DNA from: Escherichia coli
Lineage (GTDB): Bacteria; Pseudomonadota; Gammaproteobacteria; Enterobacterales; Enterobacteriaceae
Reading direction: 5' to 3' (one strand)
Length of the DNA stretch: 64,000 nucleotides
Assembly (NCBI RefSeq): GCF_046105845.1
Contig: NZ_CP151004.1
How positions within the stretch are numbered: the first letter of the stretch is position 1; each line of letters starts with the position of its first letter. Shown here piece by piece: positions 1 to 64,000 of this stretch. A model generated the notes under the pieces. The model saw nothing but the letters and a program-made list of their open reading frames with translations, was not told the DNA's origin and searched no databases. The position numbers and the translations under genes were made by a program.

Positions 1-585
1 CATGCCCTGCGCGATAACGTTGGGCTGGCAAAAGCGGAAGTTATGGCGGAGCGTATTCGCCAGATTAACCCGGAGTGCCGTGTAACGGTGGTGGATGATT
101 TCGTGACGCCGGATAACGTAGCGCAGTATATGAGCGTGGGTTATTCGTACGTGATTGATGCCATTGATAGTGTACGGCCCAAAGCGGCGCTGATTGCTTA
201 TTGTCGGCGCAATAAAATCCCACTGGTCACAACCGGTGGCGCGGGTGGGCAGATTGACCCGACGCAGATTCAGGTTACCGATCTGGCGAAAACGATCCAG
301 GACCCGCTGGCGGCGAAGTTGCGTGAGCGCCTGAAAAGCGATTTTGGCATAGTGAAAAACAGTAAAGGTAAGCTCGGCGTGGATTGCGTGTTCTCTACCG
401 AAGCATTGGTGTACCCGCAGTCAGACGGTACGGTGTGTGCTATGAAAGCCACGGCGGAAGGGCCAAAGCGAATGGATTGTGCATCTGGATTTGGTGCTGC
501 GACGATGGTGACCGCCACCTTTGGTTTTGTTGCGGTTTCTCATGCGCTGAAGAAGATGATGGCGAAAGCGGCCCGTCAGGGGTAA
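1..585 (+). CDS. tcdA: tRNA threonylcarbamoyladenosine dehydratase TcdA/CsdL, C-terminal part (5' end cut by window edge)
   Basis: ORF 43..585 stays open in frame back to base 1 (HALRDNVGLAKAEV-MAERIRQ...); ThiF/MoeB-like E1 fold C-terminus; sits next to csdE-csdA as in E. coli. Confidence 0.8.
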   Translation, partial: HALRDNVGLAKAEVMAERIRQINPECRVTVVDDFVTPDNVAQYMSVGYSYVIDAIDSVRPKAALIAYCRRNKIPLVTTGGAGGQIDPTQIQVTDLAKTIQDPLAAKLRERLKSDFGIVKNSKGKLGVDCVFSTEALVYPQSDGTVCAMKATAEGPKRMDCASGFGAATMVTATFGFVAVSHALKKMMAKAARQG

Positions 586-590
586 ACAAG

Positions 591-627
591 CAGGTCGGAT
601 GCGACGCGAACGTCTTATCCGACCTGG
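591..627. repeat. REP-like palindromic unit downstream of tcdA
   Basis: caggtcggatgcgacgcgaacgtcttatccgacctgg: imperfect palindrome of REP type (GGATGCG...CTTATCC). Confidence 0.5.
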
Positions 628-635
628 TTCTGTGC

Positions 636-1079
636 TTAAACCTGCTTCGCCACAGCGATAATCGCCTCGCTTAACGCATTCAACCCCTGGCTGCGTGAGG
701 CGCTAAGCTGCGCACGCAATCCCAGCTCATCAAACAATGTCAGCGGCGACTGTGCCTGCAATTCGGCGGCGGTTTTCCCCTCAACGGCAGTCAACAACAC
801 CGCCAGCAGGCCGCGCACAATGCGCCCTTCGCTGTCGCCAAAGAAGTGCATTTTACCGTTTTCAGCCATGGTATATCCCAGCCAGACGCGGTTTTCGCAT
901 CCGGCAATCTCTTTAGCCTGTGCTTTTAATTCGTCTGGCAAAGCAGGAAGCTGTTTCCCCAGCATGATCAACTGGCGATATTTATCTTCCCATTGCGTCA
1001 ACGGTGCGAAGGTATTGCGTAACGTTTCTGCGGTTACGGTTGTGCCGAACGGATGTCCGGCGAATTGCGGGTTTGTCAT
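636..1079 (-). CDS. csdE: cysteine desulfurase sulfur acceptor CsdE (SufE-like)
   Basis: 147 aa ORF, SufE-family sequence, abuts csdA stop (coupled). Confidence 0.85.
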
Positions 1080-2284
1080 TAATCCACCAATAATTCCAGC
1101 GCGCGGTCAACGGCATTCACCAGCGCATCCACATCACTCTTTGTATTATATGGCGCAAAAGAGGCGCGCAGTGTGCCGGTTACGCCTAATTCTGCCAGTA
1201 GCGGCTGAGCGCAATGCTGCCCGGCCCGCAGGGCAATACCGTACTCCGCCAGCAGCGTCACCATATCGCTGTGATGAACGCCAGCAAAATCAAAGGCCAG
1301 CAGGCTGGAATCCTGGCAGCGAAATGAGCGGAAGCCAGGACGTTTTGCCAGCGCATCTTCCGCCAGCGTTGCTAAGCTACGGCTCCAGCTTTCGGCCTGG
1401 TTGATATCGTAATCTGCCAGCCATTCCAGCGCCGCGCTTAATCCTATGACACCAGCGACATTTGGCGTTCCAGCTTCCAGTTTCCACGGCGCAGATTGAG
1501 TCGTGAAGCCGTCAAAACTCACTTCGTGAACCATTTTGCCGCCGCCCAGCCAGGGCGACATCGCTTCCAGCAGTTCTGATTTGCCATACAGCACGCCGAT
1601 ACCTGTCGGGCCATACAGTTTGTGACCTGAAAAAGCATAGAAATCAATATCCAGTTGCTGAACATCCGCGGGGAAATGCACTGCCCCCTGAGCACCATCA
1701 ACCATCACCACCATCCCGGCTGAATGAGCAAAGGTAATCGCTCGCGCCAGATCCGGGCAACCGCCAGTGACGTTCGACATTTGTCCCAGAGCAAGAATTC
1801 GACTACGAGGTGTGATCAGTTCTGGCAACAAATCGACATCCGGCAGTCGCTGCGCATTAAGCGGCAATTTCACCACTTTGGCTCCAGTTTGTTGGGCGAC
1901 CATCAGCCAGGGGACAAGGTTAGCGTGGTGTTCTGCCACGCTGACAATAATCTCATCGCCCGGTTGCAGACGCGGACGCGCATAGCATTGTGCCACCATG
2001 TTGATGGATTCAGTGGTGCCGCGCGTCCAGACGATAGTTTTATCATCCGGTGCATTCAGTAATTGCGCCACTTTCTCTCGTGCAGCTTCAAAACGCGCGG
2101 TCAGGCGTTGGGCTTCGGCAAACTGGCTGCGATGGACGTTTCCGGCGCTCAGGCTGTAAAACTGTCGGGTGGCTTTAACCACGGCTTCAGGTTTAAGCGC
2201 GGTCGCGGCGCTGTCGAGATAGACGCCCGCATCCTGAAGTGCGGGAAACTGGGCGCGAAACTGCGCGGGATTAAAAACGTTCAT
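1079..2284 (-). CDS. csdA: cysteine desulfurase CsdA (PLP-dependent, class V aminotransferase fold)
   Basis: ORF 1079..2320 trimmed to the [16 protein letters not shown] start (ATG at 2282-2284 on the minus strand); PLP-lysine motif [11 protein letters not shown]. Confidence 0.9.
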
Positions 2285-2475
2285 GGTACTCCTCGGCTTG
2301 ATGAACCGATCGTGACGCAAAATTCACTTTGATACAAGGAGAGTGCTAACCATCAGAATTATCTGGATATCCTGGCGAAGCCGCGTAAGTAACATATGCT
2401 GAATAGTGTTAGGCGTTAATTTTAGCCTGTTAATCAATACTATTAAGATTTATTAATCGCTTTAAGGAGAAGATG

Positions 2476-2703
2476 ATGAAAAAGACTGCCGCAATTATTT
2501 CTGCCTGTATGCTGACTTTTGCCCTGAGCGCCTGTTCCGGTTCGAACTATGTGATGCACACCAATGACGGACGTACCATCGTCTCTGACGGCAAACCACA
2601 GACTGATAACGATACCGGTATGATTTCGTATAAAGACGCTAATGGCAACAAACAGCAGATCAACCGTACTGACGTGAAAGAGATGGTCGAACTGGATCAG
2701 TAA
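2476..2703 (+). CDS. ygdI: small lipoprotein, DUF903 family
   Basis: [23 protein letters not shown] signal peptide with lipobox (LSAC); 75 aa; RBS aaggaga upstream. Confidence 0.8.
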
Positions 2704-2719
2704 TTCGCGATCGCAAGGT

Positions 2720-2925
2720 AAAAAAAAGCACCGCAATTAGGCGGTGCTACATTAATCACTATGGACAGACAGGGTAAATGTACAGGAAGTGAAAAAAGGT
2801 AGCTTTGCTACCATGGTCTGAATCGCAGACCAATTGCAAACACAACAACACAACATCACAACCGTAAGCCAAAAGTTCACCAGAACACGCATTCCGATAA
2901 AACTTTTCGTTCCGGCTCAGGAAGT
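2720..2925 (-). ncRNA. gcvB: GcvB small regulatory RNA (Hfq-dependent, represses amino-acid/peptide transporter mRNAs)
   Basis: Minus-strand sequence reads ACTTCCTGAGCCGGAACGAAAAGTTTTATCGGAATGCGTGTTCTGGTGAAC...TGTTGTGTTGTTGTGTTTGCAATTGG... (G/U-rich R1 region) and ends in hairpin GCACCGCCTAATTGCGGTGC plus U8; divergent from gcvA. Confidence 0.85.
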
Positions 2926-3053
2926 GCCGCCACTATAGGTATTTGCTGGTAGAAGCTCAACGGACAATTTATAATGGCTCAGATTAAAAAAACTAATAGG
3001 TTACACAGTGTGATCTAATTGTTAAATTCATTTAACATCAAAGTTTAAAAGCC
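2926..3053. promoter_or_regulatory. gcvA/gcvB divergent promoter region
   Basis: 128 bp AT-rich spacer between the gcvB 5' end and the gcvA start codon; known site of GcvA autoregulation and gcvB activation. Confidence 0.5.
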
Positions 3054-3971
3054 ATGTCTAAACGATTACCACCGCTAAATGCCTTACGAGTTTTTGATGC
3101 CGCAGCACGCCATTTAAGTTTCACTCGCGCAGCAGAAGAGCTTTTTGTGACCCAGGCCGCAGTAAGTCATCAAATCAAGTCTCTTGAGGATTTTCTGGGG
3201 CTAAAACTGTTCCGCCGCCGTAATCGTTCACTCCTGCTGACCGAGGAAGGTCAAAGCTATTTCCTCGATATCAAAGAGATATTTTCGCAATTAACCGAAG
3301 CGACGCGTAAACTCCAGGCCCGTAGCGCCAAGGGGGCGTTGACGGTCAGTTTACTCCCCAGTTTCGCCATTCATTGGTTGGTTCCGCGACTTTCCAGCTT
3401 TAATTCAGCTTATCCGGGAATTGACGTTCGAATCCAGGCGGTTGATCGTCAGGAAGATAAGCTGGCGGATGATGTTGATGTGGCGATATTTTATGGTCGG
3501 GGCAACTGGCCGGGGCTACGGGTGGAAAAACTGTACGCCGAGTATTTATTGCCGGTGTGTTCGCCGCTACTGCTGACTGGCGAAAAACCCTTGAAGACCC
3601 CGGAAGATCTGGCTAAACATACGTTATTACATGATGCGTCGCGTCGTGACTGGCAGACATATACTCGCCAATTGGGGTTAAATCATATCAACGTTCAGCA
3701 AGGGCCAATTTTTAGCCATAGCGCCATGGTGCTGCAAGCGGCTATTCACGGGCAGGGAGTGGCGCTGGCAAATAACGTGATGGCGCAATCTGAAATCGAG
3801 GCCGGACGTCTTGTTTGCCCGTTTAATGATGTTCTGGTCAGTAAAAATGCTTTTTATCTGGTTTGTCATGACAGTCAGGCAGAACTGGGTAAAATAGCCG
3901 CCTTTCGCCAATGGATCCTGGCGAAAGCCGCTGCTGAACAAGAAAAATTCCGCTTTCGTTATGAACAATAA
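3054..3971 (+). CDS. gcvA: LysR-family transcriptional regulator GcvA (glycine cleavage system activator)
   Basis: 305 aa; N-terminal LysR HTH (LRVFDAAARHLSFTRAAEELFVTQAAVSHQIKSLE). Confidence 0.9.
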   Translation: MSKRLPPLNALRVFDAAARHLSFTRAAEELFVTQAAVSHQIKSLEDFLGLKLFRRRNRSLLLTEEGQSYFLDIKEIFSQLTEATRKLQARSAKGALTVSLLPSFAIHWLVPRLSSFNSAYPGIDVRIQAVDRQEDKLADDVDVAIFYGRGNWPGLRVEKLYAEYLLPVCSPLLLTGEKPLKTPEDLAKHTLLHDASRRDWQTYTRQLGLNHINVQQGPIFSHSAMVLQAAIHGQGVALANNVMAQSEIEAGRLVCPFNDVLVSKNAFYLVCHDSQAELGKIAAFRQWILAKAAAEQEKFRFRYEQ

Positions 3972-3989
3972 TTTACGTAGGGTACGACC

Positions 3990-4385
3990 ATGACCAGCCG
4001 TTTTATGCTGATTTTCGCCGCCATTAGCGGCTTCATTTTTGTGGCTCTGGGCGCTTTTGGCGCGCATGTGTTAAGTAAAACCATGGGGGCCGTTGAGATG
4101 GGCTGGATCCAGACCGGTCTCGAATATCAGGCGTTCCATACGCTGGCGATCTTAGGTCTGGCGGTGGCAATGCAGCGTCGCATCAGTATCTGGTTTTACT
4201 GGAGTAGCGTTTTCCTCGCGTTAGGCACGGTGCTGTTCAGCGGCAGCCTTTATTGCCTGGCGCTGTCCCATCTGCGTTTGTGGGCATTTGTCACACCGGT
4301 TGGTGGCGTGAGCTTCCTCGCGGGCTGGGCGTTAATGTTAGTTGGTGCTATCCGTTTAAAGCGCAAGGGCGTAAGTCATGAATAA
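3990..4385 (+). CDS. ygdD: inner membrane protein, DUF423 family
   Basis: 131 aa hydrophobic ORF with about four TM segments; overlaps rlmM start by 8 bp. Confidence 0.85.
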
Positions 4386-5478
4386 GGTTGTATTGCTGTG
4401 CCGTCCGGGCTTTGAAAAAGAGTGCGCCGCAGAAATTACCGATAAAGCCGGCCAGCGGGAAATTTTCGGTTTTGCCCGCGTGAAAGAGAATGCGGGTTAT
4501 GTCATTTATGAATGTTATCAACCTGATGATGGCGATAAGTTAATCCGTGAGCTGCCGTTCAGTTCATTAATTTTTGCCCGCCAGTGGTTTGTGGTGGGGG
4601 AACTCCTGCAGCATTTGCCGCCAGAAGATCGTATTACCCCCATTGTCGGCATGTTACAGGGTGTAGTAGAGAAGGGCGGTGAACTGCGTGTTGAAGTTGC
4701 CGATACCAACGAAAGCAAAGAGTTGCTGAAATTCTGCCGTAAATTCACCGTGCCGCTACGCGCTGCCTTGCGCGATGCGGGTGTGCTGGCGAACTATGAA
4801 ACGCCGAAGCGTCCGGTTGTGCATGTATTCTTTATTGCACCAGGCTGCTGCTATACCGGTTACTCATACAGCAACAATAATTCGCCGTTCTATATGGGCA
4901 TTCCGCGCCTGAAATTTCCGGCAGATGCGCCGAGTCGTTCCACGCTCAAACTGGAAGAGGCATTTCATGTGTTTATTCCTGCGGATGAGTGGGATGAACG
5001 CCTGGCGAACGGGATGTGGGCGGTGGATTTAGGCGCTTGCCCAGGCGGCTGGACCTACCAACTGGTGAAGCGCAACATGTGGGTTTATTCCGTCGACAAC
5101 GGCCCGATGGCGCAAAGTCTGATGGATACCGGACAGGTGACGTGGCTGCGGGAAGACGGTTTCAAATTCCGTCCGACACGCAGCAATATCTCCTGGATGG
5201 TATGCGATATGGTTGAAAAACCGGCGAAAGTTGCGGCATTGATGGCGCAGTGGCTGGTTAATGGCTGGTGCCGTGAAACCATTTTCAACCTCAAACTGCC
5301 GATGAAAAAACGCTACGAAGAAGTGTCACACAATCTGGCGTATATTCAGGCACAGCTTGATGAACATGGCATAAATGCTCAGATCCAGGCGCGGCAGTTA
5401 TATCACGATCGCGAAGAAGTGACGGTGCACGTCCGCCGTATCTGGGCTGCGGTGGGTGGTCGTCGCGACGAGCGATAA
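4378..5478 (+). CDS. rlmM: 23S rRNA 2'-O-ribose C2498 methyltransferase RlmM
   Basis: 366 aa; SAM-dependent methyltransferase region ([14 protein letters not shown]). Confidence 0.9.
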
Positions 5479-5521
5479 CAGGCAAGGCCGGGGCGTCGTC
5501 TCCGGCCTGCTACCCTTTCCG

Positions 5522-6253
5522 TCAGGCTGTTACCAAAGAAGTTGCAACCTGGCGCTCATCAGAAATAATGTGCGTGACCTCATCCAGATGCCCGATGCGG
5601 GCTTCCCCTGAACGATTAAATTTACTTTTATCAATCAATAACAACGATTGCGCGGCGCGTTTTAATAGCATTGATTTGTAATCAGCGTTGATGGCATTGG
5701 AGTCCCACAGTGCGCCGCTGCTATCGATCCCTTCACAAGAAAAAATAAACAGATCGATTTCCAGCGATTTAAGTTGGGAAATCAGCGAGGGATTGACGTA
5801 ACAGCCATATTTGCGCTCAAGTGTGCCGCCGGAACTGATCAGTTGAATGCGTTCGCGTTTACCGAGTTCATGGCAAATCGGATGGCTATTGGTGAAGACC
5901 TGGATGTTGATGTCAGGCAACTGGCGTGCCAGATACCAGCAGGTTGAACTGGCGTCTAAGGCTATTACCATCCCTTCTTCAATCCACGCGAGCGCCTCGC
6001 GCGCGATATCTGCTTTATGCGCATAATGGCTTTTCAGCCGGATGTGAAAGGGATCGCCACTGTCTTGATTTTGACGGTGGATATATTTAGCGCGCCCATG
6101 ATTGCGCAGAATTTTACCCTGCGTCTGTAATTCATTGAGATCGCGACGAATGGTTTCTTTACTGACCTTTAGCTGTTCAGAGAGAGCTTCCGTGGTCAGG
6201 CTGGTATGGTTCAGCAGCAGGTCGACTATCGCTTGCTGGCGTGCCGCTTTCAT
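5522..6253 (-). CDS. fucR: DeoR-family activator of the fucose regulon FucR
   Basis: ORF 5522..6262 trimmed to MKAARQQAIVDLL start; N-terminal DeoR HTH, C-terminal sugar-phosphate binding domain. Confidence 0.85.
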   Translation of the reverse strand: MKAARQQAIVDLLLNHTSLTTEALSEQLKVSKETIRRDLNELQTQGKILRNHGRAKYIHRQNQDSGDPFHIRLKSHYAHKADIAREALAWIEEGMVIALDASSTCWYLARQLPDINIQVFTNSHPICHELGKRERIQLISSGGTLERKYGCYVNPSLISQLKSLEIDLFIFSCEGIDSSGALWDSNAINADYKSMLLKRAAQSLLLIDKSKFNRSGEARIGHLDEVTHIISDERQVATSLVTA

Positions 6254-6310
6254 ATTTTTCACCCCATCATTCGATAACCGCCCGCGTCATGCGGGCGTAC
6301 CGGTATGAGA

Positions 6311-6733
6311 TTACGGTGTTACCCCTTTTTTTAAAAGAATATTCCCGTACTTCGCTCGTTCGCCTGTGATAACGATCGCAAAGGCTTTTTGCGCCCGTTC
6401 ATAAAACGCAAAACGATTGATGCGGATGATGTCAGGACACGGGGCTTGTAGTGAAAGCGCATTACGGTAACGTCGTTCTACTTCAGGATCGAGAGTGTCA
6501 CCTTCTACCGCCGCCATCATCACCAGCGGCGGTGCATAACTGTCCAGTTCAAATAACGGGATAATCGCCTGGAGCAAGTCGCTCACCAACAGGCCATCAG
6601 CGCGGATCACCTGCGGTCCCATCGAATGGGCGGGAAAGTGAGCATCGGAAAAAATAATTTCATCTCCATGCCCCATCTCTGCCAGCACTTTCAATAGTTC
6701 GGGAGAAATTAACGGCGAAATTGTTTTCAGCAT
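6311..6733 (-). CDS. fucU: L-fucose mutarotase FucU (RbsD/FucU family)
   Basis: 140 aa, RbsD/FucU fold; last gene of fucPIKU. Confidence 0.9.
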
Positions 6734-6734
6734 T

Positions 6735-8153
6735 TCACACTTCCTCTATAAATTCAGGTTCAGTTTGCGGGTAGAAATAACGGTACTGATAATGAATCTG
6801 CGCGCGGGCTTCTTCCGGGCTGTTAAATTCCCCTACGCCATACCAACCGAACAGCGCAGCTCCTGCGACGGTCGTTTCTGCGTCGTCGAGAACTTTTACC
6901 GGAATATCAAGCATATTGGCTTTAATCTGATTCCACAATGTGTTGCGACTTCCTCCGCCGACTAACAATAATTCAGAGGCTTTAAAGTGCCCGATTTTTT
7001 CCAGCATCTGTAGATTGCGCTGTAATTGCGCGGTTAACCCTTCCAGCGCCGCGCGATAGAAATGCCCCCGCGTGGTATTAAGCGTCACTCCTTGCCAGCC
7101 AGCGTTCTGACACGACAATAAATCACACTGCATTTTCACGCCATCCGCGCCAGGCGCGATCAGACGAGCCTCTTCAATCAACATTTGCCAGGGAGTTTCA
7201 GCCGTCCAGAACAGTTTTCTCACCCATTCCAGCACGCCGGATGCCAGCCATTGCATACCTGGGTTATACAACCCTGCCTGACTATCCAGTTCGCAGGTGG
7301 AACCGGCATACTGACTTAACAGCGAAGTATCAACCTGGGCGCTACGGACCATTAAAATTTCCCATGTACCGGAAGAGAGCACGGGTTCATTTTGTTCAGC
7401 ACCAGCGCCAAAAAGGGCGAACTGGGTATCGTGACCTGCGGAAATCACCGGTATGCCAACGGGTAAGCCGAGCATTGCTGCGGCGCTGTTCTGTAACGTA
7501 CCAATCTGTTCACCCGCCTCCACCAGACGAGGGAAGAGTCGGCGTGGAATACCGGTGGCGTGTAAAATTTGCGGACTGAAATCGCGTTGCTGGATATCCA
7601 GCATCTGGCTGGTTCCGGCCATCGTGATATCAGTAGTGAATTCGCCGGTTAAACGGTGGTTAATCAGCGACGAAATAAAGAGCCAGGCGTGCGCGCGTTC
7701 CAGCAGTTGTGGATGATTTTCTTTCAACCACACCAACTTATATAACGTATTGAAACTAAAGGCTCCGACTCCAGAAATAGCCTGCAACTGCTGTGCGGAG
7801 ATCAACCGTTCAATATTGTCCATTACCGCTGCTGTTCGCGGACATTTCCAGCTAATGATCGGATAGAGCAGATTGCCTTGCTTATCTACCAGAGCGCCAT
7901 CCACACCAAAGGTGGTGACGGCGATACCGCGGATGTGGCAATCAGTCAGTTCACTATTGATTTGCCGACAGCAATCAGCAAAGCGTTGCAAAATGGCGTC
8001 TAAAGACCACTGGTGCCAGGTGTTGTTTTCCATCGCGATATCGCTGGCATTAGGCGTTGAGGCGCGGGCAACAATTTTTCCCTGCCGATTAACCGCGATG
8101 GCCCTGACATTGGTCGCGCCACAGTCGAGTACCAGGATAACTTCTTGTTTCAT
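6735..8153 (-). CDS. fucK: L-fuculokinase FucK (FGGY carbohydrate kinase)
   Basis: ORF 6735..8183 trimmed to [17 protein letters not shown] start; FGGY kinase N-terminal motif. Confidence 0.85.
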
Positions 8154-8261
8154 AATCGCTCCTGCAATATAGCCGGATAACATTGTTTATCCGGCTAACC
8201 ACTCTTGCTTGTTCAGGCCCGGTAGCCGGAGCGACCGGGCATCACATCAGGGAGTAATGTA

Positions 8262-10037
8262 TTAACGCTTGTACAACGGGCCGTAGTTCTGGCAAGCGCG
8301 GTAATCCTGGCCTTCAATATCCATGCCGTGCGCGGCCCAGGCAGAAGGACGATATACTTTGGTCTCTTCAACGTTGTGCATACATACCGGGATACGCAGC
8401 ATGGAGGCGAGAGTGATAAAGTCTGCGCCAACGTGGCCGATGGTCAGAACCCCGTGGTTAGCGCCCCAGTTCGCCATTACCGAATACACATCCGTAAACG
8501 GCCCTTTACCGGTGAGGCGCGGTGCAAACCAGGTGGTTGGCCAGGTTGAGTTGGTGCGTTTGTTGAGGATGTCATGCACATCCTTCGGCAATTCCACGCT
8601 CCAGCCTTCCGCGATTTGCAGTACCGGTCCGAGTCCTTTGATGATGTTGACACGGGTCATGGTGAACGGGACGCCGCCTTCGGTAAGGAAGCGGGAAGAG
8701 TAACCGCCGCCACGGAAGTATTCGTGGATCGCCGGGCACCATTCGGTAGCGGCGAGGCAAGCGTCAGCCTCTTGCTGAGAGATTTCCCAGTGTGGCTTCA
8801 TCGTCGGGTTACCTTCGCTGTCGCGTTGTTTACAGGAACCGTCCAGCGCAGCAGAACCTGAGTTGATCAAATGGATGATGCCGTGTTCTGCCAGTCCGTC
8901 CAGTTTATGCCCCGTTACACGCTCAATTGCTTCTGGTGACCAGTAGGTACGCACATCGGCAAATACCTGAGCGGTGCCGGTGAGCTGGTGACCCATTAGC
9001 ATTGCCACGCCGTTAAGACTGTCGTTTTCAGTCGCCACGACAAAGGGTTCGCGCACGCCATTCCAGTCAAATGAACTGTTGAGGATCGCTTCGGCGGTAT
9101 CGCCATTGGGATATTGATCGGTCCAGTGGCGTTGTCCCTGGAAGCCCGCAGCGATGGCGTTGTAGCCAAGTGATTCTTCCACGCGACCAATATCGGCCAG
9201 TTTGCTGTTGCCTTGCATCATGTCGCGGATACACATCGCCATCAGTAAACTTTCGCGCAGAACTGCGCGGCTTTGCTCGGCATTGCGTTGATACTGTTTG
9301 TTATTTTCATCTTCGCCATAGCGGAAGTTTTTATCAGCCCAGGCCAGCGCCATTTCCAGTTCGGCTTCGTCGTAAATCTTCTGATCGATACGGCGACGCA
9401 GTTCGGTCATATCCACCGCCTGGACTTTCATTCCCAGCCAGGATTCAAAGAAGTTGTGATCAACAATGGAACCGGCGATACCCATCGAAACGCCGCCCAG
9501 CGACAGATAGCTTTTACCTTTCATGCTGGCGACTGCTAAACCGGCGCGGGCAAAGCGCAGCAGTTTTTCTTCAACATCGGCAGGAATCGATGTGTCATCG
9601 GCATCCTGAACATCATGACCGTAAATGGAGAATGCCGGGATGCCTTTCTGGCTGTGAGCTGCCAGAGCCGCTGCCAGGTAAACAGCGCCGGGACGTTCAG
9701 TGCCGTTAAAGCCCCAAATGGCTTTCGGGCGGGTTGGATCCATGTCGATGGTTTCACTGCCATAGCACCAGCAAGGCGTTACCGTAATGGTGAGGCCTAC
9801 ATTCTGACTGCTGAATTTTTCTTCGCAAGCAGCGGCTTCAGCCATACCCGCGATACAGGTATCGGAAATGACACACTCGACGGCAGCTCCGCAGGCATGG
9901 CGCAGTTTCTCGGTCAGCAGTGCAGCCGTGGCTTTCGCCATATTCATTGTTTGTTCTTCAAGCGACTCACGAACACCCATGCGACGACCGTCAATAACCG
10001 GGCGGATACCAATTTTCGGTAAGCTGATTTTTTTCAT
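8262..10037 (-). CDS. fucI: L-fucose isomerase FucI
   Basis: 591 aa, [31 protein letters not shown]-terminus. Confidence 0.9.
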
Positions 10038-10069
10038 TACTGATTCCTCACTTTATTCGGAAAATATGT

Positions 10070-11386
10070 TCAGTTAGTTGCCGTTTGAGAACGGAAACGG
10101 GCAAAGATAAAGATGACTGCGAAGCAGAGTGCCGGGATCAGTTCGGCAGTGGGGATGTTGCCCGCTGCGTCACTGACAAACCCCATGACCGGAGTGACAA
10201 TACCGCCGCCAATAATGGTCATAACGATGAAGGACGAACCGTATTTGGTGTCCTGGCCGAGATTTTTAATGCCCAGCGAGAAGATTGTTGGGTACTGAAT
10301 CGACATAAAGGCACTGCATAAAGTCAGGGCTATTAAGCCCACATGACCGCCAGCGAAGGCTGAGATCAGGCACAGTGCCATAGCGATTAATGCGTAGGCG
10401 GCCAGGACTTTGTGTGGTGCAAAGCGACTGATGAGCCAGGTACCGGTGAAACGACCAATAAAGAAGCACACCATGGTTCCGGTTAAATAGTTAGCGGCAA
10501 AGCCTGCAGTCATACCTGGAATTTCTTCTACAGCGTAGCGAATCAAATAGCTCCAGCAGGCCGTTTGTGCGCCGACATAGCAGAATTGCGCTAATACCGC
10601 CCAGCGCCAGTGACGAATACGCGCCAGACGAGAAAGCGATGCGGAGAACGATCCTTGTTTGGCGTCACTGTGATTATCACTCTGCAATGCCGGGAATTTC
10701 GTCAGCATGATCAGCAGGGCGACCAGTAACACGATAGCCACGATGATCATATAAGGTGTCTGTACCGATAATACCAGGCTGTGTTTATACGCACTCAATT
10801 GCTCTGGAGACATTTTATCGAGAACGTCTTGCGATTGATGTGGCACGTTAGACAAAATAAGACTTTGCCCAAAGACAACCGCGATAATTGCGCCAAATGA
10901 GTTAAATGTTTGCGCAAGATTTAAGCGGAAGTGACCACTGCTTTCCGGCCCTAATACCGTAACAAAAGGGTTTGCGGCAGTTTCCAGACAACCTAATCCA
11001 GCTGCAATAATAAATAGGCCAACTAAAAATAAGGTGTAGTTCATTATTTCTGCAGCGGGCCAGAATAATGCAGCGCCCAAGGCATATAAAAATAATCCGG
11101 TAATAATCCCTGCTTTATAACTGAGTTTTTTCATCAATATCCCAGCAGGGATTGGGATAATGAAATAACCAAAGTAAAAGGCCGATTGGATCAGGCCAGC
11201 CTGGAAATTTGTCAGCGTAAAAGCCTGCTGGAATTGAGGTAATAAAATGTCGTTAAGGTTATTGGCTACCGCCCAAAGAAAAAACAGTGAGCACAGCAGC
11301 GCGAATGGAATAATGTAACTTCTGCTTTGCCCTGCATCTTTATCTACCGCACGGTAACTCTGCGTTTGTATTGATGTGTTTCCCAT
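10070..11386 (-). CDS. fucP: L-fucose:H+ symporter FucP (MFS)
   Basis: 438 aa, 12-TM MFS profile. Confidence 0.9.
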   Translation of the reverse strand: MGNTSIQTQSYRAVDKDAGQSRSYIIPFALLCSLFFLWAVANNLNDILLPQFQQAFTLTNFQAGLIQSAFYFGYFIIPIPAGILMKKLSYKAGIITGLFLYALGAALFWPAAEIMNYTLFLVGLFIIAAGLGCLETAANPFVTVLGPESSGHFRLNLAQTFNSFGAIIAVVFGQSLILSNVPHQSQDVLDKMSPEQLSAYKHSLVLSVQTPYMIIVAIVLLVALLIMLTKFPALQSDNHSDAKQGSFSASLSRLARIRHWRWAVLAQFCYVGAQTACWSYLIRYAVEEIPGMTAGFAANYLTGTMVCFFIGRFTGTWLISRFAPHKVLAAYALIAMALCLISAFAGGHVGLIALTLCSAFMSIQYPTIFSLGIKNLGQDTKYGSSFIVMTIIGGGIVTPVMGFVSDAAGNIPTAELIPALCFAVIFIFARFRSQTATN

Positions 11387-11932
11387 AGCATCCTCTTAGG
11401 TTCAGAAGCTTAAGCACGTAATCGGTTATGTTTTCAAAAGTGCAAAACCAGCGAGTTCGGGCTTCATATCAGTGAATATTTGCCTGTCAGAAATGAACTC
11501 ATGGATTCATTTTCAAATAAAAAACGCTCTGTAATATGACGGCGGTCACACTTATTAGCTGGGAGGTGACTTTATGTGACTACCATCACTTTAATAATCG
11601 AAATTTCATGCCCGTTTCAGAAAATAAATCATAAAAAACACAAACCCGATGACCGTATTAATTGTTTGTGCCGAAAACGGGCATTTCTGGCGAGGGGGAA
11701 TGGAAAAATGACCGTTTTGATAAATATTTTTAAGAGCGGTCATTTTTAATAGGGTTATAAAAAGAGAACTTGCAGTTATTTACTGTGATTAGTTGAACCA
11801 GGTCACAAAATATAAGCTTGTGAATTTCTTTCTGGTTAATCAGGAAGAAGATGGTGGGTAATTAAACGGCTAATTCAATAGTGTGAAAGGAACAACATTA
11901 TTGCCCTGTTTTGAATCAGAGAGAGGTAGCTA
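11387..11932. promoter_or_regulatory. divergent fucPIKUR / fucAO control region
   Basis: 546 bp AT-rich non-coding spacer between divergent fucP and fucA starts; known CRP/FucR-controlled region in E. coli. Confidence 0.6.
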
Positions 11933-12580
11933 ATGGAACGAAATAAACTTGCTCGTCAGATTATTGACACTTGCCTGGAAATGACCCGCCTGGGACTGAA
12001 CCAGGGGACAGCGGGTAACGTCAGTGTACGTTATCAGGATGGGATGCTGATTACGCCTACAGGTATTCCATATGAAAAACTGACGGAGTCGCATATTGTC
12101 TTTATTGATGGCAACGGTAAACATGAGGAAGGAAAGCTCCCCTCAAGCGAATGGCGTTTCCATATGGCTGCCTATCAAAGCAGACCGGATGCCAACGCGG
12201 TTGTTCACAATCATGCCGTACATTGCACGGCAGTTTCCATTCTTAACCGACCAATCCCCGCTATTCACTACATGATTGCGGCGGCTGGCGGTAATTCTAT
12301 TCCTTGCGCGCCTTATGCGACCTTTGGAACACGTGAACTTTCTGAACATGTTGCGCTGGCTCTCAAAAATCGTAAGGCAACTTTGTTACAACATCATGGG
12401 CTTATCGCTTGTGAGGTGAATCTGGAAAAAGCGTTATGGCTGGCGCATGAAGTTGAAGTGCTGGCGCAACTTTACCTGACGACCCTGGCGATTACGGACC
12501 CGGTGCCAGTGCTGAGCGATGAAGAGATTGCCGTAGTGCTGGAGAAATTCAAAACCTATGGGTTACGGATTGAAGAGTAA
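11933..12580 (+). CDS. fucA: L-fuculose-1-phosphate aldolase FucA (class II aldolase)
   Basis: 215 aa, class II aldolase/adducin fold. Confidence 0.9.
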   Translation: MERNKLARQIIDTCLEMTRLGLNQGTAGNVSVRYQDGMLITPTGIPYEKLTESHIVFIDGNGKHEEGKLPSSEWRFHMAAYQSRPDANAVVHNHAVHCTAVSILNRPIPAIHYMIAAAGGNSIPCAPYATFGTRELSEHVALALKNRKATLLQHHGLIACEVNLEKALWLAHEVEVLAQLYLTTLAITDPVPVLSDEEIAVVLEKFKTYGLRIEE

Positions 12581-12607
12581 TTTCGTAAAGCAACAAGGAG
12601 AAGGATG

Positions 12608-13756
12608 ATGGCTAACAGAATGATTCTGAACGAAACGGCATGGTTTGGTCGGGGTGCTGTTGGGGCTTTAACCGATGAGGTGAAACGCCGTGGTTATCAG
12701 AAGGCGCTGATCGTCACCGATAAAACGCTGGTGCAATGCGGCGTGGTGGCGAAAGTGACCGATAAGATGGATGCTGCAGGGCTGGCATGGGCGATTTACG
12801 ACGGCGTAGTGCCCAACCCAACAATTACTGTCGTCAAAGAAGGGCTCGGTGTATTCCAGAATAGCGGCGCGGATTACCTGATCGCTATTGGTGGTGGTTC
12901 TCCACAGGATACTTGTAAAGCGATTGGCATTATCAGCAACAACCCGGAGTTTGCCGATGTGCGTAGCCTGGAAGGGCTTTCCCCGACCAATAAACCCAGT
13001 GTACCGATTCTGGCAATCCCCACCACAGCAGGCACTGCGGCAGAAGTGACCATTAACTACGTGATCACTGACGAAGAGAAACGGCGCAAGTTTGTTTGCG
13101 TTGATCCGCATGATATCCCGCAGGTGGCGTTTATTGACGCTGACATGATGGATGGTATGCCTCCAGCGCTGAAAGCTGCGACGGGTGTCGATGCGCTCAC
13201 TCATGCTATTGAGGGGTATATTACCCGTGGCGCGTGGGCGCTAACCGATGCACTGCACATTAAAGCGATTGAAATCATTGCTGGGGCGCTGCGAGGATCG
13301 GTTGCTGGTGATAAGGATGCCGGAGAAGAAATGGCGCTCGGGCAGTATGTTGCGGGTATGGGCTTCTCGAATGTTGGGTTAGGGTTGGTGCATGGTATGG
13401 CGCATCCACTGGGCGCGTTTTATAACACTCCACACGGTGTTGCGAACGCCATCCTGTTACCGCATGTCATGCGCTATAACGCTGACTTTACCGGTGAGAA
13501 GTACCGCGATATCGCGCGCGTTATGGGCGTGAAAGTGGAAGGTATGAGCCTGGAAGAGGCGCGTAATGCCGCTGTTGAAGCGGTGTTTGCTCTCAACCGT
13601 GATGTCGGTATTCCGCCACATTTGCGTGATGTTGGTGTACGCAAGGAAGACATTCCGGCACTGGCGCAGGCGGCACTGGATGATGTTTGTACCGGTGGCA
13701 ACCCGCGTGAAGCAACGCTTGAGGATATTGTAGAGCTTTACCATACCGCCTGGTAA
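12608..13756 (+). CDS. fucO: L-1,2-propanediol oxidoreductase (lactaldehyde reductase) FucO, iron-containing ADH
   Basis: ORF 12605 MMANRM trimmed to second ATG; Fe-ADH family motifs. Confidence 0.9.
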   Translation: MANRMILNETAWFGRGAVGALTDEVKRRGYQKALIVTDKTLVQCGVVAKVTDKMDAAGLAWAIYDGVVPNPTITVVKEGLGVFQNSGADYLIAIGGGSPQDTCKAIGIISNNPEFADVRSLEGLSPTNKPSVPILAIPTTAGTAAEVTINYVITDEEKRRKFVCVDPHDIPQVAFIDADMMDGMPPALKAATGVDALTHAIEGYITRGAWALTDALHIKAIEIIAGALRGSVAGDKDAGEEMALGQYVAGMGFSNVGLGLVHGMAHPLGAFYNTPHGVANAILLPHVMRYNADFTGEKYRDIARVMGVKVEGMSLEEARNAAVEAVFALNRDVGIPPHLRDVGVRKEDIPALAQAALDDVCTGGNPREATLEDIVELYHTAW

Positions 13757-13774
13757 ATACGCTGATGTGATAAT

Positions 13775-13807
13775 GCCGGATGCGACGCTAGCCGCGTCTT
13801 ATCCGGC
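13775..13807. repeat. REP element between convergent fucO and xni
   Basis: gccggatgcgacgctagccgcgtcttatccggc, canonical REP-type palindrome. Confidence 0.6.
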
Positions 13808-13860
13808 ATATAAGTGCATTAAATTCAATGTGCTGATAATCGTTTGCATCCGGCACGTCG

Positions 13861-16094
<2,234 letters not shown>

Positions 16095-16151
16095 AGGAAA
16101 TACATCGCGTTAAAACGGAGGAAGCGCCGCCCGAAAGCGGCGCGAAAGGAC

Positions 16152-17441
16152 TTAGCTGAACAGAGAGTAGAAGATTGCGGAGATTGCAATCAGACCCATC
16201 ACGACAACGAATACGTTGCTGATGTGACCGCTGTACTTACGCATTGCCGGTACTTTCTGAATTGCGTACATCGGCATCAGGAACAGGATCATCGCGATGA
16301 TTGGGCCGCCCAGGGTTTCAATCATACCCAGGATGCTCGGGTTCAGGGTGGCAACAATCCAGGTCGTTACCAGCATGAACAGCGCAGTGATACGGTTCAG
16401 CTTGTTGATTTCGATAGACTTACCTTTACCACGCAGAGATTTAATCACCATACCGTTGAAGCCTTCACGTGCGCCCAGGTAGTGGCCGAGGAAGGATTTG
16501 GTGATAGCGATAATCGCGATAATCGGAGCCATCCACGCGATAACCGGTGCGTTAAAGTGGTTAGCCAGGTAAGACAGAATCGAGATGTTCTGCTCTTTAG
16601 CCGCAGCCAGGTCTGCCGGAGTCAGGCTCAGTACGCAGCTGAAGACGAAGAACATTACGGTCAGCACCATCATGATGTGTGCGAATGCCAGGATCTTCGA
16701 ACATTTCTGTTCTGCCATATCGCCGTACTCTTCACGCTTCGCAACGGCGAAAGAAGAGATGATCGGAGAGTGGTTGAACGAGAACACCATTACCGGAATT
16801 GCCAGCCACAGGGTCATCCACAGACCGTTTCCGGTTGCCGATGCAGTGTCCAGAGACAGCGTTTCCAGTGCTGCGCCGTTCCACTGCGGGATCAGGTACA
16901 GAGCCAGCAGCATCAGTACGCCAACAAACGGGAATACCAGAATACTCATCGCTTTAACGATCATCTGCTCACCGAAGCGAACGATGGTCATCATACCCAC
17001 GATCAGGATCAGCGACAGAATCGCACGCGGCGGTGGTGTCATACCCAGCTGGTGAGACATGAAGCTTTCAACTGTATTGGTGATTGCCACGCTATAAACC
17101 AGCAGGATCGGGTAGATAGCGAAGAAGTAGAGCAGGGTAATCAGTTTACCTGCGCCAATACCAAAGTGTTCTTCTACAACCTCGGTGATGTCTTCGCCCG
17201 GGTTTTTACCAGACAGTACGAAGCGAGTCAGACCGCGGTGAGCAAAAAATGTCATCGGGAACGCAAGGATAGCCATGATGATCAGCGGGATCATACCGCC
17301 AACACCGGCGTTGATTGGCAGGAACAGCACGCCCGCGCCGATTGCCGTGCCGTAAAGGCCCAGCATCCACATGGTGTCTGTCTTGCGCCAGGCACTACGA
17401 GAGTCTTTCGACGCAATCGTGCTGGTTTGAGTCGTTTCCAT
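16152..17441 (-). CDS. sdaC: serine:H+ symporter SdaC (HAAAP family)
   Basis: 429 aa polytopic membrane protein directly upstream of sdaB. Confidence 0.9.
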
Positions 17442-17950
17442 CTATTTCTCCTGGAGGAATGCAAATAATTCAGCTTTTAGCCAGTTCAGCCCGGGAAGGT
17501 GCCTGACCGTAAAAATGAAATCTGTCTATCGGCGATGGCTTAATCATTTACCGCCGTAATAATTTGAGGGCGGAAAGATACACACAAGTTATGTATCTAT
17601 CAGTGATCTTGATCCCAAATACAATAATCTACTTGGAAGATAGATTATCCCAACGCTTTACTCTGTAAATCAAAAGTAAAAGAGAATTTAAGGGCAATAT
17701 TTGCCCATTAAACGACATCTGACTTCTTCCGGGGCGCGCAATATATGTAGGTTGAACTGAAAAAATCAATACTTTTAGTTAATCATGGCGATAATTTCTT
17801 TTTCATAGCGATAAAATGTGGTTTATGAAAATAGGGAAACGTTTGCGTTGCAATATAAATTGTATGACATATTAACTGTGATGATATTTGTCGCGTGAGG
17901 GTGGTAAGAAACATTCATATAACAAATGAAATAAATTGATGGGTATGTGA

Positions 17951-17987
17951 CCAAAAACGAGAAAACCCGGCAACAAACGTCACCGGG
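17951..17987 (-). terminator. putative rho-independent terminator of ppnN
   Basis: On the minus strand, hairpin CCCGGTGACGTTTGTTGCCGGG followed by TTTTCTCGTTTTTGG just after the ppnN stop. Confidence 0.55.
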
Positions 17988-17996
17988 GGAGGGAGA

Positions 17997-19361
17997 TTAC
18001 GTGCAGATTTCGTAGCAAGGGATGTAGGCTGAGCCTGGCAACTTCATACGATGCTGGGCAACAAAACCCTGTAGCAGGTCATCCATACGACGCATAATCT
18101 CTTTATCGCCGTTGATTTTATAAGGACCAAACTCTTCAATAGCGCGAATACCGACTTCTTTTACGTTACCCGCCACAATACCGGAGAACGCACGGCGCAG
18201 GTCGGCAGCCAGCACTTCAACGGGTTGATCCGGGTAAAGCTTCAGATTTGCCATATTCTCGTGAGACGGCTCAAACGGCATTTGCAAATCTGGCGCAATG
18301 CGCATTGACCAGTTAAAGCTGTAGGCATCGCCTGTGTCGCGGCGATTTTCTTTCACCAGCGGCATCGATTTTTTCATCTGACGAGCGACTTCAGCGGCGT
18401 CATCAATGATGATGCGGTAATGGCGGCGCGCGTTTTCACCCAACGTATGCACGACAAACTCGTCCAGTACGCGGAAGTAGTCGGCGCTCTCTTTTGGGCC
18501 GGTGAGGATCAATGGTAAAACCTGATCTTTGTTGGCCGGGTTCATTAAAATTCCCAGCAAATACAGCAACTCTTCTGCCGTACCCACACCGCCAGGGAAG
18601 ATAATGATACCGTGAGCGATACGGACAAACGCTTCCAGACGTTTTTCGATATCCGGCATGATGATCAATTCGTTGACCAGCGGGTTAGGCGGTTCAGCGG
18701 CGATAATCGATGGCTCTGTCATACCAATAAAACGACTGTCTTTGTAACGCTGCTGTGCGTGTCCGACCGCAGCACCTTTCATTGGCGCTTCCATCGCTCC
18801 CGGACCACAGCCGGTGCAGATATTCAGCTCACGCAGGCCCAGCTGATTCCCGACGCGACGGGCATACAAATACTCGTTTTCGTTAATTGAGTGCCCGCCC
18901 CAGCAGACCACCATATTTGGCGCTTCACCAACATGCAGCGCGCGAGCGTTACGCAAGATGGAAAAGACCAGGTTAGTGATGTGGACGGAGTTGTCGAGAT
19001 TCAGGTTGGGAAAACGAACGGTGTTATGGATTTGCCCGTAAACGAAGAGAATGTCGCGCAGAACCGCGAACAAGTTGGCCTGCAAAGCGCGAATAATTCG
19101 CCCATCGACAAAAGCCTCTTCCGGGGGATTAATCAGTTCCAGCTTTACGCCGCGTTCACGGCGCAAGACGTTAATATCGAAATTTTCAAAACGAGACAGC
19201 AATTCTTTGCTGTTATCGGTCAAACTACCGGAGTTCAGTACGGCAAGTGAACAGTTGCGAAACAGTTGATAGAGGTCGCTGCTGGCGGTGCGTTTAAGCA
19301 TATCCACTTCCAGCTGCGACAACATATCCATGGAGCCAAGCGGGCTAATATGTGTAATCAA
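17997..19361 (-). CDS. ppnN: pyrimidine/purine nucleotide 5'-monophosphate nucleosidase PpnN (LOG family, formerly YgdH)
   Basis: 454 aa; LOG-family core ([14 protein letters not shown]...[10 protein letters not shown]). Confidence 0.9.
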
Positions 19362-19472
19362 GAAAAACTCCTTATGGGACGAATATCGTCATTCCCTTTG
19401 ATTACAATAGCCCTGCCTGATGACCTTTCACAACCTTCTGCGTGAATCCAGCACGCAAAATTGAGAAAAAAT

Positions 19473-20321
19473 TTATTGCCGAACCAGTCTTGTGGTCGAT
19501 GGGACAAAATCGCTATTACTGCGCCACGGGTTAATGTCCAGACCGCCACGACGGGTATAACGTGCGTAAACGCTCAATTTCTCTGGCTGGCAGAAGCGTA
19601 ACAGGTCATTAAAGATGCGTTCCACGCACTGTTCGTGGAACTCGTTGTGATGACGGAAAGAAACCAGGTAACGCAGCAGTTTTTCTCTGTCAATTTGGCG
19701 TCCACGATACTGAATTTGGATCGATCCCCAATCTGGTTGATGGGTGATCAGGCAATTTGATTTCAGCAGGTGGCTGACGAGCGTCTCTTCTACTACTTTT
19801 TCGCCACTGGTGGCATTCTCCAGATAGTCAGTAGTGAATTCATAGTTATCGATAGTGATATCCTGGTCATCAATGCAAGTGCCATTGAAATGACCTATCG
19901 GTTGGCCTTCCAGATCATCAAGACGATATAACGCCACGCTAACCTTACCCTGAGCGCAAGTGCTTAAGTCGCGCTCCAGCGTCTGGCGCACCTCATCCCA
20001 GTTATTAAAACGCGTCTGGTTAAAACTGTTGAGATAGAGCTTAAAACTCTTCGACTCAATCAGATTTGCGCTGGTGTAATCAAGTGCAACATGACCGACG
20101 GCGACCTGCGGCAAACCTTTCGCATTCAGCCAGGAAAGTTCATACAGCGTCCAGATATCCGTACCGTGAAAAGGCAGGTTATCCGCTTTCAGACCCAGCG
20201 GATCGCGATTCAGACTACGTGGAACGCCTTGCAGTAGGCTGGCGTCATAGGTATCCCGGTAATCGGTTGATTTTCCAAGAGTCAGGCCCGCAAGTGCCTG
20301 ATGGTTTGCATAAGAAGACAT
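19473..20321 (-). CDS. queF: NADPH-dependent 7-cyano-7-deazaguanine reductase QueF
   Basis: 282 aa, two-domain T-fold QueF. Confidence 0.9.
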
Positions 20322-20388
20322 GTTTCACCGTCATAAACCAGATAAACTAAACGACAAGTGTATCTGGTTTAAGTGAAGAGAGAAATTA

Positions 20389-20934
20389 GTGGACGATTTG
20401 ACCGCACAAGCCCTGAAAGATTTTACTGCACGCTACTGCGATGCGTGGAATGAAGAGCATAAAAGCTGGCCGTTGAGTGAGGAACTGTACGGCGTTCCTT
20501 CACCGTGCATTATTTCAACCACCGAAGACGCCGTATACTGGCAACCCCAGCCGTTTACCGGGGAACAAAATGTAAACGCGGTTGAACGCGCTTTTGATAT
20601 TGTGATACAACCCACAATTCATACCTTTTATACGACTCAGTTTGCCGGGGATATGCACGCGCAGTTTGGCGATATTAAACTGACATTGCTGCAAACCTGG
20701 AGTGAAGACGACTTCCGTCGGGTGCAGGAAAATCTGATTGGTCATCTGGTGACTCAGAAAAGGCTAAAACTGCCGCCCACGCTATTTATCGCGACGCTGG
20801 AAGAAGAGTTAGAGGTGATCTCGGTGTGTAATCTCTCCGGTGAAGTGTGCAAAGAGACGCTGGGAACACGTAAACGGACGCATTTAGCCTCAAATCTTGC
20901 GGAATTCCTTAATCAACTTAAGCCTCTTCTGTAA
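20389..20934 (+). CDS. syd: SecY-interacting protein Syd
   Basis: 181 aa, [23 protein letters not shown]. Confidence 0.85.
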
Positions 20935-20953
20935 TCCAAATACCCCATCTGGT

Positions 20954-20971
20954 TGTGAGAGATCTCTTACA
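20954..20971. promoter_or_regulatory. UvrY (BarA/UvrY response regulator) binding palindrome upstream of csrB
   Basis: Perfect 18-bp inverted repeat tgtgagagatctcttaca, about 175 bp upstream of the csrB 5' end. Confidence 0.7.
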
Positions 20972-21144
20972 GACTCTGTAGGAGATCGCCAGGAAATAAG
21001 CGAATACTTAAAAAGATAAGAATCGTTATTTTCATTTAAAATCAATATATTGCTTGTCAATTCTTAACTTTCATATGAAATTTTCCTTAAGGCATTGTCT
21101 GTAAGCGCCTTGTAAGACTTCGCGAAAAAGACGATTCTATCTTC

Positions 21145-21510
21145 GTCGACAGGGAGTCAGACAACGAAGTGAACATCAGGATGATGACACTTCTGAAGGA
21201 CACACCAGGATGGTGTTTCAGGGAAAGGCTTCTGGATGAAGCGAAGAGGATGACGCAGGACGCGTTAAAGGACACCTCCAGGATGGAGAATGAGAACCGG
21301 TCAGGATGATTCGGTGGGTCAGGAAGGCCAGGGACACTTCAGGATGAAGTATCACATCGGGGTGGTGTGAGCAGGAAGCAATAGTTCAGGATGAACGATT
21401 GGCCGCAAGGCCAGAGGAAAAGTTGTCAAGGATGAGCAGGGAGCAACAAAAGTAGCTGGAATGCTGCGAAACGAACCGGGAGCACTGTGAATACAGTGCT
21501 CCCTTTTTTT
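21145..21510 (+). ncRNA. csrB: CsrB, CsrA-sequestering small RNA
   Basis: Starts GTCGACAGGGAGTCAGACAACGAAGTGAACATCAGGATGATGACAC; many CAGGATG/AGGA motifs in predicted loops; ends with a terminator. Confidence 0.9.
21478..21510 (+). terminator. rho-independent terminator of csrB
   Basis: gggagcactgtgaatacagtgctccc hairpin followed by ttttttt. Confidence 0.8.
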
Positions 21511-21555
21511 ATTCCTGCTATCCTTCGCGGCAGTTTTTCTTATTGAGGTTGCTTT

Positions 21556-21885
21556 ATGACCACTCATGACCGCGTTCGTCTCCAGTTGCAGGCGCTTGAA
21601 GCGTTACTGCGTGAACATCAGCACTGGCGAAACGATGAACCCCAGCCGCATCAATTTAACAGTACCCAACCGTTCTTTATGGACACTATGGAACCACTGG
21701 AGTGGTTGCAGTGGGTGCTGATCCCGCGAATGCACGATTTGTTAGATAACAACCAGCCATTACCGGGCGCTTTTGCCGTTGCACCCTATTATGAAATGGC
21801 GCTGGCGACGGACTACCCGCAACGCGCGCTTATTCTGGCTGAGCTGGAAAAACTGGATGCTCTTTTTGCGGATGATGCGAGCTAA
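21556..21885 (+). CDS. yqcC: DUF446 family protein YqcC
   Basis: 109 aa ORF; stop overlaps truC start. Confidence 0.85.
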   Translation: MTTHDRVRLQLQALEALLREHQHWRNDEPQPHQFNSTQPFFMDTMEPLEWLQWVLIPRMHDLLDNNQPLPGAFAVAPYYEMALATDYPQRALILAELEKLDALFADDAS

Positions 21886-22667
21886 TGCTGGAAATACTCT
21901 ATCAGGATGAATGGCTGGTTGCGGTAAATAAACCCTCCGGCTGGCTGGTTCACCGCAGCTGGCTGGATCGCGACGAGAAAGTAGTGGTCATGCAAACCGT
22001 GCGTGACCAGATAGGCCAGCATGTGTTTACTGCTCATCGTCTGGACCGACCCACTTCTGGTGTGTTGTTGATGGGATTATCCAGCGAGGCCGGACGGCTG
22101 CTGGCACAACAGTTTGAACAGCACCAAATCCAGAAACGTTACCATGCGATTGTGCGCGGCTGGTTGATGGAAGAAGCAGTTCTGGATTATCCACTGGTGG
22201 AAGAACTGGACAAAATCGCTGATAAATTTGCCCGCGAAGATAAAGGCCCACAGCCAGCAGTGACGCATTATCGCGGTCTGGCGACCGTAGAAATGCCGGT
22301 AGCGACCGGACGTTACCCGACCACGCGCTACGGCCTGGTGGAACTGGAGCCGAAAACCGGACGTAAGCACCAGCTCCGTCGCCATCTTGCCCATTTGCGC
22401 CACCCGATTATTGGCGACAGCAAACATGGTGATTTACGCCAGAATCGCAGCGGTGCTGAACATTTTGGCCTTCAGCGGTTAATGCTGCATGCCAGTCAGT
22501 TGTCATTGACGCATCCTTTTACTGGCGAGCCGCTGACTATTCACGCGGGCCTGGACGACACCTGGATGCAGGCGTTATCACAATTTGGCTGGCGGGGTCT
22601 GCTTCCTGAAAATGAAAGGGTTGAGTTCAGTGCGCCATCGGGTCAGGATGGAGAGATAAGTTCCTAA
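21885..22667 (+). CDS. truC: tRNA pseudouridine(65) synthase TruC
   Basis: 260 aa; RluA-family catalytic motif [12 protein letters not shown]. Confidence 0.9.
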
Positions 22668-22684
22668 TCCAGGGAGAAAACGGT

Positions 22685-23134
22685 ATGGCGGAAATTGGTA
22701 TTTTTGTCGGCACTATGTACGGAAATTCGCTGTTAGTGGCGGAAGAAGCGGAAGCAATTCTGACCGCGCAGGGCCACAAAGCAACGGTATTTGAAGATCC
22801 TGAATTAAGCGACTGGCTGCCCTATCAGGATAAGTATGTTCTGGTGGTTACGTCCACGACCGGGCAGGGCGACCTTCCTGATAGCATTGTGCCGCTCTTT
22901 CAGGGAATCAAAGATACCCTGGGCTTCCAGCCGAATCTGCGTTATGGCGTGATTGCGCTCGGCGACAGTAGTTATGTGAATTTCTGCAATGGCGGCAAAC
23001 AGTTCGATGCATTGTTGCAGGAACAGAGCGCTCAGCGGGTTGGCGAAATGCTGTTGATTGACGCCAGTGAGAACCCGGAACCGGAAACGGAATCAAATCC
23101 GTGGGTAGAACATTGGGGTACGCTGTTGTCCTGA
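22685..23134 (+). CDS. yqcA: flavodoxin-like protein YqcA
   Basis: 149 aa; flavodoxin FMN-binding signature ([13 protein letters not shown]). Confidence 0.85.
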
Positions 23135-23568
23135 TACGTTCAGCAAGCGGTAAATGCCGTTTTAGCGGTGCTGAATCGAATCTTTTCAGGCAAATGCCAG
23201 TAAAAACTGCTTCATAGCGCGGATTTTTACTGGCGTTTGCCTGGAGTCAAGCGATCCATTTCATACTCTTCTTTATTTCTTCGTTTTAACCCTTCCTTTC
23301 TTGTTCTTGTTTTCATTTCCGTGAAGTGGATTCCACCGTCCAGGGCTAATGCCAAAATCGGGCCTCATTGAACGCATTAATGTTGTGTTGTTGCACGGTG
23401 AGCCGCTATGGCGCGCTTTTTATACTGCTATTGCCAGATATAAACACGCGCCGTATTCGGCGAACGACCTATAAAAACGGCAAAAAACACCCTACGTCAC
23501 CTCTGATTTCCTGGCGATGTCGCAGTCCAGAGTGAGCGTGGCTAACGCGAATTTTCAGGAGTGCAACA

Positions 23569-24921
23569 ATGAGTTCTTTAAGTCAGGCTGCGAGCAGTGT
23601 GGAAAAACGCACAAATGCTCGTTACTGGATAGTGGTGATGTTGTTTATCGTCACATCCTTCAACTACGGCGACCGCGCTACGCTCTCTATCGCCGGTTCG
23701 GAAATGGCCAAAGATATCGGCCTTGATCCTGTGGGAATGGGCTATGTGTTCTCTGCTTTCTCATGGGCTTATGTTATCGGGCAGATCCCTGGTGGCTGGT
23801 TGCTGGATCGTTTTGGTTCAAAACGCGTCTACTTCTGGTCGATCTTTATCTGGTCGATGTTTACCTTGCTGCAAGGCTTCGTCGATATCTTTAGTGGATT
23901 CGGCATTATCGTTGCCCTGTTTACGCTGCGCTTCCTGGTCGGGCTTGCTGAAGCGCCATCTTTCCCCGGCAACAGTCGCATTGTTGCGGCCTGGTTTCCG
24001 GCGCAGGAAAGGGGAACGGCGGTGTCGATTTTTAACTCCGCTCAATACTTCGCAACGGTGATCTTCGCGCCGATTATGGGCTGGCTGACGCATGAAGTGG
24101 GCTGGTCACACGTCTTTTTCTTTATGGGCGGTCTGGGCATTGTCATCAGCTTTATCTGGTTGAAAGTCATCCACGAGCCAAATCAACATCCGGGTGTAAA
24201 TCAGAAAGAGCTGGAGTACATCGCTGCGGGTGGCGCGCTGATCAATATGGATCAGCAAAACACCAAAGTTAAAGTACCGTTCAGCGTGAAGTGGGGGCAG
24301 ATCAAACAGCTGCTCGGGTCACGGATGATGATCGGCGTTTATATCGGTCAGTACTGTATCAACGCCCTGACTTACTTTTTCATTACCTGGTTTCCGGTTT
24401 ATCTGGTGCAGGCGCGTGGGATGTCGATTCTGAAAGCGGGCTTTGTGGCTTCCGTTCCGGCGGTTTGCGGTTTTATCGGCGGTGTGCTGGGTGGGATTAT
24501 TTCCGACTGGCTGATGCGCCGCACGGGATCGCTGAACATTGCGCGTAAAACACCGATCGTAATGGGCATGTTGCTGTCGATGGTGATGGTGTTCTGCAAC
24601 TACGTCAACGTTGAGTGGATGATCATCGGCTTTATGGCGCTGGCCTTCTTCGGTAAGGGCATCGGGGCGCTGGGTTGGGCAGTAATGGCAGATACCGCGC
24701 CAAAAGAGATCAGCGGTCTTTCCGGTGGCCTGTTCAACATGTTCGGTAACATTTCTGGCATCGTCACGCCAATCGCAATTGGTTATATCGTTGGCACGAC
24801 TGGCTCCTTTAATGGGGCGCTGATTTATGTTGGTGTTCATGCCTTAATCGCGGTACTGAGCTACCTGGTGCTGGTGGGCGATATCAAGCGTATCGAGCTG
24901 AAACCTGTCGCGGGGCAATAA
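23569..24921 (+). CDS. gudP: D-glucarate/galactarate permease GudP (MFS, anion:cation symporter)
   Basis: 450 aa MFS transporter heading the gudPXD operon. Confidence 0.9.
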
Positions 24922-24922
24922 G

Positions 24923-26263
24923 ATGACGACACAATCCAGTCCTGTTATTACTGATATGAAAGTCATTCCGGTCGCCGGGCACGATAGCATGTTGCTTAAT
25001 ATTGGTGGTGCACATAACGCATATTTCACCCGCAATATTGTGGTACTCACCGATAACGCCGGGCATACCGGCATTGGTGAAGCGCCAGGCGGAGAGGTGA
25101 TTTATCAGACGCTTGCCGATGCTATTCCGATGGTTCTGGGCCAGGAAGTTGCGCGCCTGAATAAAGTGGTCCAGCAGGTGCATAAAGGTAATCAGGCCGC
25201 CGATTTTGATACCTTCGGTAAAGGCGCCTGGACTTTTGAATTGCGCGTTAATGCCGTGGCGGCGCTGGAAGCCGCCTTGCTTGACCTGCTAGGTAAGGCG
25301 CTGAATGTTCCGGTCTGCGAACTGTTAGGGCCAGGCAAGCAACGCGATGCTATTACCGTCCTCGGTTATCTGTTTTATATCGGTGATCGGACCAAAACCG
25401 ATCTTCCTTATCTGGAAAATACGCCGGGCAACCATGAGTGGTATCAATTGCGGCATCAGAAAGCGATGAACAGCGACGCCGTTGTGCGTCTGGCGGAAGC
25501 TTCACAGGATCGCTATGGCTTTAAAGATTTCAAACTTAAGGGCGGAGTGTTACCTGGCGAGCAAGAAATCGACACTGTTCGTGCATTGAAGAAACGCTTC
25601 CCGGATGCGCGGATTACCGTTGATCCCAACGGAGCATGGCTGCTTGATGAAGCTATTTCTCTGTGCAAAGGGCTGAATGATGTTCTCACCTATGCCGAAG
25701 ATCCATGTGGCGCAGAACAGGGTTTCTCCGGACGTGAAGTGATGGCGGAGTTTCGACGGGCGACCGGCTTGCCCGTCGCGACTAACATGATCGCCACCAA
25801 CTGGCGCGAAATGGGCCATGCGGTGATGCTCAATGCGGTAGATATTCCACTTGCCGATCCGCACTTCTGGACGCTTTCCGGTGCAGTCCGCGTGGCGCAA
25901 CTTTGCGACGACTGGGGGCTGACCTGGGGCTGCCATTCCAATAACCACTTTGATATCTCTCTGGCGATGTTTACCCATGTGGGTGCGGCGGCACCGGGTA
26001 ATCCTACCGCTATCGATACCCACTGGATTTGGCAGGAGGGCGATTGTCGCCTGACCAAAAATCCGCTGGAGATTAAAAACGGAAAAATTGCCGTTCCTGA
26101 TGCGCCCGGTCTGGGCGTGGAACTGGACTGGGAGCAGGTACAAAAGGCGCATGAGGCCTATAAACGTCTGCCTGGCGGTGCGCGTAACGACGCGGGCCCG
26201 ATGCAGTACCTGCTCCCCGGCTGGACCTTTGACCGTAAACGTCCCGTTTTCGGCCGTCATTGA
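24923..26263 (+). CDS. gudX: glucarate dehydratase-related protein GudX (enolase superfamily)
   Basis: 446 aa; paralogous to downstream gudD (shared blocks [41 protein letters not shown]). Confidence 0.9.
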
Positions 26264-26283
26264 TTTTGAAAAAGGACATAAAG

Positions 26284-27624
26284 ATGAGTTCTCAATTTTC
26301 GACGCCTGTTGTTACTGAAATGCAGGTCATCCCGGTGGCGGGCCATGACAGTATGCTGATGAATCTGAGTGGTGCACACGCACCGTTCTTCACGCGTAAT
26401 ATTGTGATTATCAAAGATAATTCTGGTCACACCGGCGTAGGGGAAATTCCCGGCGGCGAGAAAATCCGTAAAACGCTGGAAGATGCGATTCCGCTAGTGG
26501 TGGGTAAAACGCTGGGTGAATACAAAAACGTTCTGACGCTGGTGCGTAATACATTTGCCGATCGTGATGCCGGCGGGCGCGGTTTGCAGACATTTGATTT
26601 GCGGACCACTATTCATGTGGTTACCGGTATAGAAGCGGCAATGCTGGATCTGCTGGGGCAGCATCTGGGGGTTAACGTGGCATCGCTGCTGGGCGATGGT
26701 CAACAGCGTAGCGAAGTCGAAATGCTCGGTTATCTGTTCTTCGTCGGTAATCGCAAAGCCACACCGCTGCCGTATCAAAGTCAGCCGGATGATAAATGTG
26801 ACTGGTATCGCCTGCGTCATGAAGAAGCGATGACGCCGGATGCGGTGGTGCGCCTGGCGGAAGCGGCGTATGAAAAATATGGCTTCAACGATTTCAAACT
26901 GAAGGGCGGTGTACTGGCCGGGGAAGAAGAAGCAGAATCTATTGTGGCACTGGCGCAACGCTTCCCACAGGCGCGTATTACCCTCGATCCTAACGGTGCC
27001 TGGTCGCTGAACGAAGCGATTAAAATTGGTAAATACCTGAAAGGTTCGCTGGCTTATGCAGAAGATCCGTGTGGTGCGGAGCAAGGTTTCTCCGGGCGTG
27101 AAGTGATGGCAGAGTTCCGTCGCGCAACTGGCCTGCCGACCGCAACCAATATGATCGCCACCGACTGGCGGCAGATGGGCCATACGCTCTCCCTGCAATC
27201 CGTTGATATCCCGCTGGCGGATCCGCATTTCTGGACGATGCAAGGTTCGGTACGTGTGGCGCAAATGTGTCATGAATTTGGCCTGACCTGGGGTTCACAC
27301 TCTAACAACCACTTCGATATTTCCCTGGCGATGTTTACCCATGTAGCCGCTGCTGCACCGGGTAAAATTACTGCTATTGATACGCACTGGATCTGGCAGG
27401 AAGGCAATCAGCGTCTGACCAAAGAACCGTTTGAGATCAAAGGCGGGCTGGTACAGGTGCCGCAAAAACCAGGATTGGGCGTAGAAATCGATATGGATCA
27501 GGTGATGAAAGCCCACGAGCTGTATCAGAAACATGGGCTTGGTGCGCGTGACGATGCGATGGGAATGCAGTACCTGATTCCTGGCTGGACGTTTGATAAC
27601 AAGCGCCCGTGCATGGTGCGTTAA
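26284..27624 (+). CDS. gudD: D-glucarate dehydratase GudD (enolase superfamily)
   Basis: ORF 26260 trimmed to [20 protein letters not shown] start; enolase-superfamily metal-binding residues. Confidence 0.9.
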
Positions 27625-27689
27625 GACAGAAAACCAAAACCGGCTTCATAAGAAGTCGGTTTGAGATTACTGACGAAGTGGTTTACGGG

Positions 27690-27830
27690 GCCGGTTTTCC
27701 CCCTCGCCCTTTCAGGGAGAGGGGCGGGGTGAGGGTAATCATTCGCACTTGCGTTGGCCTGTTCCCCTCACCCTAACCCTCTCCCCGGAGGGGCGAGGGG
27801 ACTGTCTGTGCTGCTCCCAGCATTGGCATT
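27690..27830. repeat. GC-rich inverted-repeat element between convergent gudD and barA
   Basis: Two copies of a C/G-tract module in inverted orientation: ccccctcgccctttcagggagaggggcggggtgaggg ... cccctcaccctaaccctctccccggaggggcgagggga. Confidence 0.55.
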
Positions 27831-27864
27831 GGACGGAACCTATTTTGACTCGACAAGACGTCCA

Positions 27865-30621
27865 TTACCCGAGAATTTTGCTGGCTTCGCGCGCGACATT
27901 ATCCATCTCGTCCAACAGTTCCAGCAGCTCCGGCTCCAAATCTTCTTCTTTAGTACCGCTACGTAGCTGTTGTTCGATCAGCTGGCAGAGATTCTTCATA
28001 CGCGGCACACCGCTATAGCCGCAACTGCCATGCAGTTTATGAATCAAATCAACCAGGCCTTCCGGGTTTTCTCCAACCAGCTGTTCCTCAACTTTGTTGC
28101 GAACTTCAGGCAGGAAATCGAGTAACATTTGCAGCATATCGCGCGCTAAATCGGTTTTTCCTGCTGCCTGGCGTAGTGCCAGTTGCCAGTCGAGGGTCGC
28201 ATTCGGGTTCACCACAATTTCGTTGACTTCGGGCGTCACGACGCGAGAGGAAATACCGCTGCCAGGTTTGTAGCGCAACAACAAATTATGCAATCGCTCT
28301 TCTTCAATCGGTTTCGCCAGATAATCGCTCATCCCTGCGCCAAGCAGCTTCTCTTTTTGCCCGGCCATTGCATGCGCCGTTACCGCGATAACTGGCGTTT
28401 GTTGCTGATGGGGGAGCTGGTGGATGAGTTCGCAGGCCCGAATGCCGTCCATGTCCGGCATTTGAATATCCATTAAGATCAAATCGAACGGCATCTGTTT
28501 CGCCCGTTCAACCGCCTGATGCCCGCTATCGCAAAGTTCCACATGTTGCACCATATCTTCCAGCAATGCGCCGATAAGTTTCAGGTTAGCGGGGTTGTCA
28601 TCAACCGCCATGACTGTCATTGCCAGCTTACTTTCATCGGTTACAGGCAAAAGCGTGTTTTGTTTGTGATGACAAAATTCCGTCAGGGCAGGTAACAGGC
28701 GCGTAGGTGTTAATGGTTTCAGCAGACACGCGCCGATACCATCTTGCTTAAGTTTTTCAGCATTGACTTGTGCATGGCAAGGAAGTGCCAGCATCAGAAA
28801 ATCGGTCATCGATACCGCTTTCGCTAATCGCTCATGTTGCATTGTTAGCGGCTCGCGGAAGGTCACCGCAATGCCTAATAACATCATGTCGTAATGCGCG
28901 GGAGGCAGCGCGGAGAACGTTGGGCTATAAACCACTTCCAGCGGCGTTTCACTTAAAATATCCAGCGTGCATTGCGCTGCTGCGGAGTTTGGTTCGACAT
29001 AGGCCAGGCGCTTGCCGGCTAGGCACTGGGTGGATGGCCCTTCGATAATAATGTTCGGGTTCAGATCGAGATTAATGTGGAACCAGAAAGTTGAACCGCG
29101 ATTCGGCTGGCTATGGAACGAAATATCGCCGCCCATTTCATTAACCAGTTTTTGTGTAATCACCAGCCCCAGCCCGGTGCCACCATGACGGCGGGAAATA
29201 CTGGCATCAGCCTGTCGGAAGGCCTGGAATAAGCGCGATTGATCGCGTTCAGGAATACCAATGCCGGTATCCCGAATCTGCACTTCAATCTGCACTTTAG
29301 TATTACTCAGCGCACGTTTTTCTACCAGAATATCAATGTTGCCATTCTCGGTGAATTTAATTGCATTCCCCACCAGGTTAGTGATGATTTGCTGTAATCG
29401 CAGTGGGTCGCCAATTACGTTATCGGGCACGTCGCTCTTAATATTGAGCGTCAGTTCCAGCCCTTTATCGTGAGAAGAATGTGCCAGCAGGGTAACGACT
29501 TCATCCAGCGTGCTGCGTAGTGGGAATGGAATACTTTCCAGAATCAGCTTACCTGCTTCCAGTTTCGAGAAGTCGAGAACATCATTAATAATTGCCAGCA
29601 AATTATTTGCCGAACGTTCAATCGTATTCAGGTGATCGCGCTGCGTTGGTGTTAATTCTGTTTTCAGCGTCAGGCGGGTAAAGCCAATAACACCATTCAG
29701 TGGTGTACGCAGCTCGTGTGACATATTTGCCAGAAACTCGGATTTAATACGCGCCGCTTCCTGGGCGCGCTTTTTCGCCAGATCCAACTCAACGTTCTGA
29801 ATTTCCATCTGCTCCAGCGTTTCACGCAGATCGGACGTCGCCTGGTCGATATTGTGCTGCATCTCTTCGTGATAAGCAGCCAGCGACATTGCCATCGAGT
29901 TGATACCGTTTTTCAGCATATCCAGCTCGCCGAGCATAAATCCTTCCACCCGGCTGTCGAGTTGCCCGCGACGGATGCGGTCGACGGTATTCACCATATT
30001 GCGAATCGGACCGGTTACATCGCGCATTAAGCGCCAGCCAAAAATAAGCGCAATACCGATACAAAACAGCATCATCACGCTGGAAATAAAGATCTCTTTA
30101 TATTGCTGCAAGCGAACCGATTTAAGATCCAGCTCAAGCGCAATATATCCCAACATATTTTGACTATTTTTGGCATCGCTACTGGGCGATTCGTCGGGGG
30201 AGTAACTCTCAGAAATAATCGGCGTGCGGAGGATCATAATATCGCCGTCACGAGTGACAGTGAGTTGGCGAGGAAACGGCACGTTGCTGCCGAGCTGCAT
30301 TGATGAGGGATCAAGATGAAAATTGGAGGTGACAAAGAGTCGGTTATTTTCATCATAAACCGAAATCGCGCGAACAATATCGGAATGGCGACGATGCAGT
30401 ACGCTTATTAACTGACCGATAGATTCGCGATTTTGCAGGCTCATGCCATATTCAGTAGAAACTGCAAGCGGCTCAATAATGCTGGCTCCGGCATCTTCCA
30501 GTTGACGCTGCAAGTCGTTATAGCGATGCACAACGAAAAAGATACTCAGCAATAAACCAATAAGGACGGTCGGTGCCAGGATCAGAATCATCATGCGTGC
30601 GCGCAGGCTGTAGTTGGTCAT
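27865..30621 (-). CDS. barA: hybrid sensor histidine kinase BarA (tripartite HK-REC-HPt)
   Basis: 918 aa; H-box SHELRTPLN, receiver [15 protein letters not shown]-terminal HPt. Confidence 0.9.
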
Positions 30622-30677
30622 GGAGTTCCGTTATGGGACAATTAAGGTCACACTGTTAAATTGAGAAAGTCTCGCCA

Positions 30678-31979
30678 ATGGCGCAATTCTACTCTGCAAA
30701 ACGACGCACGACGACGCGTCAGATCATAACTGTTTCAGTCAACGACCTCGACTCTTTTGGTCAGGGCGTGGCACGACATAACGGCAAAGCGTTATTTATT
30801 CCTGGATTATTGCCACAGGAAAACGCGGAAGTTACTGTTACTGAAGATAAAAAACAATACGCCCGCGCTAAAGTCGTACGCCGGTTAAGCGATAGCCCGG
30901 AACGCGAAACGCCACGCTGCCCTCATTTTGGCGTATGCGGTGGCTGTCAGCAACAACACGCCAGCGAGGATTTACAGCAGCGAAGCAAAAGTGCGGCACT
31001 CGCCCGATTAATGAAACACGAAGTCTCTGAAGTGATCGCCGATGTTCCCTGGGGCTATCGCCGTCGCGCGCGTTTAAGTTTGAACTACTTACCGAAAACA
31101 CAGCAACTTCAGATGGGGTTTCGCAAAGCGGGCTCCAGTGACATTGTCGACGTTAAACAATGTCCCATTTTAGTGCCCCAACTTGAAGCATTGCTGCCCA
31201 AAGTCAGGGCATGCCTGGGCAGCTTACAAGCTATGCGCCATCTTGGTCATGTTGAACTGGTACAGGCAACCAGCGGCACGCTGATGATTTTGCGCCATAC
31301 CGCACCGCTAAGTTCGGCTGATCGCGAAAAACTGGAACGCTTTTCGCATTCTGAAGGCCTGGATCTGTATCTCGCCCCCGATAGTGAGATACTCGAAACC
31401 GTCTCTGGTGAGATGCCCTGGTATGACTCAAACGGGTTGCGCTTAACTTTTAGCCCGCGCGATTTTATTCAGGTCAATGCGGGTGTGAACCAAAAAATGG
31501 TAGCGCGTGCGTTGGAATGGCTGGATGTGCAACCTGAAGATCGCGTACTGGATCTGTTCTGCGGTATGGGCAACTTTACACTGCCATTGGCGACACAAGC
31601 TGCCAGTGTGGTCGGTGTAGAAGGTGTTCCGGCGCTGGTGGAAAAAGGCCAGCAGAATGCGCGTCTTAATGGCTTACAGAATGTGACGTTTTATCACGAA
31701 AATCTTGAAGAAGATGTCACAAAGCAGCCGTGGGCGAAAAACGGCTTCGATAAAGTGTTGCTGGACCCGGCGCGAGCAGGTGCCGCAGGTGTTATGCAGC
31801 AAATTATAAAACTGGAACCTATTCGTATAGTTTATGTATCCTGTAACCCTGCAACGCTGGCTCGGGATAGCGAAGCGTTATTAAAAGCAGGATATACCAT
31901 TGCGCGACTGGCGATGCTGGATATGTTCCCACACACGGGACATCTGGAATCGATGGTACTTTTCTCGCGCGTTAAATAG
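30678..31979 (+). CDS. rlmD: 23S rRNA (uracil1939-C5)-methyltransferase RlmD (RumA)
   Basis: 433 aa; TRAM domain, Fe-S cysteines ([14 protein letters not shown]), SAM-MTase. Confidence 0.9.
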
Positions 31980-32026
31980 TTGCGATTTGCCGATTTCGGC
32001 AGGTCTGGTCCCTAAAGGAGAGGACG

Positions 32027-34261
32027 ATGGTTGCGGTAAGAAGTGCACATATCAATAAGGCTGGTGAATTTGATCCGGAAAAATGGATCGCAAGTCTGGG
32101 TATTACCAGCCAGAAGTCGTGTGAGTGCTTAGCCGAAACCTGGGCGTATTGTCTGCAACAGACGCAGGGGCATCCGGATGCCAGTCTGTTATTGTGGCGT
32201 GGTGTTGAGATGGTGGAGATCCTCTCGACATTAAGTATGGACATTGACACGCTGCGGGCGGCGCTGCTGTTCCCTCTGGCCGATGCCAACGTAGTCAGCG
32301 AAGATGTGCTGCGTGAGTGCGTCGGTAAGTCGGTCGTTAACCTTATTCACGGCGTGCGTGATATGGCGGCGATCCGCCAGCTGAAAGCGACGCATACCGA
32401 TTCTGTTTCCTCCGAACAGGTCGATAACGTTCGCCGGATGTTATTGGCGATGGTCGATGATTTTCGCTGCGTGGTCATCAAACTGGCGGAGCGTATTGCT
32501 CATCTGCGCGAAGTAAAAGACGCGCCGGAAGATGAACGCGTACTGGCGGCAAAAGAGTGCACCAATATCTACGCGCCGTTGGCGAACCGTCTTGGGATTG
32601 GACAACTGAAATGGGAGCTGGAAGATTACTGCTTCCGTTATCTCCACCCGACCGAATACAAACGCATCGCAAAACTGCTGCATGAACGCCGTCTCGACCG
32701 CGAACACTATATCGAAGAGTTTGTCGGCCATCTGCGCGCTGAGATGAAAGCTGAAGGCGTTAAAGCTGAAGTGTATGGTCGTCCGAAACACATCTACAGC
32801 ATCTGGCGCAAAATGCAGAAAAAGAACCTCGCCTTCGATGAGCTGTTTGATGTGCGTGCGGTACGTATTGTCGCCGAGCGTTTACAGGATTGTTATGCCG
32901 CACTGGGGATAGTGCACACTCACTATCGCCACCTGCCGGATGAGTTTGACGATTACGTCGCTAACCCGAAACCAAACGGTTATCAGTCTATTCATACCGT
33001 GGTTCTGGGACCAGGTGGCAAAACCGTAGAGATCCAAATCCGCACCAAACAGATGCATGAAGATGCAGAGTTGGGTGTTGCTGCGCACTGGAAATATAAA
33101 GAAGGCGCGGCAGCTGGCGGCGCACGTTCGGGACATGAAGACCGAATTGCCTGGCTGCGTAAACTGATTGCGTGGCAGGAAGAGATGGCTGATTCCGGCG
33201 AAATGCTCGACGAAGTACGCAGCCAGGTCTTTGACGACCGGGTGTACGTCTTTACGCCGAAAGGTGACGTCGTTGATTTGCCTGCGGGATCAACGCCGCT
33301 GGACTTCGCTTACCACATCCACAGTGATGTCGGACACCGCTGCATCGGGGCAAAAATAGGCGGGCGCATTGTGCCGTTCACCTACCAGCTGCAGATGGGC
33401 GACCAGATTGAAATTATTACCCAGAAACAGCCGAACCCCAGCCGTGACTGGTTAAACCCAAACCTCGGTTACGTCACAACCAGCCGTGGGCGTTCGAAAA
33501 TTCACGCCTGGTTCCGTAAACAGGACCGTGACAAAAACATTCTGGCTGGGCGGCAAATCCTTGACGACGAGCTGGAACATCTGGGGATCAGCCTGAAAGA
33601 AGCAGAAAAACATCTGCTGCCGCGTTACAACTTCAATGATGTCGACGAGTTGCTGGCGGCAATTGGTGGCGGGGATATCCGTCTCAATCAGATGGTGAAC
33701 TTCCTGCAATCGCAATTTAATAAGCCGAGTGCCGAAGAGCAGGACGCCGCCGCGCTGAAACAGCTTCAGCAAAAAAGCTATACGCCGCAAAACCGCAGTA
33801 AAGATAACGGTCGTGTGGTGGTTGAAGGTGTCGGTAACCTGATGCACCACATCGCGCGCTGCTGCCAGCCGATTCCTGGAGATGAGATTGTCGGCTTCAT
33901 TACCCAGGGACGCGGTATTTCAGTACACCGCGCCGATTGCGAACAACTGGCGGAACTGCGCTCCCATGCGCCAGAACGTATTGTTGATGCGGTATGGGGC
34001 GAGAGCTACTCCGCCGGATATTCGCTGGTGGTCCGCGTGGTGGCTAATGATCGTAGTGGGTTGTTACGTGATATCACGACCATTCTCGCCAACGAGAAGG
34101 TGAACGTACTTGGCGTTGCCAGCCGTAGCGACACCAAACAGCAACTGGCGACCATCGACATGACCATTGAGATTTACAACCTGCAAGTGCTGGGTCGCGT
34201 GCTGGGTAAACTTAACCAGGTGCCGGATGTTATCGACGCGCGTCGGTTGCACGGGAGTTAG
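32027..34261 (+). CDS. relA: GTP pyrophosphokinase RelA ((p)ppGpp synthetase I)
   Basis: 744 aa; RelA/SpoT synthetase domain and C-terminal TGS/ACT region. Confidence 0.95.
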   Translation: MVAVRSAHINKAGEFDPEKWIASLGITSQKSCECLAETWAYCLQQTQGHPDASLLLWRGVEMVEILSTLSMDIDTLRAALLFPLADANVVSEDVLRECVGKSVVNLIHGVRDMAAIRQLKATHTDSVSSEQVDNVRRMLLAMVDDFRCVVIKLAERIAHLREVKDAPEDERVLAAKECTNIYAPLANRLGIGQLKWELEDYCFRYLHPTEYKRIAKLLHERRLDREHYIEEFVGHLRAEMKAEGVKAEVYGRPKHIYSIWRKMQKKNLAFDELFDVRAVRIVAERLQDCYAALGIVHTHYRHLPDEFDDYVANPKPNGYQSIHTVVLGPGGKTVEIQIRTKQMHEDAELGVAAHWKYKEGAAAGGARSGHEDRIAWLRKLIAWQEEMADSGEMLDEVRSQVFDDRVYVFTPKGDVVDLPAGSTPLDFAYHIHSDVGHRCIGAKIGGRIVPFTYQLQMGDQIEIITQKQPNPSRDWLNPNLGYVTTSRGRSKIHAWFRKQDRDKNILAGRQILDDELEHLGISLKEAEKHLLPRYNFNDVDELLAAIGGGDIRLNQMVNFLQSQFNKPSAEEQDAAALKQLQQKSYTPQNRSKDNGRVVVEGVGNLMHHIARCCQPIPGDEIVGFITQGRGISVHRADCEQLAELRSHAPERIVDAVWGESYSAGYSLVVRVVANDRSGLLRDITTILANEKVNVLGVASRSDTKQQLATIDMTIEIYNLQVLGRVLGKLNQVPDVIDARRLHGS

Positions 34262-34338
34262 GCCGAAATTAGCTCGTATCTACAATGTAGATTGATATAT
34301 ACTGTATCTACATATGATAGCGGTTTGAGGAAAGGGTT
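34262..34338 (+). promoter_or_regulatory. mazEF promoter/operator with palindromes
   Basis: tctacaatgtagattgatatatactgtatctacatatgatag: ATCTACA...TGTAGAT inverted motifs immediately upstream of mazE; known MazE/MazF autoregulatory site. Confidence 0.6.
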
Positions 34339-34587
34339 ATGATCCACAGTAGCGTAAAGCGTTGGGGAAATTCACCGGCGGTGCGGATCCCGGCTACGTT
34401 AATGCAGGCGCTCAATCTGAATATTGATGATGAAGTGAAGATTGACCTGGTGGATGGCAAATTAATTATTGAGCCAGTACGTAAAGAGCCCGTATTTACG
34501 CTTGCTGAACTGGTCAACGACATCACGCCGGAAAACCTCCACGAGAATATCGACTGGGGGGAGCCGAAAGATAAGGAAGTCTGGTAA
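34339..34587 (+). CDS. mazE: antitoxin MazE (AbrB/SpoVT fold)
   Basis: 82 aa [27 protein letters not shown]; stop overlaps mazF ATG. Confidence 0.9.
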
Positions 34588-34922
34588 TGGTAAGCCGATA
34601 CGTACCCGATATGGGCGATCTGATTTGGGTTGATTTTGACCCGACAAAAGGTAGCGAGCAAGCCGGACATCGTCCGGCTGTTGTCCTGAGTCCGTTCATG
34701 TACAACAACAAAACAGGTATGTGTCTGTGTGTTCCTTGTACAACGCAATCAAAAGGATATCCGTTCGAAGTTGTTTTATCCGGTCAGGAACGTGATGGCG
34801 TAGCGTTAGCTGATCAGGTAAAAAGTATCGCCTGGCGGGCAAGAGGAGCAACGAAGAAAGGAACGGTTGCCCCAGAGGAATTACAGCTCATTAAAGCCAA
34901 AATTAACGTGCTGATTGGGTAG
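34587..34922 (+). CDS. mazF: mRNA interferase toxin MazF (ACA-specific endoribonuclease)
   Basis: 111 aa [35 protein letters not shown], PemK/MazF fold. Confidence 0.9.
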   Translation: MVSRYVPDMGDLIWVDFDPTKGSEQAGHRPAVVLSPFMYNNKTGMCLCVPCTTQSKGYPFEVVLSGQERDGVALADQVKSIAWRARGATKKGTVAPEELQLIKAKINVLIG

Positions 34923-34993
34923 GTGTTACTAACTCACTTCTATTCTGGTCACAGGTTTCCACCTGACAGACCCGCAATTTTCAGGACATTCTA

Positions 34994-35785
34994 ATGAATC
35001 AAATCGACCGTTTGCTCACTATTATGCAGCGCCTGCGCGATCCGGAAAATGGCTGCCCGTGGGATAAAGAGCAGACATTTGCCACCATTGCGCCTTACAC
35101 CCTTGAAGAAACCTACGAGGTGCTGGACGCCATCGCCCGTGAAGATTTTGACGATCTTCGCGGTGAACTGGGCGATCTGCTGTTCCAGGTGGTGTTTTAC
35201 GCACAAATGGCCCAGGAAGAAGGGCGCTTTGACTTTAATGATATTTGCGCCGCGATCAGCGATAAATTAGAACGTCGCCATCCGCATGTTTTTGCTGACA
35301 GTTCTGCCGAAAACAGTAGTGAAGTGCTTGCCCGTTGGGAGCAAATCAAAACCGAAGAGCGCGCGCAGAAAGCGCAGCATTCGGCGCTGGACGATATTCC
35401 TCGTAGTTTACCGGCTTTAATGCGTGCGCAAAAAATCCAGAAACGTTGCGCCAACGTTGGTTTTGACTGGACGACGCTTGGTCCGGTAGTCGATAAAGTC
35501 TACGAAGAGATCGACGAGGTGATGTACGAGGCACGGCAGGCTGTTATCGACCAGGCTAAACTGGAGGAGGAAATGGGCGACCTGCTGTTTGCCACGGTCA
35601 ATCTGGCTCGTCATTTAGGGACAAAAGCGGAAATCGCATTGCAAAAAGCGAACGAAAAATTCGAGCGTCGTTTTCGCGAAGTGGAGCGTATTGTTGCCGC
35701 GCGTGGACTGGAAATGACAGGTGTTGACCTCGAAACAATGGAAGAAGTCTGGCAACAGGTAAAACGGCAGGAAATTGATCTCTAA
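34994..35785 (+). CDS. mazG: nucleoside triphosphate pyrophosphohydrolase MazG
   Basis: 263 aa, tandem MazG domains (EETYEVLDAI...; EEIDEVMYEA...). Confidence 0.9.
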   Translation: MNQIDRLLTIMQRLRDPENGCPWDKEQTFATIAPYTLEETYEVLDAIAREDFDDLRGELGDLLFQVVFYAQMAQEEGRFDFNDICAAISDKLERRHPHVFADSSAENSSEVLARWEQIKTEERAQKAQHSALDDIPRSLPALMRAQKIQKRCANVGFDWTTLGPVVDKVYEEIDEVMYEARQAVIDQAKLEEEMGDLLFATVNLARHLGTKAEIALQKANEKFERRFREVERIVAARGLEMTGVDLETMEEVWQQVKRQEIDL

Positions 35786-35997
35786 GGGAATTACGTGGTC
35801 AAGCGCGATTTGTGTCATTTTTTAAATGACAAGCGCTTGATTTGCGTCAAAAACATTTACCCCAAAGGGGCTATTTTCTCACTCCTGATTTCAATAGTGC
35901 GCTGGCGAAGAGGAGGGATAATGAAAGTTTGTGGCACAGGTCATGTTCGGGTATACTGCTTTCCCGTCTTGGTTATTCCATCGTCTTTTCAACCTAA

Positions 35998-37650
<1,653 letters not shown>

Positions 37651-37722
37651 GTAAAAAAGTTAGAACGGCAACGCGTACCCTGGGTACGCGTTGTTTGTCT
37701 GGAGTTTCAGTTTAACTAGTGA

Positions 37723-39036
<1,314 letters not shown>

Positions 39037-39055
39037 GTCTGACTTTATCTGATTT

Positions 39056-39087
39056 AAAAATGCCAGCCTTCGGGCTGGCATTTTTTA
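39056..39087. terminator. bidirectional rho-independent terminator between eno and ygcG
   Basis: aaaaatgccagccttcgggctggcattttttatgg: GC hairpin flanked by A-run and T-run. Confidence 0.7.
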
Positions 39088-39095
39088 TGGTTGAG

Positions 39096-39968
39096 TTACC
39101 AGCGACCGGACGCGCCGCCACCGCCAGAAGAACCGCCCCCGCCGCTAAATCCGCCGCCACTTGAGCCGCCACCGGAACCGCTGTTGTCTGAATGATAACT
39201 TCTACCAGATGCTTTTTTCTGAAGTACACATAAACAGGTAAAGACCATAAATATGGTGAAAGTAAAAAAGAAGGAAAATACAGCAATGGAAAAAGTTTTA
39301 TCGGAGAACAGGAATAAATCTAAAAGATAGATTGCTGAAATACAGACTCCACTTTTACATGCGCGACAAAAATTACTGCCTTGATGAAAAAACCAGAAAG
39401 GGAAGAACATCACTGCAAATACCCAAAAAATAGCAAAGTAATAATGATCACTGGAAGACGTTGATTCACTTTCTGAAGGTTTAGCCGGATATTGGTGTTG
39501 TGAAGTGAGTTGGTTATTCAAAGCGTTTATAGCTAGCTCTAATCCCTGAGCTAATTTTTGTTGTTCAAATGCGGGTATCATGTTGCTACGGATGATATCT
39601 CCAGCCAGAGCATCGGTTACCTTTTCTTCCAGCCCATAACCTACCTGGATGCGGACAGTACGATCCGACCAGGCAACAATGATCAGTATCCCATCATTAC
39701 GTTTGGCATCTCCTAAACGCCAATTGTCAAAAACTCTTGTAGCATATTGTTCAATTGTCTCGTCTTTGGTTGTGGGAACAATTAATACAGCAATTTGCAC
39801 TTGGGTATTATTGAAAATAGATTCTAACTTGTACGTCAGTTCTTTCTTTTCTTGTGAGTTTAAGCTACTCGTAAGATCCGTAACTTGTTGCTGTAATGAT
39901 GGGACAATAGTTGGTTGGGCTGCAACAAAGGAACACACGAATGTGAACATTAGTATGAAATAGCGCAT
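39096..39968 (-). CDS. ygcG: TPM-domain membrane protein YgcG
   Basis: ORF 39096..40037 trimmed to [19 protein letters not shown] (signal peptide); TPM domain, TM segment, C-terminal Gly/Ser-rich tail [28 protein letters not shown]; AT-rich. Confidence 0.75.
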
Positions 39969-40261
39969 TATAAATTTCTCATTAAATCTGGATAAATAAA
40001 TTGACGGCGGCATCGGTAATTTGAGATTCGTTATCATTAAAAACGAACACAGAAAAAATAAATATAAATTTGGTGAATGTTTTTGACATGATTAAATCCA
40101 TTTGCTTTATTTTCTTCTGACATAATACGTTACTCCCTTTAATTATTAACGATATGTTTCGCATTTTTCTTGAAACCTGCCTGTAACAGAATGTTAATAA
40201 GACATGATTGTTGTGGCAGGATCTGCAATAATTAACAATTATCCACTTCACAGAGAATGCT

Positions 40262-40933
40262 ATGCAGTACCCGATTAACGAGATGTTCCAGACCCTGCAA
40301 GGTGAGGGTTACTTTACCGGCGTCCCCGCTATTTTTATTCGTTTACAGGGATGCCCGGTTGGCTGTGCCTGGTGCGACACCAAACACACCTGGGAAAAGC
40401 TTGAGGATCGGGAAGTCTCCCTTTTCAGCATTCTGGGTAAAACGAAAGAGAGTGATAAGTGGGGAGCAGCAAGCAGTGAAGACTTACTCGCAGTCATCGG
40501 TCGTCAGGGATACACCGCGCGTCACGTGGTGATTACGGGTGGTGAACCTTGTATTCATGACTTGATGCCACTAACTGACCTGCTCGAAAAGAACGGTTTT
40601 AGCTGCCAGATCGAAACCAGTGGTACTCATGAAGTACGCTGCACACCGAATACCTGGGTTACCGTATCGCCAAAGCTGAACATGCGCGGCGGCTATGAAG
40701 TGTTGTCACAGGCACTGGAGCGAGCCAACGAAATCAAGCATCCAGTGGGACGCGTACGTGATATTGAAGCACTGGATGAACTTTTGGCGACGCTGACCGA
40801 TGATAAACCGCGAGTCATTGCACTGCAGCCGATTAGCCAAAAGGATGATGCCACACGTTTGTGCATTGAAACTTGCATTGCGCGTAACTGGCGTTTGTCG
40901 ATGCAAACACATAAATATTTAAATATTGCCTGA
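40262..40933 (+). CDS. queE: 7-carboxy-7-deazaguanine synthase QueE (radical SAM)
   Basis: 223 aa; radical-SAM cysteine cluster RLQGCPVGCAWCDTKH. Confidence 0.9.
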   Translation: MQYPINEMFQTLQGEGYFTGVPAIFIRLQGCPVGCAWCDTKHTWEKLEDREVSLFSILGKTKESDKWGAASSEDLLAVIGRQGYTARHVVITGGEPCIHDLMPLTDLLEKNGFSCQIETSGTHEVRCTPNTWVTVSPKLNMRGGYEVLSQALERANEIKHPVGRVRDIEALDELLATLTDDKPRVIALQPISQKDDATRLCIETCIARNWRLSMQTHKYLNIA

Positions 40934-41029
40934 TTACACATTTATATGCGTTATAAATGGGTGGAACCTGTAAAGACTTCCACTCATTTATATTTTTTGT
41001 CGCCTCTGAAAACTCATCCATTTTGCCCA

Positions 41030-41272
41030 TTCTGGACTAATCATTGTCATTCTCTACAAATTCTGTAGCGTTAATTTTTCTCTGGGGTGAAAATTATTAC
41101 GTCGGAGTTTGGTAGATTTTAGTTTGTATAGAGTTATTTTAAATATTTACCTTTTCAATCAATGGATTAAGTGCTCTTTAACATAATAGATGTGTTGTTT
41201 GTGTGATACTGTAAAGTTGGTAGATTGTGACTGGCTTAAAAAATCATTAATTAATAATAGGTTATGTTTAGA
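41030..41272 (+). promoter_or_regulatory. CRISPR leader (AT-rich; promoter and integration-host signals)
   Basis: AT-rich sequence ending ...tggtagattgtgactggcttaaaaaatcattaattaataataggttatgtttaga immediately before repeat 1; the degenerate repeat is at the opposite end of the array. Confidence 0.75.
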
Positions 41273-42643
41273 GAGTTCCCCGCGCCAGCGGGGATAAACC
41301 GTTGTCCTGCTGAACCAAGTAAGCCACTGACAAGAGTTCCCCGCGCCAGCGGGGATAAACCGCATTATATCCTGTGCGTCGTTCATTTATTTACGAGTTC
41401 CCCGCGCCAGCGGGGATAAACCGGCCGCCGCATGGCAAAACAAACATCGGGGTACGAGTTCCCCGCGCCAGCGGGGATAAACCGGAACGGCGGCTATACG
41501 GATTCGACAGGTCAGCGAGTTCCCCGCGCCAGCGGGGATAAACCGGATTGAATGCAGATGGTTCAATGCTCGCATTCGAGTTCCCCGCGCCAGCGGGGAT
41601 AAACCGCCACGCGTGCTTTGAGTGGATGGTGTCGCTTGGAGTTCCCCGCGCCAGCGGGGATAAACCGATACATTATTAAGCGGGCAATTTTTCCAGTTTG
41701 AGTTCCCCGCGCCAGCGGGGATAAACCGAACGGCACGGCCTGCCGCCACGTCCCGCAGCTGAGTTCCCCGCGCCAGCGGGGATAAACCGGGGCCGTGTTT
41801 TCTAACGGATTCGCACATTGCGAGTTCCCCGCGCCAGCGGGGATAAACCGCAGCAGTTCAATACTGAAATCAACATGCCGATGAGTTCCCCGCGCCAGCG
41901 GGGATAAACCGCGCGGTGGGGTTTCATTCGCATCAATTCAAGGGAGTTCCCCGCGCCAGCGGGGATAAACCGGCGGTGAGTGAGAAAATCAGGACGGCTG
42001 CGAGGAGTTCCCCGCGCCAGCGGGGATAAACCGCGCCAAATATGCTGGTGGACTTCTACGCCGATGAGTTCCCCGCGCCAGCGGGGATAAACCGCTATCG
42101 ACGGTCAAGAAAATCCACCGGAAGAAGAGTTCCCCGCGCCAGCGGGGATAAACCGGCAGCAATATATTTGACATAATAGATAACCCGGAGTTCCCCGCGC
42201 CAGCGGGGATAAACCGACGCCAGGGGAGATATAACGCGCCTGTTATGGGAGTTCCCCGCGCCAGCGGGGATAAACCGGTCTTAACTAAAAGATGACCATT
42301 CAGTCGCAGGAGTTCCCCGCGCCAGCGGGGATAAACCGCGGCCCATAATATTAATATAATCCACATGAGGGAGTTCCCCGCGCCAGCGGGGATAAACCGC
42401 GCCGGAAATCATCGTTCTGTAATTGTCTAGCGAGTTCCCCGCGCCAGCGGGGATAAACCGCCCTGTTTGTTATTCCCATTATACGTATAAGAGAGTTCCC
42501 CGCGCCAGCGGGGATAAACCGCTTCTGGCTGGAGGTGGAGAAACGGAGGCAATGAGTTCCCCGCGTTAGCGGGGATAAACCGGATTTAGAGAGCCAGACG
42601 TTGGTCAGTTATTCGAGTTCCCCGCGTCAGCGGGGATAACCAT
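41273..42643 (+). CRISPR. Type I-E CRISPR array, 23 repeats / 22 spacers
   Basis: 29-bp repeat GAGTTCCCCGCGCCAGCGGGGATAAACCG recurs at exactly 61-bp period from 41273 to 42615; 32-bp unique spacers; repeat 22 has C>T (GCGTTAGCGGGG); terminal repeat degenerate (GCGTCAGCGGGGATAACCA). Confidence 0.97.
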
Positions 42644-42655
42644 TCAGGTATGTTC

Positions 42656-42681
42656 AGGCCGGGCAGTTTCCCGCCCGGCCT
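42656..42681. terminator. GC hairpin between array end and ygcE stop (possible bidirectional terminator)
   Basis: aggccgggcagtttcccgcccggcct perfect stem-loop; no clear U-tract, so terminator function is uncertain. Confidence 0.4.
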
Positions 42682-42688
42682 TCCTCAC

Positions 42689-44167
42689 TTACGCATTCGA
42701 CCAGCTCTGGATCGAATCTTCATTCCCCAATTCCCCATGCATCACTTCATACGATTTTTTCAGGATCACATCAGTGTGTTTGGTTAGGTCTTTGAAAATG
42801 CCTTTATTCATCGCGTCGTAGCGTTTGGCGTTGCTCTCAACAGGCATAAAGATATCTTTCACGCGAACCATTTTGTCGACAGCCGTTGCGTAATCCGGGT
42901 ATAGCCCCAGACCTACCGCCGTATTAATCGCTGCCCCCAGGCTTGCACAACCATTAATGGCGTTACGGCGTGCCGGAAGGTTGAACACGTCGGCAAAAAT
43001 CTGCATAAACAGATCGCTGTTCGAACCGCCGCCAGTAATGATCACATGCTTTGCAAAGTGATTCATTTCATTACACATATTGTCGTAATTGTTCTTCAGC
43101 GTCAGCGCCACGCTTTCCAGTATCGAACGATATATCCATGCGTAATCCATGCTGGAATCAAAGCCGATCATAATCCCGCGTTTGTACGGTTCCCACGGAT
43201 TGGTCAGCCAGTCCAGCACCGTCATCAGACCATTACAGCCAGGCGGCACACAAGACGCTTTTTTGTTGAGCAAATCTTCCGGTGAAAGATCCTGTGCTTT
43301 GGCATCCTGAATTAACGACTCGCCTAACATGTCGCGTAGCCAGCTCACCGTCCACATGCCTTTGCGGATACCGTAACCTTCATACAGCAAGGTTTGTGGA
43401 ATAGAAGACATAATCGGCCAGTACGCTACCGGATCTTTCGGCAGTGCTTTGCCGTTCATCATCAACGCGATGTAAGTGCCAAGAGAAATTACCGCAGTTT
43501 CATCATCCAGTAACCCGGCTCCCAGTGCTTCTACCGGTTTATCACTGGTGGTACAAACAACCGGCAGCCCAGCCGGGAAATGTGTAGCCAGCGCGGCTTG
43601 AGGAGTGATATGCCCAAGAACAGTGCCCGGCATTTGCACATCAAACAGCATATGACGGGGGATATTAAACTTCTCCATGACTGCGGCATCTTCACTCCAT
43701 GCCCAGGTCTTATAATCCACCGGCCACTGACCAAAATAGTTGGCGATATTGTCTTTAAACTCGCCGGTTAAGCGATGCGTCAGATAACCTGAAAAAGAGG
43801 TGACATATGCCACGTCAGGATTCGTATGTTCGTAAGGGCGTGTAACGCGTGCATCCTGCCAGCTAATCAACGGCGCAGCTGGCGTGCCATCGGCTTTCAA
43901 TAACGCACGGCAGCAACGGATGGATCCCAGACCAATACCGACAATATCTTCTTTATTTCCGGCAAACTGACTCATCAAATCGTGACCGGCAAAACATAAT
44001 GATGCCCATAAATCGTCGTCAGGATGTTCTGCGGTATCGGCATCTGGCGTGTGCATCGGCTGTAATAAGCCTTTGCCTTCGCAAACCACGTTACCTTCCA
44101 GATCGTACATCACCACTTTTGTGCTCTGACTTCCGCCATCAATCCCTATGATGTATTTTTTCGACAT
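42689..44167 (-). CDS. ygcE: FGGY-family carbohydrate kinase YgcE (substrate unknown)
   Basis: 492 aa MSKKYIIGIDGGSQSTKVVMYD; FGGY N- and C-terminal domains. Confidence 0.85.
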   Translation of the reverse strand: MSKKYIIGIDGGSQSTKVVMYDLEGNVVCEGKGLLQPMHTPDADTAEHPDDDLWASLCFAGHDLMSQFAGNKEDIVGIGLGSIRCCRALLKADGTPAAPLISWQDARVTRPYEHTNPDVAYVTSFSGYLTHRLTGEFKDNIANYFGQWPVDYKTWAWSEDAAVMEKFNIPRHMLFDVQMPGTVLGHITPQAALATHFPAGLPVVCTTSDKPVEALGAGLLDDETAVISLGTYIALMMNGKALPKDPVAYWPIMSSIPQTLLYEGYGIRKGMWTVSWLRDMLGESLIQDAKAQDLSPEDLLNKKASCVPPGCNGLMTVLDWLTNPWEPYKRGIMIGFDSSMDYAWIYRSILESVALTLKNNYDNMCNEMNHFAKHVIITGGGSNSDLFMQIFADVFNLPARRNAINGCASLGAAINTAVGLGLYPDYATAVDKMVRVKDIFMPVESNAKRYDAMNKGIFKDLTKHTDVILKKSYEVMHGELGNEDSIQSWSNA

Positions 44168-44193
44168 GATTTTTCTCCTGTAATTTTCTGGAC

Positions 44194-45471
44194 TTACTTG
44201 CTGCTAGCCATAGCAGGGGCGCTATCAGCAGTACGAATTTTTTGGAACAGCAAAAAGGTAAAGACGATCACCATGGCAAGCGCCGCCATGCCCATCAGCC
44301 ACATATTGCGGTAGGCTTCTGCAGCGGGCAGGGTGTCTTGCCAGTAGCCGATAATCGGGTAAACGAAGACATCCGGCAGGAATCCAATCACCGAACAAAT
44401 ACCTACCGTGGTGCCCATAATGTAAGACGGTGTTCTCGCTTCGCCAGGGCAGGCCCAGTACAGCCCGCGTGAGGCGTAACAGGTGAATCCCAGCAGTAAA
44501 ATCAGGCCAATCCCCATCGCGACCGATTGCGGGTTAGAGTTCGTGACGAGCAGGGCAGTTAACGCCAGCAAGCCGAGTACGGAAAGGATTTGGATCACGC
44601 GGGTAGGGGATTTCACTTTGCTGTAGGTGGTGATAATGCCACCAAGTGGGCCGCACAGCGCGCGGAAGATTTTGTTGATCACAATCCCCATGTAGCTCGC
44701 CGCCACCAGCGACATGCCGTACATTTCGGTCAGATAGTTGGTGGAGTAACTCAGAATGGCGTAGATGGTGAAGACACCAAAAATCACCATGCTGCAATAC
44801 CAGGTGGTTCTGATGCGCAAAACGGCCAGGATGTCGCTAAGCTGGAATGAATGTTTTTCTTCGTTATTGGTATTGCGCAGGTTGTTGTTATCGCTGACAA
44901 AAAACCAACACAAAATGCCCAGCAGAATGTAAACCACACTATAGATAATAATGACCGTTTTCAGGCTGGCGCTGTCATCCGGTGCAAAGCGAGAAAAGAC
45001 CCACATGGTAAACACCGCCAGCGACATTACACCGACGCCGCGCAGCCCTTCCATCCAGCCCATAATTTTCCCTTGCTCGCTATGATCGCCCAGCAACGAT
45101 GCGGCTTTAATCGACACCGACCACAGCATTAAAATCGTCGTTATCGCAAAGGCGACCTGAATACAGAGCATTACCCACAGCGGTGGATATGTTGCCATTA
45201 ACAGACCCAGTAATCCGGTAATGATCATCGCGGAAGTAATCATTTTGCGGTGTGAAAATTTATCGGCAATAACGCCGCTGGGGGCATAAAGAATAATAGC
45301 CGCAATACCAAAGGTACTCATTATTAAACCTATCTCGGTATTGCTGAATCCCATAAATTTCGCCATGGGAATTTGATAAATATAACGTAAATAAGCCAGG
45401 TCGAAACTAACGCCGCCGCTAAAACTAATTATCGCGAGGGTTATCCAACGGCGATATGAGTTGTGTTGCAT
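44194..45471 (-). CDS. yqcE: MFS transporter YqcE
   Basis: 425 aa, about 12 TM segments. Confidence 0.85.
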   Translation of the reverse strand: MQHNSYRRWITLAIISFSGGVSFDLAYLRYIYQIPMAKFMGFSNTEIGLIMSTFGIAAIILYAPSGVIADKFSHRKMITSAMIITGLLGLLMATYPPLWVMLCIQVAFAITTILMLWSVSIKAASLLGDHSEQGKIMGWMEGLRGVGVMSLAVFTMWVFSRFAPDDSASLKTVIIIYSVVYILLGILCWFFVSDNNNLRNTNNEEKHSFQLSDILAVLRIRTTWYCSMVIFGVFTIYAILSYSTNYLTEMYGMSLVAASYMGIVINKIFRALCGPLGGIITTYSKVKSPTRVIQILSVLGLLALTALLVTNSNPQSVAMGIGLILLLGFTCYASRGLYWACPGEARTPSYIMGTTVGICSVIGFLPDVFVYPIIGYWQDTLPAAEAYRNMWLMGMAALAMVIVFTFLLFQKIRTADSAPAMASSK

Positions 45472-45789
45472 ATCGTATTCCCATTTGTAATAGACAAAAA
45501 AAAGAGAAAAGTAAGCCGCCCTTTCAGGTGGATTACTTTTCTCAGGTCTCTAGTAATTGCAATAAGAAATAACATGGAAAGCAGTGGTGTTGTGTGAGAG
45601 TAATCACGCTTCTGCTTTTTAAAATTATTTGACAATTCGAATATCACACTGTGATTACGATCACATTAGCGATTATGCCCTTATGATAAAAATTATCTCC
45701 AGTTACCAGAGATAATGAGAAAGGTAACTTCCCTCTCGCGGGGGAAGTTACCTTTCTTTTTTTTTGCCTTACGGAAATTGGAGCTAACT

Positions 45790-46575
45790 ATGTCAATCGA
45801 ATCTCTCAATGCGTTCTCAATGGATTTTTTCTCCCTGAAAGGTAAAACCGCAATTGTTACCGGCGGGAATAGCGGTTTAGGCCAGGCATTTGCCATGGCG
45901 CTGGCCAAAGCAGGCGCAAATATCTTTATTCCAAGCTTCGTTAAAGATAACGGAGAAACAAAGGAAATGATTGAAAAACAGGGTGTTGAGGTGGACTTCA
46001 TGCAGGTGGATATCACCGCAGAAGGCGCGCCGCAGAAGATAATCGCCGCCTGTTGCGAACGTTTCGGTACCGTCGATATTCTGATTAACAATGCCGGTAT
46101 TTGTAAGCTGAATAAGGTGCTGGACTTCGGTCGTGCCGACTGGGACCCGATGATTGATGTGAACCTGACCGCCGCATTCGAGTTAAGCTATGAAGCGGCA
46201 AAAATTATGATCCCGCAGAAAAGCGGTAAAATCATTAATATCTGTTCATTGTTCTCTTACTTAGGTGGACAATGGTCACCTGCTTATTCTGCCACTAAAC
46301 ATGCTCTTGCCGGATTCACCAAAGCCTATTGCGATGAATTAGGTCAATATAATATTCAGGTGAATGGTATTGCTCCGGGATATTACGCTACCGATATCAC
46401 TCTGGCGACCCGTAGTAATCCAGAAACTAACCAGCGCGTTCTTGATCATATTCCGGCAAACCGTTGGGGCGATACTCAGGATTTAATGGGCGCAGCCGTA
46501 TTCCTCGCAAGTCCGGCATCGAATTATGTCAACGGACATTTATTAGTGGTTGATGGCGGTTATTTAGTGCGCTAA
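45790..46575 (+). CDS. ygcW: short-chain dehydrogenase/reductase YgcW (KduD/gluconate 5-dehydrogenase-like)
   Basis: ORF 45715 trimmed to MSIESLNAFS start; SDR cofactor motif TGGNSGLGQA and catalytic YSATK. Confidence 0.8.
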   Translation: MSIESLNAFSMDFFSLKGKTAIVTGGNSGLGQAFAMALAKAGANIFIPSFVKDNGETKEMIEKQGVEVDFMQVDITAEGAPQKIIAACCERFGTVDILINNAGICKLNKVLDFGRADWDPMIDVNLTAAFELSYEAAKIMIPQKSGKIINICSLFSYLGGQWSPAYSATKHALAGFTKAYCDELGQYNIQVNGIAPGYYATDITLATRSNPETNQRVLDHIPANRWGDTQDLMGAAVFLASPASNYVNGHLLVVDGGYLVR

Positions 46576-46644
46576 TCCATAACGGTGGTTTCTGTTTTCT
46601 CTTATTAATGATTATTCCATTTTTATTATCAGGAAGGAATTACT

Positions 46645-48099
46645 ATGTCTTTATCTCGCGCAGCGATTGTCGACCAGCTAAAGGAAATTGTTGGTGCAGA
46701 TCGCGTAATTACCGATGAAACAGTATTAAAGAAAAACAGTATTGACCGTTTTCGTAAATTTCCGGATATTCATGGTATTTATACTTTGCCGATTCCGGCA
46801 GCGGTCGTAAAACTCGGTTCCACAGAACAAGTCTCCCGTGTGCTGAATTTTATGAATGCGCACAAAATTAACGGTGTGCCGCGTACCGGCGCTTCCGCCA
46901 CTGAAGGTGGGCTGGAAACCGTTGTGGAAAACTCGGTGGTGCTCGACGGCTCCGCCATGAATCAAATCATTAATATTGATATTGAGAATATGCAGGCCAC
47001 GGCGCAATGTGGTGTTCCGCTGGAAGTGCTGGAAAACGCGTTGCGTGAAAAAGGTTACACCACGGGGCATTCTCCGCAGTCAAAGCCGCTGGCGCAGATG
47101 GGCGGCCTGGTAGCAACCCGCAGTATCGGGCAGTTCTCCACACTCTACGGCGCAATCGAAGATATGGTCGTTGGTCTGGAAGCGGTACTGGCAGATGGCA
47201 CCGTAACACGCATTAAAAACGTACCACGCCGCGCGGCAGGCCCGGACATTCGCCACATCATCATCGGCAACGAAGGTGCATTGTGCTATATCACTGAAGT
47301 AACAGTGAAAATCTTTAAGTTCACCCCGGAAAACAACCTCTTCTACGGCTATATCCTGGAAGACATGAAAACCGGCTTCAACATCCTGCGTGAAATCATG
47401 GTGGAAGGGTATCGTCCGTCGATCGCTCGTTTGTATGACGCTGAAGATGGCACCCAACACTTCACCCATTTTGCCGATGGTAAATGTGTGCTGATCTTTA
47501 TGGCTGAAGGTAACCCTCGCATTGCGAAGGCGACAGGCGAAGGGATTGCGGAAATCGTGGCACGTTACCCGCAATGCCAGCGAGTGGACAGCAAGCTGAT
47601 CGAAACCTGGTTTAATCACCTGAACTGGGGGCCGGATAAAGTGGCCGCTGAACGTGTGCAGATCCTCAAAACCGGCAACATGGGCTTTACCACCGAAGTG
47701 TCCGGCTGCTGGAGCTGCATCCACGAAATCTACGAAAGCGTTATTAACCGTATTCGTACCGAGTTCCCGCACGCCGACGACATCACCATGCTGGGCGGTC
47801 ACTCCTCTCACAGCTACCAGAACGGCACCAACATGTACTTCGTTTACGACTACAACGTTGTTGACTGTAAGCCGGAAGAGGAAATCGACAAGTACCACAA
47901 TCCGCTCAACAAAATCATCTGCGAAGAAACCATTCGCCTCGGCGGTTCGATGGTGCACCACCACGGTATTGGTAAACATCGCGTTCACTGGAGCAAACTG
48001 GAACACGGCAGCGCGTGGACGTTGCTGGAAGGTCTGAAAAAACAGTTCGATCCTAACGGCATTATGAATACGGGTACTATCTATCCGATTGAAAAATAA
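46645..48099 (+). CDS. ygcU: FAD-linked oxidase YgcU (GlcD / alkyl-DHAP synthase-like)
   Basis: 484 aa; FAD-binding PCMH-type domain. Confidence 0.85.
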   Translation: MSLSRAAIVDQLKEIVGADRVITDETVLKKNSIDRFRKFPDIHGIYTLPIPAAVVKLGSTEQVSRVLNFMNAHKINGVPRTGASATEGGLETVVENSVVLDGSAMNQIINIDIENMQATAQCGVPLEVLENALREKGYTTGHSPQSKPLAQMGGLVATRSIGQFSTLYGAIEDMVVGLEAVLADGTVTRIKNVPRRAAGPDIRHIIIGNEGALCYITEVTVKIFKFTPENNLFYGYILEDMKTGFNILREIMVEGYRPSIARLYDAEDGTQHFTHFADGKCVLIFMAEGNPRIAKATGEGIAEIVARYPQCQRVDSKLIETWFNHLNWGPDKVAAERVQILKTGNMGFTTEVSGCWSCIHEIYESVINRIRTEFPHADDITMLGGHSSHSYQNGTNMYFVYDYNVVDCKPEEEIDKYHNPLNKIICEETIRLGGSMVHHHGIGKHRVHWSKLEHGSAWTLLEGLKKQFDPNGIMNTGTIYPIEK

Positions 48100-48191
48100 T
48101 ATGTCAGGCAGCGTTCCGCTATGAGGGGCGTTGCCTTTTCGGCTTCTCAGGCGAGAAGCCGTTCTTATTACCGGACAATGAAGGGGTAAAG

Positions 48192-49529
48192 ATGAACACT
48201 TCACCGGTGCGAATGGATGATTTACCGCTTAACCGTTTTCACTGTCGAATTGCTGCGCTCACTTTCGGCGCGCACCTGACCGACGGTTATGTTCTCGGCG
48301 TCATTGGTTACGCCATTATTCAGCTTACACCCGCCATGCAACTGACGCCGTTTATGGCGGGAATGATTGGCGGCTCAGCACTCCTTGGTTTGTTTCTTGG
48401 CAGCCTGGTTCTGGGCTGGATCTCCGACCATATTGGGCGACAAAAAATCTTCACCTTCAGCTTTTTGCTGATTACGCTTGCTTCGTTTTTACAATTTTTT
48501 GCCACCACGCCAGAGCATCTTATTGGACTGCGCATTTTGATTGGCATTGGTCTGGGAGGCGATTACTCAGTCGGTCACACCTTGCTGGCTGAATTTTCCC
48601 CGCGCCGCCATCGCGGTGTTTTGCTGGGCGCATTCAGCGTAGTGTGGACGGTGGGCTATGTGCTGGCAAGCATTGCCGGACATCACTTTATTAGCGAAAG
48701 CCCGGAGGCCTGGCGCTGGCTGCTGGCATCGGCAGCTCTGCCCGCATTGTTGATTACGTTATTACGCTGGGGAACGCCAGAATCGCCACGCTGGCTACTG
48801 CGCCAGGGGCGTTTTGCAGAAGCTCACGCTATCGTGCATCGCTATTTTGGTCCCCATGTTTTACTGGGCGATGAAGTGGCAACGGCGACCCATAAACACA
48901 TCAAAACCTTGTTCTCTTCGCGCTACTGGCGGCGCACGGCGTTTAACAGCGTCTTCTTTGTCTGCCTCGTAATCCCATGGTTTGTGATTTATACCTGGCT
49001 GCCAACTATCGCCCAGACTATTGGTCTGGAAGATGCGTTGACTGCCAGCCTGATGCTTAATGCGTTGTTAATTGTGGGTGCGCTGCTGGGATTAGTTCTG
49101 ACGCACCTGCTGGCACATCGCAAATTTTTGCTGGGAAGTTTTTTGCTGCTGGCGGCAACGCTGGCAGTGATGGCTTGTTTGCCTTCCGGCAGTTCATTAA
49201 CGCTGCTGCTTTTTGTTCTCTTCAGCACCACCATTTCGGCAGTCAGTAATCTGGTGGGCATTTTGCCTGCGGAAAGTTTTCCTACTGACATTCGCTCGCT
49301 GGGCGTCGGTTTTGCCACCGCCATGAGTCGACTTGGCGCGGCGGTAAGTACTGGCCTGCTGCCGTGGGTGCTGGCGCAGTGGGGAATGCAAGTCACCTTA
49401 TTGCTCCTGGCGGCAGTGTTGTTGGTTGGTTTTGTTGTGACCTGGCTATGGGCACCAGAAACCAAAGCACTCTCGCTGGTGGCGGCGGGAAATGTAGGAG
49501 GTGCGAATGAACATTCTGTTAGCGTTTAA
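48192..49529 (+). CDS. ygcS: MFS sugar-type transporter YgcS
   Basis: 445 aa, 12 TM, sugar-porter-like motifs (GRQKIF, PESPRWL). Confidence 0.85.
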   Translation: MNTSPVRMDDLPLNRFHCRIAALTFGAHLTDGYVLGVIGYAIIQLTPAMQLTPFMAGMIGGSALLGLFLGSLVLGWISDHIGRQKIFTFSFLLITLASFLQFFATTPEHLIGLRILIGIGLGGDYSVGHTLLAEFSPRRHRGVLLGAFSVVWTVGYVLASIAGHHFISESPEAWRWLLASAALPALLITLLRWGTPESPRWLLRQGRFAEAHAIVHRYFGPHVLLGDEVATATHKHIKTLFSSRYWRRTAFNSVFFVCLVIPWFVIYTWLPTIAQTIGLEDALTASLMLNALLIVGALLGLVLTHLLAHRKFLLGSFLLLAATLAVMACLPSGSSLTLLLFVLFSTTISAVSNLVGILPAESFPTDIRSLGVGFATAMSRLGAAVSTGLLPWVLAQWGMQVTLLLLAAVLLVGFVVTWLWAPETKALSLVAAGNVGGANEHSVSV

Positions 49530-50286
49530 AGCCGAACCGGATGCCGGAATGCTGGCGGAAAAAGAGTGGCAGGCGGCGGCTCAGGGTAATAGCGGACCGG
49601 ATGTTTCGCTTCTGCGAAGTTTACTCGGTGCTGATGAACAGGCTGCCGCCGCGCTGCTGTTGGCGCAGAGAAAAAACGGTACGTCGATGTCTTTAACCGC
49701 GTTGAGCATGGGGGATGAACGGGCGTTGCACTGGCTGCGCTATCTCATGGCCCTTGGGTTTGAGGAAGCTGTATTGCTGGAGACAGCGGCAGATCTGCGC
49801 TTTGCGCCGGAATTTGTCGCTCGCCATATTGCCGAATGGCAGCGTCAGAATCCGCTGGATCTGATAATTACCGGCTGCCAAAGCAGCGAAGGGCAGAATG
49901 GGCAAACGCCATTTTTGCTGGCGGAAATGCTGGGCTGGCCCTGCTTCACCCAGGTGGAGCGTTTCACTCTCGACGCGCCGTTTATCACCCTCGAACAGCG
50001 TACTGAACATGGGCTGCGCTGTTGCCGGGTTCGCTTGCCTGCGGTGATTGCCGTGCGCCAGTGCGGTGAAGTGGCCTTGCCAGTACCGGGAATGCGCCAG
50101 CGAATGGCGGCGGGGAAAGCAGAAATTATCCGTAAAACTGTTGCTGCCGAATTGCCAGCGATGCAGTGTCTGCAACTGGCAAGAGCAGAGCAACGACGCG
50201 GAGCGAGGCTGATTGATGGGCAAACGGTAGCAGAAAAAGCGCAAAAGCTATGGCAGGACTATTTACGCCAAAGGATGCGGCCATGA
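49507..50286 (+). CDS. ygcR: electron transfer flavoprotein beta-subunit-like YgcR (FixA-like)
   Basis: Start MNILLAFKAEPD; ETF-beta fold; overlaps ygcS 3' end and ygcQ start. Confidence 0.8.
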   Translation: MNILLAFKAEPDAGMLAEKEWQAAAQGNSGPDVSLLRSLLGADEQAAAALLLAQRKNGTSMSLTALSMGDERALHWLRYLMALGFEEAVLLETAADLRFAPEFVARHIAEWQRQNPLDLIITGCQSSEGQNGQTPFLLAEMLGWPCFTQVERFTLDAPFITLEQRTEHGLRCCRVRLPAVIAVRQCGEVALPVPGMRQRMAAGKAEIIRKTVAAELPAMQCLQLARAEQRRGARLIDGQTVAEKAQKLWQDYLRQRMRP

Positions 50287-51143
50287 ATATCGCAATTGTG
50301 ACAATAAATCAGGAGAATGCCGCAATAGCGAGCTGGCTGGCGGCGCAGGATTTCAGCGGTTGTACCCTGGCGCACTGGCAGATTGAACCTCAGCCCGTAG
50401 TGGCGGAACAGGTGCTGGATGCGCTGGTGGAACAGTGGCAGCGAACGCCTGCGGACGTTGTTCTCTTTCCGCCGGGAACGTTTGGCGATGAACTGTCGAC
50501 CCGGCTGGCCTGGCGTTTACATGGTGCAAGCATCTGCCAGGTGACTTCGTTAGATATTCCAACCGTAAGCGTGCGCAAATCCCACTGGGGAAATGCGCTA
50601 ACGGCGACGCTGCAAACAGAAAAACGCCCGCTATGCCTTTCCCTGGCGCGTCAGGCGGGAGCAGAGAAAAACGCCACGTTGCCCTCTGGTATGCAGCAAC
50701 TGAATATTGTCCCGGGTGCGCTTCCCGACTGGCTGGTTAGCACAGAGGATCTGAAAAATGTTACCCGCGACTCATTAGCTGAAGCCAGACGGGTGCTGGT
50801 GGTGGGGCAGGGCGGAGAGGCAGATAACCAGGAAATCGCTATGCTGGCAGAAAAGCTGGGAGCCGAAGTGGGCTACAGTCGGGCGCGAGTGATGAACGGT
50901 GGCGTTGATGCTGAAAAAGTGATTGGTATTTCCGGACATTTGCTGGCACCTGAGGTGTGTATTGTTGTTGGCGCTTCCGGCGCAGCAGCGTTAATGGCGG
51001 GCGTACGCAATAGCAAGTTTGTGGTGGCGATTAATCATGACGCCAGCGCGGCGGTATTTTCACAGGCAGATGTTGGCGTGGTTGATGACTGGAAAGCGGT
51101 GCTGGAGGCACTGGTGACAACCATTCACGCAGATTGCCAATAA
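50283..51143 (+). CDS. ygcQ: electron transfer flavoprotein alpha-subunit-like YgcQ (FixB-like)
   Basis: ORF 50250 trimmed to MNIAIVTINQ; C-terminal ETF-alpha FAD-binding region; ATGA overlap with ygcR stop. Confidence 0.8.
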   Translation: MNIAIVTINQENAAIASWLAAQDFSGCTLAHWQIEPQPVVAEQVLDALVEQWQRTPADVVLFPPGTFGDELSTRLAWRLHGASICQVTSLDIPTVSVRKSHWGNALTATLQTEKRPLCLSLARQAGAEKNATLPSGMQQLNIVPGALPDWLVSTEDLKNVTRDSLAEARRVLVVGQGGEADNQEIAMLAEKLGAEVGYSRARVMNGGVDAEKVIGISGHLLAPEVCIVVGASGAAALMAGVRNSKFVVAINHDASAAVFSQADVGVVDDWKAVLEALVTTIHADCQ

Positions 51144-51147
51144 CGTG

Positions 51148-51253
51148 CTGCCGGATGATCCTGCCTACGGTTCTGGGCTGGGGACTTGTAAGCCTGATAA
51201 GACGCGTCAAGCGTCGTATCAGGCGCTGAATGTCGGATGTGGCGTGCAGCCTA
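51148..51253. repeat. BIME (tandem REP units) between convergent ygcQ and ygcP
   Basis: tgccggatgatcctgcctac...gcctgataagacgcgtcaagcgtcgtatcaggc...gtcggatgtggcgtgcagcctac: several REP-type palindromes. Confidence 0.6.
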
Positions 51254-51289
51254 CAAAGCACATAAATTCAACTCGTTACGAGTATCCCG

Positions 51290-51865
51290 TCAAAGCAATT
51301 TTTTCGCTAACGTCCAGACCCCGGTATTCGTGGTGGAAAGCGCCACAACACCCGCGTTAATCGCATTACGCGCATCTTCTTCATCGCACACCAGCCCGCC
51401 GGCAATCAGCGGTTGGCGGATTTTCTCCGTCACCCAGCCCAGCACTTTAGGCATACAGCCTGGCAGGATCTCAATACAATCCGGATTCGATTGCGCAACT
51501 TGCTTATCAATGTTGTGAAACGAAATTGAATCAACAATAAACAGGCGATGAATACAGAAAAAACCTTCCGCTCTTGCCGCTTTCAACATTGAGGCTTTGG
51601 TACTGATAATGCCGTCCGCCTCAGTCACCAGTTTCAAAAACTGAATCACCACTTCTTTATTTGACGCGCCTTCCAGCAAATCAACATGAATAAAAGCATA
51701 TTTTCCGGCATTTTTAATCTTTTTAACGATTTGACTAATGGTGCAGATATTGCCGTACAACACGGAAATAAACTGGCATTCAGAGTCGATTGCCAGTTGC
51801 AGGCTGGCATTATCTTTAACGGCAGCAATCACCGGATTCTGGCGGAGCAGGTGTAAGAGGGGCAT
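51290..51865 (-). CDS. ygcP: GlpP-like glycerol-3-phosphate-responsive antiterminator family protein YgcP
   Basis: 191 aa MPLLHLLRQNPVIAAVKDNASLQ; GlpP/G3P-antiterminator fold. Confidence 0.8.
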   Translation of the reverse strand: MPLLHLLRQNPVIAAVKDNASLQLAIDSECQFISVLYGNICTISQIVKKIKNAGKYAFIHVDLLEGASNKEVVIQFLKLVTEADGIISTKASMLKAARAEGFFCIHRLFIVDSISFHNIDKQVAQSNPDCIEILPGCMPKVLGWVTEKIRQPLIAGGLVCDEEDARNAINAGVVALSTTNTGVWTLAKKLL

Positions 51866-51881
51866 AAATTATCCTTATTAT

Positions 51882-52142
51882 TTATCCAAAACGGTAGGTG
51901 ATGCCGAATCCGGAAGGCGGATAGCGCCACTGTTGTAGTGTTGATTCGTCGCACAGCAAACGGCAGGTGCCACACTCCAGGCAGCCGCGATAATCAACGC
52001 GTAAGTCACCTTCCGGTGTGAGCGAAAAAAGACCAGCCGGACAAGCGTTAATCAACCGTTGTACCGTCTGGCGCTCAACGGAGTCAGCCGGAACAATGTG
52101 CGGCGCATCGGCAACGCGCCAGAGATTACGGGCTACAGACAT
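51882..52142 (-). CDS. ygcO: ferredoxin-like protein YgcO (FixX-like)
   Basis: ORF trimmed to MSVARNLW (86 aa); Cys motif CLECGTCRLLC; overlaps ygcN 3' end. Confidence 0.75.
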   Translation of the reverse strand: MSVARNLWRVADAPHIVPADSVERQTVQRLINACPAGLFSLTPEGDLRVDYRGCLECGTCRLLCDESTLQQWRYPPSGFGITYRFG

Positions 52143-53404
52143 CGCAGACTCCTGATAACATCGCCCGCCAGATGCCACAGGCCGTGACGACGTAAATGAC
52201 GCCAGAGCAACTGGCGCAGCGGCGGAACAGGTTTATCACCCTGATCCCATAAATCACGGGAAATATCCTGCATTAACGCAGGCCACGCCCGATACCAGCC
52301 AGGGCGTTGCAAAAGCGCCGGAACATGCTGATAACGTTGTAGAACATCCCATAGCAGGCTGCGCTCGACGTTGTGATGATAAAGCGCAAACAGATTTTGC
52401 GGCTCGCGGTGCTGGCAGGCGCTTATCAGCGTTTGTGCCGCCGCCTGCGCGCCAGTTAGCGCCATATCCATGCCGCGCACGGAAATTCCGGTATTGACGC
52501 AACTGCGCAACGCATCGCCCACCAGCAGCCAGCCGTTACCGGCGTATTGCACCGGCATACTGTGCAAGCCACCTTCTGGCACCAGATGCGCACCATACTC
52601 CAGTGATTCCGTGTTTTTGATAAGCGGGCGCACTGCCGGATGCGTTTTAAAGCGAGCCAGCAGCTCGCTTGCCGGAACACGACTTTGCGTAAGGGAAGAG
52701 AGCGGGCAAACAATCCCTAACGAGAGCGTTTGTTGATTAGTATAAAGAAATGCGCCGCCGGGTAAGTCATCACAGATTCCGCCGCTGAACAGCAACGCTG
52801 CGCCTTCGTTATTCTCCAGATGAAAACGTTCTTCAATAGCGGATGTTTCCAGCGACAGCACTTCTTTGATCCCCAACGCCATCGCTTCGCCAGCAGGACG
52901 AGTCACTAACCCGTGACGCTCAGCCAGGACGCTGTTGGCACCTTCTGCCAGCACCACATAACGGGCGCGGAGAATATCGTCACCACAAATGACACCACAC
53001 ACCATGCCGTTTTCTTCATACAGCGCATCCACCGTCGCACCGGGGATGCATTCGACACCTTCTTTTTCGGCTTCGGCAACCAGCCACGGATCGAACCGTG
53101 CACGTAATACACTCCAGGATTCACCGCCGGGCTGTAAGCTGGAAAACGTCGTTGCGCCATCCGGCGTTAACAGGGAAAGGCTTTCGTGAGTGATGCGTCG
53201 TTCAAGAGGCGCGGTCAGATGAAATTGTGGGAGGAGTTCCGCGAGCGCCTGGGTATATAAACGCCCGCCGGAAAGATTTTTGCTGCCGGGGATTTCAGCG
53301 CGTTCCAGTAACAAAACGGATAAACCTGCCCGCGCGCAGCGTAAAGCACAAGCGGTGCCTGCTATACCCGCACCAATAATAATAATGTCGCAGTCGTCTT
53401 CCAT
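52133..53404 (-). CDS. ygcN: FAD-dependent oxidoreductase YgcN (FixC / ETF-quinone oxidoreductase-like)
   Basis: ORF trimmed to MEDDCDIIIIGAGIAGTACA (GxGxxG FAD fold), 423 aa. Confidence 0.8.
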   Translation of the reverse strand: MEDDCDIIIIGAGIAGTACALRCARAGLSVLLLERAEIPGSKNLSGGRLYTQALAELLPQFHLTAPLERRITHESLSLLTPDGATTFSSLQPGGESWSVLRARFDPWLVAEAEKEGVECIPGATVDALYEENGMVCGVICGDDILRARYVVLAEGANSVLAERHGLVTRPAGEAMALGIKEVLSLETSAIEERFHLENNEGAALLFSGGICDDLPGGAFLYTNQQTLSLGIVCPLSSLTQSRVPASELLARFKTHPAVRPLIKNTESLEYGAHLVPEGGLHSMPVQYAGNGWLLVGDALRSCVNTGISVRGMDMALTGAQAAAQTLISACQHREPQNLFALYHHNVERSLLWDVLQRYQHVPALLQRPGWYRAWPALMQDISRDLWDQGDKPVPPLRQLLWRHLRRHGLWHLAGDVIRSLRCL

Positions 53405-53481
53405 GTCGTGCCCCATATATCCAGAGCGCAACACCCTAACATAGCGTTACTTAAGGGAAATTGACCGCCGACACACTCTTA

Positions 53482-53847
53482 TCATTCGCCGCGATAGATG
53501 CAACCTGCGGTGCAGGTTTCTTTCACCATAACCGCACTTAACAGCGGAACAACCGGTTTAACCTGATCCCAAATCCATTTTGCTAAAACCTCGCTGGTCG
53601 GGTTTTCCAGACCTGGAATATCATTGAGATAATGGTGATCGAGGCGCTCATAAGTTGGCTTAAACGCCGCTTTCAGTTCAGCGAAATCGATAATCCAGCC
53701 CGTATGCGGATCGACTTCCCCGGTAATTTCCAGTCGCACCATAAAGGAATGCCCGTGCAGGCGACCACATTTATGCCCTTCCGGGACGTGTGGTAAGCGG
53801 TGAGCGGCTTCGAAGGTGAAATCTTTAAATAACGTGGTGGACATCAT
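53482..53847 (-). CDS. queD: 6-carboxy-5,6,7,8-tetrahydropterin synthase QueD
   Basis: ORF trimmed to [35 protein letters not shown] (121 aa); Zn-binding His/Cys of the PTPS fold. Confidence 0.85.
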
Positions 53848-53931
53848 AATTTCTCTACAGGACGATAAAACCGCCGTAGAGTACCGGAAAGGCTGTTTTT
53901 TCGCATTATCTAAAACGACTTTGTTGCGCAA

Positions 53932-54162
53932 AATCGCTGATTTATCTTAATGATTGGCTAAATTCATTTGTTTTTCATTGGGTTGGTTAATCTGTTTTGT
54001 TGTTAAAGACTATTGCTAAAACAGGTTAGTCGATTTGGTTATTAGTTATCGCTATCCCGTCTTTAATCCACACCGTTCACCCCGTTAACCTTACCTTCTC
54101 TTCTGTTTTATGGGCGCTGACAGGGCGCAGAAACAGCTTTGCTTACTGGAACATAACGACGC
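53932..54162 (+). promoter_or_regulatory. cysJIH promoter region (CysB-dependent in E. coli)
   Basis: AT-rich 230 bp upstream of cysJ; specific CysB sites not resolved by eye. Confidence 0.45.
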
Positions 54163-55962
54163 ATGACGACACAGGTCCCACCTTCCGCGTTGCTTCCGTT
54201 GAACCCGGAGCAACTGGCACGCCTTCAGGCGGCCACGACCGATTTAACTCCTACCCAGCTTGCCTGGGTTTCTGGCTATTTCTGGGGCGTGCTCAACCAG
54301 CAGCCTGCTGCGCTTGCAGCGACGCCAGCGCCCGCCGCAGAAATGCCGGATATAACTATTATCTCCGCTTCGCAAACCGGCAATGCGCGCCGGGTTGCTG
54401 AAGCATTACGCGATGATTTATTAGCGGCAAAACTGAACGTTAAGCTGGTGAACGCGGGCGACTATAAATTCAAACAAATCGCCAGCGAAAAACTGCTCAT
54501 CGTGGTGACGTCAACGCAAGGGGAAGGGGAACCGCCGGAAGAAGCCGTCGCGCTGCATAAGTTCCTGTTCTCCAAAAAAGCGCCAAAGCTGGAAAACACT
54601 GCATTTGCCGTGTTTAGCCTCGGCGATAGCTCTTATGAATTTTTCTGCCAGTCCGGGAAAGATTTTGACAGCAAGCTGGCGGAACTGGGCGGTGAACGCC
54701 TGCTCGACCGTGTCGATGCCGACGTTGAATACCAGGCTGCTGCCATCGAGTGGCGCGCCCGCGTGGTTGATGCGCTTAAATCGCGTGCGCCTGTCGCGGC
54801 ACCTTCGCAATCCGTCGCTACTGGCGCGGTAAATGAAATCCACACCAGCCCGTACAGCAAAGACGCGCCGCTGGTGGCGAGCCTCTCTGTTAACCAGAAA
54901 ATTACCGGGCGTAACTCTGAAAAAGACGTTCGCCATATCGAAATTGACTTAGGTGACTCTGGCCTGCGTTACCAGCCGGGTGACGCGCTGGGCGTCTGGT
55001 ATCAGAACGATCCGGCACTGGTGAAAGAACTTGTCGAACTGCTGTGGCTGAAAGGCGATGAAACTGTCACCGTTGACGGCAAAACGCTGACCCTGAGCGA
55101 AGCGCTACAGTGGCACTTTGAACTCACCGTCAACACCGCGAATATTGTTGAGAACTACGCCACGCTTACCCGCAGCGAAACGCTGCTGCCGCTGGTGGGC
55201 GATAAAGCCAAGTTACAGCATTACGCCGTGACCACGCCGATTGTTGACATGGTGCGTTTCTCTCCGGCGCAACTGGATGCCGAAGCGCTGATTAACCTGC
55301 TGCGCCCGCTGACCCCGCGCCTGTATTCCATCGCCTCCTCGCAGGCGGAAGTCGAGAACGAAGTACACGTTACCGTTGGTGTGGTGCGTTACGACGTGGA
55401 AGGCCGCGCCCGTGCCGGTGGTGCCTCCAGTTTCCTCGCGGACCGTGTGGAAGAAGAGGGCGAAGTCCGCGTCTTTATCGAACATAACGATAACTTCCGC
55501 CTGCCAGCCAATCCGGAAACGTCGGTGATTATGATTGGCCCAGGCACCGGCATCGCGCCGTTCCGCGCCTTTATGCAGCAACGCGCCGCCGACGAAGCGT
55601 CGGGGAAAAACTGGCTGTTCTTTGGCAACCCGCACTTTACGGAAGATTTCCTCTACCAGGTGGAATGGCAGCGCTACGTCAAAGAGGGCGTGCTGACGCG
55701 TATCGATCTTGCCTGGTCGCGCGATCAAAAAGAAAAAATTTACGTACAAGACAAACTGCGCGAACAGGGCGCGGAGCTGTGGCGCTGGATCAATGACGGT
55801 GCCCACATTTATGTCTGCGGCGACGCTAATCGCATGGCGAAAGACGTTGAGCAGGCACTTCTGGAAGTGATTGCCGAATTTGGTGGCATGGACACCGAAG
55901 CGGCGGATGAATTTTTAAGTGAGCTGCGCGTAGAGCGCCGTTATCAGCGAGATGTCTACTAA
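54163..55962 (+). CDS. cysJ: sulfite reductase [NADPH] flavoprotein alpha-component CysJ
   Basis: 599 aa; flavodoxin-like FMN domain plus FAD/NADPH ferredoxin-reductase domain. Confidence 0.95.
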
Positions 55963-57674
55963 TGAGCGAAAAACATCCAGGGCCTTTAGTGGTCGAAGGA
56001 AAACTGACAGACGCCGAGCGCATGAAGCTTGAAAGCAACTACCTGCGCGGCACCATTGCGGAAGATTTAAACGACGGTCTGACCGGTGGTTTTAAGGGCG
56101 ACAACTTCCTGCTGATCCGCTTCCACGGCATGTATCAGCAGGATGACCGCGACATCCGCGCCGAACGTGCTGAACAGAAGCTGGAGCCACGTCATGCAAT
56201 GCTGTTGCGCTGTCGTCTGCCGGGTGGGGTGATTACCACCAAACAGTGGCAGGCGATCGATAAATTTGCCGGTGAAAACACCATCTATGGCAGCATTCGC
56301 CTGACCAACCGCCAGACGTTTCAGTTTCACGGCATTCTGAAAAAGAACGTCAAACCGGTGCACCAGATGCTGCACTCGGTCGGTCTTGATGCGCTGGCGA
56401 CCGCCAACGATATGAACCGTAACGTGCTGTGCACTTCGAACCCTTACGAGTCGCAGTTGCACGCGGAAGCATATGAATGGGCGAAGAAAATCTCTGAACA
56501 TCTGCTGCCACGTACCCGCGCGTATGCGGAGATCTGGCTCGATCAGGAAAAAGTCGCCACTACTGATGAAGAGCCGATCCTTGGTCAGACCTACCTGCCG
56601 CGTAAGTTCAAAACCACGGTAGTGATCCCGCCGCAGAACGATATCGATCTGCACGCCAACGACATGAACTTCGTGGCGATCGCCGAAAACGGCAAGCTGG
56701 TGGGCTTTAACCTGCTGGTGGGCGGTGGGCTTTCCATCGAGCACGGCAACAAGAAGACCTACGCCCGCACGGCGAGTGAGTTTGGTTATCTGCCGCTGGA
56801 GCATACGCTAGCGGTGGCGGAAGCCGTCGTGACAACTCAGCGTGACTGGGGTAACCGAACCGATCGTAAAAATGCCAAAACCAAATACACGCTGGAGCGC
56901 GTGGGGGTTGAGACGTTTAAAGCGGAAGTGGAGCGTCGCGCGGGGATCAAATTTGAACCGATCCGTCCGTATGAGTTTACCGGACGCGGCGATCGTATTG
57001 GCTGGGTTAAGGGCATTGATGATAACTGGCACCTGACGCTGTTTATCGAAAATGGTCGCATCCTTGATTATCCTGGGCGTCCGCTGAAAACCGGCCTGCT
57101 GGAGATCGCGAAGATCCACAAAGGCGATTTCCGCATTACGGCGAACCAGAATCTAATCATCGCCGGTGTGCCGGAAAGCGAGAAAGCGAAGATCGAGAAG
57201 ATCGCCAAAGAGAGCGGGTTAATGAATGCCGTCACGCCGCAGCGTGAAAACTCAATGGCCTGCGTGTCATTCCCGACTTGCCCGCTGGCGATGGCGGAAG
57301 CAGAGCGTTTCCTGCCGTCTTTTATCGACAACATCGATAATTTAATGGCGAAACATGGTGTCAGCGATGAGCATATCGTGATGCGTGTAACAGGCTGCCC
57401 GAACGGTTGTGGTCGCGCGATGCTGGCGGAAGTGGGCCTGGTGGGTAAAGCGCCGGGTCGCTACAACCTGCATCTTGGCGGCAACCGCATTGGGACACGT
57501 ATCCCACGGATGTATAAAGAAAACATCACCGAGCCGGAAATCCTGGCGTCGCTTGATGAACTGATAGGGCGCTGGGCGAAAGAGCGCGAAGCGGGTGAAG
57601 GCTTCGGCGACTTTACGGTGCGTGCGGGCATCATTCGCCCGGTGCTCGATCCGGCGCGGGATTTGTGGGATTAA
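55962..57674 (+). CDS. cysI: sulfite reductase [NADPH] hemoprotein beta-component CysI
   Basis: 570 aa; siroheme/4Fe-4S cysteines ([19 protein letters not shown]); ATG overlaps cysJ stop. Confidence 0.95.
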
Positions 57675-57690
57675 CCATCAGCCCGGTCTT

Positions 57691-57730
57691 GTAGGCCTGA
57701 TAAGACGTGTGAGCGTCGCATCAGGCAAGG
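57691..57730. repeat. REP element between cysI and cysH
   Basis: gtaggcctgataagacgtgtgagcgtcgcatcaggcaagg. Confidence 0.55.
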
Positions 57731-57747
57731 CAAACAGTGAGGAATCT

Positions 57748-58482
57748 ATGTCCAAACTCGATCTAAACGCCCTGAACGAACTGCCGAAGGTAGATCGCAT
57801 TCTGGCGCTGGCGGAAACTAACGCCGAACTGGAAAAACTGGACGCTGAAAGCCGCGTTGCCTGGGCGCTGGATAATCTGCCCGGTGAATATGTACTTTCT
57901 TCCAGCTTTGGCATTCAGGCGGCGGTGAGCCTGCATCTGGTGAATCAGATTCACCCGGATATCCCGGTGATCCTGACCGATACGGGTTATCTGTTTCCGG
58001 AAACCTACCGCTTTATTGACGAGTTAACGGACAAACTCAAGCTCAACCTGAAAGTGTACCGTGCTACCGAAAGCGCCGCCTGGCAGGAAGCGCGCTACGG
58101 CAAACTGTGGGAGCAGGGTGTTGAAGGCATTGAAAAGTACAATGACATCAACAAAGTCGAACCAATGAACCGGGCGCTGAAAGAACTGAATGCGCAAACC
58201 TGGTTTGCTGGCCTGCGCCGTGAACAATCCGGCAGCCGCGCCAATTTACCGGTGCTGGCAATTCAGCGTGGCGTATTTAAAGTGCTGCCGATTATCGACT
58301 GGGATAACCGAACTATTTATCAGTACCTGCAAAAGCATGGCCTGAAATATCACCCATTATGGGACGAAGGATATTTATCGGTGGGCGATACCCATACAAC
58401 CCGTAAATGGGAACCCGGCATGGCGGAAGAAGAAACGCGTTTCTTTGGCTTAAAAAGGGAATGTGGGTTACACGAAGGGTAA
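57748..58482 (+). CDS. cysH: phosphoadenosine phosphosulfate (PAPS) reductase CysH
   Basis: ORF 57595 trimmed to [23 protein letters not shown] (244 aa); C-terminal ECGLH catalytic Cys motif. Confidence 0.9.
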
Positions 58483-58840
58483 ATATTGCCGGATAAATTA
58501 AACGCCTCTGTCAGAAATGATGGGGGCGTTTTTATTTTGCGAGCAGCATTCCTGATTTTAAACGTGAACGCCGCTGGAAGAATCAACAGGTATATAATGG
58601 TGTCGGGTGCTTGAGGCTGTCTGGCGTTAAGCATTCGCGAGGTTCCAGATGGACAAAAGCCCCAGGCGATATTTCTATCAACCTGAGGCCAGCGTTCGAA
58701 CCCAAACAATTCGAATGTTAGTCTCTTCTTTGCAGGGAGGCAAGACATGTGTATATCACTGTAATTCGATATTTATGAGCAGCATCGAAAAATAGTCCAC
58801 TGATATCATCGATAATACTAAAAAAACAGGGAGGCTATTA

Positions 58841-61507
58841 ATGGAACCTTTTAAATATATATGTCATTACTGGGGGAAATCCTCAAAAAGCCTGACGAAA
58901 GGAAATGATATTCATCTGTTGATTTATCATTGCCTGGATGTTGCAGCTGTTGCAGATTGCTGGTGGGATCAATCAGTCGTACTACAAAATGCTTTTTGCC
59001 GAAATGAAATGCTATCAAAACAGAAGGTGAAAGCCTGGCTGTTATTTTTCATTGCCCTTCATGATATCGGAAAGTTTGATATACGATTCCAATATAAATC
59101 AGCAGAAAGTTGGCTGAAATTAAATCCTGCAACGCCATCACTTAATGGTCCATCAACACAAATGTGCCGTAAATTTAATCATGGTGCAGCCGGTCTGTAT
59201 TGGTTTAACCAGGATTCACTTTCAGAGCAATCTCCCGGGGATTTTTTCAGTTTTTTTGATGCCGCTCCTCATCCTTATGAGTCCTGGTTTCCATGGGTAG
59301 AGGCCGTTACAGGACATCATGGTTTTATATTACATTCCCAGGATCAAGATAAGTCGCGTTGGGAAATGCCAGCTTCTCTGGCATCTTATGCTGCGCAAGA
59401 TAAACAGGCTCGTGAGGAGTGGATATCTGTACTCGAAGCATTATTTTTAACGCCAGCTGGGTTATCTATAAACGATATACCACCTGATTGTTCATCACTG
59501 TTAGCAGGTTTTTGCTCGCTTGCTGACTGGTTAGGTTCCTGGACCACAACGGATACCTTTCTATTCAAAGAAGATGCACCTTCAGGCATACAAGCGCTAA
59601 GAACATATTTTCAGTATAGACAACAGGATGCGTGTCGGGTACTGGAGTTGAGTGGCCTTGTATCAAATAAGCGTAGTTATGACGGCGTACATGCCTTACT
59701 GGACAATGGCTATCAACCAAGACAATTACAGGTGTTGGTTGATGCTCTTCCTACAGCTCCCGGGCTGACGGTGATTGAGGCACCTACGGGATCAGGTAAA
59801 ACCGAAACAGCGCTGGCCTATGCCTGGAAACTTATTGACCAACAACTTGCGGAGAGTGTTATTTTTGCCCTCCCTACACAAGCTACTGCAAATGCAATGC
59901 TCAGTAGAATGGAAGCGAACGCGAGCCGTTTATTTACCTCCCCAAATCTTATTCTTGCTCATGGTAATTCACGTTTTAACCACCTTTTTCAATCAATAAA
60001 ATCACGCGCATTTACTGAGCAGGGGCAAGAAGAAGCATGGGTTCAGTGTTGCCAATGGTTGTCACAAAGTAATAAGAAAGTGTTTCTAGGGCAAATAGGC
60101 GTTTGCACGATTGATCAGGTATTGATATCGGTATTGCCAGTTAAACATCGCTTTATCCGTGGTTTGGGAATTGGTCGAAGTATTTTAATTGTTGATGAAG
60201 TTCATGCTTACGACACGTATATGAACGGCTTGCTGGAGGCTGTGCTCAAGGCTCAGGCTGATGTGGGAGGGAGTGTTATTCTTCTTTCCGCAACTCTACC
60301 AATGAAACAAAAACAGAAACTTCTGGATACTTATGGTCTGCATACAGATCCAGAGGAAAATAACTCCGCATATCCACTCATTAACTGGCGAGGTGTGAAT
60401 GGTGCACAACGTTTTGATCTGTTAGCTCATCCAGAACAACTCCCGCCCCGCTTTTCGATTCGGCCAGAACCTATTTATTTAGCTGACATGTTACCTGACC
60501 TTAGGATGTTAGAGCGAATGATCGCAGCGGCAAATGCGGGTGCACAAGTCTGTCTTATCTGCAATTTGGTTGATGTTGCACAACTATGCCACCAACGGTT
60601 AAAGGAACTAAATAACACGCAAGTAGATATAGATTTGTTTCATGCGCGCTTTACGCTGAACGATCGTCGTGAAAAAGAGAATCGAGTTATTAGCAATTTC
60701 GGCAAAAATGGGAAGCGAAATGTTGGACGGATACTTGTCGCCACCCAGGTCGTGGAACAATCACTCGACGTTGATTTTGATTGGTTAATTACTCAGCATT
60801 GCCCCGCAGATTTACTTTTCCAACGATTGGGCCGTTTACATCGCCATCATCGCAAATATCGTCCCGCTGGTTTTGAGGTTCCTCTTGCCACCGTTTTGCT
60901 GCCTGATGGCGAAGGTTACGGACGACATGAGCATATTTATAGCAACGTTAGAGTCATGTGGCGGACGCAGCAACATATTGAGGAACTTAATGGAGCATCC
61001 TTATTTTTCCCCGATGCCTACCGGCAATGGCTGGATAGCATTTACGATGATGCTGAAATGGATGAGCCAGAATGGGTCATCAAAGGCATGGATAAGTTTG
61101 AAAGCGCTGAGTGTGAAAAGAGGTTCAAGGCTCGCAAGGTTCTGCAGTGGGCTGAAGAATATAGCTTGCAGGATAACGATGAAACAATTCTTGCGGTAAC
61201 GAGGGATGGGGAAATGAGCCTGCCATTATTGCCTTATTTACAAACGTCTTCAGGTAAACAACTGCTCGATGGCCAGGTCTACGAGGACCTAAGTCATGAA
61301 CAGCAGTATGAGGCGTTAGCACTTAATCGCGTCAATGTACCCTTCACCTGGAAACGTAATTTTTCTGAAGTAGTAGATGAAGATGGGTTACTTTGGCTGG
61401 AAGGGAAACAGAATCAGAATGGATGGATCTGGCAGGGTAATAATATTGTTATTACCTACACTCGGGATGAAGGGATGACCAGAGTCATCCCTGCAAATCC
61501 CAAATAA
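58841..61507 (+). CDS. cas3: CRISPR-associated nuclease/helicase Cas3 (type I-E)
   Basis: 888 aa; HD nuclease motif (FIALHDIGKFD), SF2 helicase Walker A (EAPTGSGKTETAL) and DEAH-type box (LIVDEVHAYD). Confidence 0.95.
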   Translation: MEPFKYICHYWGKSSKSLTKGNDIHLLIYHCLDVAAVADCWWDQSVVLQNAFCRNEMLSKQKVKAWLLFFIALHDIGKFDIRFQYKSAESWLKLNPATPSLNGPSTQMCRKFNHGAAGLYWFNQDSLSEQSPGDFFSFFDAAPHPYESWFPWVEAVTGHHGFILHSQDQDKSRWEMPASLASYAAQDKQAREEWISVLEALFLTPAGLSINDIPPDCSSLLAGFCSLADWLGSWTTTDTFLFKEDAPSGIQALRTYFQYRQQDACRVLELSGLVSNKRSYDGVHALLDNGYQPRQLQVLVDALPTAPGLTVIEAPTGSGKTETALAYAWKLIDQQLAESVIFALPTQATANAMLSRMEANASRLFTSPNLILAHGNSRFNHLFQSIKSRAFTEQGQEEAWVQCCQWLSQSNKKVFLGQIGVCTIDQVLISVLPVKHRFIRGLGIGRSILIVDEVHAYDTYMNGLLEAVLKAQADVGGSVILLSATLPMKQKQKLLDTYGLHTDPEENNSAYPLINWRGVNGAQRFDLLAHPEQLPPRFSIRPEPIYLADMLPDLRMLERMIAAANAGAQVCLICNLVDVAQLCHQRLKELNNTQVDIDLFHARFTLNDRREKENRVISNFGKNGKRNVGRILVATQVVEQSLDVDFDWLITQHCPADLLFQRLGRLHRHHRKYRPAGFEVPLATVLLPDGEGYGRHEHIYSNVRVMWRTQQHIEELNGASLFFPDAYRQWLDSIYDDAEMDEPEWVIKGMDKFESAECEKRFKARKVLQWAEEYSLQDNDETILAVTRDGEMSLPLLPYLQTSSGKQLLDGQVYEDLSHEQQYEALALNRVNVPFTWKRNFSEVVDEDGLLWLEGKQNQNGWIWQGNNIVITYTRDEGMTRVIPANPK

Positions 61508-61921
61508 CTTCGGGAATGATTGGTATCAATGACGATAACAAGACCAATAACGGTTTATCCCTACTTAAGTAGGGAAGGTGCACAATGTACATCTTCTTTT
61601 AATTTCCCGGTATGAGATTTTATATTCACAGTATGAATATTTTATGTAATAAAATTCATGGTGATTATTATAACTAAAAATTTCTTTGATAATAAAACGA
61701 ATAACTTGCAGATTTGAAATGCATGCATTATTGTCTTTAAACAATTCAACACATCTTAATATATGCATAGGTTAATTGTATTAAACCAATGGATATATTT
61801 TTGCAGTGAATGTGATTATTGAATTAATTACGCCGTATTTTTTCTTTGTTTTTACCGATAACGGAAGTGTGCCGACGTATAGAAATGCAGGAGAAATGTC
61901 GGAGCATATGAAGGAGAACAA
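61508..61921 (+). promoter_or_regulatory. cas3-cse1 intergenic region containing the Cascade operon promoter (Pcas)
   Basis: 414 bp, strongly AT-rich, non-coding, directly upstream of cse1; in E. coli K-12 this region is H-NS-silenced and LeuO-activated (established knowledge; exact promoter elements not mapped here). Confidence 0.6.
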
Positions 61922-63430
61922 ATGAATTTGCTTATTGATAACTGGATCCCTGTACGCCCGCGAAACGGGGGGAAAGTCCAAATCATAAATCTGCAATCGC
62001 TATACTGCAGTAGAGATCAGTGGCGATTAAGTTTGCCCCGTGACGATATGGAACTGGCCGCTTTAGCACTGCTGGTTTGCATTGGGCAAATTATCGCCCC
62101 GGCAAAAGATGACGTTGAATTTCGACATCGCATAATGAATCCGCTCACTGAAGATGAGTTTCAACAACTCATCGCGCCGTGGATAGATATGTTCTACCTT
62201 AATCACGCAGAACATCCCTTTATGCAGACCAAAGGTGTCAAAGCAAATGATGTGACTCCAATGGAAAAACTGTTGGCTGGGGTAAGCGGCGCGACGAATT
62301 GTGCATTTGTCAATCAACCGGGGCAGGGTGAAGCATTATGTGGTGGATGCACTGCGATTGCGTTATTCAACCAGGCGAATCAGGCACCTGGTTTTGGTGG
62401 TGGCTTTAAAAGCGGTTTACGTGGAGGAACACCTATAACCACCTTCGTATGTGGGATCGATCTTCGCTCGACGGTGTTACTCAATGTCCTCACAATACCT
62501 CGTCTTCAAAAACAATTTCCCAATGAATCAAATACGGAAAACCAACCTACCTGGATTAAGCCTGTCAAGCCCAATGAATCTGTGCCAGCTTCGTCAATTG
62601 GGTTTGTCCGTGGCTTATTCTGGCAACCAGCGCATATTGAATTATGCGATCCCATTGGGATTGGTAAATGTTCTTGCTGTGGACAGGAAAGCAATTTGCG
62701 TTATACAGGTTTTCTTAAGGAAAAATTTACCTTTACAGTTAATGGGCTATGGCCCCATCCGCATTCCCCTTGTCTGGTAACAGTCAAGAAAGGGGAGGTT
62801 GAGGAAAAATTTCTTGCTTTCACCACCTCCGCACCATCATGGACACAAATCAGCCGAGTTGTGGTAGATAAGATTATTCAAAATGAAAATGGAAATCGCG
62901 TGGCGGCGGTTGTGAATCAATTCAGAAATATTGCGCCGCAAAGTCCTCTTGAATTGATTATGGGGGGATATCGTAATAATCAAGCATCTATTCTTGAACG
63001 GCGTCATGATGTGTTGATGTTTAATCAGGGGTGGCAACAATACGGCAATGTGATAAACGAAATAGTGACTGTTGGTTTGGGATATAAAACAGCCTTACGC
63101 AAGGCGTTATATACCTTTGCAGAAGGGTTTAAAAATAAAGACTTCAAAGGGGCCGGAGTCTCTGTTCATGAGACTGCAGAAAGGCATTTCTATCGACAGA
63201 GTGAATTATTAATTCCCGATGTACTGGCGAATATTAATTTTTCCCAAGCTGATGAGGTAATAGCTGATCTACGAGACAAACTTCATCAATTGTGTGAAAT
63301 GCTATTTAATCAATCTGTAGCTCCCTATGCACATCATCCTAAATTAATAAGCACATTAGCGCTTGCCCGCGCCACGCTATACAAACATTTACGGGAGTTA
63401 AAACCGCAAGGAGGGTCATCAAATGGCTGA
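61922..63430 (+). CDS. casA: Cascade large subunit Cse1 (CasA, Cas8e)
   Basis: 502 aa MNLLIDNWIPVRPRNGGKVQIINLQSLYCSRDQWRLSLPRDD, recognised as E. coli Cse1. Confidence 0.95.
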   Translation: MNLLIDNWIPVRPRNGGKVQIINLQSLYCSRDQWRLSLPRDDMELAALALLVCIGQIIAPAKDDVEFRHRIMNPLTEDEFQQLIAPWIDMFYLNHAEHPFMQTKGVKANDVTPMEKLLAGVSGATNCAFVNQPGQGEALCGGCTAIALFNQANQAPGFGGGFKSGLRGGTPITTFVCGIDLRSTVLLNVLTIPRLQKQFPNESNTENQPTWIKPVKPNESVPASSIGFVRGLFWQPAHIELCDPIGIGKCSCCGQESNLRYTGFLKEKFTFTVNGLWPHPHSPCLVTVKKGEVEEKFLAFTTSAPSWTQISRVVVDKIIQNENGNRVAAVVNQFRNIAPQSPLELIMGGYRNNQASILERRHDVLMFNQGWQQYGNVINEIVTVGLGYKTALRKALYTFAEGFKNKDFKGAGVSVHETAERHFYRQSELLIPDVLANINFSQADEVIADLRDKLHQLCEMLFNQSVAPYAHHPKLISTLALARATLYKHLRELKPQGGSSNG

Positions 63431-63905
63431 TGAAATTGATGCAATAGCTTTATATCGAGCCTGGCAACAACTGGATAATGGAGCATGTGCGCAAATTAGA
63501 CGTGTTTCAGAACCTGATGAATTACGCGATATCCCTGCGTTTTATAGGCTGGTGCAACCTTTTGGTTGGGAAAACCCACGTCACCAGCAGGCTCTTTTGC
63601 GCATGGTGTTTTGCCTGAGCGCAGGAAAGAATGTCATCCGACATCAGGACAAAAAACCGGAGCAAATAACAGGTATCTCGTTGGGAAGAGCTTTAGCCAA
63701 TAGTGGAAGAATTAACGAGCGCCGTATCTTTCAATTAATTCGGGCTGACAGAACAGCCGATATGGTCCAGTTACGTCGATTACTTACTCACGCCGAACCC
63801 GTACTTGACTGGCCATTAATGGCCAGGATGTTGACCTGGTGGGGAAAGCGCGAACGCCAGCAACTTCTGGAAGATTTTGTATTGACCACAAACAAAAATG
63901 CGTAA
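63423..63905 (+). CDS. casB: Cascade small subunit Cse2 (CasB, Cas11)
   Basis: 160 aa MADEIDAIALYRAWQQLDNGACAQIRR; 8-bp overlap with casA. Confidence 0.9.
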   Translation: MADEIDAIALYRAWQQLDNGACAQIRRVSEPDELRDIPAFYRLVQPFGWENPRHQQALLRMVFCLSAGKNVIRHQDKKPEQITGISLGRALANSGRINERRIFQLIRADRTADMVQLRRLLTHAEPVLDWPLMARMLTWWGKRERQQLLEDFVLTTNKNA

Positions 63906-63917
63906 GGAAACCTTTCT

Positions 63918-64000
63918 ATGTCTAACTTTATCAATATTCATGTTCTGATCTCTCACAGCCCTTCATGTCTGAACCGCGACGATATGAACATGCAGAAAGA
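63918..64000 (+). CDS. casC: Cascade backbone subunit Cas7e (CasC, Cse4), N-terminal fragment cut by window end
   Basis: [27 protein letters not shown] opens at 63918 with RBS aggaaa upstream; continues beyond the window. Confidence 0.8.

Follow-up and report, generated by a model that had tools for sequence, protein, structure and literature searches.

H-NS nucleates preferentially on AT-rich tracts with a GC content of about 30%. The closest described relatives of the locus analyzed here are those of Escherichia coli K-12 and BL21. In K-12, the spacer between queE and ygcG is listed as a 'promoter island' that is occupied by H-NS in compiled ChIP data and is scored as foreign by three predictors (PMC3661553, Table 1). 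The casA/cas3 promoter island of K-12 carries H-NS as well, and the H-NS island found in 'all studies' lies between ygcE and queE (PMC3661553). The queE<HNS>yqcG spacer was also recovered as an H-NS and RpoD site in genomic SELEX (Shimada et al. 2014, PMC3946193, Table 1) and has a sigmaS peak in ChIP-seq (PMC4447067). It binds PhoP-P, and deletion of yqcG leads to higher expression of queE (PMC4974570). RNA polymerase with sigma70 or sigmaS and PhoP-P are placed at this spacer, from which queE is induced (PMC3946193, PMC4447067, PMC4974570).

On the other side of queE, the leader of the CRISPR-II array is a working element that serves the integration of spacers (PMC11879090, PMC5224486). A dCas9 pull-down from BL21-AI yielded H-NS at the queE-proximal leader (PMC5224486), and PMC2886076 cites co-regulation of both arrays by H-NS. 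The cas genes of the K-12 type (E2) have a mean GC of 45.6%, compared with 50.7% for the genome (Almendros et al. 2014, PMC3903273).

We analyzed the corresponding interval, positions 39096-41272, in a stretch of 64,000 nucleotides of E. coli DNA (the window). An earlier note had described this interval as one AT-rich block from ygcG through the CRISPR leader, typical of horizontally acquired DNA silenced by H-NS. Our analysis favors a composite instead, in which AT-rich accessory or regulatory DNA, separate in origin, borders the core gene queE on either side. We assign a probability of about 0.78 to this reading.

Results

Base composition around queE

The GC content of the interval was 0.408, clearly below the 0.503 of the window as the earlier note had claimed, and 0.2% of the 2177-bp windows had an equal or lower value. 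The description as a single block did not hold. A 200-bp profile showed troughs at 39200-40300 and 40800-41300 with queE between them at 0.48-0.535, so that three AT-rich pieces are arranged around a gene of ordinary GC (0.501). AT-richness over at least 100-300 bp, as in H-NS-bound xenogeneic DNA, was found in the spacer, in the leader and in ygcG without its tail (0.380), but not in queE. The features are listed in Table 1.

Table 1. Positions of the features discussed, in window coordinates.
Feature	Position	Strand	Description
eno/ygcG convergent intergenic region	39037-39095	.	Short inverted repeat, candidate shared terminator; GC 0.407
ygcG, 290 aa	39096-39968	-	AT-rich accessory gene, weakly constrained
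Gly/Ser tail, aa 263-290	39099-39182	-	Conserved C-terminal motif of the YgcG family
Phe-rich hydrophobic region	39216-39443	-	Predicted membrane segments aa 176-196, 203-221, 224-251 (Kyte-Doolittle)
TPM domain, aa 29-152	39513-39884	-	Pfam PF04536
Divergent ygcG/yqcG-queE promoter spacer	39969-40261	.	GC 0.297, most AT-rich intergenic region in the window
yqcG homolog	39982-40123	-	Frameshifted by one extra A; 95.1% identity to K-12 yqcG, one gap
lemA remnant, first 26 codons	40011-40089	-	Codes for signal peptide and lipobox region; now the last two thirds (C-terminal) of the yqcG frame
Near-invariant 89-bp stretch directly 5' of queE	40173-40261	+	Presumed queE core promoter and 5' UTR, imperfect hairpin
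queE (ygcF), 7-carboxy-7-deazaguanine synthase	40262-40933	+	Core gene splitting the AT-rich stretch
CRISPR-II (CRISPR2.2-3) type I-E leader	40934-41272	+	GC 0.307; abuts first repeat, canonical orientation
CRISPR-II array	41273-42643	+	23 repeats of 29 bp, 22 spacers, last two repeats degenerate, 61-bp period
cas3, cas3/casA spacer, casA, casB	58841-63905	+	K-12-like low-GC variant
cas3/casA spacer	61508-61921		GC 0.307; homolog of the K-12 casA/cas3 promoter-island spacer

In the window, 21 intergenic regions measure 80 bp or more (mean GC 0.422). Among them the ygcG-queE spacer, the CRISPR-II leader and the cas3/casA spacer had the three lowest GC contents, and several further promoter spacers lay at 0.34-0.38. 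Of all mapped protein-coding genes, ygcG had the lowest third-position GC (GC3), followed by cas3 (0.370), casA (0.382) and casB (0.410), with the remaining full-length genes at 0.438 or above. Codon usage was compared as Karlin codon bias with the window's own genes as reference. The value of ygcG was 0.443, those of casA and cas3 were 0.47-0.49, and other genes of at least 250 codons that are not highly expressed reached at most 0.39. In this form the codon-usage comparison proposed in the earlier note found ygcG to be atypical in the same way as the cas genes. The AT-richness claimed for the cas region was likewise confirmed by GC values of 0.440 for cas3, 0.440 for casA and 0.464 for casB; these genes are 94.9-99.2% identical to those of K-12 and have a GC3 of 0.37-0.41.

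A scan of the window with the high-affinity H-NS motif TCGATAAATT (up to two mismatches) gave 82 hits against 68.6 +/- 8.9 expected, with 4 of the hits within the interval, and did not discriminate. At the left border, the segment between eno and ygcG matched itself in reverse orientation, and terminator-like stems were found at 39026-39043 on both strands. An Rfam search of 38900-41500 gave no match above threshold.

queE is a core gene with its own history

By composition and codon usage queE is ordinary (GC3 0.518, Karlin bias 0.327). Neither patchy distribution nor atypical codon usage, as signs of acquisition, was found for it. Its orthologs are 77-91% identical across Enterobacterales, and a dN/dS of 0.017 indicated strong purifying selection. 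The synonymous distance to K-12 was 0.043 in ygcG and 0.228 in queE, which indicates separate histories of the two sides. The allele of queE plus leader is rare, with a top match of 97.1% in one genome. We concluded that queE is a core Enterobacterales gene with an ancestry unlike that of ygcG.

ygcG encodes a TPM-domain protein with a conserved tail

The ygcG gene is 97.4% identical to its K-12 counterpart in nucleotides and 96% in amino acids. Its GC was 0.414 and its GC3 0.361; without the tail, GC was 0.380 with 0.439, 0.366 and 0.336 at the three codon positions. Between alleles dN/dS was 0.21-0.52, compared with 0-0.04 in housekeeping neighbors.

YgcG has a signal peptide, a TPM domain that is periplasmic, a set of three hydrophobic segments and, at its C-terminus, a Gly-rich motif. 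The match to Pfam TPM_phosphatase (PF04536) covered profile positions 1-124 of 125 (E=2.4e-36, 124.9 bits, cutoff 22.1), and relatives of solved structure include BA41 5anp (E=6.7e-23), 7tbr, 2kw7 and BA42. The hydropathy scan gave an additional N-terminal segment at aa 3-23. The Phe-rich region sits in the 3' half of ygcG, which is AT-rich; 200-bp GC is 0.325-0.385 there. With a full-domain TPM match, a signal peptide, membrane segments and a Gly-rich G-x-W end, YgcG has every feature of its family. The nearest homologs beyond E. coli are at most 45% identical (Brenneria, Limnobaculum, Yersinia, Pseudomonas). A search of genome contigs with YgcG, which detects close relatives only, returned one E. 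coli record and a 413-bp contaminant contig.

The earlier note had pointed out a low-complexity Gly/Ser tail in YgcG. The sequence is exactly as quoted there, but it is not incidental. It belongs to the family motif FSGGGGxxGGGGASG[RS]W. Among 141 full-length representatives, each from a separate 50%-identity cluster, a G/S-rich tail was seen in 138 and a final W in 134, the most frequent endings being GRW (47) and GSW (46). The DNA of the tail is GC-rich, at 0.713 over 39096-39182 (tail codons and stop).

The eno-queE slot and the origin of yqcG

In E. coli, ygcG occupies the last position of an accessory cassette in the slot between eno and queE, composed of lemA followed by two or three tandem paralogs with a TPM domain. 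lemA is kept in 1454 of 5426 E. coli genomes. The K-12-type ygcG, which goes with the deletion, is present in 3923 of the 5426 (about 72% of complete genomes, including K-12 and the window strain). APEC O1 has lemA and three TPM genes, one of them a pseudogene. At one further locus lemA is followed by three TPM genes, the last of which is a mosaic whose C-terminal 210 aa are K-12-type YgcG, and at another by a TPM pseudogene, a TPM gene and a mosaic ygcG. The N-terminus of ygcG has been replaced by recombination in some strains. K-12 ygcG as a simple recombinant of the APEC O1 paralogs was rejected, with identities of merely 45, 26 and 38%.

The slot was compared between E. coli and two other enterobacterial genera. 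Both genera have the order eno-queE-queD-cysJIH, with the slot empty in one and filled by an unrelated epimerase gene in the other. Within the cassette, GC3 is 0.35-0.38 in lemA, 0.36 in ygcG and 0.42-0.47 in the other TPM genes, and lemA is strongly constrained (dN/dS 0.06-0.08). In distribution and codon usage the ygcG/lemA cassette therefore looks like acquired DNA, being polymorphic, absent from the slot of two genera and cas-like in codon bias. We infer that it entered by horizontal transfer. No donor of the cassette was found. PADLOC gave no credible defence-family match for YgcG, LemA or the TPM paralogs (a single hit, E=0.0059), and with PHROGs LemA alone matched a phage family.

In the window strain, yqcG reads 28 codons from the K-12-equivalent ATG and then stops. 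Strain GF4-3, which has the closest ygcG allele, carries a 'frameshifted' annotation at the same place. The yqcG product matches no family in NCBIfam. The 26 codons within yqcG were 63% identical without gaps to codons 1-26 of APEC O1 lemA (shuffle p<=5e-5), compared with 43% beyond. They are contiguous with homologous upstream DNA, and the homology to lemA stops at the deletion junction. By BLAST, window positions 40055-40261 matched lemA-type genomes at 82-84% (E 1e-39 to 6e-46). A full LemA domain (PF04011) was not found; about 26 N-terminal codons are left, as DNA homology only. Judged from these alignments, yqcG derives from the 5' end of lemA and is a remnant, not a member of the LemA family, and the K-12 locus descends by deletion from a lemA-TPM operon that is polymorphic.

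The two AT-rich borders of queE

The ygcG-queE spacer is 97% identical to its K-12 homolog. On the K-12 chromosome (NC_000913.3) the spacer corresponds to 2,905,419-2,905,710, the leader to 2,904,408-2,904,746 and ygcG to 2,905,711-2,906,583. The 89-bp stretch next to queE has 0-3 mismatches across seven E. coli loci, while queE itself has 26-47 in 672 positions. Even haplotypes of the lemA type carry it unchanged; the DNA at this place in another genus is unrelated. Its RNA fold gave z=-2.33. A simple sigma70 hexamer scan found 5 promoter-like sites, against 5.5 +/- 2.2 in composition-matched shuffles; the term 'promoter island' is itself defined by PlatProm. Scanning for the PhoP box KGTTTA-N5-KGTTTA with up to three mismatches gave 189 hits window-wide and weak ones alone in the spacer, where the published PhoP sites could not be located in this way.

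On the right side, position 41272 is the final base of the leader and the first CRISPR repeat starts at 41273. The leader is 93.2% identical to the CRISPR-II leader of K-12, nearly identically so in the repeat-proximal 200 bp, which are also recognizably related to the K-12 CRISPR-I leader. It has the properties of a type I-E leader, namely a position directly before the first repeat in transcribed orientation, a high AT content and conservation with characterized leaders. The array that follows has a GC of 0.54-0.64. By eye, a candidate IHF site, AATCATTAATTAA, was placed at about -18 to -30 (41243-41255), with two mismatches to the consensus WATCAANNNNTTR; the same site is present in the K-12 CRISPR-II leader. 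We confirmed that the locus where H-NS was recovered in BL21-AI is the homolog of the leader in the window.

Discussion

The composite probably arose as follows. On the left, ygcG and the yqcG stub are the leftover of an AT-rich lemA-TPM operon between eno and queE. The deletion ran from about lemA codon 26 to just 5' of the last paralog, sparing the lemA promoter, the signal-peptide codons, which now form the small ORF yqcG, and ygcG. The cassette has a foreign-type composition throughout, with the surviving ygcG under weak constraint. The divergent spacer combines the former lemA promoter region with the near-invariant stretch beside queE. On the right, the AT-richness of the CRISPR-II leader goes along with its roles as array promoter and as the site, bent by IHF, where Cas1-Cas2 docks. 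Transcription from the leader and from the divergent yqcG/ygcG promoter is most likely damped by H-NS, which dedicated activators and sigma factors, PhoP-P and sigmaS, would override at queE/yqcG.

The foreign-DNA and H-NS interpretation in the earlier note was thus partly upheld. The outlier composition, the cas-like codon usage of ygcG and the polymorphic cassette agree with it, whereas queE, a core gene, is normal. For H-NS, published data cover the K-12 spacer (PMC3661553, PMC3946193) and the BL21-AI leader (PMC5224486). Carrying them over to this strain is weakened by the 93% identity of its leader to that of K-12, by its rare allele of queE plus leader and by the absence here of the segment that holds the 'all studies' island. 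Binding of H-NS, RNA polymerase and PhoP is taken from papers on other strains; by analogy, H-NS would bind and repress here as well. Two of the predictors of horizontal transfer that are cited for the K-12 promoter islands (Panyukov & Ozoline) are based on composition, and they are therefore not independent of the observed AT-richness. The word 'silenced' is too simple, since the spacer carries a queE promoter served by PhoP and sigmaS, presumably within the 89-bp stretch, and the leader works in spacer integration.

One continuous, horizontally acquired and H-NS-silenced island from ygcG through the leader would account for the extreme composition of the whole interval and for the published H-NS signals at both of its ends, in K-12 or BL21 (PMC3661553, PMC5224486). 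We rejected a single origin as extremely improbable, because it is contradicted by queE, which makes up 31% of the interval, is normal in GC, GC3 and codon usage, and lies beside eno and queD in other genera that have neither flank, and by the jump in dS between ygcG and queE. The AT-rich intergenic pieces might also be ordinary E. coli promoter regions. The low intergenic mean of the window, its several promoter spacers at 0.34-0.38 and a density of promoter-like hexamers no higher than in shuffles fit this explanation. It is nevertheless very unlikely, given that the spacer, the leader and the cas3/casA spacer, which aligns with the H-NS-bound K-12 casA/cas3 spacer, are the lowest three of 21, and that their K-12 or BL21 homologs are specifically associated with H-NS (PMC3661553, PMC3946193, PMC5224486).

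For ygcG itself, the amino acids of a membrane protein rich in Phe and Ile could produce the AT-richness with nothing foreign involved. YgcG contains 9.3% Phe and 28.6% FYMINK residues, and its three hydrophobic segments fall on one of the two GC minima of ygcG (39200-39500). GC3 is, however, largely free of amino-acid choice, and it is 0.336 without the tail, compared with about 0.52-0.66 in membrane-protein neighbors (yqcE 0.613, sdaC 0.663, gudP 0.639). Codon bias groups ygcG with the cas genes, and lemA of the same cassette is equally low in GC3, which makes this explanation highly improbable. A further explanation is decay rather than transfer, in which ygcG is a long-term resident and low expression with weak selection let the GC-to-AT mutation bias of E. 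coli run. The elevated dN/dS of ygcG, the deletion of its partner genes, the frameshift in yqcG here and the replaced N-terminus in some strains all fit. lemA, however, is strongly selected and yet equally AT-rich at third positions, so that the low GC3 would be older than the relaxation. The slot is also empty or otherwise filled in other genera, the ygcG ORF is intact in 3923 genomes and its terminal motif is perfectly kept. Decay probably contributes, but it leaves the cassette-wide composition unexplained, and as the full account it is unlikely. The composite of a core gene between two separately derived flanks remains our preferred reading.

The composition and its link to H-NS were already known, as the K-12 homologs are on published lists of H-NS-bound promoter islands and K-12-type cas genes have been described as low in GC. 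The history of the cassette and the tail motif are modest additions. The value of the analysis is mainly corrective: the supposed island is a core queuosine gene with an accessory flank on either side, the two being unrelated, its AT-richness stands alongside active regulated promoters and a working CRISPR leader, and what looked like low complexity in the tail is a motif conserved in a large uncharacterized protein family. For work on E. coli small proteins, QueE-mediated filamentation and TPM proteins, the lemA origin of yqcG, the K-12 deletion and the 89-bp stretch offer leads. It is conceivable, though doubtful, that the eno-queE slot is a fast-turnover, H-NS-damped envelope module of LemA and tandem TPM proteins, whose paralogs are shuffled, converted and deleted between lineages. 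In that case the strictly conserved terminal motif would function as a signal, for instance in sorting, processing or assembly, and not as a linker, and the 'small stress protein' YqcG of K-12 would be an exapted remnant of the LemA signal peptide, with its DNA tuning PhoP-dependent queE.

Comparison with known systems

The locus shares homologous AT-rich DNA and gene order with the K-12 promoter islands queE/ygcG and casA/cas3 (Panyukov & Ozoline 2013, PMC3661553). It differs from them in the frameshifted yqcG, and the H-NS data belong to K-12. The 'all studies' H-NS island maps to an AT-rich segment of 0.5 kb between the two CRISPR-II arrays of K-12; the window lacks this second island because its array is continuous. 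The leader resembles type I-E leader 2.3 of the ygcE-ygcF locus (Almendros et al. 2014, PMC3903273) in being AT-rich and abutting the first repeat. The K-12/BL21 leader locus supports IHF-dependent integration (Yoganand et al. 2017, PMC5224486), and the differences from the K-12 CRISPR-II leader are greater in the half next to queE. cas3, casA and casB share the low GC of the E2 cas set and are outliers of the same type as ygcG. They are physically separate from the ygcG cassette, at a distance of 17.5 kb.

YgcG has a clear TPM domain in common with other PF04536 proteins (BA41 5anp, BA42 4oa3/2lt2, 7tbr, 2kw7, plant TLP18.3 and cyanobacterial Psb32), and with the 'YgcG family' architecture it shares the signal peptide, the membrane segments and the terminal motif. 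The K-12-type protein is, however, at most 45% identical to anything outside its own E. coli cluster, and it stands apart from other TPM proteins by an unusually Phe-rich membrane region of three segments, low GC3 and relaxed constraint. With the LemA-TPM operons, in which a PF04011 gene lies beside TPM genes as in E. coli APEC O1 and O157:H7, the window shares the chromosomal slot and the promoter region. It keeps the first 26 or so codons of lemA, together with the last TPM paralog. Having lost lemA proper and the upstream paralogs, the locus is a stub of such an operon and not a LemA-TPM system.

Base composition of the interval

The outlier composition of the interval from ygcG to the CRISPR-II leader (window 39096-41272) was real, and it belonged to three elements, each with its own origin and function, that flank a native core gene. 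The K-12 genes and RNA features from tcdA to casC, 58 in all, were colinear with the window in reversed orientation at 94.8-100% identity, so the window is the part of an E. coli chromosome that corresponds to K-12 2.882-2.946 Mb.

Coordinates of the features discussed (window positions unless a locus is named; L002, K-12; L003, APEC O1; L005 and L009, other E. coli)
Feature	Position	Strand	Remarks
gcvB/gcvA intergenic	2926-3053		GC 0.336
fucP/fucA intergenic	11387-11932		GC 0.368
sdaC/ppnN intergenic	17442-17996		GC 0.377
syd/csrB intergenic	20935-21144		GC 0.348
eno 3' end and terminator	38994-39092	+
ygcG	39096-39968	-
ygcG-queE divergent spacer	39969-40261
yqcG homolog	39982-40123	-
Stretch 5' of queE	40173-40261		89 bp
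queE	40262-40933	+
Leader, DNA up to first CRISPR repeat	40934-41272		339 bp
CRISPR-II array	41273-42643		23 repeats, last two degenerate; 22 spacers; 61-bp period
CRISPR-II array and ygcE...ygcN cluster	40934-53481		~12.5 kb
yqcE/ygcW intergenic	45472-45789		GC 0.365
cas3/casA intergenic	61508-61921		GC 0.307
K-12 CRISPR-II region	L002 4425-5410
APEC O1 lemA	L003 4421-5035		204 aa
Mosaic TPM gene	L005 4989-5873
Mosaic TPM gene	L009 4501-5373

Sliding-window analysis gave a GC content of 0.408 for the interval against 0.503 for the window, and only 0.2% of all 2177-bp windows were equally low. The AT-richness pointed out in the earlier note was thus confirmed, but not as one block. Two troughs were seen in the 200-bp profile, at 39200-40300 and 40800-41300 (minima 0.295-0.32), and queE lay between them at 0.48-0.535, with ordinary GC (0.501), GC3 (0.518) and Karlin codon bias (0.327). 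The ygcG-queE spacer (0.297), the leader (0.307) and the cas3/casA spacer had the lowest GC of all intergenic regions 80 bp or longer (21 regions, mean 0.422). Other AT-rich intergenic regions are listed in the table; among them, the yqcE/ygcW spacer is marked in K-12 as an H-NS SELEX spacer (PMC3946193).

The likeness to the cas region claimed in the same note also held. The GC content of ygcG was 0.414 (0.380 without its C-terminal tail, GC1/2/3 = 0.439/0.366/0.336), and its GC3 (0.361) was the lowest of any protein-coding gene placed on the window, followed by cas3 (0.370), casA (0.382) and casB (0.410); all remaining full-length genes had at least 0.438. When Karlin codon bias was calculated against the window's own genes and judged for genes with 250 codons or more, ygcG (0.443) was an outlier alongside cas3 (0.488) and casA (0.470). 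Further outliers were eno and sdaC, of the highly-expressed type.

The C-terminal tail of YgcG

YgcG has 290 aa, 96% identity to K-12 YgcG, a complete TPM domain (PF04536, E=2.4e-36, aa 29-152), an N-terminal hydrophobic signal-like segment and three Phe-rich hydrophobic segments within aa 176-251. Its solved relatives were BA41, 7tbr, 2kw7 and BA42. PDB matches to single-chain MHC constructs were rejected as an artefact of synthetic (G4S)n linkers.

The Gly/Ser tail, described previously as low complexity, was present as quoted. However, among the full-length proteins in the best 150 of 20,912 relatives, found when 1.84 billion cluster representatives were searched exhaustively, 138 of 141 had a G/S-rich tail and 134 of 141 ended in W (consensus FSGGGGxxGGGGASG[RS]W). 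The tail is therefore a C-terminal motif conserved in the family and not incidental. It was also the sole GC-rich spot of ygcG (0.713), because it is built of GGN codons.

The lemA-TPM cassette in the eno-queE slot

In E. coli the eno-queE slot carries accessory genes and is polymorphic. Of 5426 complete E. coli genomes, 3923 had K-12-type ygcG and spacer at coverage of at least 80%. Alignment in most of the remaining genomes was confined to window 40055-40261 (82-84%), which matched DNA annotated as LemA family protein; lemA was present in 1454 of the 5426, O157:H7 included. In APEC O1 the slot contained lemA and three TPM paralogs, one of them a pseudogene; all three carried the same tail motif, with 45, 26 and 38% identity to the window YgcG. 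LemA of APEC O1 matched PHROG 1383 'virion structural protein' (E=1.4e-22), so phage genomes encode LemA-like proteins as well. PADLOC gave no match for any lemA-TPM cassette protein.

The order was lemA, TPM, TPM, mosaic gene in L005, and lemA, TPM pseudogene, TPM, mosaic gene in L009, so that a K-12-type ygcG C-terminal part closes a complete lemA operon in each. In both mosaic genes the C-terminal ~200 codons were of K-12-type ygcG (dS 0.08-0.10), and the N-terminal ~85 codons were converted to the neighbouring TPM3-type paralog (dS 0.22-0.28). This pattern indicates gene conversion among the tandem TPM paralogs.

We aligned the spacers of the window, K-12 and APEC O1. The 89 bp adjoining queE were identical in all three, and beyond them 63-65% identity extended through the lemA start codon and the first 26 lemA codons. 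Homology over codons 1-26 was ungapped (63%, shuffle p<=5e-5) and dropped to 43% past codon 26; at the protein level, the LemA sequence is MFRIFIAFIFIFNLSGCGYNDIQTYD and the YqcG sequence ...VKTFTKIIFIFSVLVFNDNEYKITD. The C-terminal two thirds of the small K-12 gene yqcG are therefore a remnant of the LemA signal-peptide region, and the K-12-type locus, in turn, is a deletion derivative of a lemA-TPM operon. No paper naming yqcG together with LemA was found in the literature searched. In the window, one A more than in K-12 (+1) shifts the yqcG frame after 14 codons, leaving 28 codons before a stop from the K-12-equivalent ATG; the old frame is open from an internal ATG (MDLIMSKTF..., 39 aa).

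Origin and selection

Beyond its E. coli cluster, YgcG had at most 45% identity to its best homologs (Brenneria goodwinii, Limnobaculum, Yersinia pseudotuberculosis, Pseudomonas citronellolis and E. coli's own paralog), and no cassette donor was identifiable among the homologs in the cluster-representative search. A 413-bp low-coverage contig of a Corallococcus aberystwythensis assembly (NZ_RAWK01000597.1), encoding a 94%-identical YgcG fragment, is almost certainly E. coli contamination.

Two other enterobacterial genera (L010, L012; pyrG 83-86% identical to the window) had the order relA-mazG-pyrG-eno-queE-queD-cysJIH, with the slot empty in L010 and occupied by an unrelated epimerase-family gene in L012. 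Since queD-cysJIH follows queE directly in both, the CRISPR-II array and ygcE...ygcN cluster is, by comparison with these genera, inserted DNA as well. The order in E. coli strain GF4-3 was similar, with queE, one hypothetical gene, then queD.

GC3 was low throughout the cassette (lemA 0.35-0.38, ygcG 0.36, other TPM paralogs 0.42-0.47). As lemA was under strong constraint (dN/dS 0.06-0.08; dS 0.33-0.41 between strains), decay alone does not account for the low GC3. Constraint on ygcG was weak, with dN/dS of 0.21-0.52 in five allele pairs and 0.36-0.43 in comparisons with the mosaic genes; the values for neighbouring pyrG, eno and queE were 0, 0 and 0.017. Table 1 of PMC3661553 lists a gene at the queE/ygcG island as a hit of three published HGT predictors. 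Slot distribution, cassette-wide GC3, constraint pattern and predictors together support acquired, or at least xenogeneic-like, accessory DNA, and a secondary contribution of relaxed selection.

queE and its upstream region

The earlier note took the composition of the interval as typical of horizontally acquired, H-NS-silenced DNA. A reading as acquired, H-NS-targeted DNA fits the ygcG/lemA cassette remnant, but neither queE nor the interval as a unit. queE belongs to no island and is native in composition, with orthologs 77-91% identical across Enterobacterales. Its dS to K-12 (0.228) was fivefold higher than the values for ygcG (0.043) and eno (0.033), so the recombinational histories of the two sides of the spacer differ. 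The queE-plus-leader allele was rare: of the 5426 genomes, the best reached 97.1% (one genome, the sole match above 97%), 453 had 95-99% and 4968 had 90-95%. Across the window, dS to K-12 was mosaic: pyrG (0.045) and casA (0.047) were low like ygcG and eno, and ygcW (0.265), cas3 (0.181), gudD (0.177) and ygcE (0.160) were high like queE, the segments concerned being 40262-41272, 45790-46575 and 58841-61507. The mosaic and the rare allele suggest recombination imports from a divergent lineage.

The 89-bp stretch differed by 0-3 mismatches among seven E. coli loci whose queE differed at 26-47 of 672 sites, with full identity in the divergent lemA-type haplotypes too, which marks it as a putative constrained promoter and 5'-UTR element. 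It contained an imperfect hairpin of modest RNA fold (z=-2.33) and had no Rfam match. Over the eno 3' end and terminator, the Rfam models of two Salmonella sRNAs, STnc430 (24.6 bits, E=0.57) and STnc370 (29.4 bits, E=0.3), matched below their gathering scores.

H-NS and the CRISPR-II leader

A K-12 queE/ygcG promoter island (U00096.2 2903475-2903812), for which PMC3661553 gives H-NS occupancy on the basis of the Kahramanoglou and Oshima datasets, begins on conversion 34 bp upstream of queE, crosses yqcG and runs into the ygcG 5' end. The K-12 queE<>yqcG spacer holds an H-NS SELEX site and RpoD promoters (PMC3946193). A dCas9 pull-down target, NC_012947.1:1002800-1003800, which we verified as the BL21 queE-proximal array and leader, recovered H-NS with a score above Cas1 and Cas2 (PMC5224486). 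H-NS co-regulation of both arrays is attributed to Pul et al. 2010 in PMC2886076. Sequence scans of the window added no evidence on H-NS. By analogy with this K-12 and BL21 literature, H-NS targeting would fit both intergenic pieces.

'Silenced' is nevertheless too simple for this DNA, because the queE-yqcG spacer has a sigmaS-RNAP ChIP-seq peak (PMC4447067), PhoP-P binds both 300-bp segments upstream of queE, with queE being induced from the spacer (PMC4974570), the 89 bp are constrained, and the CRISPR-II leader works: it needs IHF (PMC5224486) and is in routine use for recording spacer acquisition (PMC11879090). Deletion of yqcG further raises queE expression (PMC4974570).

As the AT-richness and the link to H-NS have been published before for the homologs in K-12 and BL21, the finding itself is ordinary. 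Apparently undescribed, though small, are the derivation of yqcG from lemA, the architectures of the cassette and how often they occur, relaxed selection acting on ygcG, the conserved motif at the YgcG C-terminus and the near-invariant 89 bp before queE.

The leader had 93.2% identity to the K-12 CRISPR-II leader; its repeat-proximal 200 bp were nearly identical to K-12 CRISPR-II and recognisably related to the K-12 CRISPR-I leader. In published nomenclature it is leader 2.3 of the ygcE-ygcF locus, and the single, continuous array is CRISPR2.2-3 (PMC3903273). In K-12 the region instead comprises a degenerate array of 3 repeats, 0.44 kb with GC 0.20-0.30, and an array of 7 repeats. It is this internal K-12 stretch, absent from the window, and not the queE-proximal leader, that corresponds to the ygcE/queE 'promoter island' reported with H-NS bound 'in all studies' (PMC3661553).

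Follow-up and report, generated by a model that had tools for sequence, protein, structure and literature searches.

Results

The queE–ygcE locus

The window, that is the whole stretch of 64,000 nucleotides of Escherichia coli DNA analysed in this work, carries a CRISPR array on the + strand between queE (ygcF) and ygcE, with an AT-rich leader between queE and the first repeat. The K-12-type I-E cas genes begin 16 kb downstream of the array, inside the window (58841-63905), where the first three of them are found in full length. The features and the spacers for which a source was found are listed in Table 1. The gap between repeat 23 and the stop codon of ygcE is only 45 bp.

Table 1. Features of the CRISPR-II locus and of the cas region in the window, with the targets of the matched spacers (identities over 32 nt; PAM as found beside the protospacer)
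Feature	Coordinates	Strand	Remarks
queE (ygcF)	40262..40933	+	Upstream neighbour; NCBIfam TIGR04322 QueE, 368 bits, above cutoff; queE in homologous loci
CRISPR-II leader	40934..41272	+	339 bp, AT-rich; 30.7% GC against 50.3% for the window
CRISPR array	41273-42643	+	23 repeats, 22 spacers
Spacer 2	41363..41394	+	icd-integrated prophage, tape-measure/gpU junction; 32/32; GAG PAM
Spacer 3	41424..41455	+	icd-integrated prophage, P2 gpI-like baseplate gene; 30/32; AAA at PAM site
Spacer 8	41729..41760	+	traI (relaxase) of F-type plasmids; 32/32 in pE2865-3; GAG PAM
Spacer 10	41851..41882	+	Hypothetical gene of a conjugative Klebsiella oxytoca megaplasmid; 30/32; AAG PAM
Spacer 15	42156..42187	+	icd-integrated prophage, gpW-like baseplate gene; 30/32; ATG PAM
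Spacer 16	42217..42248	+	Hypothetical gene of ~35-kb conjugative IncN plasmids; 32/32; AAG PAM
Spacer 17	42278..42309	+	IncHI1 plasmids such as R27 and pHCM1; 32/32; AAG PAM
Spacer 18	42339..42370	+	icd-integrated prophage, gpU/superinfection-immunity region; 31/32; AAG PAM
Spacer 20	42461..42492	+	~76-kb MOBF/MPF_F conjugative E. coli plasmids; 30/32; ATG PAM
Repeat 22	42554..42582	+	Variant with GCGTTAGCG; CC>TT at 42566-42567, in the hairpin loop
Spacer 22 (oldest)	42583..42614	+	Diverged match to F-type traD; 28/32; AAG PAM
Repeat 23	42615..42643	+	Degenerate terminal repeat GAGTTCCCCGCGTCAGCGGGGATAACCAT, 4 mismatches
ygcE	42689..44167	-	Downstream neighbour, FGGY-family sugar kinase; open reading frame; ygcE in homologous loci
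cas3	58841..61507	+	NCBIfam PRK09694 Cas3, 1601 bits, full length; first gene of the cas operon
cse1/casA	61922..63430	+	NCBIfam PRK09693, 904 bits, full length; ~98% identical to K-12 CasA (PDB 4QYZ_A)
cse2/casB	63423..63905	+	TIGR02548, full length; ~97% identical to K-12 CasB (PDB 4QYZ_B)

Repeats and spacers

A preliminary description of this DNA had counted 23 repeats at an exact 61-bp period and 22 unique spacers of 32 nt, and these figures are confirmed, as are the first and last spacer sequences that it quoted. The 29-bp repeat GAGTTCCCCGCGCCAGCGGGGATAAACCG is present in 21 exact copies from position 41273 and in a 22nd copy with two mismatches, and these 22 matches compare with none in 100 dinucleotide-preserving shuffles. 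The same description had presented the two repeats of highest coordinate as mutated; repeat 23 is indeed degenerate, but repeat 22, to which a single C>T had been attributed, carries two. It had also named the extremes of spacer composition, rightly for spacer 8, the richest in GC (75%), but not for spacer 18 (38% GC), since the most AT-rich is spacer 7 (31% GC).

The repeat is predicted to fold into a 7-bp stem with a tetraloop (-15.1 kcal/mol, z = -3.6), followed by the handle AUAAACCG. As both changes in repeat 22 are located in the tetraloop, the predicted stem would remain intact in this copy. Repeat 23 has its homologue in the last repeat of the K-12 CRISPR2.2 remnant, which adjoins ygcE. 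Tandem Repeats Finder flagged a similarity between spacers 11 and 12 and between spacers 15 and 18, which may reflect shared base composition, and the terminator-like matches returned by a scan were mostly repeat hairpins.

The cas genes

From cas3 to casB the DNA is collinear with K-12 and 96.8% identical to it, and by their sequences the cas genes belong to the E2 (K-12-type) variant as opposed to the divergent E1 variant (PMC3903273). Positions 51922-64000 of the window (12 kb) are found with 100% identity in a public contig (GCA_044249515.1), which is presumed to come from the same genome. This contig continues with cas7, cas5, cas6e, cas1 and cas2, all of K-12 lengths, and then with a CRISPR-I array of 22 spacers. 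Counting this contig, all eight cas genes are intact.

Comparison with other E. coli arrays

The CRISPR-II locus of the E. coli I-E system consists either of one array (CRISPR2.2-3) or of two arrays, CRISPR2.3 and CRISPR2.2, separated by 0.5 kb (PMC3903273), and when there are two, the leader adjoins CRISPR2.3 (Almendros et al., 2014; PMC3903273). The array described here occupies the ygcE-ygcF (queE) site, has the conserved leader 2.3 on its queE side and is uninterrupted. On both sides of it the window is collinear with K-12, and the flanks are 96.8-97.3% identical to MG1655; this homology extends to the end of repeat 1 and restarts inside repeat 23. The MG1655 CRISPR-II locus is similar in its chromosomal position, its leader, its repeat family, its spacer length and period, its degenerate terminal repeat adjoining ygcE and its E2 cas genes 16-19 kb away, but it has six spacers, repeats of the GTGTT type and a 503-bp segment of 28% GC between CRISPR2.3 and a two-repeat CRISPR2.2. 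The window has instead 22 different spacers, none of them common to the two loci, and repeats of the GAGTT type, and it lacks the 503-bp segment. The absence of this segment, together with the interruption of K-12 homology between repeat 1 and repeat 23, shows that the array has the undivided CRISPR2.2-3 form. The preliminary description had remarked that the array is longer than that of K-12 and that the strain is probably not MG1655; the six MG1655 spacers bear out the first point and the flank identity the second.

Among 5,426 complete E. coli genomes, the flanks that come closest to those of the window reach 99.0% identity. The strains concerned (among them O7:H15 ST70, WP4-S18-ESBL-07 and M114) have the same uninterrupted architecture, GAGTT-type repeats and a terminal repeat abutting ygcE, but their arrays comprise four spacers, none of which is found in the window, and their repeats have the loop variant GCGCGAGCG. 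The K-12 CRISPR-I array (CRISPR2.1, which adjoins cas2) has the same 29-bp consensus repeat, GAGTT..., and a rare GCGTTAGCG variant near its trailer end. It differs by its locus, by its position next to the cas genes and by its leader, of which only the repeat-proximal motif is shared.

A repeat with a hairpin and a handle, unique spacers of 32 nt, a 61-bp period, cas genes and PAMs on the 5' side (see below) are thus found together. The assignment to type I-E proposed in the preliminary description agrees with the E. coli I-E repeat and its fold and with the full-length cas3, cse1 and cse2 of the window. We are confident that this is an E. coli type I-E CRISPR-II array in the undivided CRISPR2.2-3 form. 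That the repeats could be of another interspersed kind (REP/BIME-like), or an assembly artefact, and not CRISPR at all, is so improbable as to be negligible. This idea could appeal to the Rfam search at gathering score, which returned no CRISPR family match in 40200-43200 or in the whole window, a result that we attribute to the content of Rfam and that has no bearing on the identity of the array. It is contradicted by the exact 61-bp periodicity and the unique spacers, by the spacers that match mobile elements next to PAMs, by the presence of the identical array in independent assemblies, and by RefSeq, which in thousands of E. coli genomes annotates the homologous queE-ygcE stretch as "CRISPR".

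Leader and reading direction

The leader is identical to the K-12 CRISPR-II leader at 316 of 339 positions (93%), including all of the last 62 nt, and it has in common with the K-12 CRISPR-I leader the motif TTGGT.G.TTGT...TTTAGA. The IHF consensus is matched exactly at 41157-41169 and with two mismatches at 41242-41254, and a scan of the leader for the sigma-70 consensus found no + strand site. Pougach et al. reportedly mapped the promoters of the K-12 CRISPR cassettes in 2010. The leader presumably holds the promoter of the pre-crRNA and the signals for integration by Cas1-Cas2 and IHF.

All 10 protospacers found are in + orientation, and nine of them have an interference-proficient I-E PAM directly on the 5' side. 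The AAG and ATG motifs that had been suggested beforehand account for five and two of these PAMs, respectively, and GAG for the other two. For the seven protospacers found first the probability of such a pattern of orientation and PAMs arising by chance is about 4e-9. The 3' flanks have no comparable motif: read in reverse orientation, one of the seven checked has a canonical PAM.

The left-to-right reading with the leader on the queE side, as first proposed in the preliminary description, is therefore supported by four independent kinds of observation: the leader homology, the degenerate repeats at the ygcE end, the repeat itself, which is in crRNA sense on the + strand (GAGTT...ATAAACCG, PAM side), and the 5' PAMs. 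In the opposite reading the leader would be next to ygcE, and the spacers near 42614 would be the newest. We found nothing in favour of this reading and consider it all but refuted, since it would leave nine of 10 protospacers with a PAM on the wrong side and one canonical PAM among seven reverse flanks, would place the degenerate repeats next to the leader and the homologue of the known leader at the distal end, and disagrees with related CRISPR-I arrays, in which the shared spacers are at the equivalent distal end.

Spacers matching conjugative plasmids

A source was found for 10 of the 22 spacers, six of which match conjugative plasmids and four a single prophage family. The variation in spacer composition had been taken beforehand as a sign of several source replicons, and the matches indeed involve at least four plasmid families in addition to the prophage family. 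For spacer 8, matches at 80-100% identity occur on plasmids of 3,211 of the 5,426 complete E. coli genomes.

Spacers matching the icd-integrated prophage

The prophage is a temperate phage integrated at icd. Its early, terminase and portal genes resemble those of lambda, and its contractile tail resembles that of P2. When IMG/VR was scanned for exact copies of the spacer 2 core, one 41-kb prophage contig was found, and the matches of spacers 2, 3, 15 and 18 were obtained by a mismatch-tolerant search over 14 kb of IMG/VR prophage contig. Most of the prophage, with the CI repressor at one end and the attachment site at the other, was reconstructed via identical proteins in public assemblies. 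The four protospacers all map in the tail module and none in the early or head regions. In addition, spacers 14 and 16 of the GCA_044249515.1 CRISPR-I array match the prophage perfectly, with AAG PAMs; with the four spacers of the present array, six spacers in the GCA_044249515.1 genome are thus directed against one phage family. Primed adaptation requires working Cascade and Cas3, and six prophage spacers distributed over two arrays form a pattern typical of this process.

Spacer 3 is the one whose extant protospacers lack a proficient PAM. In type I-E systems the final base of each repeat derives from the PAM (PMC3497052). The array has a G at the PAM-derived position, so the original protospacer of spacer 3 probably had an AAG, and the AAA of the extant prophage copies could be the result of drift or of PAM escape. 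Other E. coli arrays target the same region: a widespread spacer of opposite strand overlaps the spacer 3 protospacer over 23 nt, and a spacer of ATCC 8739 overlaps the spacer 2 protospacer with a 5-nt offset and an AGG PAM. CRISPR spacers that match the targeted tail region are present in 93 complete E. coli genomes, but none of the 5,426 has the region itself.

Spacers without a match

No source was found for twelve of the 22 spacers. The preliminary description had pointed to phages, plasmids and E. coli genomes, including the window itself, as possible targets. This was fruitful for plasmids and for the prophage, but the phage genome collection gave no match with any of the 22 spacers (blastn, E<=1), and there are no self-targets in the window outside the array at up to eight mismatches. 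Scans of IMG/VR in which a mismatch was allowed at every sixth position found nothing for spacers 1, 4, 5, 7, 18 and 19, nor did an exact 23-mer scan with the core of spacer 3. Spacers 3 and 18 were missed in these scans because the extant prophage differs from them at other positions. No match was found for spacer 1 in a metagenome scan, or for the spacer 3 core and spacer 18 in species-representative genomes. The 17 contigs returned by a metagenome scan with the spacer 3 core were without exception E. coli CRISPR arrays with the opposite-strand spacer, and none held a protospacer.

Distribution of the allele

Two metagenome contigs carry the identical 22-spacer allele, with flanks that share 99.46% and 99.96% identity with the window; none of the 5,426 complete E. 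coli genomes has it. These copies were traced via a spurious ORF of 143 aa that crosses the array; a look-up by the exact YgcE protein gave contigs of unrelated strains with different arrays. The presence of the same allele in the two contigs shows that it is real, stable and already in public data. Of the 22 spacers, only spacers 4 and 18 are present in the arrays of other complete E. coli genomes, at non-homologous positions: spacer 4 is the sixth of 14 spacers in strain ECO2947, and in strain 14EC047 spacer 18 comes first in an array that otherwise resembles that of K-12. This recurrence fits either an independent capture of the protospacer or an exchange between arrays.

Discussion

In this work we assigned a source to nearly half of the spacers of an E. 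coli CRISPR-II array. It documents past contacts with conjugative plasmids and with one temperate phage family. By analogy with K-12, the leader on the queE side would drive transcription of the + strand, Cas6e would cut each repeat at the 3' base of the hairpin, and the resulting 61-nt crRNAs would each comprise the handle AUAAACCG, one spacer of 32 nt and the hairpin of the repeat. Once loaded with such a crRNA, Cascade would recognize spacer-matching DNA with a PAM of the 5'-AAG type and recruit Cas3 for its degradation. By the same analogy, Cas1-Cas2, with IHF, would insert new spacers at repeat 1; insertion at the leader-proximal repeat would make spacer 1 (41302) the newest and spacer 22 the oldest. 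Given the identity of the leader and repeats with those of K-12, we infer that the array can be transcribed and processed by Cas6e, and the analogy extends to interference at the present day, which may operate in this strain. If the system is expressed, interference would be expected with spacers 2, 8, 16 and 17, which have perfect targets with proficient PAMs, while spacers 10, 15 and 22, which have mismatches in the seed, would at most prime adaptation.

The I-E cas operon of K-12 is silenced by H-NS (reviewed in PMC3497052). The array could therefore be a genuine I-E array that is now a silent fossil, a memory of old encounters in a strain that keeps cas repressed, as K-12 does, and no longer acquires spacers, and we give this a little less than an even chance. 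The cas genes are of the very variant that is silenced by H-NS in K-12. Moreover, three independent sources have exactly the same 22-spacer allele, and the flanks of one of them diverge by 0.5%; this speaks against a continued acquisition of spacers here. The older spacers have drifted from their extant targets, with four mismatches for spacer 22 and two each for spacers 10, 15 and 20, and F-type plasmids that offer spacer 8 a perfect target are extremely common in E. coli. Several properties of the locus do not sit well with a fossil: the 21 functional repeats are identical, and the clone-mate contig has all eight cas genes in intact form; spacers 2, 8, 16 and 17 match extant elements perfectly; the six spacers against one prophage look like the product of primed adaptation; and the CRISPR-I array of a related contig has gained one spacer at its leader end.

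At the other extreme, the I-E system of this lineage could have been naturally active, including for primed adaptation, against the icd prophage family and several of the plasmid families, and such immunity might exclude these elements. We regard this as unlikely. If it were true, the array would be a natural barrier to the spread of F, IncHI1 and IncN plasmids, and no fossil.

The locus, the repeat, the leader, the cas partners and the mechanism are among the best studied in CRISPR biology, and arrays of this kind, as well as this allele, are already known. The map of spacers to targets, six on plasmids and four on a prophage, is a useful annotation and not a discovery. Its modest interest lies in the spacers themselves, as one natural array carries perfect guides against F-type traI and against IncHI1 and IncN plasmids, and the traI target of spacer 8 is present on plasmids of more than half of the complete E. 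coli genomes. Whether the chromosomal I-E system of E. coli ever gives real immunity has long been debated, and this strain is a convenient natural test case for asking whether it does so against resistance plasmids and temperate phages.

Structure and surroundings of the CRISPR-II array

Coordinates of the features discussed here are collected in the table. Two of them are spurious open reading frames, the longer of which is among public gene calls; for that reason it can be used as an exact-match handle for the spacer allele, and the 22-spacer allele was located elsewhere in this way.

Features of the window and of contig L047
Feature	Location	Strand	Remarks
CRISPR-I array, 22 spacers	L047:15676-17046		public contig identical to window 51922-64000
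Spurious ORF, 143 aa	window 41387-41818	-	crosses the CRISPR-II array
Spurious ORF, 125 aa	window 41989-42366	-	crosses the CRISPR-II array
GC-rich inverted repeat	window 42657-42680		GGCCGGGC-agtttccc-GCCCGGCC
sok antitoxin RNA (hok/sok family)	window 58605-58761	+	Rfam, 103.7 bits
CsrB small RNA	window 21154-21513	+	Rfam gathering score
GcvB small RNA	window 2720-2925	-	Rfam gathering score

Near the trailer of the CRISPR-II array lies the rare repeat variant GAGTTCCCCGCGTTAGCGGGGATAAACCG (repeat 22, window 42554-42582); in K-12 CRISPR-I, the third repeat from the end (MG1655 record, position 2877851) has exactly this sequence. The strains whose flanks are most similar to those of the window (99.0%; L005:4393-4665, L006 and L007) differ in having a 4-spacer array with the loop variant GCGCGAGCG, as opposed to GCGCCAGCG, and they carry GCGCGAGCG in every non-terminal repeat. 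Spacer S18 is at position 18 in the window array (42339-42370) but is the leader-proximal spacer in strain 14EC047 (L003:3001-3032), whose 6-spacer array is otherwise K-12-like and has S18 in place of the first spacer of K-12. These differing positions suggest either that the same protospacer was captured independently or that the arrays recombined.

The inverted repeat takes up most of the 45 bp separating the last repeat from the ygcE stop codon, and it may terminate transcription of ygcE, of the array, or of both. A consensus terminator scan made no call at this position, because the inverted repeat has no T-run. The sok RNA directly precedes cas3 and occupies the place that sokX has in K-12. 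CsrB and GcvB are ordinary E. coli genes.

Companion CRISPR-I array and spacers against the icd-integrated prophage

The related metagenome contig L050 (11596-12966) carries the same CRISPR-I array as L047 with one additional leader-end spacer and one additional internal spacer, and the more distant relative L048 shares with L047 only the four at the trailer end and a single internal one. The differences among the three show the polarity that is classic for spacers gained in nature.

Spacers 14 and 16 of the L047 CRISPR-I array match the icd-integrated prophage perfectly, with AAG PAMs, in the tape-measure gene and a tail-fibre-like gene. Counted together with the four CRISPR-II spacers of the window, which is presumed to come from the same genome as L047, this makes six spacers directed at a single phage family. 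Among complete E. coli genomes, 93 have CRISPR spacers that match a 3.4-kb tail region of this prophage (IMG/VR prophage contig L014:7000-10400; also L035-L046), and at megablast sensitivity the region itself is carried by none of 5,426 complete E. coli genomes. The prophage is present in many draft and SRA assemblies: the index of the collection lists its tail-sheath protein in 179 blocks. Spacers against the tail region and the region itself may be negatively associated.

Follow-up and report, generated by a model that had tools for sequence, protein, structure and literature searches.

Does a CRISPR array that stands far from the nearest cas gene belong to a working CRISPR-Cas system, or is it an orphan? 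This question is raised by a stretch of 64,000 nucleotides of Escherichia coli DNA (contig NZ_CP151004.1; hereafter the window), in which an array at 41273..42643 precedes cas3 at 58841. The original prediction assigned it to the distal array of E. coli, and considered that a flank lacking casE, cas1 or cas2 would make it an orphan of a decayed system. We found that the array is the known second CRISPR array of the E. coli type I-E system, so that the observation is correct but ordinary and already known. It is very probably a functional component, recently in use, of a complete type I-E system and no orphan; going by its anatomy and by published K-12 work, it would be transcribed, processed and used for interference in this strain. 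A cas-adjacent array accompanied by a distal array between queE and ygcE has been on record since 2010 or earlier, and there is nothing unusual in this layout. The importance beyond correct annotation is small, and the useful outcome is a clean negative on the orphan reading.

Organisation of the array and its locus

The array consists of 23 copies of a 29-nt repeat, GAGTTCCCCGCGCCAGCGGGGATAAACCG, and 22 spacers (w1–w22), as determined by a repeat search and a separate parse. All spacers are exactly 32 nt long and the 61-nt period is invariant and unbroken from 41273 to 42643, a regularity far beyond chance. The repeat agrees with GWGTTCCCCGCGCCAGCGGGGATAAACCG, the published consensus (PMC3338789), and folds into a 7-bp hairpin (-15.1 kcal/mol, z = -3.6). 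Hairpin repeats of 29 nt, the substrate of Cas6e, together with 32-nt spacers and the 61-nt period, are as in type I-E. The final two repeats are variants that keep the hairpin, one at 42554 containing GCGTTAGC and the other at 42615 ending in GCGTCAGCGGGGATAACCAT. The latter is the terminal degenerate repeat (42615..42643, + strand), whose sequence, GAGTTCCCCGCGTCAGCGGGGATAACCAT, looks like a hybrid between the 5' end of the normal repeat and the K-12 CRISPR2.2 terminal repeat. Since the leader is on the left and the degenerate repeats are on the right, and considering the PAM side of the protospacers, the array is oriented on the + strand, with transcription from left to right. Rfam at gathering thresholds gave no match on the array and no CRISPR repeat family. 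Periods of 122 and 183 in Tandem Repeats Finder hinted at similar spacers or duplicated blocks, which we rejected as chance, as the best pair in a pairwise spacer comparison had 16/32 matches against a mean maximum of 16.3 after shuffling.

The left boundary of the locus, upstream of the leader, is queE (ygcF; 40262..40933, + strand), a 223-aa ORF annotated as queE in matching E. coli genomes and in K-12. Flanked by queE, next to leader 2.3, on one side and by ygcE on the other, the array thus occupies the location of CRISPR-II in annotated genomes and in K-12, and its identification as the ygcE-queE array of E. coli was borne out. It is a single array of the CRISPR2.2-3 form, with no counterpart of the 503-nt segment that separates the two arrays of K-12. 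Between the array and cas3 we found 14 CRISPR-unrelated genes (42689..58482), namely ygcE, yqcE, ygcW, ygcU, ygcS, ygcR, ygcQ, ygcP, ygcO, ygcN, queD, cysJ, cysI and cysH. Their names follow from a DNA identity of 98% with annotated E. coli genomes and from synteny with the K-12 gene table; the ORFs have K-12 lengths and K-12 order. The names had been given correctly before, but not their number, which was put at 13 although the list itself adds up to 14. The distance from the array end to the cas3 start is 16,197 nt, in agreement with the earlier figure of about 16 kb. The best identity of the window to complete RefSeq E. coli genomes is only 98–98.9%, a value that led us to consider Shigella or a cryptic clade; draft assemblies that are identical or nearly identical to the window are present among public assemblies.

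Leader and promoter

The AT-rich leader of the distal array, leader 2.3, spans 339 nt (40934..41272, + strand). It is identical to the K-12 leader 2.3 at 316/339 positions (93%), including all of the final 61 nt. Spacer integration needs at least 60 bp of a leader of this type and does not need transcription (PMC3384332); the BL21-AI array used in that work was equated with CRISPR2.3 by another study (PMC3737337). The -10 box of the pre-crRNA promoter was placed at -61..-66 (PMC3384332), which corresponds to 41207..41212 in the window. We read the segment TG-A-TACTGT at 41204..41212 (+ strand) as a candidate extended -10 element, which is probably part of the pre-crRNA promoter. The hexamer is TACTGT in the window and TACTAT in K-12 and BL21, owing to A>G at 41211 (-62). 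Because the G allele occurs in 12/17 fetched loci, TACTGT is a common natural variant. While a simple sigma-70 consensus scan of the leader returned no + strand promoter, it fails on the experimentally mapped type of K-12 promoter as well; its null result carries no information, given the weak match of the mapped -10 box to the consensus.

cas genes within and beyond the window

The window contains an intact cas3 (58841..61507, + strand) encoding an HD nuclease and superfamily-2 helicase of 888 aa. The protein scored 1601 bits against the cut-off of 569 of the Cas3 equivalog NF007248 (NCBIfam), was also above cut-off for the cas3_HD and cas3_core domain models, and is 95.7% identical to K-12 Cas3 at equal length and with no stops. 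Both signature genes of type I-E follow with scores above cut-off: casA (cse1; 61922..63430, + strand; 502 aa; NF007247, 904 bits; 98.2% identical to K-12) and casB (cse2; 63423..63905, + strand; 160 aa; TIGR02548, 57 bits against a cut-off of 28.5; 97.5% identical to K-12). The cas3–casA intergenic region (61508..61921, + strand) is identical to that of K-12 at 407/414 positions. In K-12 it is the site of the casA operon promoter, Pcas, which is silenced by H-NS (PMC10011333, PMC3338789), and going by this literature the region in the window would be an H-NS-silenced Pcas site as well. The first 83 nt of casC (cas7e; 63918..64000, + strand) precede the window end, and their 27-aa translation is identical to the casC start in the proxy contig described below. 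Hence, cas7 through cas2 do lie past the window end for the most part, as had been proposed, except for this beginning of casC.

As the window ends at 64000, the downstream cas genes were read in a proxy contig, DBAMWG010000003.1 (GCA_044249515.1). The two contigs of this assembly that cover the locus (L002, the proxy itself, and L017) are 100% identical to the window flanks on both sides of the array, over 12,079, 12,177 and 7,996 nt or 32,252 positions. The proxy encodes casC (363 aa), casD (224 aa), casE (199 aa), cas1 (305 aa) and cas2 (94 aa), followed by the cas-proximal array (24 repeats, 23 spacers) and iap; the predicted second array was found there downstream of cas2, and the genes whose loss would have marked an orphan are present in the proxy. 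As read in the proxy, cas7e, cas5e, cas6e, cas1e and cas2e are all above the NCBIfam cut-offs and of K-12 lengths, the window's own genome showing 27 codons of cas7e. Taking window and proxy together, each of the eight Cas proteins scores above its NCBIfam equivalog cut-off for type I-E, has the length found in K-12, is free of stops and shows 94.7–99.6% identity to its K-12 counterpart. The same CasA allele is found in eight listed contigs, and the rest of the operon is kept in 8/8 as far as the contigs extend, one of them ending inside cas2. The array of GCA_044249515.1 has 11 spacers and is without w4–w14 of the window, through either a real deletion or a collapse of short reads, and the proxy is for this reason either a different genome or mis-assembled.

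Spacer targets and spacer turnover

Three spacers (w10, w16 and w17) match conjugative plasmids at 32/32 positions, the targets being a 221-kb E. coli plasmid, IncN plasmids of about 35 kb and R27. AAG precedes the protospacer in 3/3 of these perfect matches, the match of w20 (2 mismatches) is preceded by ATG, and that of w8 to F-type traI (1 mismatch) by GAG. The AAG/AWG PAM is thus on the 5', leader-proximal side of the spacer, and the K-12 cas variant uses AAG as its PAM (PMC3737337). No target was identified for 17/22 spacers, and a search of the spacers against 50,697 phage records gave no match at E <= 1. We found no other site in the window that matches a spacer with <= 6 mismatches and would indicate self-targeting, and the listed chromosomal matches in E. 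coli genomes are all within annotated CRISPR arrays. In none of the 5,426 complete RefSeq E. coli genomes does the spacer set occur, the overlap being limited to single spacers (w4, w18); draft assemblies and MAGs (L017, L018, L021) do contain it. Mostly directed at conjugative plasmids (R27, IncN, F-type traI) where targets were identified, the spacers may be modestly useful for plasmid epidemiology and come from an under-sampled E. coli lineage.

Relatives with almost SNP-free flanks differ in their spacers. In L021, x23–x25 stand in the place of w1–w2 of the window, and w17–w22 are common to both. Such differences at the leader end between near-identical strains argue for recent Cas1–Cas2 activity. 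Four related assemblies (L018, L019, L020 and L025) have <= 2 SNPs relative to the window in the leader-side flank compared. On the ygcE side, the number rises to 38–50 SNPs within the first 1.5 kb. In L019, L020 and L025, only w3, or w2 and w3, are common with the window, in mid-array, and are followed by unrelated older spacers. We consider it possible, though somewhat short of an even chance, that the distal array sits on a recombination breakpoint and is a mosaic. If the breakpoint is inside the array, blocks of spacers would have been swapped between E. coli lineages by homologous recombination. According to published work, only vertical descent and deletion shape E. coli arrays (PMC4524480), a conclusion that a breakpoint in the array would contradict.

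Proposed working of the array and alternative explanations

Based on the anatomy of the locus and published K-12 work, the array, equipped with its own leader, very probably acts in trans with the cas genes 16 kb away. A + strand pre-crRNA would be transcribed from the leader promoter (-10 at 41207..41212), and Cas6e from the cas locus would bind each 7-bp repeat hairpin in this RNA and cut at the 3' base of the hairpin. The cuts would yield 61-nt crRNAs composed of an 8-nt AUAAACCG handle, a 32-nt spacer and a 21-nt hairpin. Loaded into Cascade (CasA, CasB, CasC, CasD and CasE), these crRNAs would find AAG-flanked protospacers and lead to the recruitment of Cas3. Cas1–Cas2 with IHF would insert new spacers at the junction of the leader and repeat 1, here as at the cas-proximal array. 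The system is probably silenced by H-NS under laboratory conditions, by analogy with K-12, where the equivalent system stays silent as long as H-NS represses it (PMC3338789, PMC10011333). The distal array of K-12 has been experimentally shown to acquire spacers and to direct interference: in Δhns, spacers were acquired at both loci and those of either locus interfered equally (PMC3338789). The original prediction made expression and use of the array dependent on the unseen genes, cas6e in particular; this stands for cas6e, but the leader promoter of the array itself and the control of Pcas by H-NS and LeuO have to be added.

Two other explanations were weighed. The operon past casB could be truncated, disrupted by an IS or deleted, leaving the array as a fossil that is neither processed nor extended. 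In favor of this, the window stops 83 nt into casC, several of the best-matching E. coli genomes (H1–H5) carry IS1 or IS3 insertions in cas3 or casA, and the proxy is not literally the same sequence, since its array differs. However, the window itself has intact copies of cas3, casA and casB, the proxy agrees with it at 32,252/32,252 compared flank positions, the downstream genes are intact in all eight contigs with the same CasA allele as far as they extend, and the leader-end differences described above argue for recent activity of Cas1–Cas2. With cas3, casA and casB intact in the window and the remaining operon genes intact in the assembly with identical flanks, the idea of an orphan is unsupported and we regard it as extremely unlikely.

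Alternatively, the cas genes are complete and spacers are added, but the array is poorly transcribed owing to A>G in the -10 box and its spacers add little to interference, so that it would serve as memory only. The change lowers the match to TATAAT from 4/6 to 3/6, integration requires the 60-bp leader but not transcription (PMC3384332), and the consensus scan was silent in the leader. Against this, the loci with the G allele belong to several lineages, all have GAGTT first repeats and include arrays of 20–27 spacers; the allele is apparently tolerated. Moreover, the most conserved -10 positions (A2 and T6) and the upstream TG are intact, and the silence of the scan weighs little, as explained above. 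Considering both sides, a memory-only array seems very improbable, and we favor an array that is both extended and used together with the complete cas operon.

Comparison with known systems

Studies of E. coli refer to the array between queE (ygcF) and ygcE as CRISPR-II or CRISPR2.3 (PMC3903273, PMC3338789). In K-12, CRISPR-II (CRISPR2.3 and a CRISPR2.2 remnant, from ygcE to ygcF/queE) has the same chromosomal position and orientation as in the window, and the cas operon, of the same cas-EK type, is 16 kb away beyond the same 14 genes. The array is 46 nt from ygcE in both, where the terminal repeats, ATGTTCCCCGCGTCAGCGGGGATAACCAT in K-12 and the degenerate repeat in the window, have the same 3' half. 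In K-12, 6 spacers are followed by a 503-nt gap and a 2-repeat remnant; the 22 spacers of the window form a single uninterrupted array, and no spacer is common to the two. The repeats are GTGTT ('A-type') in K-12 and GAGTT ('T-type') in the window, and the leader has A at -62 in K-12 and G in the window. A single-array CRISPR2.2-3 form of the CRISPR-II locus was reportedly described by Díez-Villaseñor in 2010. In this form, found in some E. coli strains, one array fills the queE–ygcE interval without the 0.5-kb separation, and the window is structurally no different. Both the two-locus layout and the single CRISPR2.2-3 form have been described (Almendros 2014, PMC3903273). The 'array I' of BL21-AI (Yosef 2012, PMC3384332) is of the same locus type (CRISPR2.3, per PMC3737337) and the same leader family as the window, and is the standard substrate for Cas1–Cas2 acquisition assays, in which it was extended by Cas1–Cas2 in trans (PMC3384332). 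BL21-AI has no cas genes and GTGTT repeats, whereas the lineage of the window has a complete operon.

Organization of the queE–ygcE array

The array at 41273..42643 consists of 23 repeats (GAGTTCCCCGCGCCAGCGGGGATAAACCG) and 22 spacers of exactly 32 nt, with an invariant repeat start-to-start period of 61 nt. It lies between queE (40262..40933) on the left and ygcE (42689..44167, minus strand) on the right, where an array annotated as "CRISPR" is found in thousands of E. coli genomes and where the second array of K-12 is located. The two final repeats are variants, one with a loop change and the terminal one with a degenerate 3' end. The 7-bp repeat hairpin (−15.1 kcal/mol, z = −3.6) is kept in both, so each spacer is flanked by a proper handle upstream and a hairpin downstream. 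Of the 339 nt that separate queE from the first repeat, 316 match the K-12 leader, including all of the last 61. The leader on the queE side and the degenerate repeats on the ygcE side place transcription on the + strand. At −61..−66, where the −10 box has been mapped (PMC3384332), the window reads TACTGT and K-12 reads TACTAT, an A>G change at 41211. The G allele was carried by 12 of the 17 fetched loci, always with GAGTT first repeats and including arrays of 20–27 spacers; TACTGT is therefore a common natural allele. On the other side of queE, the interval to eno (39096..40260) is variable: the window has ygcG alone, its protein 92.6% identical to the common allele, and other E. coli genomes have LemA, two TPM-domain genes and a 382-aa gene.

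The intact cas3 gene (888 aa) starts at 58841, 16,197 nt past the array end, which bears out the predicted distance of about 16 kb. Intervening genes were named using annotated E. coli genomes at about 98% DNA identity and the K-12 gene table. They are, in order, ygcE, yqcE, ygcW, ygcU, ygcS, ygcR, ygcQ, ygcP, ygcO, ygcN, queD, cysJ, cysI and cysH, making 14 rather than the 13 of the original prediction, whose own list also totals 14. Its assignment of the array as the distal ygcE–queE array of E. coli agrees with the shared position in annotated genomes and K-12 and with the K-12-like leader. Both casA (61922..63430) and casB (63423..63905) also fall inside the window, as do the first 83 nt of casC, which starts at 63918. 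Of the genes from cas7 (casC) to cas2, all placed past the window end in the original prediction, the start of casC is inside. Between cysH and cas3, the Rfam model RF01794 ('sok antitoxin') gave a full-length match at 58605..58761 (+) with 103.7 bits; K-12 sokX is annotated at the homologous spot, but on the opposite strand by coordinate conversion. A 132-aa ORF at 58350..58748 (−) overlaps this match, is a called gene in some assemblies, and had no Pfam match.

The cas operon beyond the window end, as seen in an identical-flank assembly

We queried public assemblies with the exact CasA protein and with the rare YgcG allele. Contig DBAMWG010000003.1 (GCA_044249515.1) was 100% identical to the window over 12,177 nt (29096..41272), 7,996 nt (42644..50639) and 12,079 nt (51922..64000). 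Past the window end it carries casC (363 aa), casD (224 aa), casE (199 aa), cas1 (305 aa) and cas2 (94 aa), followed by a leader identical to the K-12 CRISPR-I leader, a 24-repeat array and iap. All eight Cas proteins have K-12 lengths without internal stops, are 94.7–99.6% identical to those of K-12 and score above the NCBIfam type I-E cut-offs. The remaining operon genes were intact, as far as the contigs extend, in all eight contigs listed with the CasA allele of the window. The possibility of an orphan array of a decayed system was checked through casE, cas1 and cas2 on DBAMWG010000003.1; all are present and intact in this identical-flank assembly, and the orphan reading is very unlikely. 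As the queE–ygcE array of GCA_044249515.1 has only 11 spacers (w1–w3 and w15–w22, numbered from the leader end of the window array), this assembly must come from a very close relative or have collapsed there during short-read assembly; it is not literally the genome of the window.

The cas-proximal array of this assembly (15676..17107 in locus L002) lies outside the window. Its four oldest full repeats are of the GTGTT ('A-type') form and all newer ones of the GAGTT form, a sequence pattern suggesting that the first repeat changed during the history of the array. Its spacers match P1/P7 phage-plasmids (parB region, gp23) and many F-like plasmids.

Proposed function and spacer targets

Leader promoters are present at both K-12 loci. 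In K-12 Δhns cells, anti-plasmid spacers were acquired at both, in 67% of clones at 2.1 and 74% at 2.3, and spacers of either locus interfered equally (PMC3338789). The homologous array of BL21-AI was extended by plasmid-supplied Cas1–Cas2, for which 60 bp of leader suffices (PMC3384332, PMC3737337). By analogy with the K-12 work, Cas6e, Cascade, Cas3 and Cas1–Cas2 would act in trans on the distal array, so that its distance from the cas genes would be irrelevant. The cas3–casA intergenic region is identical to K-12 at 407 of 414 positions, and silencing by H-NS and activation by LeuO are probable here as well.

Three spacers matched conjugative plasmids at 32/32 positions, each protospacer being preceded by AAG: w10 (on an E. 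coli plasmid of 221 kb), w16 (on IncN plasmids close to 35 kb in size) and w17 (on R27 and its relatives, 165–254 kb). Spacer w8 matched F-type traI with one mismatch and GAG before the protospacer, and w20 had two mismatches and ATG. No phage targets were found for the window spacers. The K-12 cas variant, paired with GAGTT ("T-type") repeats, acquires spacers at AAG, or CTT on the opposite strand (PMC3737337); the PAM, the repeat type and the Cas variant are thus consistent with one another. Spacers w4 (41485..41516) and w18 (42339..42370) also turn up, one at a time, in the CRISPR arrays of several complete E. coli genomes that are otherwise unrelated, UMNK88, NCTC9080 and M19 among them; these are shared relics or repeated acquisitions of the same protospacer.

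Divergence among relatives

Relatives with nearly SNP-free flanks share trailer-end spacers and differ at the leader end, as with w1–w2 of the window versus x23–x25 of locus L021, which is the signature of recent polarised acquisition and, together with the repeat hairpin and the AAG-flanked plasmid matches, points to an array in use. Four other loci (L018, L019, L020 and L025) differ from the window by at most two SNPs in the compared leader-side flank and by 38–50 SNPs over the 1.5 kb that follow the array towards ygcE, so that SNP density shifts sharply at the array (41273..44200 compared). In L019, L020 and L025, only w3, or w2 and w3, are common with the window, in mid-array, and the older spacers after these are unrelated, an "order divergence event" in the sense of PMC4524480. 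Either recombination at the array or inside it, or a pair of independent deletions from an ancestor with a longer array, could account for this; the second is favoured in part by the K-12-type 0.5-kb segment and the 2.2 remnant, which those relatives retain.

Elsewhere in the window, mazE–mazF lies between relA and mazG (34308..34922) and is absent from the otherwise closely related L019, L020 and L022. The small RNA genes CsrB (21154..21513, +, 382.9 bits) and GcvB (2720..2925, −, 199 bits) are at their expected K-12 positions. Among 5,426 complete RefSeq E. coli genomes, the best match to the window had only 98–98.9% identity, and of the draft assemblies, MAGs and assemblies of read sets that overlap it, several were identical or nearly so; finished genomes seem to sample this lineage poorly.

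Comparison with the CRISPR-II locus of K-12

In K-12, CRISPR-II (the queE–ygcE array locus) comprises seven repeats, a 503-nt gap and a two-repeat remnant 46 nt from ygcE, whereas the window has one unbroken array, likewise ending 46 nt from ygcE, and lacks the 503-nt inter-array segment. The terminal repeat of the window (within 42554..42643) has the 5' end of a normal repeat (GAGTT) joined to the 3' part seen in the K-12 CRISPR2.2 terminal repeat. This hybrid appearance suggests that the single 'CRISPR2.2-3' array arose by repeat-to-repeat deletion. All defining features of type I-E and CRISPR-II that could be tested were found. The spacer set is the only new element: apart from single shared spacers, complete RefSeq genomes lack it. 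The two-locus layout, the action in trans and the single-array form have all been described before, and the finding is correct and ordinary.

Follow-up and report, generated by a model that had tools for sequence, protein, structure and literature searches.

The 5′ untranslated region of Bacillus subtilis glpD is an experimentally established target of GlpP (PMC9604022). This leader combines a GGUCC box, a UGAGAUGAGGAGA loop and a GACC arm with a terminator. The ten-gene ygc cluster of Escherichia coli resembles the GlpP system (the glp regulon with its glpD, glpFK and glpTQ leaders) in several respects: the regulator is likewise of the PF04309 family; the leader lies right after the promoter, and the 5′ arm of its terminator has an alternative partner in an upstream box, on the far side of a purine-rich GAGA-type loop; there is an extra layer of catabolite control; and the expected inducer is what the FGGY kinase of the pathway makes. 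Unlike the glp regulon, the ygc regulon occurs in Gram-negative bacteria besides Bacillota and Actinomycetota, its leader has a consensus of its own and belongs to no Rfam family, catabolite control would involve CRP rather than CcpA, and the leaders control an SDR, an ADPS-like flavoenzyme, an ETF and MFS, BCCT or Opu transporters instead of glpF, glpK, glpD and glpT.

Other parts of the cluster recall other systems. Like E. coli fixABCX (with caiTABCDE, for carnitine) and ydiQRST, it encodes ETF beta and alpha subunits, a FixC-like flavoprotein and a FixX-like ferredoxin, and it is linked, through orthologous loci, to quaternary-amine metabolism. It differs from both in that none of the four Ygc proteins attains its NCBIfam cut-off, Q-H is absent from the FAD motif of the ETF alpha, the partner is a VAO-type flavoprotein rather than an acyl-CoA dehydrogenase, CoA-handling genes are absent and the FixCX part is limited to Enterobacterales. 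The best solved relative of YgcU is eukaryotic ADPS/AGPS (alkyl-DHAP synthase), whose catalytic Arg, Tyr and His-His-His loop it keeps; it lacks the ~190 N-terminal residues that form a lipid tunnel in ADPS, is encoded beside a kinase, an SDR and an ETF, and is tied to transporters of small polar solutes. Finally, as in the LctBCD lactate dehydrogenase/ETF and D-2-hydroxyglutarate dehydrogenase/ETF systems, a FAD_binding_4/FAD-oxidase_C gene lies directly beside ETF beta and alpha genes. Those VAO-type dehydrogenases, whose substrates are 2-hydroxy acids, have the E-H of a metal and substrate site; YgcU has HHH at this position, and its expected substrate is a phosphate ester.

We propose, with a probability of roughly 0.55 for both parts jointly, that the ygc cluster is a catabolic unit turned on by the GlpP-like YgcP through two leader switches, and that this inducible regulon, controlled in two layers, serves a glycerol-like compound that most probably bears a trimethylammonium group.

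Conservation of the ten-gene cluster

The window analysed here is a 64,000-nucleotide stretch of an E. coli genome. Ten intact ORFs fill its positions 42689-53404, with the borders given in a preliminary description, and the RefSeq annotation of the best megablast match gives the ten genes identical names and products and places queD on one flank and a CRISPR array on the other. Megablast matches the stretch in 5417 of 5426 complete E. coli genomes, 5060 of which cover 80% or more of it. The gene families proposed beforehand (FGGY kinase, two MFS transporters, SDR, FAD oxidase, ETF beta and alpha, FixC- and FixX-like proteins and a GlpP-like regulator) also stand, and none of the ten proteins reached an NCBIfam equivalog cut-off in profile searches. 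Co-conservation, on which the preliminary description had staked its reading of the cluster as a catabolic unit, is found: about 35 enterobacterial species loci keep the ten genes in synteny, and a core of YgcW, YgcU and YgcE recurs in about 80 loci from four phyla.

A cryptic remnant, currently functionless in E. coli, is nevertheless conceivable. We found no characterisation of the cluster in the searchable literature, which reports neither phenotype nor, as the preliminary description had stated, a substrate; ~7% of complete genomes have less than 80% of the region, and the ETF and FixCX genes diverge fast. Against this stand the ten intact ORFs and the dN/dS values, which are at most 0.35 for all ten genes (0.01-0.07 for core enzymes, transporters and YgcP, and 0.06-0.35 for ETF and FixCX genes); purifying selection acts on every one of them. 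Both leaders and both CRP sites described below are also kept across Enterobacteriaceae, and we regard a remnant as very improbable.

Two leader RNAs and the candidate regulator YgcP

Each of the two divergent operons that flank the 318-bp yqcE/ygcW intergenic region has its own copy of a conserved leader RNA there. Each copy lies downstream of a CRP site and combines an intrinsic terminator with a covarying antiterminator helix that overlaps it; the consensus is AGUUACY-AGAG-N-GAGAAARGUAACUU. Leader 1 (45691-45767, plus strand), located by covariance model (81 bits) and terminator scan (19 pairs plus T-run), ends 23 nt upstream of the ygcW ATG; its RAT-like 5′ box AGUUACC (45701-45707) and its loop AGAGAUAAUGAGAAAG accompany a terminator stem at 45717-45758 and a U9 run at 45759-45767. 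Leader 2 (45496-45568, minus strand), upstream of yqcE, was found by a covariance model whose training set excluded it (63 bits, E 6.6e-10). Its RAT-like 5′ box CAAUUACU (45559-45552) is complementary to the arm, its purine-rich loop is AGAGACCUGAGAAA, and its terminator stem (45543-45504) runs into a U8 tract (45503-45496).

Pairing in the antiterminator helix reaches 96%, and five of its seven pairs show compensatory changes; none of 500 shuffles scored as high, and slid controls reached at most 56%. Pairing amounted to 93% on 60 model-aligned leaders and 91% on 35 independent leaders located 5′ of other genes, and covariation is also seen in the terminator itself. Upstream of YqcE homologues the element occurs in 21 genome loci and 54 metagenome contigs. 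It had no match in Rfam, and both RNA switches are previously undescribed. In folding calculations the antiterminator hairpins alone reach only -6.7 and -1.4 kcal/mol, compared with about -28 and -20 kcal/mol for the terminators, so that a protein would be required to hold the antiterminator. The preliminary description had suggested control by an RNA-binding antiterminator and a search for antiterminator hairpins; the two covarying helices bear this out.

Two CRP-like sites can be read in the same region. Site 1 (45593-45608, TGTGA-N6-TCACG) is centred at 45600.5, 41.5 nt from the yqcE transcription start placed near 45559; site 2 (45650-45665), a perfect TGTGA-N6-TCACA, is centred at 45657.5, again 41.5 nt from the ygcW start placed near 45699. 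The putative ygcW promoter has an extended -10 element, TGaTAAAAA (45684-45692), kept as TGcTAAAAA in other Enterobacteriaceae. In agreement with these sites, yqcE-ygcE is included in a list of Crp-activated operons (PMC8085971), and PhyloScan placed yqcE/ygcW among its top-ranked CRP predictions (PMC1794230).

The candidate regulator is YgcP (51290-51865, minus strand), a GlpP-family (PF04309) antiterminator encoded last in a ygcN-ygcO-ygcP operon, which we infer from the spacing of its genes (10-nt overlap, then 16-nt gap). It matches PDB 3kts, a 'glycerol uptake operon antiterminator', with E 8.5e-28; PF04309 is present in its homologues, and ygcP has a dN/dS of 0.01-0.04. The leader element is found in 37 of 38 YgcP-encoding loci from four phyla, compared with 3 of 20 loci without YgcP. 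One of these three (L036) appears to have YgcP on another contig, and the other two are contigs shorter than 10 kb.

In the regulatory model that we favour, CRP-cAMP would activate the two divergent promoters of the yqcE/ygcW intergenic region, and each transcript would by default fold into a strong intrinsic terminator at its start. YgcP, supplied from its separate operon, would take the phosphorylated product of the YgcE kinase as ligand. Once loaded, it would bind the purine-rich loop and stabilise the weak antiterminator helix (AGUUACY paired with GUAACU), which consumes the 5′ arm of the terminator, and RNA polymerase could then read through into yqcE-ygcE and ygcW-ygcU-ygcS-ygcR-ygcQ.

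Core enzymes and the electron-transfer module

The invariant core consists of the SDR YgcW, the flavoenzyme YgcU and the FGGY kinase YgcE. YgcE (42689-44167, minus strand; ORF and RefSeq name), from the second gene of the yqcE-ygcE operon, adjoins YgcW and YgcU in nearly all loci and varies in subtype by lineage (43-59% identity; dN/dS 0.02-0.04). It scores far below the NCBIfam cut-offs for XylB, LsrK and GlpK, and its nearest solved structures are LsrK and glycerol kinases. YgcW (45790-46575, plus strand, from the annotated start) is a relative of KduD and gluconate-5-dehydrogenase, with 63-97% identity across phyla, YgcU always adjacent and a dN/dS of 0.01-0.04; a longer ORF from 45715 would begin within the terminator hairpin.

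YgcU (46645-48099, plus strand), a VAO-type flavoenzyme with FAD_binding_4 and FAD-oxidase_C domains, keeps more than 65% identity across phyla. Its closest PDB match is ADPS (E 4.9e-40). R262, Y398 and H438-H440 form the alkyl-DHAP-synthase catalytic signature, aligning with ADPS R419, Y578 and HHH615-617, and do not vary among 13 sequences from four phyla. LctD (7qh2) is also detectable as a relative, and glycolate oxidase has E-H in the alignment where YgcU has HHH; YgcU thus shows the ADPS signature instead of a 2-hydroxy-acid dehydrogenase metal site. A dedicated ETF would not follow from ADPS chemistry alone, which is redox-neutral. Unlike ADPS, YgcU is likely to perform a net redox turnover, and it may be a plain dehydrogenase.

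A PF01012 gene lies 3′ of YgcU in most loci. In E. coli, the ETF beta-like ygcR (49507-50286, plus strand; dN/dS 0.10-0.34) starts within a 23-nt overlap with the 3′ end of ygcS and matches the NCBIfam ETF-beta models weakly (best 45 bits). The product of ygcQ (50283-51143, plus strand) belongs to a distinct ETF alpha-like subfamily, with GASGAAALMAG in place of the canonical GISGAIQH; among 68 sequences of YgcU-linked ETF alpha from the sampled phyla, the motif could be located in 50, and all of these have lost Q-H. YgcN (52133-53404, minus strand), a FixC/YdiS-like FAD oxidoreductase, scores 379 bits against PRK10015 and 362 bits against FixC, both below the cut-offs, and the FixX-like ferredoxin YgcO (51882-52142, minus strand), with CxxCxxCxxxC at C54-C64, scores 84 bits against FixX (cut-off 166). 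YgcN and YgcO are limited to Enterobacterales, YgcN always together with ETF genes. The dedicated ETF chain of the preliminary description is real, but it is the least conserved part of the cluster: besides the narrow range of FixCX, the linked ETF is missing from aerobic lineages, and the ETF and FixCX genes show 5-10 times the evolutionary rate of the core.

We suggest that, where the acceptor is not oxygen, electrons would leave YgcU through the dedicated ETF YgcR/Q, and in Enterobacterales would reach quinone by way of the FixCX-like YgcN/O, with YgcN as the presumed ETF:quinone oxidoreductase. The opposite direction, in which ETF/FixCX feeds electrons in, as fixABCX does for carnitine reduction, and YgcU anaerobically reduces or reductively cleaves the substrate, would draw on the paralogy of YgcN/O and YgcR/Q to FixCX and FixAB, on the established link between fixABCX and carnitine in E. 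coli, on the presence of the linked ETF in anaerobes and facultative anaerobes and its absence from aerobes, and on the altered FAD motif, which could shift the redox potential. However, YgcU without a linked ETF in aerobes fits an oxidation with oxygen or a general ETF as acceptor; cai-like CoA-transferase, CoA-ligase and acyl-CoA dehydrogenase genes are absent; and strict anaerobes lack FixCX and have instead a GlcD/LctD-like enzyme with a second, ferredoxin-fused ETF. We judge this reductive direction quite improbable. Among the second, ferredoxin-fused ETFs, one ETF alpha (L004) had a recognisable motif, GVSGSIQFQAG, with Q kept and H lost.

Transporters, neighbouring genes and the substrate

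YqcE (44194-45471, minus strand), from the first gene past leader 2, is an MFS transporter and the putative importer; a solved-structure search gave no relative for it. YgcS (48192-49529, plus strand), limited to Enterobacterales, is an MFS relative of organic cation/carnitine carriers. Outside the enterobacteria, 27 of 40 loci have BCCT, Opu-type or MttB genes next to the core. The leader stands directly 5′ of BCCT genes six times, of an Opu ABC operon once and of an MttB-Opu operon once, and metagenome contigs bear out this arrangement. The Opu binding protein clusters with EgtUC, OpuCC and ProX, and MttB with glycine betaine methyltransferase. In the E. coli cluster itself BCCT, Opu and MttB genes are all absent, so that here the quaternary-amine assignment rests on YgcU/YgcW orthology (65-75% identity) and a weak OCT-likeness of YgcS.

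The preliminary description had named a sugar alcohol or sugar acid as substrate. An ordinary pathway of this kind (for a tetritol, pentitol or keto-deoxy acid) would run through MFS uptake, FGGY phosphorylation, oxidation by the SDR and the FAD enzyme, and the ETF as electron sink. It accords with the sugars and sugar acids on which FGGY kinases and KduD-like SDRs usually act (the score of YgcW against the KduD model NF005390 is 350 bits, cut-off 369), with the D-galactonate transporter group as best family match of YqcE, with CRP control and with MFS as the sole carrier type in the E. coli cluster. Yet no enzyme reaches an equivalog cut-off, and an aldolase, isomerase or dehydratase is never conserved alongside the core. 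The orthologous cores are tied by adjacency and by leader to betaine/choline/carnitine-type transporters and MttB; the best solved relatives of YgcS are OCTN2, OCT1 and OCT2, ahead of sugar porters such as XylE and GlcP; and YgcU carries the ADPS signature. As worded, the sugar proposal is unsupported, and we consider such a pathway unlikely.

For the preferred glycerol-like, probably trimethylammonium-bearing compound, uptake would be through the MFS carriers in E. coli and through BCCT or Opu systems elsewhere. YgcE would phosphorylate a primary hydroxyl at the glycerol-like end of this small substrate, yielding both the inducer and a pathway intermediate, and YgcW would oxidise a secondary alcohol with NAD to a dihydroxyacetone-phosphate-type ketone. 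YgcU could then use the enolisation and flavin-N5 chemistry of alkyl-DHAP synthase to release triose phosphate and an amine-bearing fragment. Accessory genes in other lineages (Fae-like, PanB-like, aldo-keto reductase, aldehyde dehydrogenases, aspartase-like lyase and proline-racemase-like) fail to converge on a single product, which, like the lineage-dependent subtype of YgcE, counts against the proposed pathway. In its favour, in one locus (L007) a GlpD-like glycerol-3-phosphate dehydrogenase adjoins a pair of a paralogous kinase and a YgcU-like protein.

Gene content and conservation of the ygc cluster

Ten intact reading frames fill positions 42689-53404 (ORF list), in agreement with the preliminary description of a ten-gene cluster with these borders. 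The region is present in 5417 of the 5426 complete E. coli genomes, on the chromosome every time, and at least 80% of it is carried by 5060 of them (megablast). The gene order in the RefSeq annotation of the best match is ygcE, yqcE, ygcW, ygcU, ygcS, ygcR, ygcQ, ygcP, ygcO and ygcN, flanked by a CRISPR array and queE on one side and by queD and cysJ on the other. The arrangement of the genes points to three transcription units. The plus strand carries ygcW-ygcU-ygcS-ygcR-ygcQ, in which ygcS and ygcR overlap by 23 nt and ygcR and ygcQ by 4 nt; the minus strand carries yqcE-ygcE and, as a separate unit, ygcN-ygcO-ygcP, whose genes are joined by a 10-nt overlap and a 16-nt gap. The credible start of ygcW is the annotated one at 45790, with GGAG 8 nt upstream; the start proposed by the mechanical ORF call, an ATG at 45715, falls within the leader terminator and was rejected.

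Several features of the region deserve mention. The gap between the queD stop and the ygcN start (53405-53481) is only 77 nt long and has no leader element, terminator or clear promoter; transcription from queD, or from a promoter within it, may continue into ygcN-ygcO-ygcP and thereby supply the regulator. Between ygcU and ygcS lies a GC-rich 9-bp hairpin, CGGCTTCTC-AGGC-GAGAAGCCG, followed by TTCTTATT (48140-48161), which may act as an attenuator within the operon or mark a site of processing that divides ygcW-ygcU from ygcS-ygcR-ygcQ. The gap between ygcQ and ygcP (51192-51224) holds the palindromic REP/BIME-like sequence GCCTGATAAGACGCGTCAAGCGTCGTATCAGGC, a partial, sub-threshold match to Rfam naRNA4 (28 bits, E 0.12). 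Since the best identity of 42689-53404 among the 5426 complete E. coli genomes is only 98.4% and the dS of the cluster genes against E. coli strain E69 (locus L010) is 0.2-0.6, either the window comes from a lineage poorly represented among complete genomes or the region is unusually diverse.

The family assignments made from the sequence alone hold at the family level only, as judged by NCBIfam and PDB comparison, and none of the ten proteins reaches an NCBIfam equivalog cut-off. NCBIfam places YgcE among FGGY kinases, YgcW beside KduD and gluconate-5-dehydrogenase, YgcU beside GlcD-type flavoenzymes, YgcR/YgcQ among electron-transfer flavoproteins (ETFs) and YgcN/YgcO beside FixC/FixX. YgcE remains below the equivalog cut-offs of the named FGGY kinases GlpK, XylB, LsrK, AraB, FucK, RhaB and GntK; XylB scores best (143 bits, cut-off 380), and LsrK and GlpK give 140 bits (cut-off 528) and 102 bits (cut-off 590). 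YgcW falls below both cut-offs for KduD, the 2-dehydro-3-deoxy-D-gluconate 5-dehydrogenase, with 350.1 bits against 369 (NF005390) and 275.5 against 338.9 (TIGR01832). The PDB comparison found no solved relative of YqcE. LsrK, the nearest solved kinase to YgcE, prompted us to consider an AI-2 (Lsr-like) role, which was rejected for want of any further lsr gene or logic.

To follow the cluster across bacteria, one genome per species was scanned with an alignment of YgcU homologues, yielding 80 loci, followed by tblastn with the ten window proteins. Co-conservation, on which the earlier reading of the genes as one pathway depended, was evident for a core of YgcW, YgcU and YgcE, found together in nearly every locus with enough flank. 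The core-bearing loci span Enterobacterales, Vibrionaceae, Desulfobacterota, Bacillota and Actinomycetota, with identities to E. coli of 65-94% for YgcU and 63-97% for YgcW. YgcP was found in 56 of the 80 loci, while YgcN, YgcO and YgcS were confined to Enterobacterales. ETF beta and alpha genes lie downstream of YgcU in anaerobes and most enterics; the core occurs without a linked ETF in Pantoea, Erwinia, Izhakiella, Serratia proteamaculans, halophilic bacilli and Saccharopolyspora. Pairwise comparison with four relatives gave dN/dS values of 0.01-0.07 for ygcE, yqcE, ygcW, ygcU, ygcS and ygcP and of 0.06-0.35 for ygcR, ygcQ, ygcO and ygcN; all ten genes are therefore under purifying selection, and the electron-transfer module is the fast-evolving, dispensable part of the cluster. 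Two loci with non-enterobacterial labels carry a ygcU close to that of E. coli: a Planctomycetota MAG (L008, 99% identical) and Chryseobacterium sp. 18061 (L031, 89%), the latter with most of the enterobacterial cluster, although ygcE was not detected there. These labels most likely reflect assembly or binning contamination.

Leader RNA elements and predicted control by YgcP and CRP

The search for antiterminator hairpins proposed in the preliminary description located leader elements before both ygcW and yqcE. In the leader before ygcW (45691-45767, plus strand), the terminator scan gives, 23 nt ahead of the ygcW start, a 19-pair stem at 45717-45758 with nine T after it. Extraction of upstream regions revealed a conserved terminator upstream of YgcW homologues wherever YgcP is encoded, and none upstream of YgcW in Desulfobacterota loci without YgcP. 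The leader consensus is AGUUACY-AGAG-N(4-6)-GAGAAARGUAACUUCC, followed by the 3' arm and U8. The box AGUUAC is the complement of GUAACU within the terminator's 5' arm, and both sides vary together. In Sporomusa and two Bacillota MAGs the two read AAUUAC and GUAAUU, in Saccharopolyspora GGUCGC and GCGACC, and in one enterobacterial MAG GUUGCC and GGCGAC; the last helix pair, C-G versus U-A, divides Enterobacteriaceae from the rest. In a MAFFT alignment of 28 leaders, this 7-bp antiterminator helix is 96.4% paired, with compensatory changes in five of its seven pairs. None of 500 shuffles reached the observed pairing values, and sliding the partner by 1-3 columns left pairing at 19-56%. The 18-bp terminator shows compensatory changes in 11 pairs.

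A covariance model was built from the aligned ygcW-side leaders, with the yqcE leader outside the training set. The model recovered the latter at 45496-45568 on the minus strand, directly upstream of yqcE (63 bits, E 6.6e-10). A leader match (E <1e-4) was present in 37 of 38 loci with YgcP, compared with 3 of 20 without; among these three, the genome of L036 appears to encode YgcP on another contig, and the other two are contigs of <10 kb, so that YgcP may fall outside. The antiterminator helix is kept in 91% of cells in 35 leaders that are not upstream of ygcW and is 93% paired on all 60 model-aligned leaders, a fair test because the structure used in the model does not include the helix. By computed folding, the terminators have energies of about -28 kcal/mol (ygcW leader) and -20 kcal/mol (yqcE leader), and the antiterminator hairpins alone only -6.7 and -1.4 kcal/mol, respectively. 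With the terminators so much the stronger, termination is expected to be the default, and a protein would be needed to hold the alternative fold. A small hairpin upstream of the box (45694-45716), considered as an anti-antiterminator, is not conserved in other Enterobacteriaceae and was discarded.

A cmscan of 40000-56000 against Rfam (E up to 1) matched neither leader and returned only the REP-like partial match and CRISPR-repeat noise; the covarying leader RNA is thus a defined element absent from Rfam. Searching metagenomes with the leader pattern retrieved mostly E. coli-type yqcE leaders and no new regulon member. About 14 pattern-only matches, including a marine group, are without a terminator and fail the covariance model. 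In the marine contigs (L123, L129, L131, L151, L152, L157 and L161), the exact 20-base leader pattern is followed by a conserved 182-aa ORF; since there is neither a terminator nor a covariance-model match, an abundant marine genome or phage probably contains the pattern by chance.

YgcP matches PDB entry 3kts, a Listeria 'glycerol uptake operon antiterminator', over residues 11-184 (phmmer, E 8.5e-28), and its homologues carry PF04309 (G3P_antiterm/GlpP family). GlpP together with glycerol-3-phosphate activates glpD, glpFK and glpTQ by disrupting a 5' UTR terminator (PMC9604022). Canonical GlpP loci were not among the 120 protein-search matches listed, all of which belong to the YgcP subfamily, and the published glpD 5' UTR, the experimentally used B. 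subtilis sequence in Table S4 of PMC9604022, was used for comparison instead. As in GlpP systems, the target operons headed by ygcW and yqcE begin with a leader containing an intrinsic terminator; as in the glpD leader, an alternative structure overlaps the terminator, its antiterminator helix being 93-96% paired. The B. subtilis 5' UTR shares the same plan, with ACGGUCC, then UGAGAUGAGGAGA, then GACCACAGC and then the terminator. In every feature of GlpP systems that can be addressed from sequence, ygc regulation appears to work like that of Bacillus; it is set apart by a separate RNA consensus, other target genes and a much broader spread among taxa. Protein and element co-occur, and YgcP is proposed to bind the leader RNA together with a phosphorylated ligand, glycerol-3-phosphate or another. 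Such control would extend GlpP-type antitermination from Bacillus glycerol genes to Proteobacteria and Actinomycetota.

Two CRP-type sites could be read from the sequence between the leaders, TGTGA-TTACGA-TCACA at 45650-45665, a perfect consensus, and TGTGA-GAGTAA-TCACG at 45593-45608. Each centre lies 41.5 nt from the beginning of a leader box (~45699 on the plus strand and ~45559 on the minus strand), and a TGn extended -10 stands at the right distance for each promoter; with the start sites placed accordingly, the predicted geometry fits class II CRP promoters. Both yqcE and ygcW were among the top CRP-site predictions of PhyloScan (PMC1794230), and a published list counts yqcE-ygcE among the targets that Crp activates (PMC8085971). 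For ten E. coli K-12 genes that have stood for decades without a function there is now a concrete, testable circuit, CRP and YgcP acting on two leader RNAs, and both leaders are directly usable as reporters for inducer screening.

The flavoenzyme YgcU and its putative electron-transfer partners

The nearest solved relative of YgcU is alkyl-DHAP synthase (ADPS), whose catalytic residues are Arg419, Tyr578 and the His615-617 loop (guinea-pig numbering). In the alignment, R262 of YgcU corresponds to Arg419, Y398 to Tyr578 and H438-H440 to the His-His-His loop, and R262, Y398 and H438-440 are invariant across phyla in an alignment of 13 YgcU homologues. The point mutations in PDB entries 4bc7 and 4bca fall exactly on the Arg and Tyr positions of ADPS. 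Glycolate oxidase, by contrast, has Glu-His where YgcU has HHH. YgcU differs from ADPS in missing the N-terminal 140-210 residues, and with them the domain that forms the long-chain acyl/alkyl tunnel: it has 484 residues compared with 584-658 in ADPS, and the alignment begins at ADPS residues 138-215. YgcU carries the ADPS catalytic signature without the lipid domain.

YgcR and YgcQ score at most 45 and 78 bits, respectively, against NCBIfam ETF models with cut-offs of 200-600, short of curated recognition; they are ETF relatives at the family level only, and their homologues carry PF01012 and PF00766. The canonical ETF-alpha FAD signature GISGAIQH is not present in YgcQ, which has GASGAAALMAG instead, and Q-H is also lost in YgcU-linked ETF alphas wherever the motif was found (50 of 68 sequences). 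The YgcU-linked ETF alphas form a separate lineage. YgcN reaches 362 of the 610 bits required by the FixC model and 379 of the 466 required by PRK10015, and YgcO, which has the 4-Cys ferredoxin motif, reaches 84 of the 166 bits for FixX; the two are best regarded as FixC/FixX paralogues rather than equivalogs. The electron-transfer part, described earlier as ETF/FixABCX-like, is accordingly paralogous to FixABCX, below curated thresholds and without the ETF-alpha signature. This ETF lineage and a bacterial ADPS relative are both targets for enzymology.

A second GlcD/LctD-like flavoenzyme was found in 19 loci, in anaerobic and marine versions of the cluster. Some of these loci add a second ETF with a longer alpha subunit of 388-398 aa (L004, 15425-16591; L066, 15597-16793), which in L004 gives a faint ferredoxin-domain match. 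The combination resembles the bifurcating lactate dehydrogenase/ETF complex.

Probable substrate class and a possible pathway

The preliminary description suggested a sugar alcohol or sugar acid as substrate. When the ORFs of all loci were clustered and recurrent neighbours annotated, the transporters adjacent to the core outside Enterobacterales were never sugar transporters. BCCT carriers stand beside the core in 14 loci, OpuA/OpuC-type ABC systems in 6-7 and non-pyrrolysine MttB-family methyltransferases in 10; at least one of the three occurs in 27 of 40 non-enterobacterial loci, the remainder being mostly short contigs. The Opu binding protein is nearest, among solved structures, to EgtUC, choline-binding, OpuCC and ProX proteins, and one MttB is nearest to glycine betaine methyltransferase. 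In E. coli itself, the best solved relatives of YgcS are OCTN2, OCT1 and OCT2, ahead of any sugar porter. Among 68 mapped model matches, the leader lies directly before YgcW operons (33 times), YqcE-YgcE operons (21), BCCT genes (6), YgcU (4), one Opu ABC operon and one MttB-PanB-like-Opu operon; the remaining two, in Saccharopolyspora (L082 and L086), precede ORFs left unlabelled by ORF calling. The link to quaternary amines is regulatory as well as positional, and the MttB and Opu cases were confirmed in metagenome contigs. Halobacillus, Virgibacillus and Photobacterium are among the organisms with a BCCT or Opu system under the leader. The substrate search moves from sugars toward hydroxylated quaternary amines, compounds that matter in osmoprotection, marine carbon and nitrogen cycling and gut trimethylamine-precursor production.

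FGGY kinases phosphorylate a primary hydroxyl adjoining a CHOH or C=O group. In one Desulfobacterota locus, a GlpD-type glycerol-3-phosphate dehydrogenase accompanies a second set of kinase and YgcU-like protein; this locus, the GlpP-like regulator, the FGGY kinase and the ADPS-like YgcU point to a glycerol-phosphate-like intermediate. The accessory genes differ among lineages: a Fae-like protein, an aldo-keto reductase (AKR) and an aldehyde dehydrogenase (ALDH) in the Pantoea-type operon, PanB-like and proline-racemase-like proteins in Bacillota MAGs, and an aspartase-like lyase with ADH and ALDH in Alkalihalobacillus. They hint at aldehyde and one-carbon intermediates without converging, and we therefore commit only to a substrate class, which we infer to be that of glycerol-like molecules bearing a quaternary ammonium group.

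The most economical scheme has five steps. The substrate would be taken up and phosphorylated by YgcE; YgcP would sense the phosphorylated product and cause antitermination at both leaders; NAD-dependent YgcW would oxidise the product to a DHAP-type ketone; and YgcU would act on this substituted DHAP to give triose phosphate and a fragment that bears the onium group. E. coli would excrete this fragment, and other bacteria would demethylate it with MttB or oxidise it. Electrons would pass to the ETF and, in enterics, through YgcN/YgcO to quinone. The chief weakness of the scheme lies in the redox neutrality of ADPS chemistry; the tight linkage of the ETF to YgcU in anaerobes and its absence in aerobes argue for a net oxidation. 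We give a probability of roughly one in four to the view that the core and its own ETF lineage form a new and widespread pathway that frees a glycerol unit from a trimethylammonium compound by ADPS-type flavin chemistry, with a GlpP-type riboregulator, shared across phyla, sensing the phosphorylated intermediate. Candidate substrates for such a detachment would be 3-(trimethylammonio)propane-1,2-diol, the head group of a betaine lipid after deacylation, or a glyceryl ether or phosphodiester, glycerophosphocholine for example. The covalent flavin chemistry of the cleavage is so far known only from eukaryotic ether-lipid synthesis; if the view is true, microbes in gut and ocean would supply choline, betaine or trimethylamine precursors by a new route.

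Under their y-names the genes have been known for a long time; what is new, and open to direct test, is the leader switches together with the link to quaternary amines and the ADPS signature of YgcU. The literature searched yielded only predicted CRP sites, a list of the Crp regulon and incidental mentions, with no paper characterising the cluster or linking FGGY kinases with BCCT or MttB proteins, and the libraries searched gave no characterised precedent for an FGGY kinase, an SDR, an ADPS-like flavoenzyme and a dedicated ETF in combination. One incidental mention reports 1.69-fold induction of ygcU by D-serine and no phenotype.

A leader-controlled YqcE-YgcE-YgcS-Fae-like-AKR-ALDH operon was found in L037, L042, L049, L051 and L052, of Pantoea/Erwinia/Serratia type, and in L053 (SAR324); in the operon row of L049 the Fae-like ORF was not called. 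To our knowledge, tetrahydromethanopterin is not expected in Pantoea/Erwinia/Serratia-type or SAR324 organisms. The Fae-like protein passes the NCBIfam cut-off for the formaldehyde-activating-enzyme domain, with 135 bits against 118.

Follow-up and report, generated by a model that had tools for sequence, protein, structure and literature searches.

The window analysed here (the whole stretch of DNA, 64 kb in length) is an E. coli-type chromosome segment, along which the genes lie in the order tcdA, csdE-csdA, ygdI, gcvA-ygdD-rlmM, the fuc genes, xni, sdaBC, ppnN, queF, syd, yqcC-truC-yqcA, gudPXD, barA, rlmD-relA-mazEFG, pyrG-eno, ygcG, queE, a CRISPR array, ygcE-yqcE, ygcW-U-S-R-Q, ygcP-O-N, queD, cysJIH, cas3, casA-casB and the start of cas7e. 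The gene models came from RefSeq: the coding sequences of the complete genomes NZ_CP062824.1 and NZ_AP027512.1 were placed on the window with blastn, and all 53 complete transferred genes have intact start and stop codons with zero internal stops. The only exception to this transfer was the 5' end of ygcS, for which the window's own ATG at 48192 was taken. Three genes of the ygc group are as follows:

48192..49529, plus strand: ygcS, MFS transporter, 445 aa (open reading frame list; RefSeq name; Pfam Sugar_tr/MFS_1)
49507..50286, plus strand: ygcR, electron-transfer-flavoprotein beta, FixA-like, 259 aa (Pfam ETF, E = 4.6e-17)
50283..51143, plus strand: ygcQ, electron-transfer-flavoprotein alpha, FixB-like, 286 aa (Pfam ETF_alpha and ETF; RefSeq model)

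YgcR belongs to the electron-transfer-flavoprotein (ETF) beta family (FixA/EtfB), as PF01012 scores 62.8 bits against a cutoff of 26.7, and in a PDB sequence search it matches the solved ETF beta chain 1efp_B (E = 3.6e-12). Its partner YgcQ carries the ETF_alpha domain of Pfam. The YgcR protein has already been detected on 2D gels (PMC2646832).

Nine of the 39 adjacent same-strand gene pairs in the window overlap, by 1 to 23 nt. The earlier note had named nine overlaps with their lengths, and all of them were found exactly as given, with none missed and none extra:

1079..1079, minus strand: csdA into csdE, 1 nt (TAATG); RefSeq-model mapping, CsdE N-terminal peptide in K-12
4378..4385, plus strand: ygdD into rlmM, 8 nt (ATGAATAA); RefSeq-model mapping, RlmM N-terminal peptide MNKVVLLCR
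21885..21885, plus strand: yqcC into truC, 1 nt (TAATG); RefSeq-model mapping, truC ATG the sole start within 33 codons
34587..34587, plus strand: mazE into mazF, 1 nt (TAATG); RefSeq-model mapping, PDB MazF chains
49507..49529, plus strand: ygcS into ygcR, 23 nt (ATGAACATTCTGTTAGCGTTTAA); RefSeq-model mapping, cross-species comparison
50283..50286, plus strand: ygcR stop and ygcQ start, 4 nt (ATGA); sequence, cross-species comparison
52133..52142, minus strand: ygcN into ygcO, 10 nt (ATGTCTGTAG on the minus strand); RefSeq-model mapping, cross-species comparison
55962..55962, plus strand: cysJ into cysI, 1 nt (TAATG); RefSeq-model mapping, CysI N-terminal peptide
63423..63430, plus strand: casA into casB, 8 nt (ATGGCTGA), with the ribosome-binding site AAGGAGGG just ahead; RefSeq-model mapping, PDB CasB chains

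In all nine pairs the genes are co-directional neighbours that leave no intervening space for a terminator or a promoter. Such overlaps are already known, both as a general phenomenon and from the annotation of these particular genes, and they are a normal bacterial operon layout. The span under which the overlaps had been reported (49501-50286) is that of the ygcR gene and takes in only two of the nine junctions, and its first coordinate has to be corrected. Position 49501 is a GTG which opens the longest open reading frame, two codons upstream of the ygcR ATG at 49507, and it would give an overlap of 29 nt; the figure of 23 nt corresponds to the ATG at 49507, not to the GTG. As for the interpretation attached to the overlaps, the gene names, the operon-type layout and the trimmed start codons match RefSeq, but an overlap alone is no demonstration of translational coupling. 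Furthermore, since the length of an overlap follows from the start that is chosen, to use the overlap as support for a start codon is partly circular. The starts are, however, backed by independent evidence.

For ygcR, such evidence is found in its ribosome-binding site and in related genomes. The site can be read directly in the sequence:

49496..49501, plus strand: AGGAGG ribosome-binding (Shine-Dalgarno) site of ygcR, within the 3' end of ygcS, 5 nt ahead of the ATG

The duplex energy with the 3' end of 16S rRNA is -11.5 kcal/mol for the ATG at 49507 and -6.1 kcal/mol for the GTG at 49501, a codon which the AGGAGG at 49496-49501 physically overlaps. A scan of a species-representative genome collection with YgcR returned seven loci, from E. 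albertii, E. whittamii, Escherichia sp., two E. coli-labelled records (87-89% identity), Raoultella terrigena and Citrobacter sedlakii. A stop codon stands directly before the ygcR ATG (position -1) in E. whittamii and C. sedlakii, which rules out the GTG, and it was rejected on these two grounds. The GGAG core ahead of ygcR is present in 8/8 sequences compared, the ygcS stop ends 23 nt into ygcR in all seven other-species loci, and 21 of the 23 columns of this overlap are invariant (the window plus the seven other loci). All seven likewise have ATGA at the ygcR/ygcQ junction and, between ygcN and ygcO, an identical overlap of 10 nt (ATGTCTGTAG) preceded by a conserved CAGGAG. The three ygc overlaps (-23, -4 and -10) are thus kept, at a protein identity of about 70%, in Escherichia species as well as in Raoultella and Citrobacter. 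Two further start candidates were rejected by the same comparison: between ATG 50250 and the start of ygcQ, E. coli SCPM-O-B-8794 has an in-frame stop, and the codon GTG 52178 for ygcO is absent in Raoultella and Citrobacter.

For the other six downstream genes (csdE, rlmM, truC, mazF, cysI and casB), no start codon stands between the upstream in-frame stop and the annotated ATG, and the next start candidates lie 5 to 43 codons downstream with a ribosome-binding site that is no better. The N-terminal proteomics which the earlier note had asked for exists for three of the nine downstream genes and agrees with the annotation: in the TRAINSPOTTER N-terminomics study of E. coli K-12 (2026, Table S1), N-terminal peptides of CysI, RlmM and CsdE begin at the start given in the database, all three being backed by Ribo-RET and/or INRI-seq, and for CysI and RlmM (peptide MNKVVLLCR) the Ribo-RET/INRI evidence stands alongside the N-terminal peptide (PMC13245402). 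The published peptides of all three are identical to the window translations. The same Table S1 holds no entry for truC, mazF, mazE, ygcR, ygcQ, ygcO, casB, yqcC or ygdD (PMC13245402). For truC, mazF, ygcR, ygcQ, ygcO, casB and others, the INRI-seq supplements list alternative start sites only, not detection of the annotated start. We suspect that laboratory cultures express the ygc and cas operons only poorly. Protein families and structures add to the N-terminal data: residues 1-71 of RlmM match positions 1-71 of the Pfam profile RlmM_FDX, residues 1-160 of CasB and 1-111 of MazF are matched by PDB chains of 160 and 111 aa, respectively, and for TruC there was no match at E <= 1e-30 in the PDB sequence search.

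It could be argued that some overlaps are artefacts of annotation, the true starts of the downstream genes lying further 3', so that these genes would not overlap at all. In-frame starts do exist slightly downstream (rlmM TTG +5, mazF ATG +8, ygcQ GTG +5, cysI GTG +9 and ygcR ATG +14), and long annotated overlaps are often misannotations (PMC10666635). However, all nine overlaps here are short (<=23 nt) and outside that suspect class, and most of the downstream alternatives have a weak ribosome-binding site or none. The TTG of rlmM is about equal in score to the annotated ATG (-5.5 vs -5.2 kcal/mol), and here the N-terminal peptide decides for the ATG, as the peptides do for CysI and CsdE, while the RlmM_FDX profile begins at RlmM residue 1. 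The residues of YgcR ahead of M15 are needed for the alignment offset of the ETF beta fold (against PDB ETF beta chains, query 27 = chain 22), and the ATG, ribosome-binding site and overlap of the ygc genes are kept across genera. An artefact of this kind is therefore extremely improbable. Programmed frameshifting that would fuse the overlapping reading frames was also considered and set aside, as no downstream gene lacks a start codon, all the pairs are separate coding sequences in RefSeq, and CasB and MazF were solved as separate chains.

The spacing of the genes is not random. A spacing of -1, -4 or -8 is found in 7 of the 18 pairs lying within +/-30 nt, where about 1.1 would be expected if spacings were uniform (binomial P = 5e-5), and these are the commonest spacings in E. 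coli K-12 (-4, -1 and -8; PMC10666635). In total, 9/39 pairs in the window (23%) are spaced at -8..+6, and in E. coli K-12 this range holds 707 of 2987 co-directional pairs (24%; PMC10666635). It can be seen that the spacing in the window is non-random and yet ordinary for E. coli. Seven of the nine overlapping pairs are within -8..+6 (four at -1, one at -4 and two at -8), while ygcN/ygcO (-10) and ygcS/ygcR (-23) are outside it. Overlaps of the same classes are also seen in the flanking annotated regions, namely ptrA/recB (8 nt), recB/recD (1 nt), cysN/cysC (1 nt) and ispF/truD (4 nt).

The junctions differ in the strength of the ribosome-binding site of the downstream gene, which is strong for ygcR and casB (-11.9 kcal/mol for the latter), moderate for mazF (-6.9 kcal/mol), ygcO and ygcQ, and weak for cysI, truC, csdE and rlmM (cysI, truC and csdE -3.3 to -4.9 kcal/mol, with truC at -3.3 and cysI at -3.6). 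A ribosome-binding motif inside the upstream gene is common but not obligatory, and its role in coupling is reported to vary (PMC6728339). The opening energy of the -18..+12 region, calculated for 52 gene starts, does not differ between overlapping and non-overlapping genes (Mann-Whitney P = 0.18), folding of 76-nt segments at the nine junctions gave no gain in stability over shuffled sequence (z between -1.44 and +0.83), and compensatory pairs are absent from the consensus fold calculated for the ygcS/ygcR junction across 8 species. Among the downstream genes only ygcR has a hairpin; it begins 7 nt downstream of the AUG and lacks significance (z = -1.44). RNA structure as the basis of coupling at these junctions was therefore set aside as unsupported.

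Two coupling routes are recognised (PMC12548453): the terminating ribosome may reinitiate, or the upstream ribosome may unfold RNA that is inhibitory. Since the opening energy of the start regions shows no difference between overlapping and non-overlapping genes, the second route is without computational support here. As for the first, at overlaps of 1, 4 and 8 nt translational coupling may reasonably be inferred, and the 10 nt overlap of ygcN/ygcO is probably coupled as well. To hypothesize, a ribosome terminating on the upstream gene would come to stand directly over the downstream start, and it would then either reinitiate there or keep the site open for a new ribosome, by which the outputs of the upstream and downstream proteins would be tied together. 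The weak ribosome-binding sites of cysI, truC and csdE fit such a dependence on upstream translation. Coupling cannot be a simple one-for-one relay, since the stoichiometries of the complexes, which we take to be CasA1:CasB2 in Cascade and CysJ8:CysI4 in sulfite reductase, are not 1:1. We found no published direct test of coupling for any of the nine pairs, the nearest being kis-kid, a relative of mazEF.

An alternative, which we regard as unlikely but which deserves to be weighed, is that the overlaps are real but functionally neutral, being tolerated in compact operons where new ribosomes start the downstream genes at their own sites. Their origin would then be simple, as an ATG already gives three of the four bases of ATGA and the loss of a stop extends a gene to the next stop, and according to a review the -4 spacing is abundant probably because it is easily evolved. 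The ribosome-binding sites of ygcR and casB are strong enough that they could allow independent initiation, and the starts of cysI, rlmM and csdE were recognised in vitro by INRI-seq with only 30 nt of upstream sequence (flags in PMC13245402); since the fragments carry no more than this, initiation on them took place without upstream translation. The unexceptional RNA structure at the nine junctions points in the same direction, and so does the YgcS tail, which upstream of the overlap varies by an indel of 12 nt, the overlap itself being fixed by the conserved N-terminus of YgcR. Reporter tests of native E. coli ATGA pairs have given results on both sides, as the bioBF pair was initiated de novo, whereas four of the five pairs tested were strictly coupled (PMC6728339). 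Neutrality is further opposed by the poor sites of cysI, truC and csdE and by the exact spacing kept across genera at the three ygc junctions compared. Short-distance pairs are also 4.5-fold enriched for subunits of complexes (PMC10666635), and here six of the nine pairs encode partners, known or predicted (CsdA-CsdE, MazE-MazF, YgcR-YgcQ, YgcN-YgcO, CysJ-CysI and CasA-CasB). Taken as a whole, we consider it very probable that the nine overlaps are genuine, correctly annotated and situated between co-directional neighbours in E. coli operons, with coupling likely at 1, 4 and 8 nt and probable also at 10 nt.

The 23 nt junction of ygcS/ygcR is a separate case. The efficiency of coupling falls with the length of the overlap and was nil at -25 nt in one systematic study, which also speaks for the neutral reading and makes this junction a poor candidate for reinitiation. 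The Pfam match Sugar_tr/MFS_1 spans residues 27-430 of YgcS, so the last ~15 residues form a tail outside the transporter domain, and it is this C-terminal tail that has the indel between species. YgcR has a highly conserved N-terminus, MNILLAFK, and the ygcS stop is the TAA contained in its codons 7-8 (TTT-AAA). The overlap looks like a by-product, as the ygcS frame meets its first stop within these eight strongly conserved initial codons of ygcR. Coupling at this junction is doubtful, and independent initiation of ygcR at its own perfect AGGAGG is the more likely case. Contrary to this, the overlap, the AGGAGG and the hairpin, which holds the ygcS stop, could together form a dedicated control device: on reaching the end of ygcS, ribosomes would open the hairpin and so permit initiation of ygcR, or else they would block the site and keep the level of YgcR under that of YgcS. 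We find this reading improbable, well below the neutral one. If it were true, efficient coupling would reach an overlap length where it is absent from synthetic constructs.

The pairs of the window can be compared with known systems. The E. coli pairs hyfHI, astDB, ydbH/ynbE as well as menDH are coupled by termination and reinitiation (Huber et al. 2019, PMC6728339; Huber et al. 2023, PMC10666635), and the pairs here resemble them in being co-directional, in the -4/-1/-8 spacing, in having the ribosome-binding site inside the upstream gene and in that many encode partners in complexes. They differ in that none of the nine is among the pairs tested, and the overlaps of 10 and 23 nt are outside the range of -8..+6 which was taken as predictive of reinitiation (PMC10666635). 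The kis-kid (parD) system of plasmid R1 is related to mazE-mazF and likewise has the antitoxin gene ahead of the toxin gene; in it, translational coupling keeps toxin synthesis down if no antitoxin is produced. Coupling is demonstrated there, unlike for chromosomal mazEF, and mazF has a moderate ribosome-binding site of its own. In atpHA and rplJL, which are coupled by RNA unfolding (PMC12548453, PMC6728339), the downstream start lies in or next to the upstream coding sequence, as it does here, so upstream ribosomes must traverse it. Unlike in these two, no stable or covarying structure was found that hides any of the nine start regions.

The gene starts and the operon structure assigned to the window are sound, with the one correction that 49501 should read 49507. 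Beyond quality control this has little meaning, as the window fits the genome-wide picture of E. coli quantitatively. What the analysis adds is that the length of the overlap and the strength of the ribosome-binding site sort the nine junctions into three groups: cysI, truC, csdE, rlmM and ygcQ are the likely cases of reinitiation, ygcR and casB are likely independent starters, and mazF and ygcO are intermediate between them. This split could guide experimental tests of translational coupling.

ATG 48192 (MNTSPVRMDD) is the conserved start of ygcS. The ygcS of strain LR-28 has 473 aa in RefSeq, with a start 22 nt past ygcU; the corresponding ATG is absent from the window, where the frame reads ...YEGRCLF... 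(48100-48192), and Raoultella ygcS likewise has no upstream Met. In the ygcU-ygcS spacer, a hairpin rich in GC (CGGCTTCTC...GAGAAGCCG) precedes a stretch rich in T (TTCTTATT), and the two together look like a terminator or an attenuator.

At the other end of ygcS, where its last 23 nt overlap ygcR (49507-49529), a further hairpin is predicted:

49514-49560, predicted hairpin of 13 + 4 base pairs, beginning 7 nt past the ygcR AUG and enclosing the ygcS stop codon

This hairpin was predicted in all eight species compared; compensatory changes were looked for in these eight species and none was found, and its stability was not significantly above that of shuffles (z = -1.44).

One more place in the window where overlap or its absence hinges on the start chosen is gudX/gudD, as TTG 26260 taken as the gudD start would give a four-base TTGA overlap with the gudX stop codon (26260-26263), while the RefSeq start, ATG 26284, gives a spacing of +20 nt.

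The gene content between relA and mazG also varies:

34339-34922, mazE-mazF, flanked by relA and mazG

In NZ_CP062824.1, the complete genome that best matches the window's left part, mazEF is absent and the relA-mazG gap is just 95 nt (46253-46349 of the comparison locus L001, against 34339-34922 of the window). The toxin-antitoxin module shows a presence/absence polymorphism.

Further to the right lies a repeat region:

41455-42522, CRISPR array with type I-E repeats, between queE and ygcE (repeat GAGTTCCCCGCGCCAGCGGGGATAAACCG, period 61 nt)

Two mechanical ORFs on the minus strand (41387-41818 and 41989-42366) are the CRISPR array translated and not genes.

When measured against 5,426 complete E. 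coli genomes, similarity was uneven along the window: the top match for 1-25000 (NZ_CP062824.1) reached 99.4%, those for 39001-64000 (split into several pieces) and 48000-52000 only 95.7% and 98.2%. The ygc-cys genes showed 95-97% identity to the best genome, whereas casA and casB exceeded 99%. The right half of the window originates from a lineage or a recombinant segment that is scarce among complete genomes.
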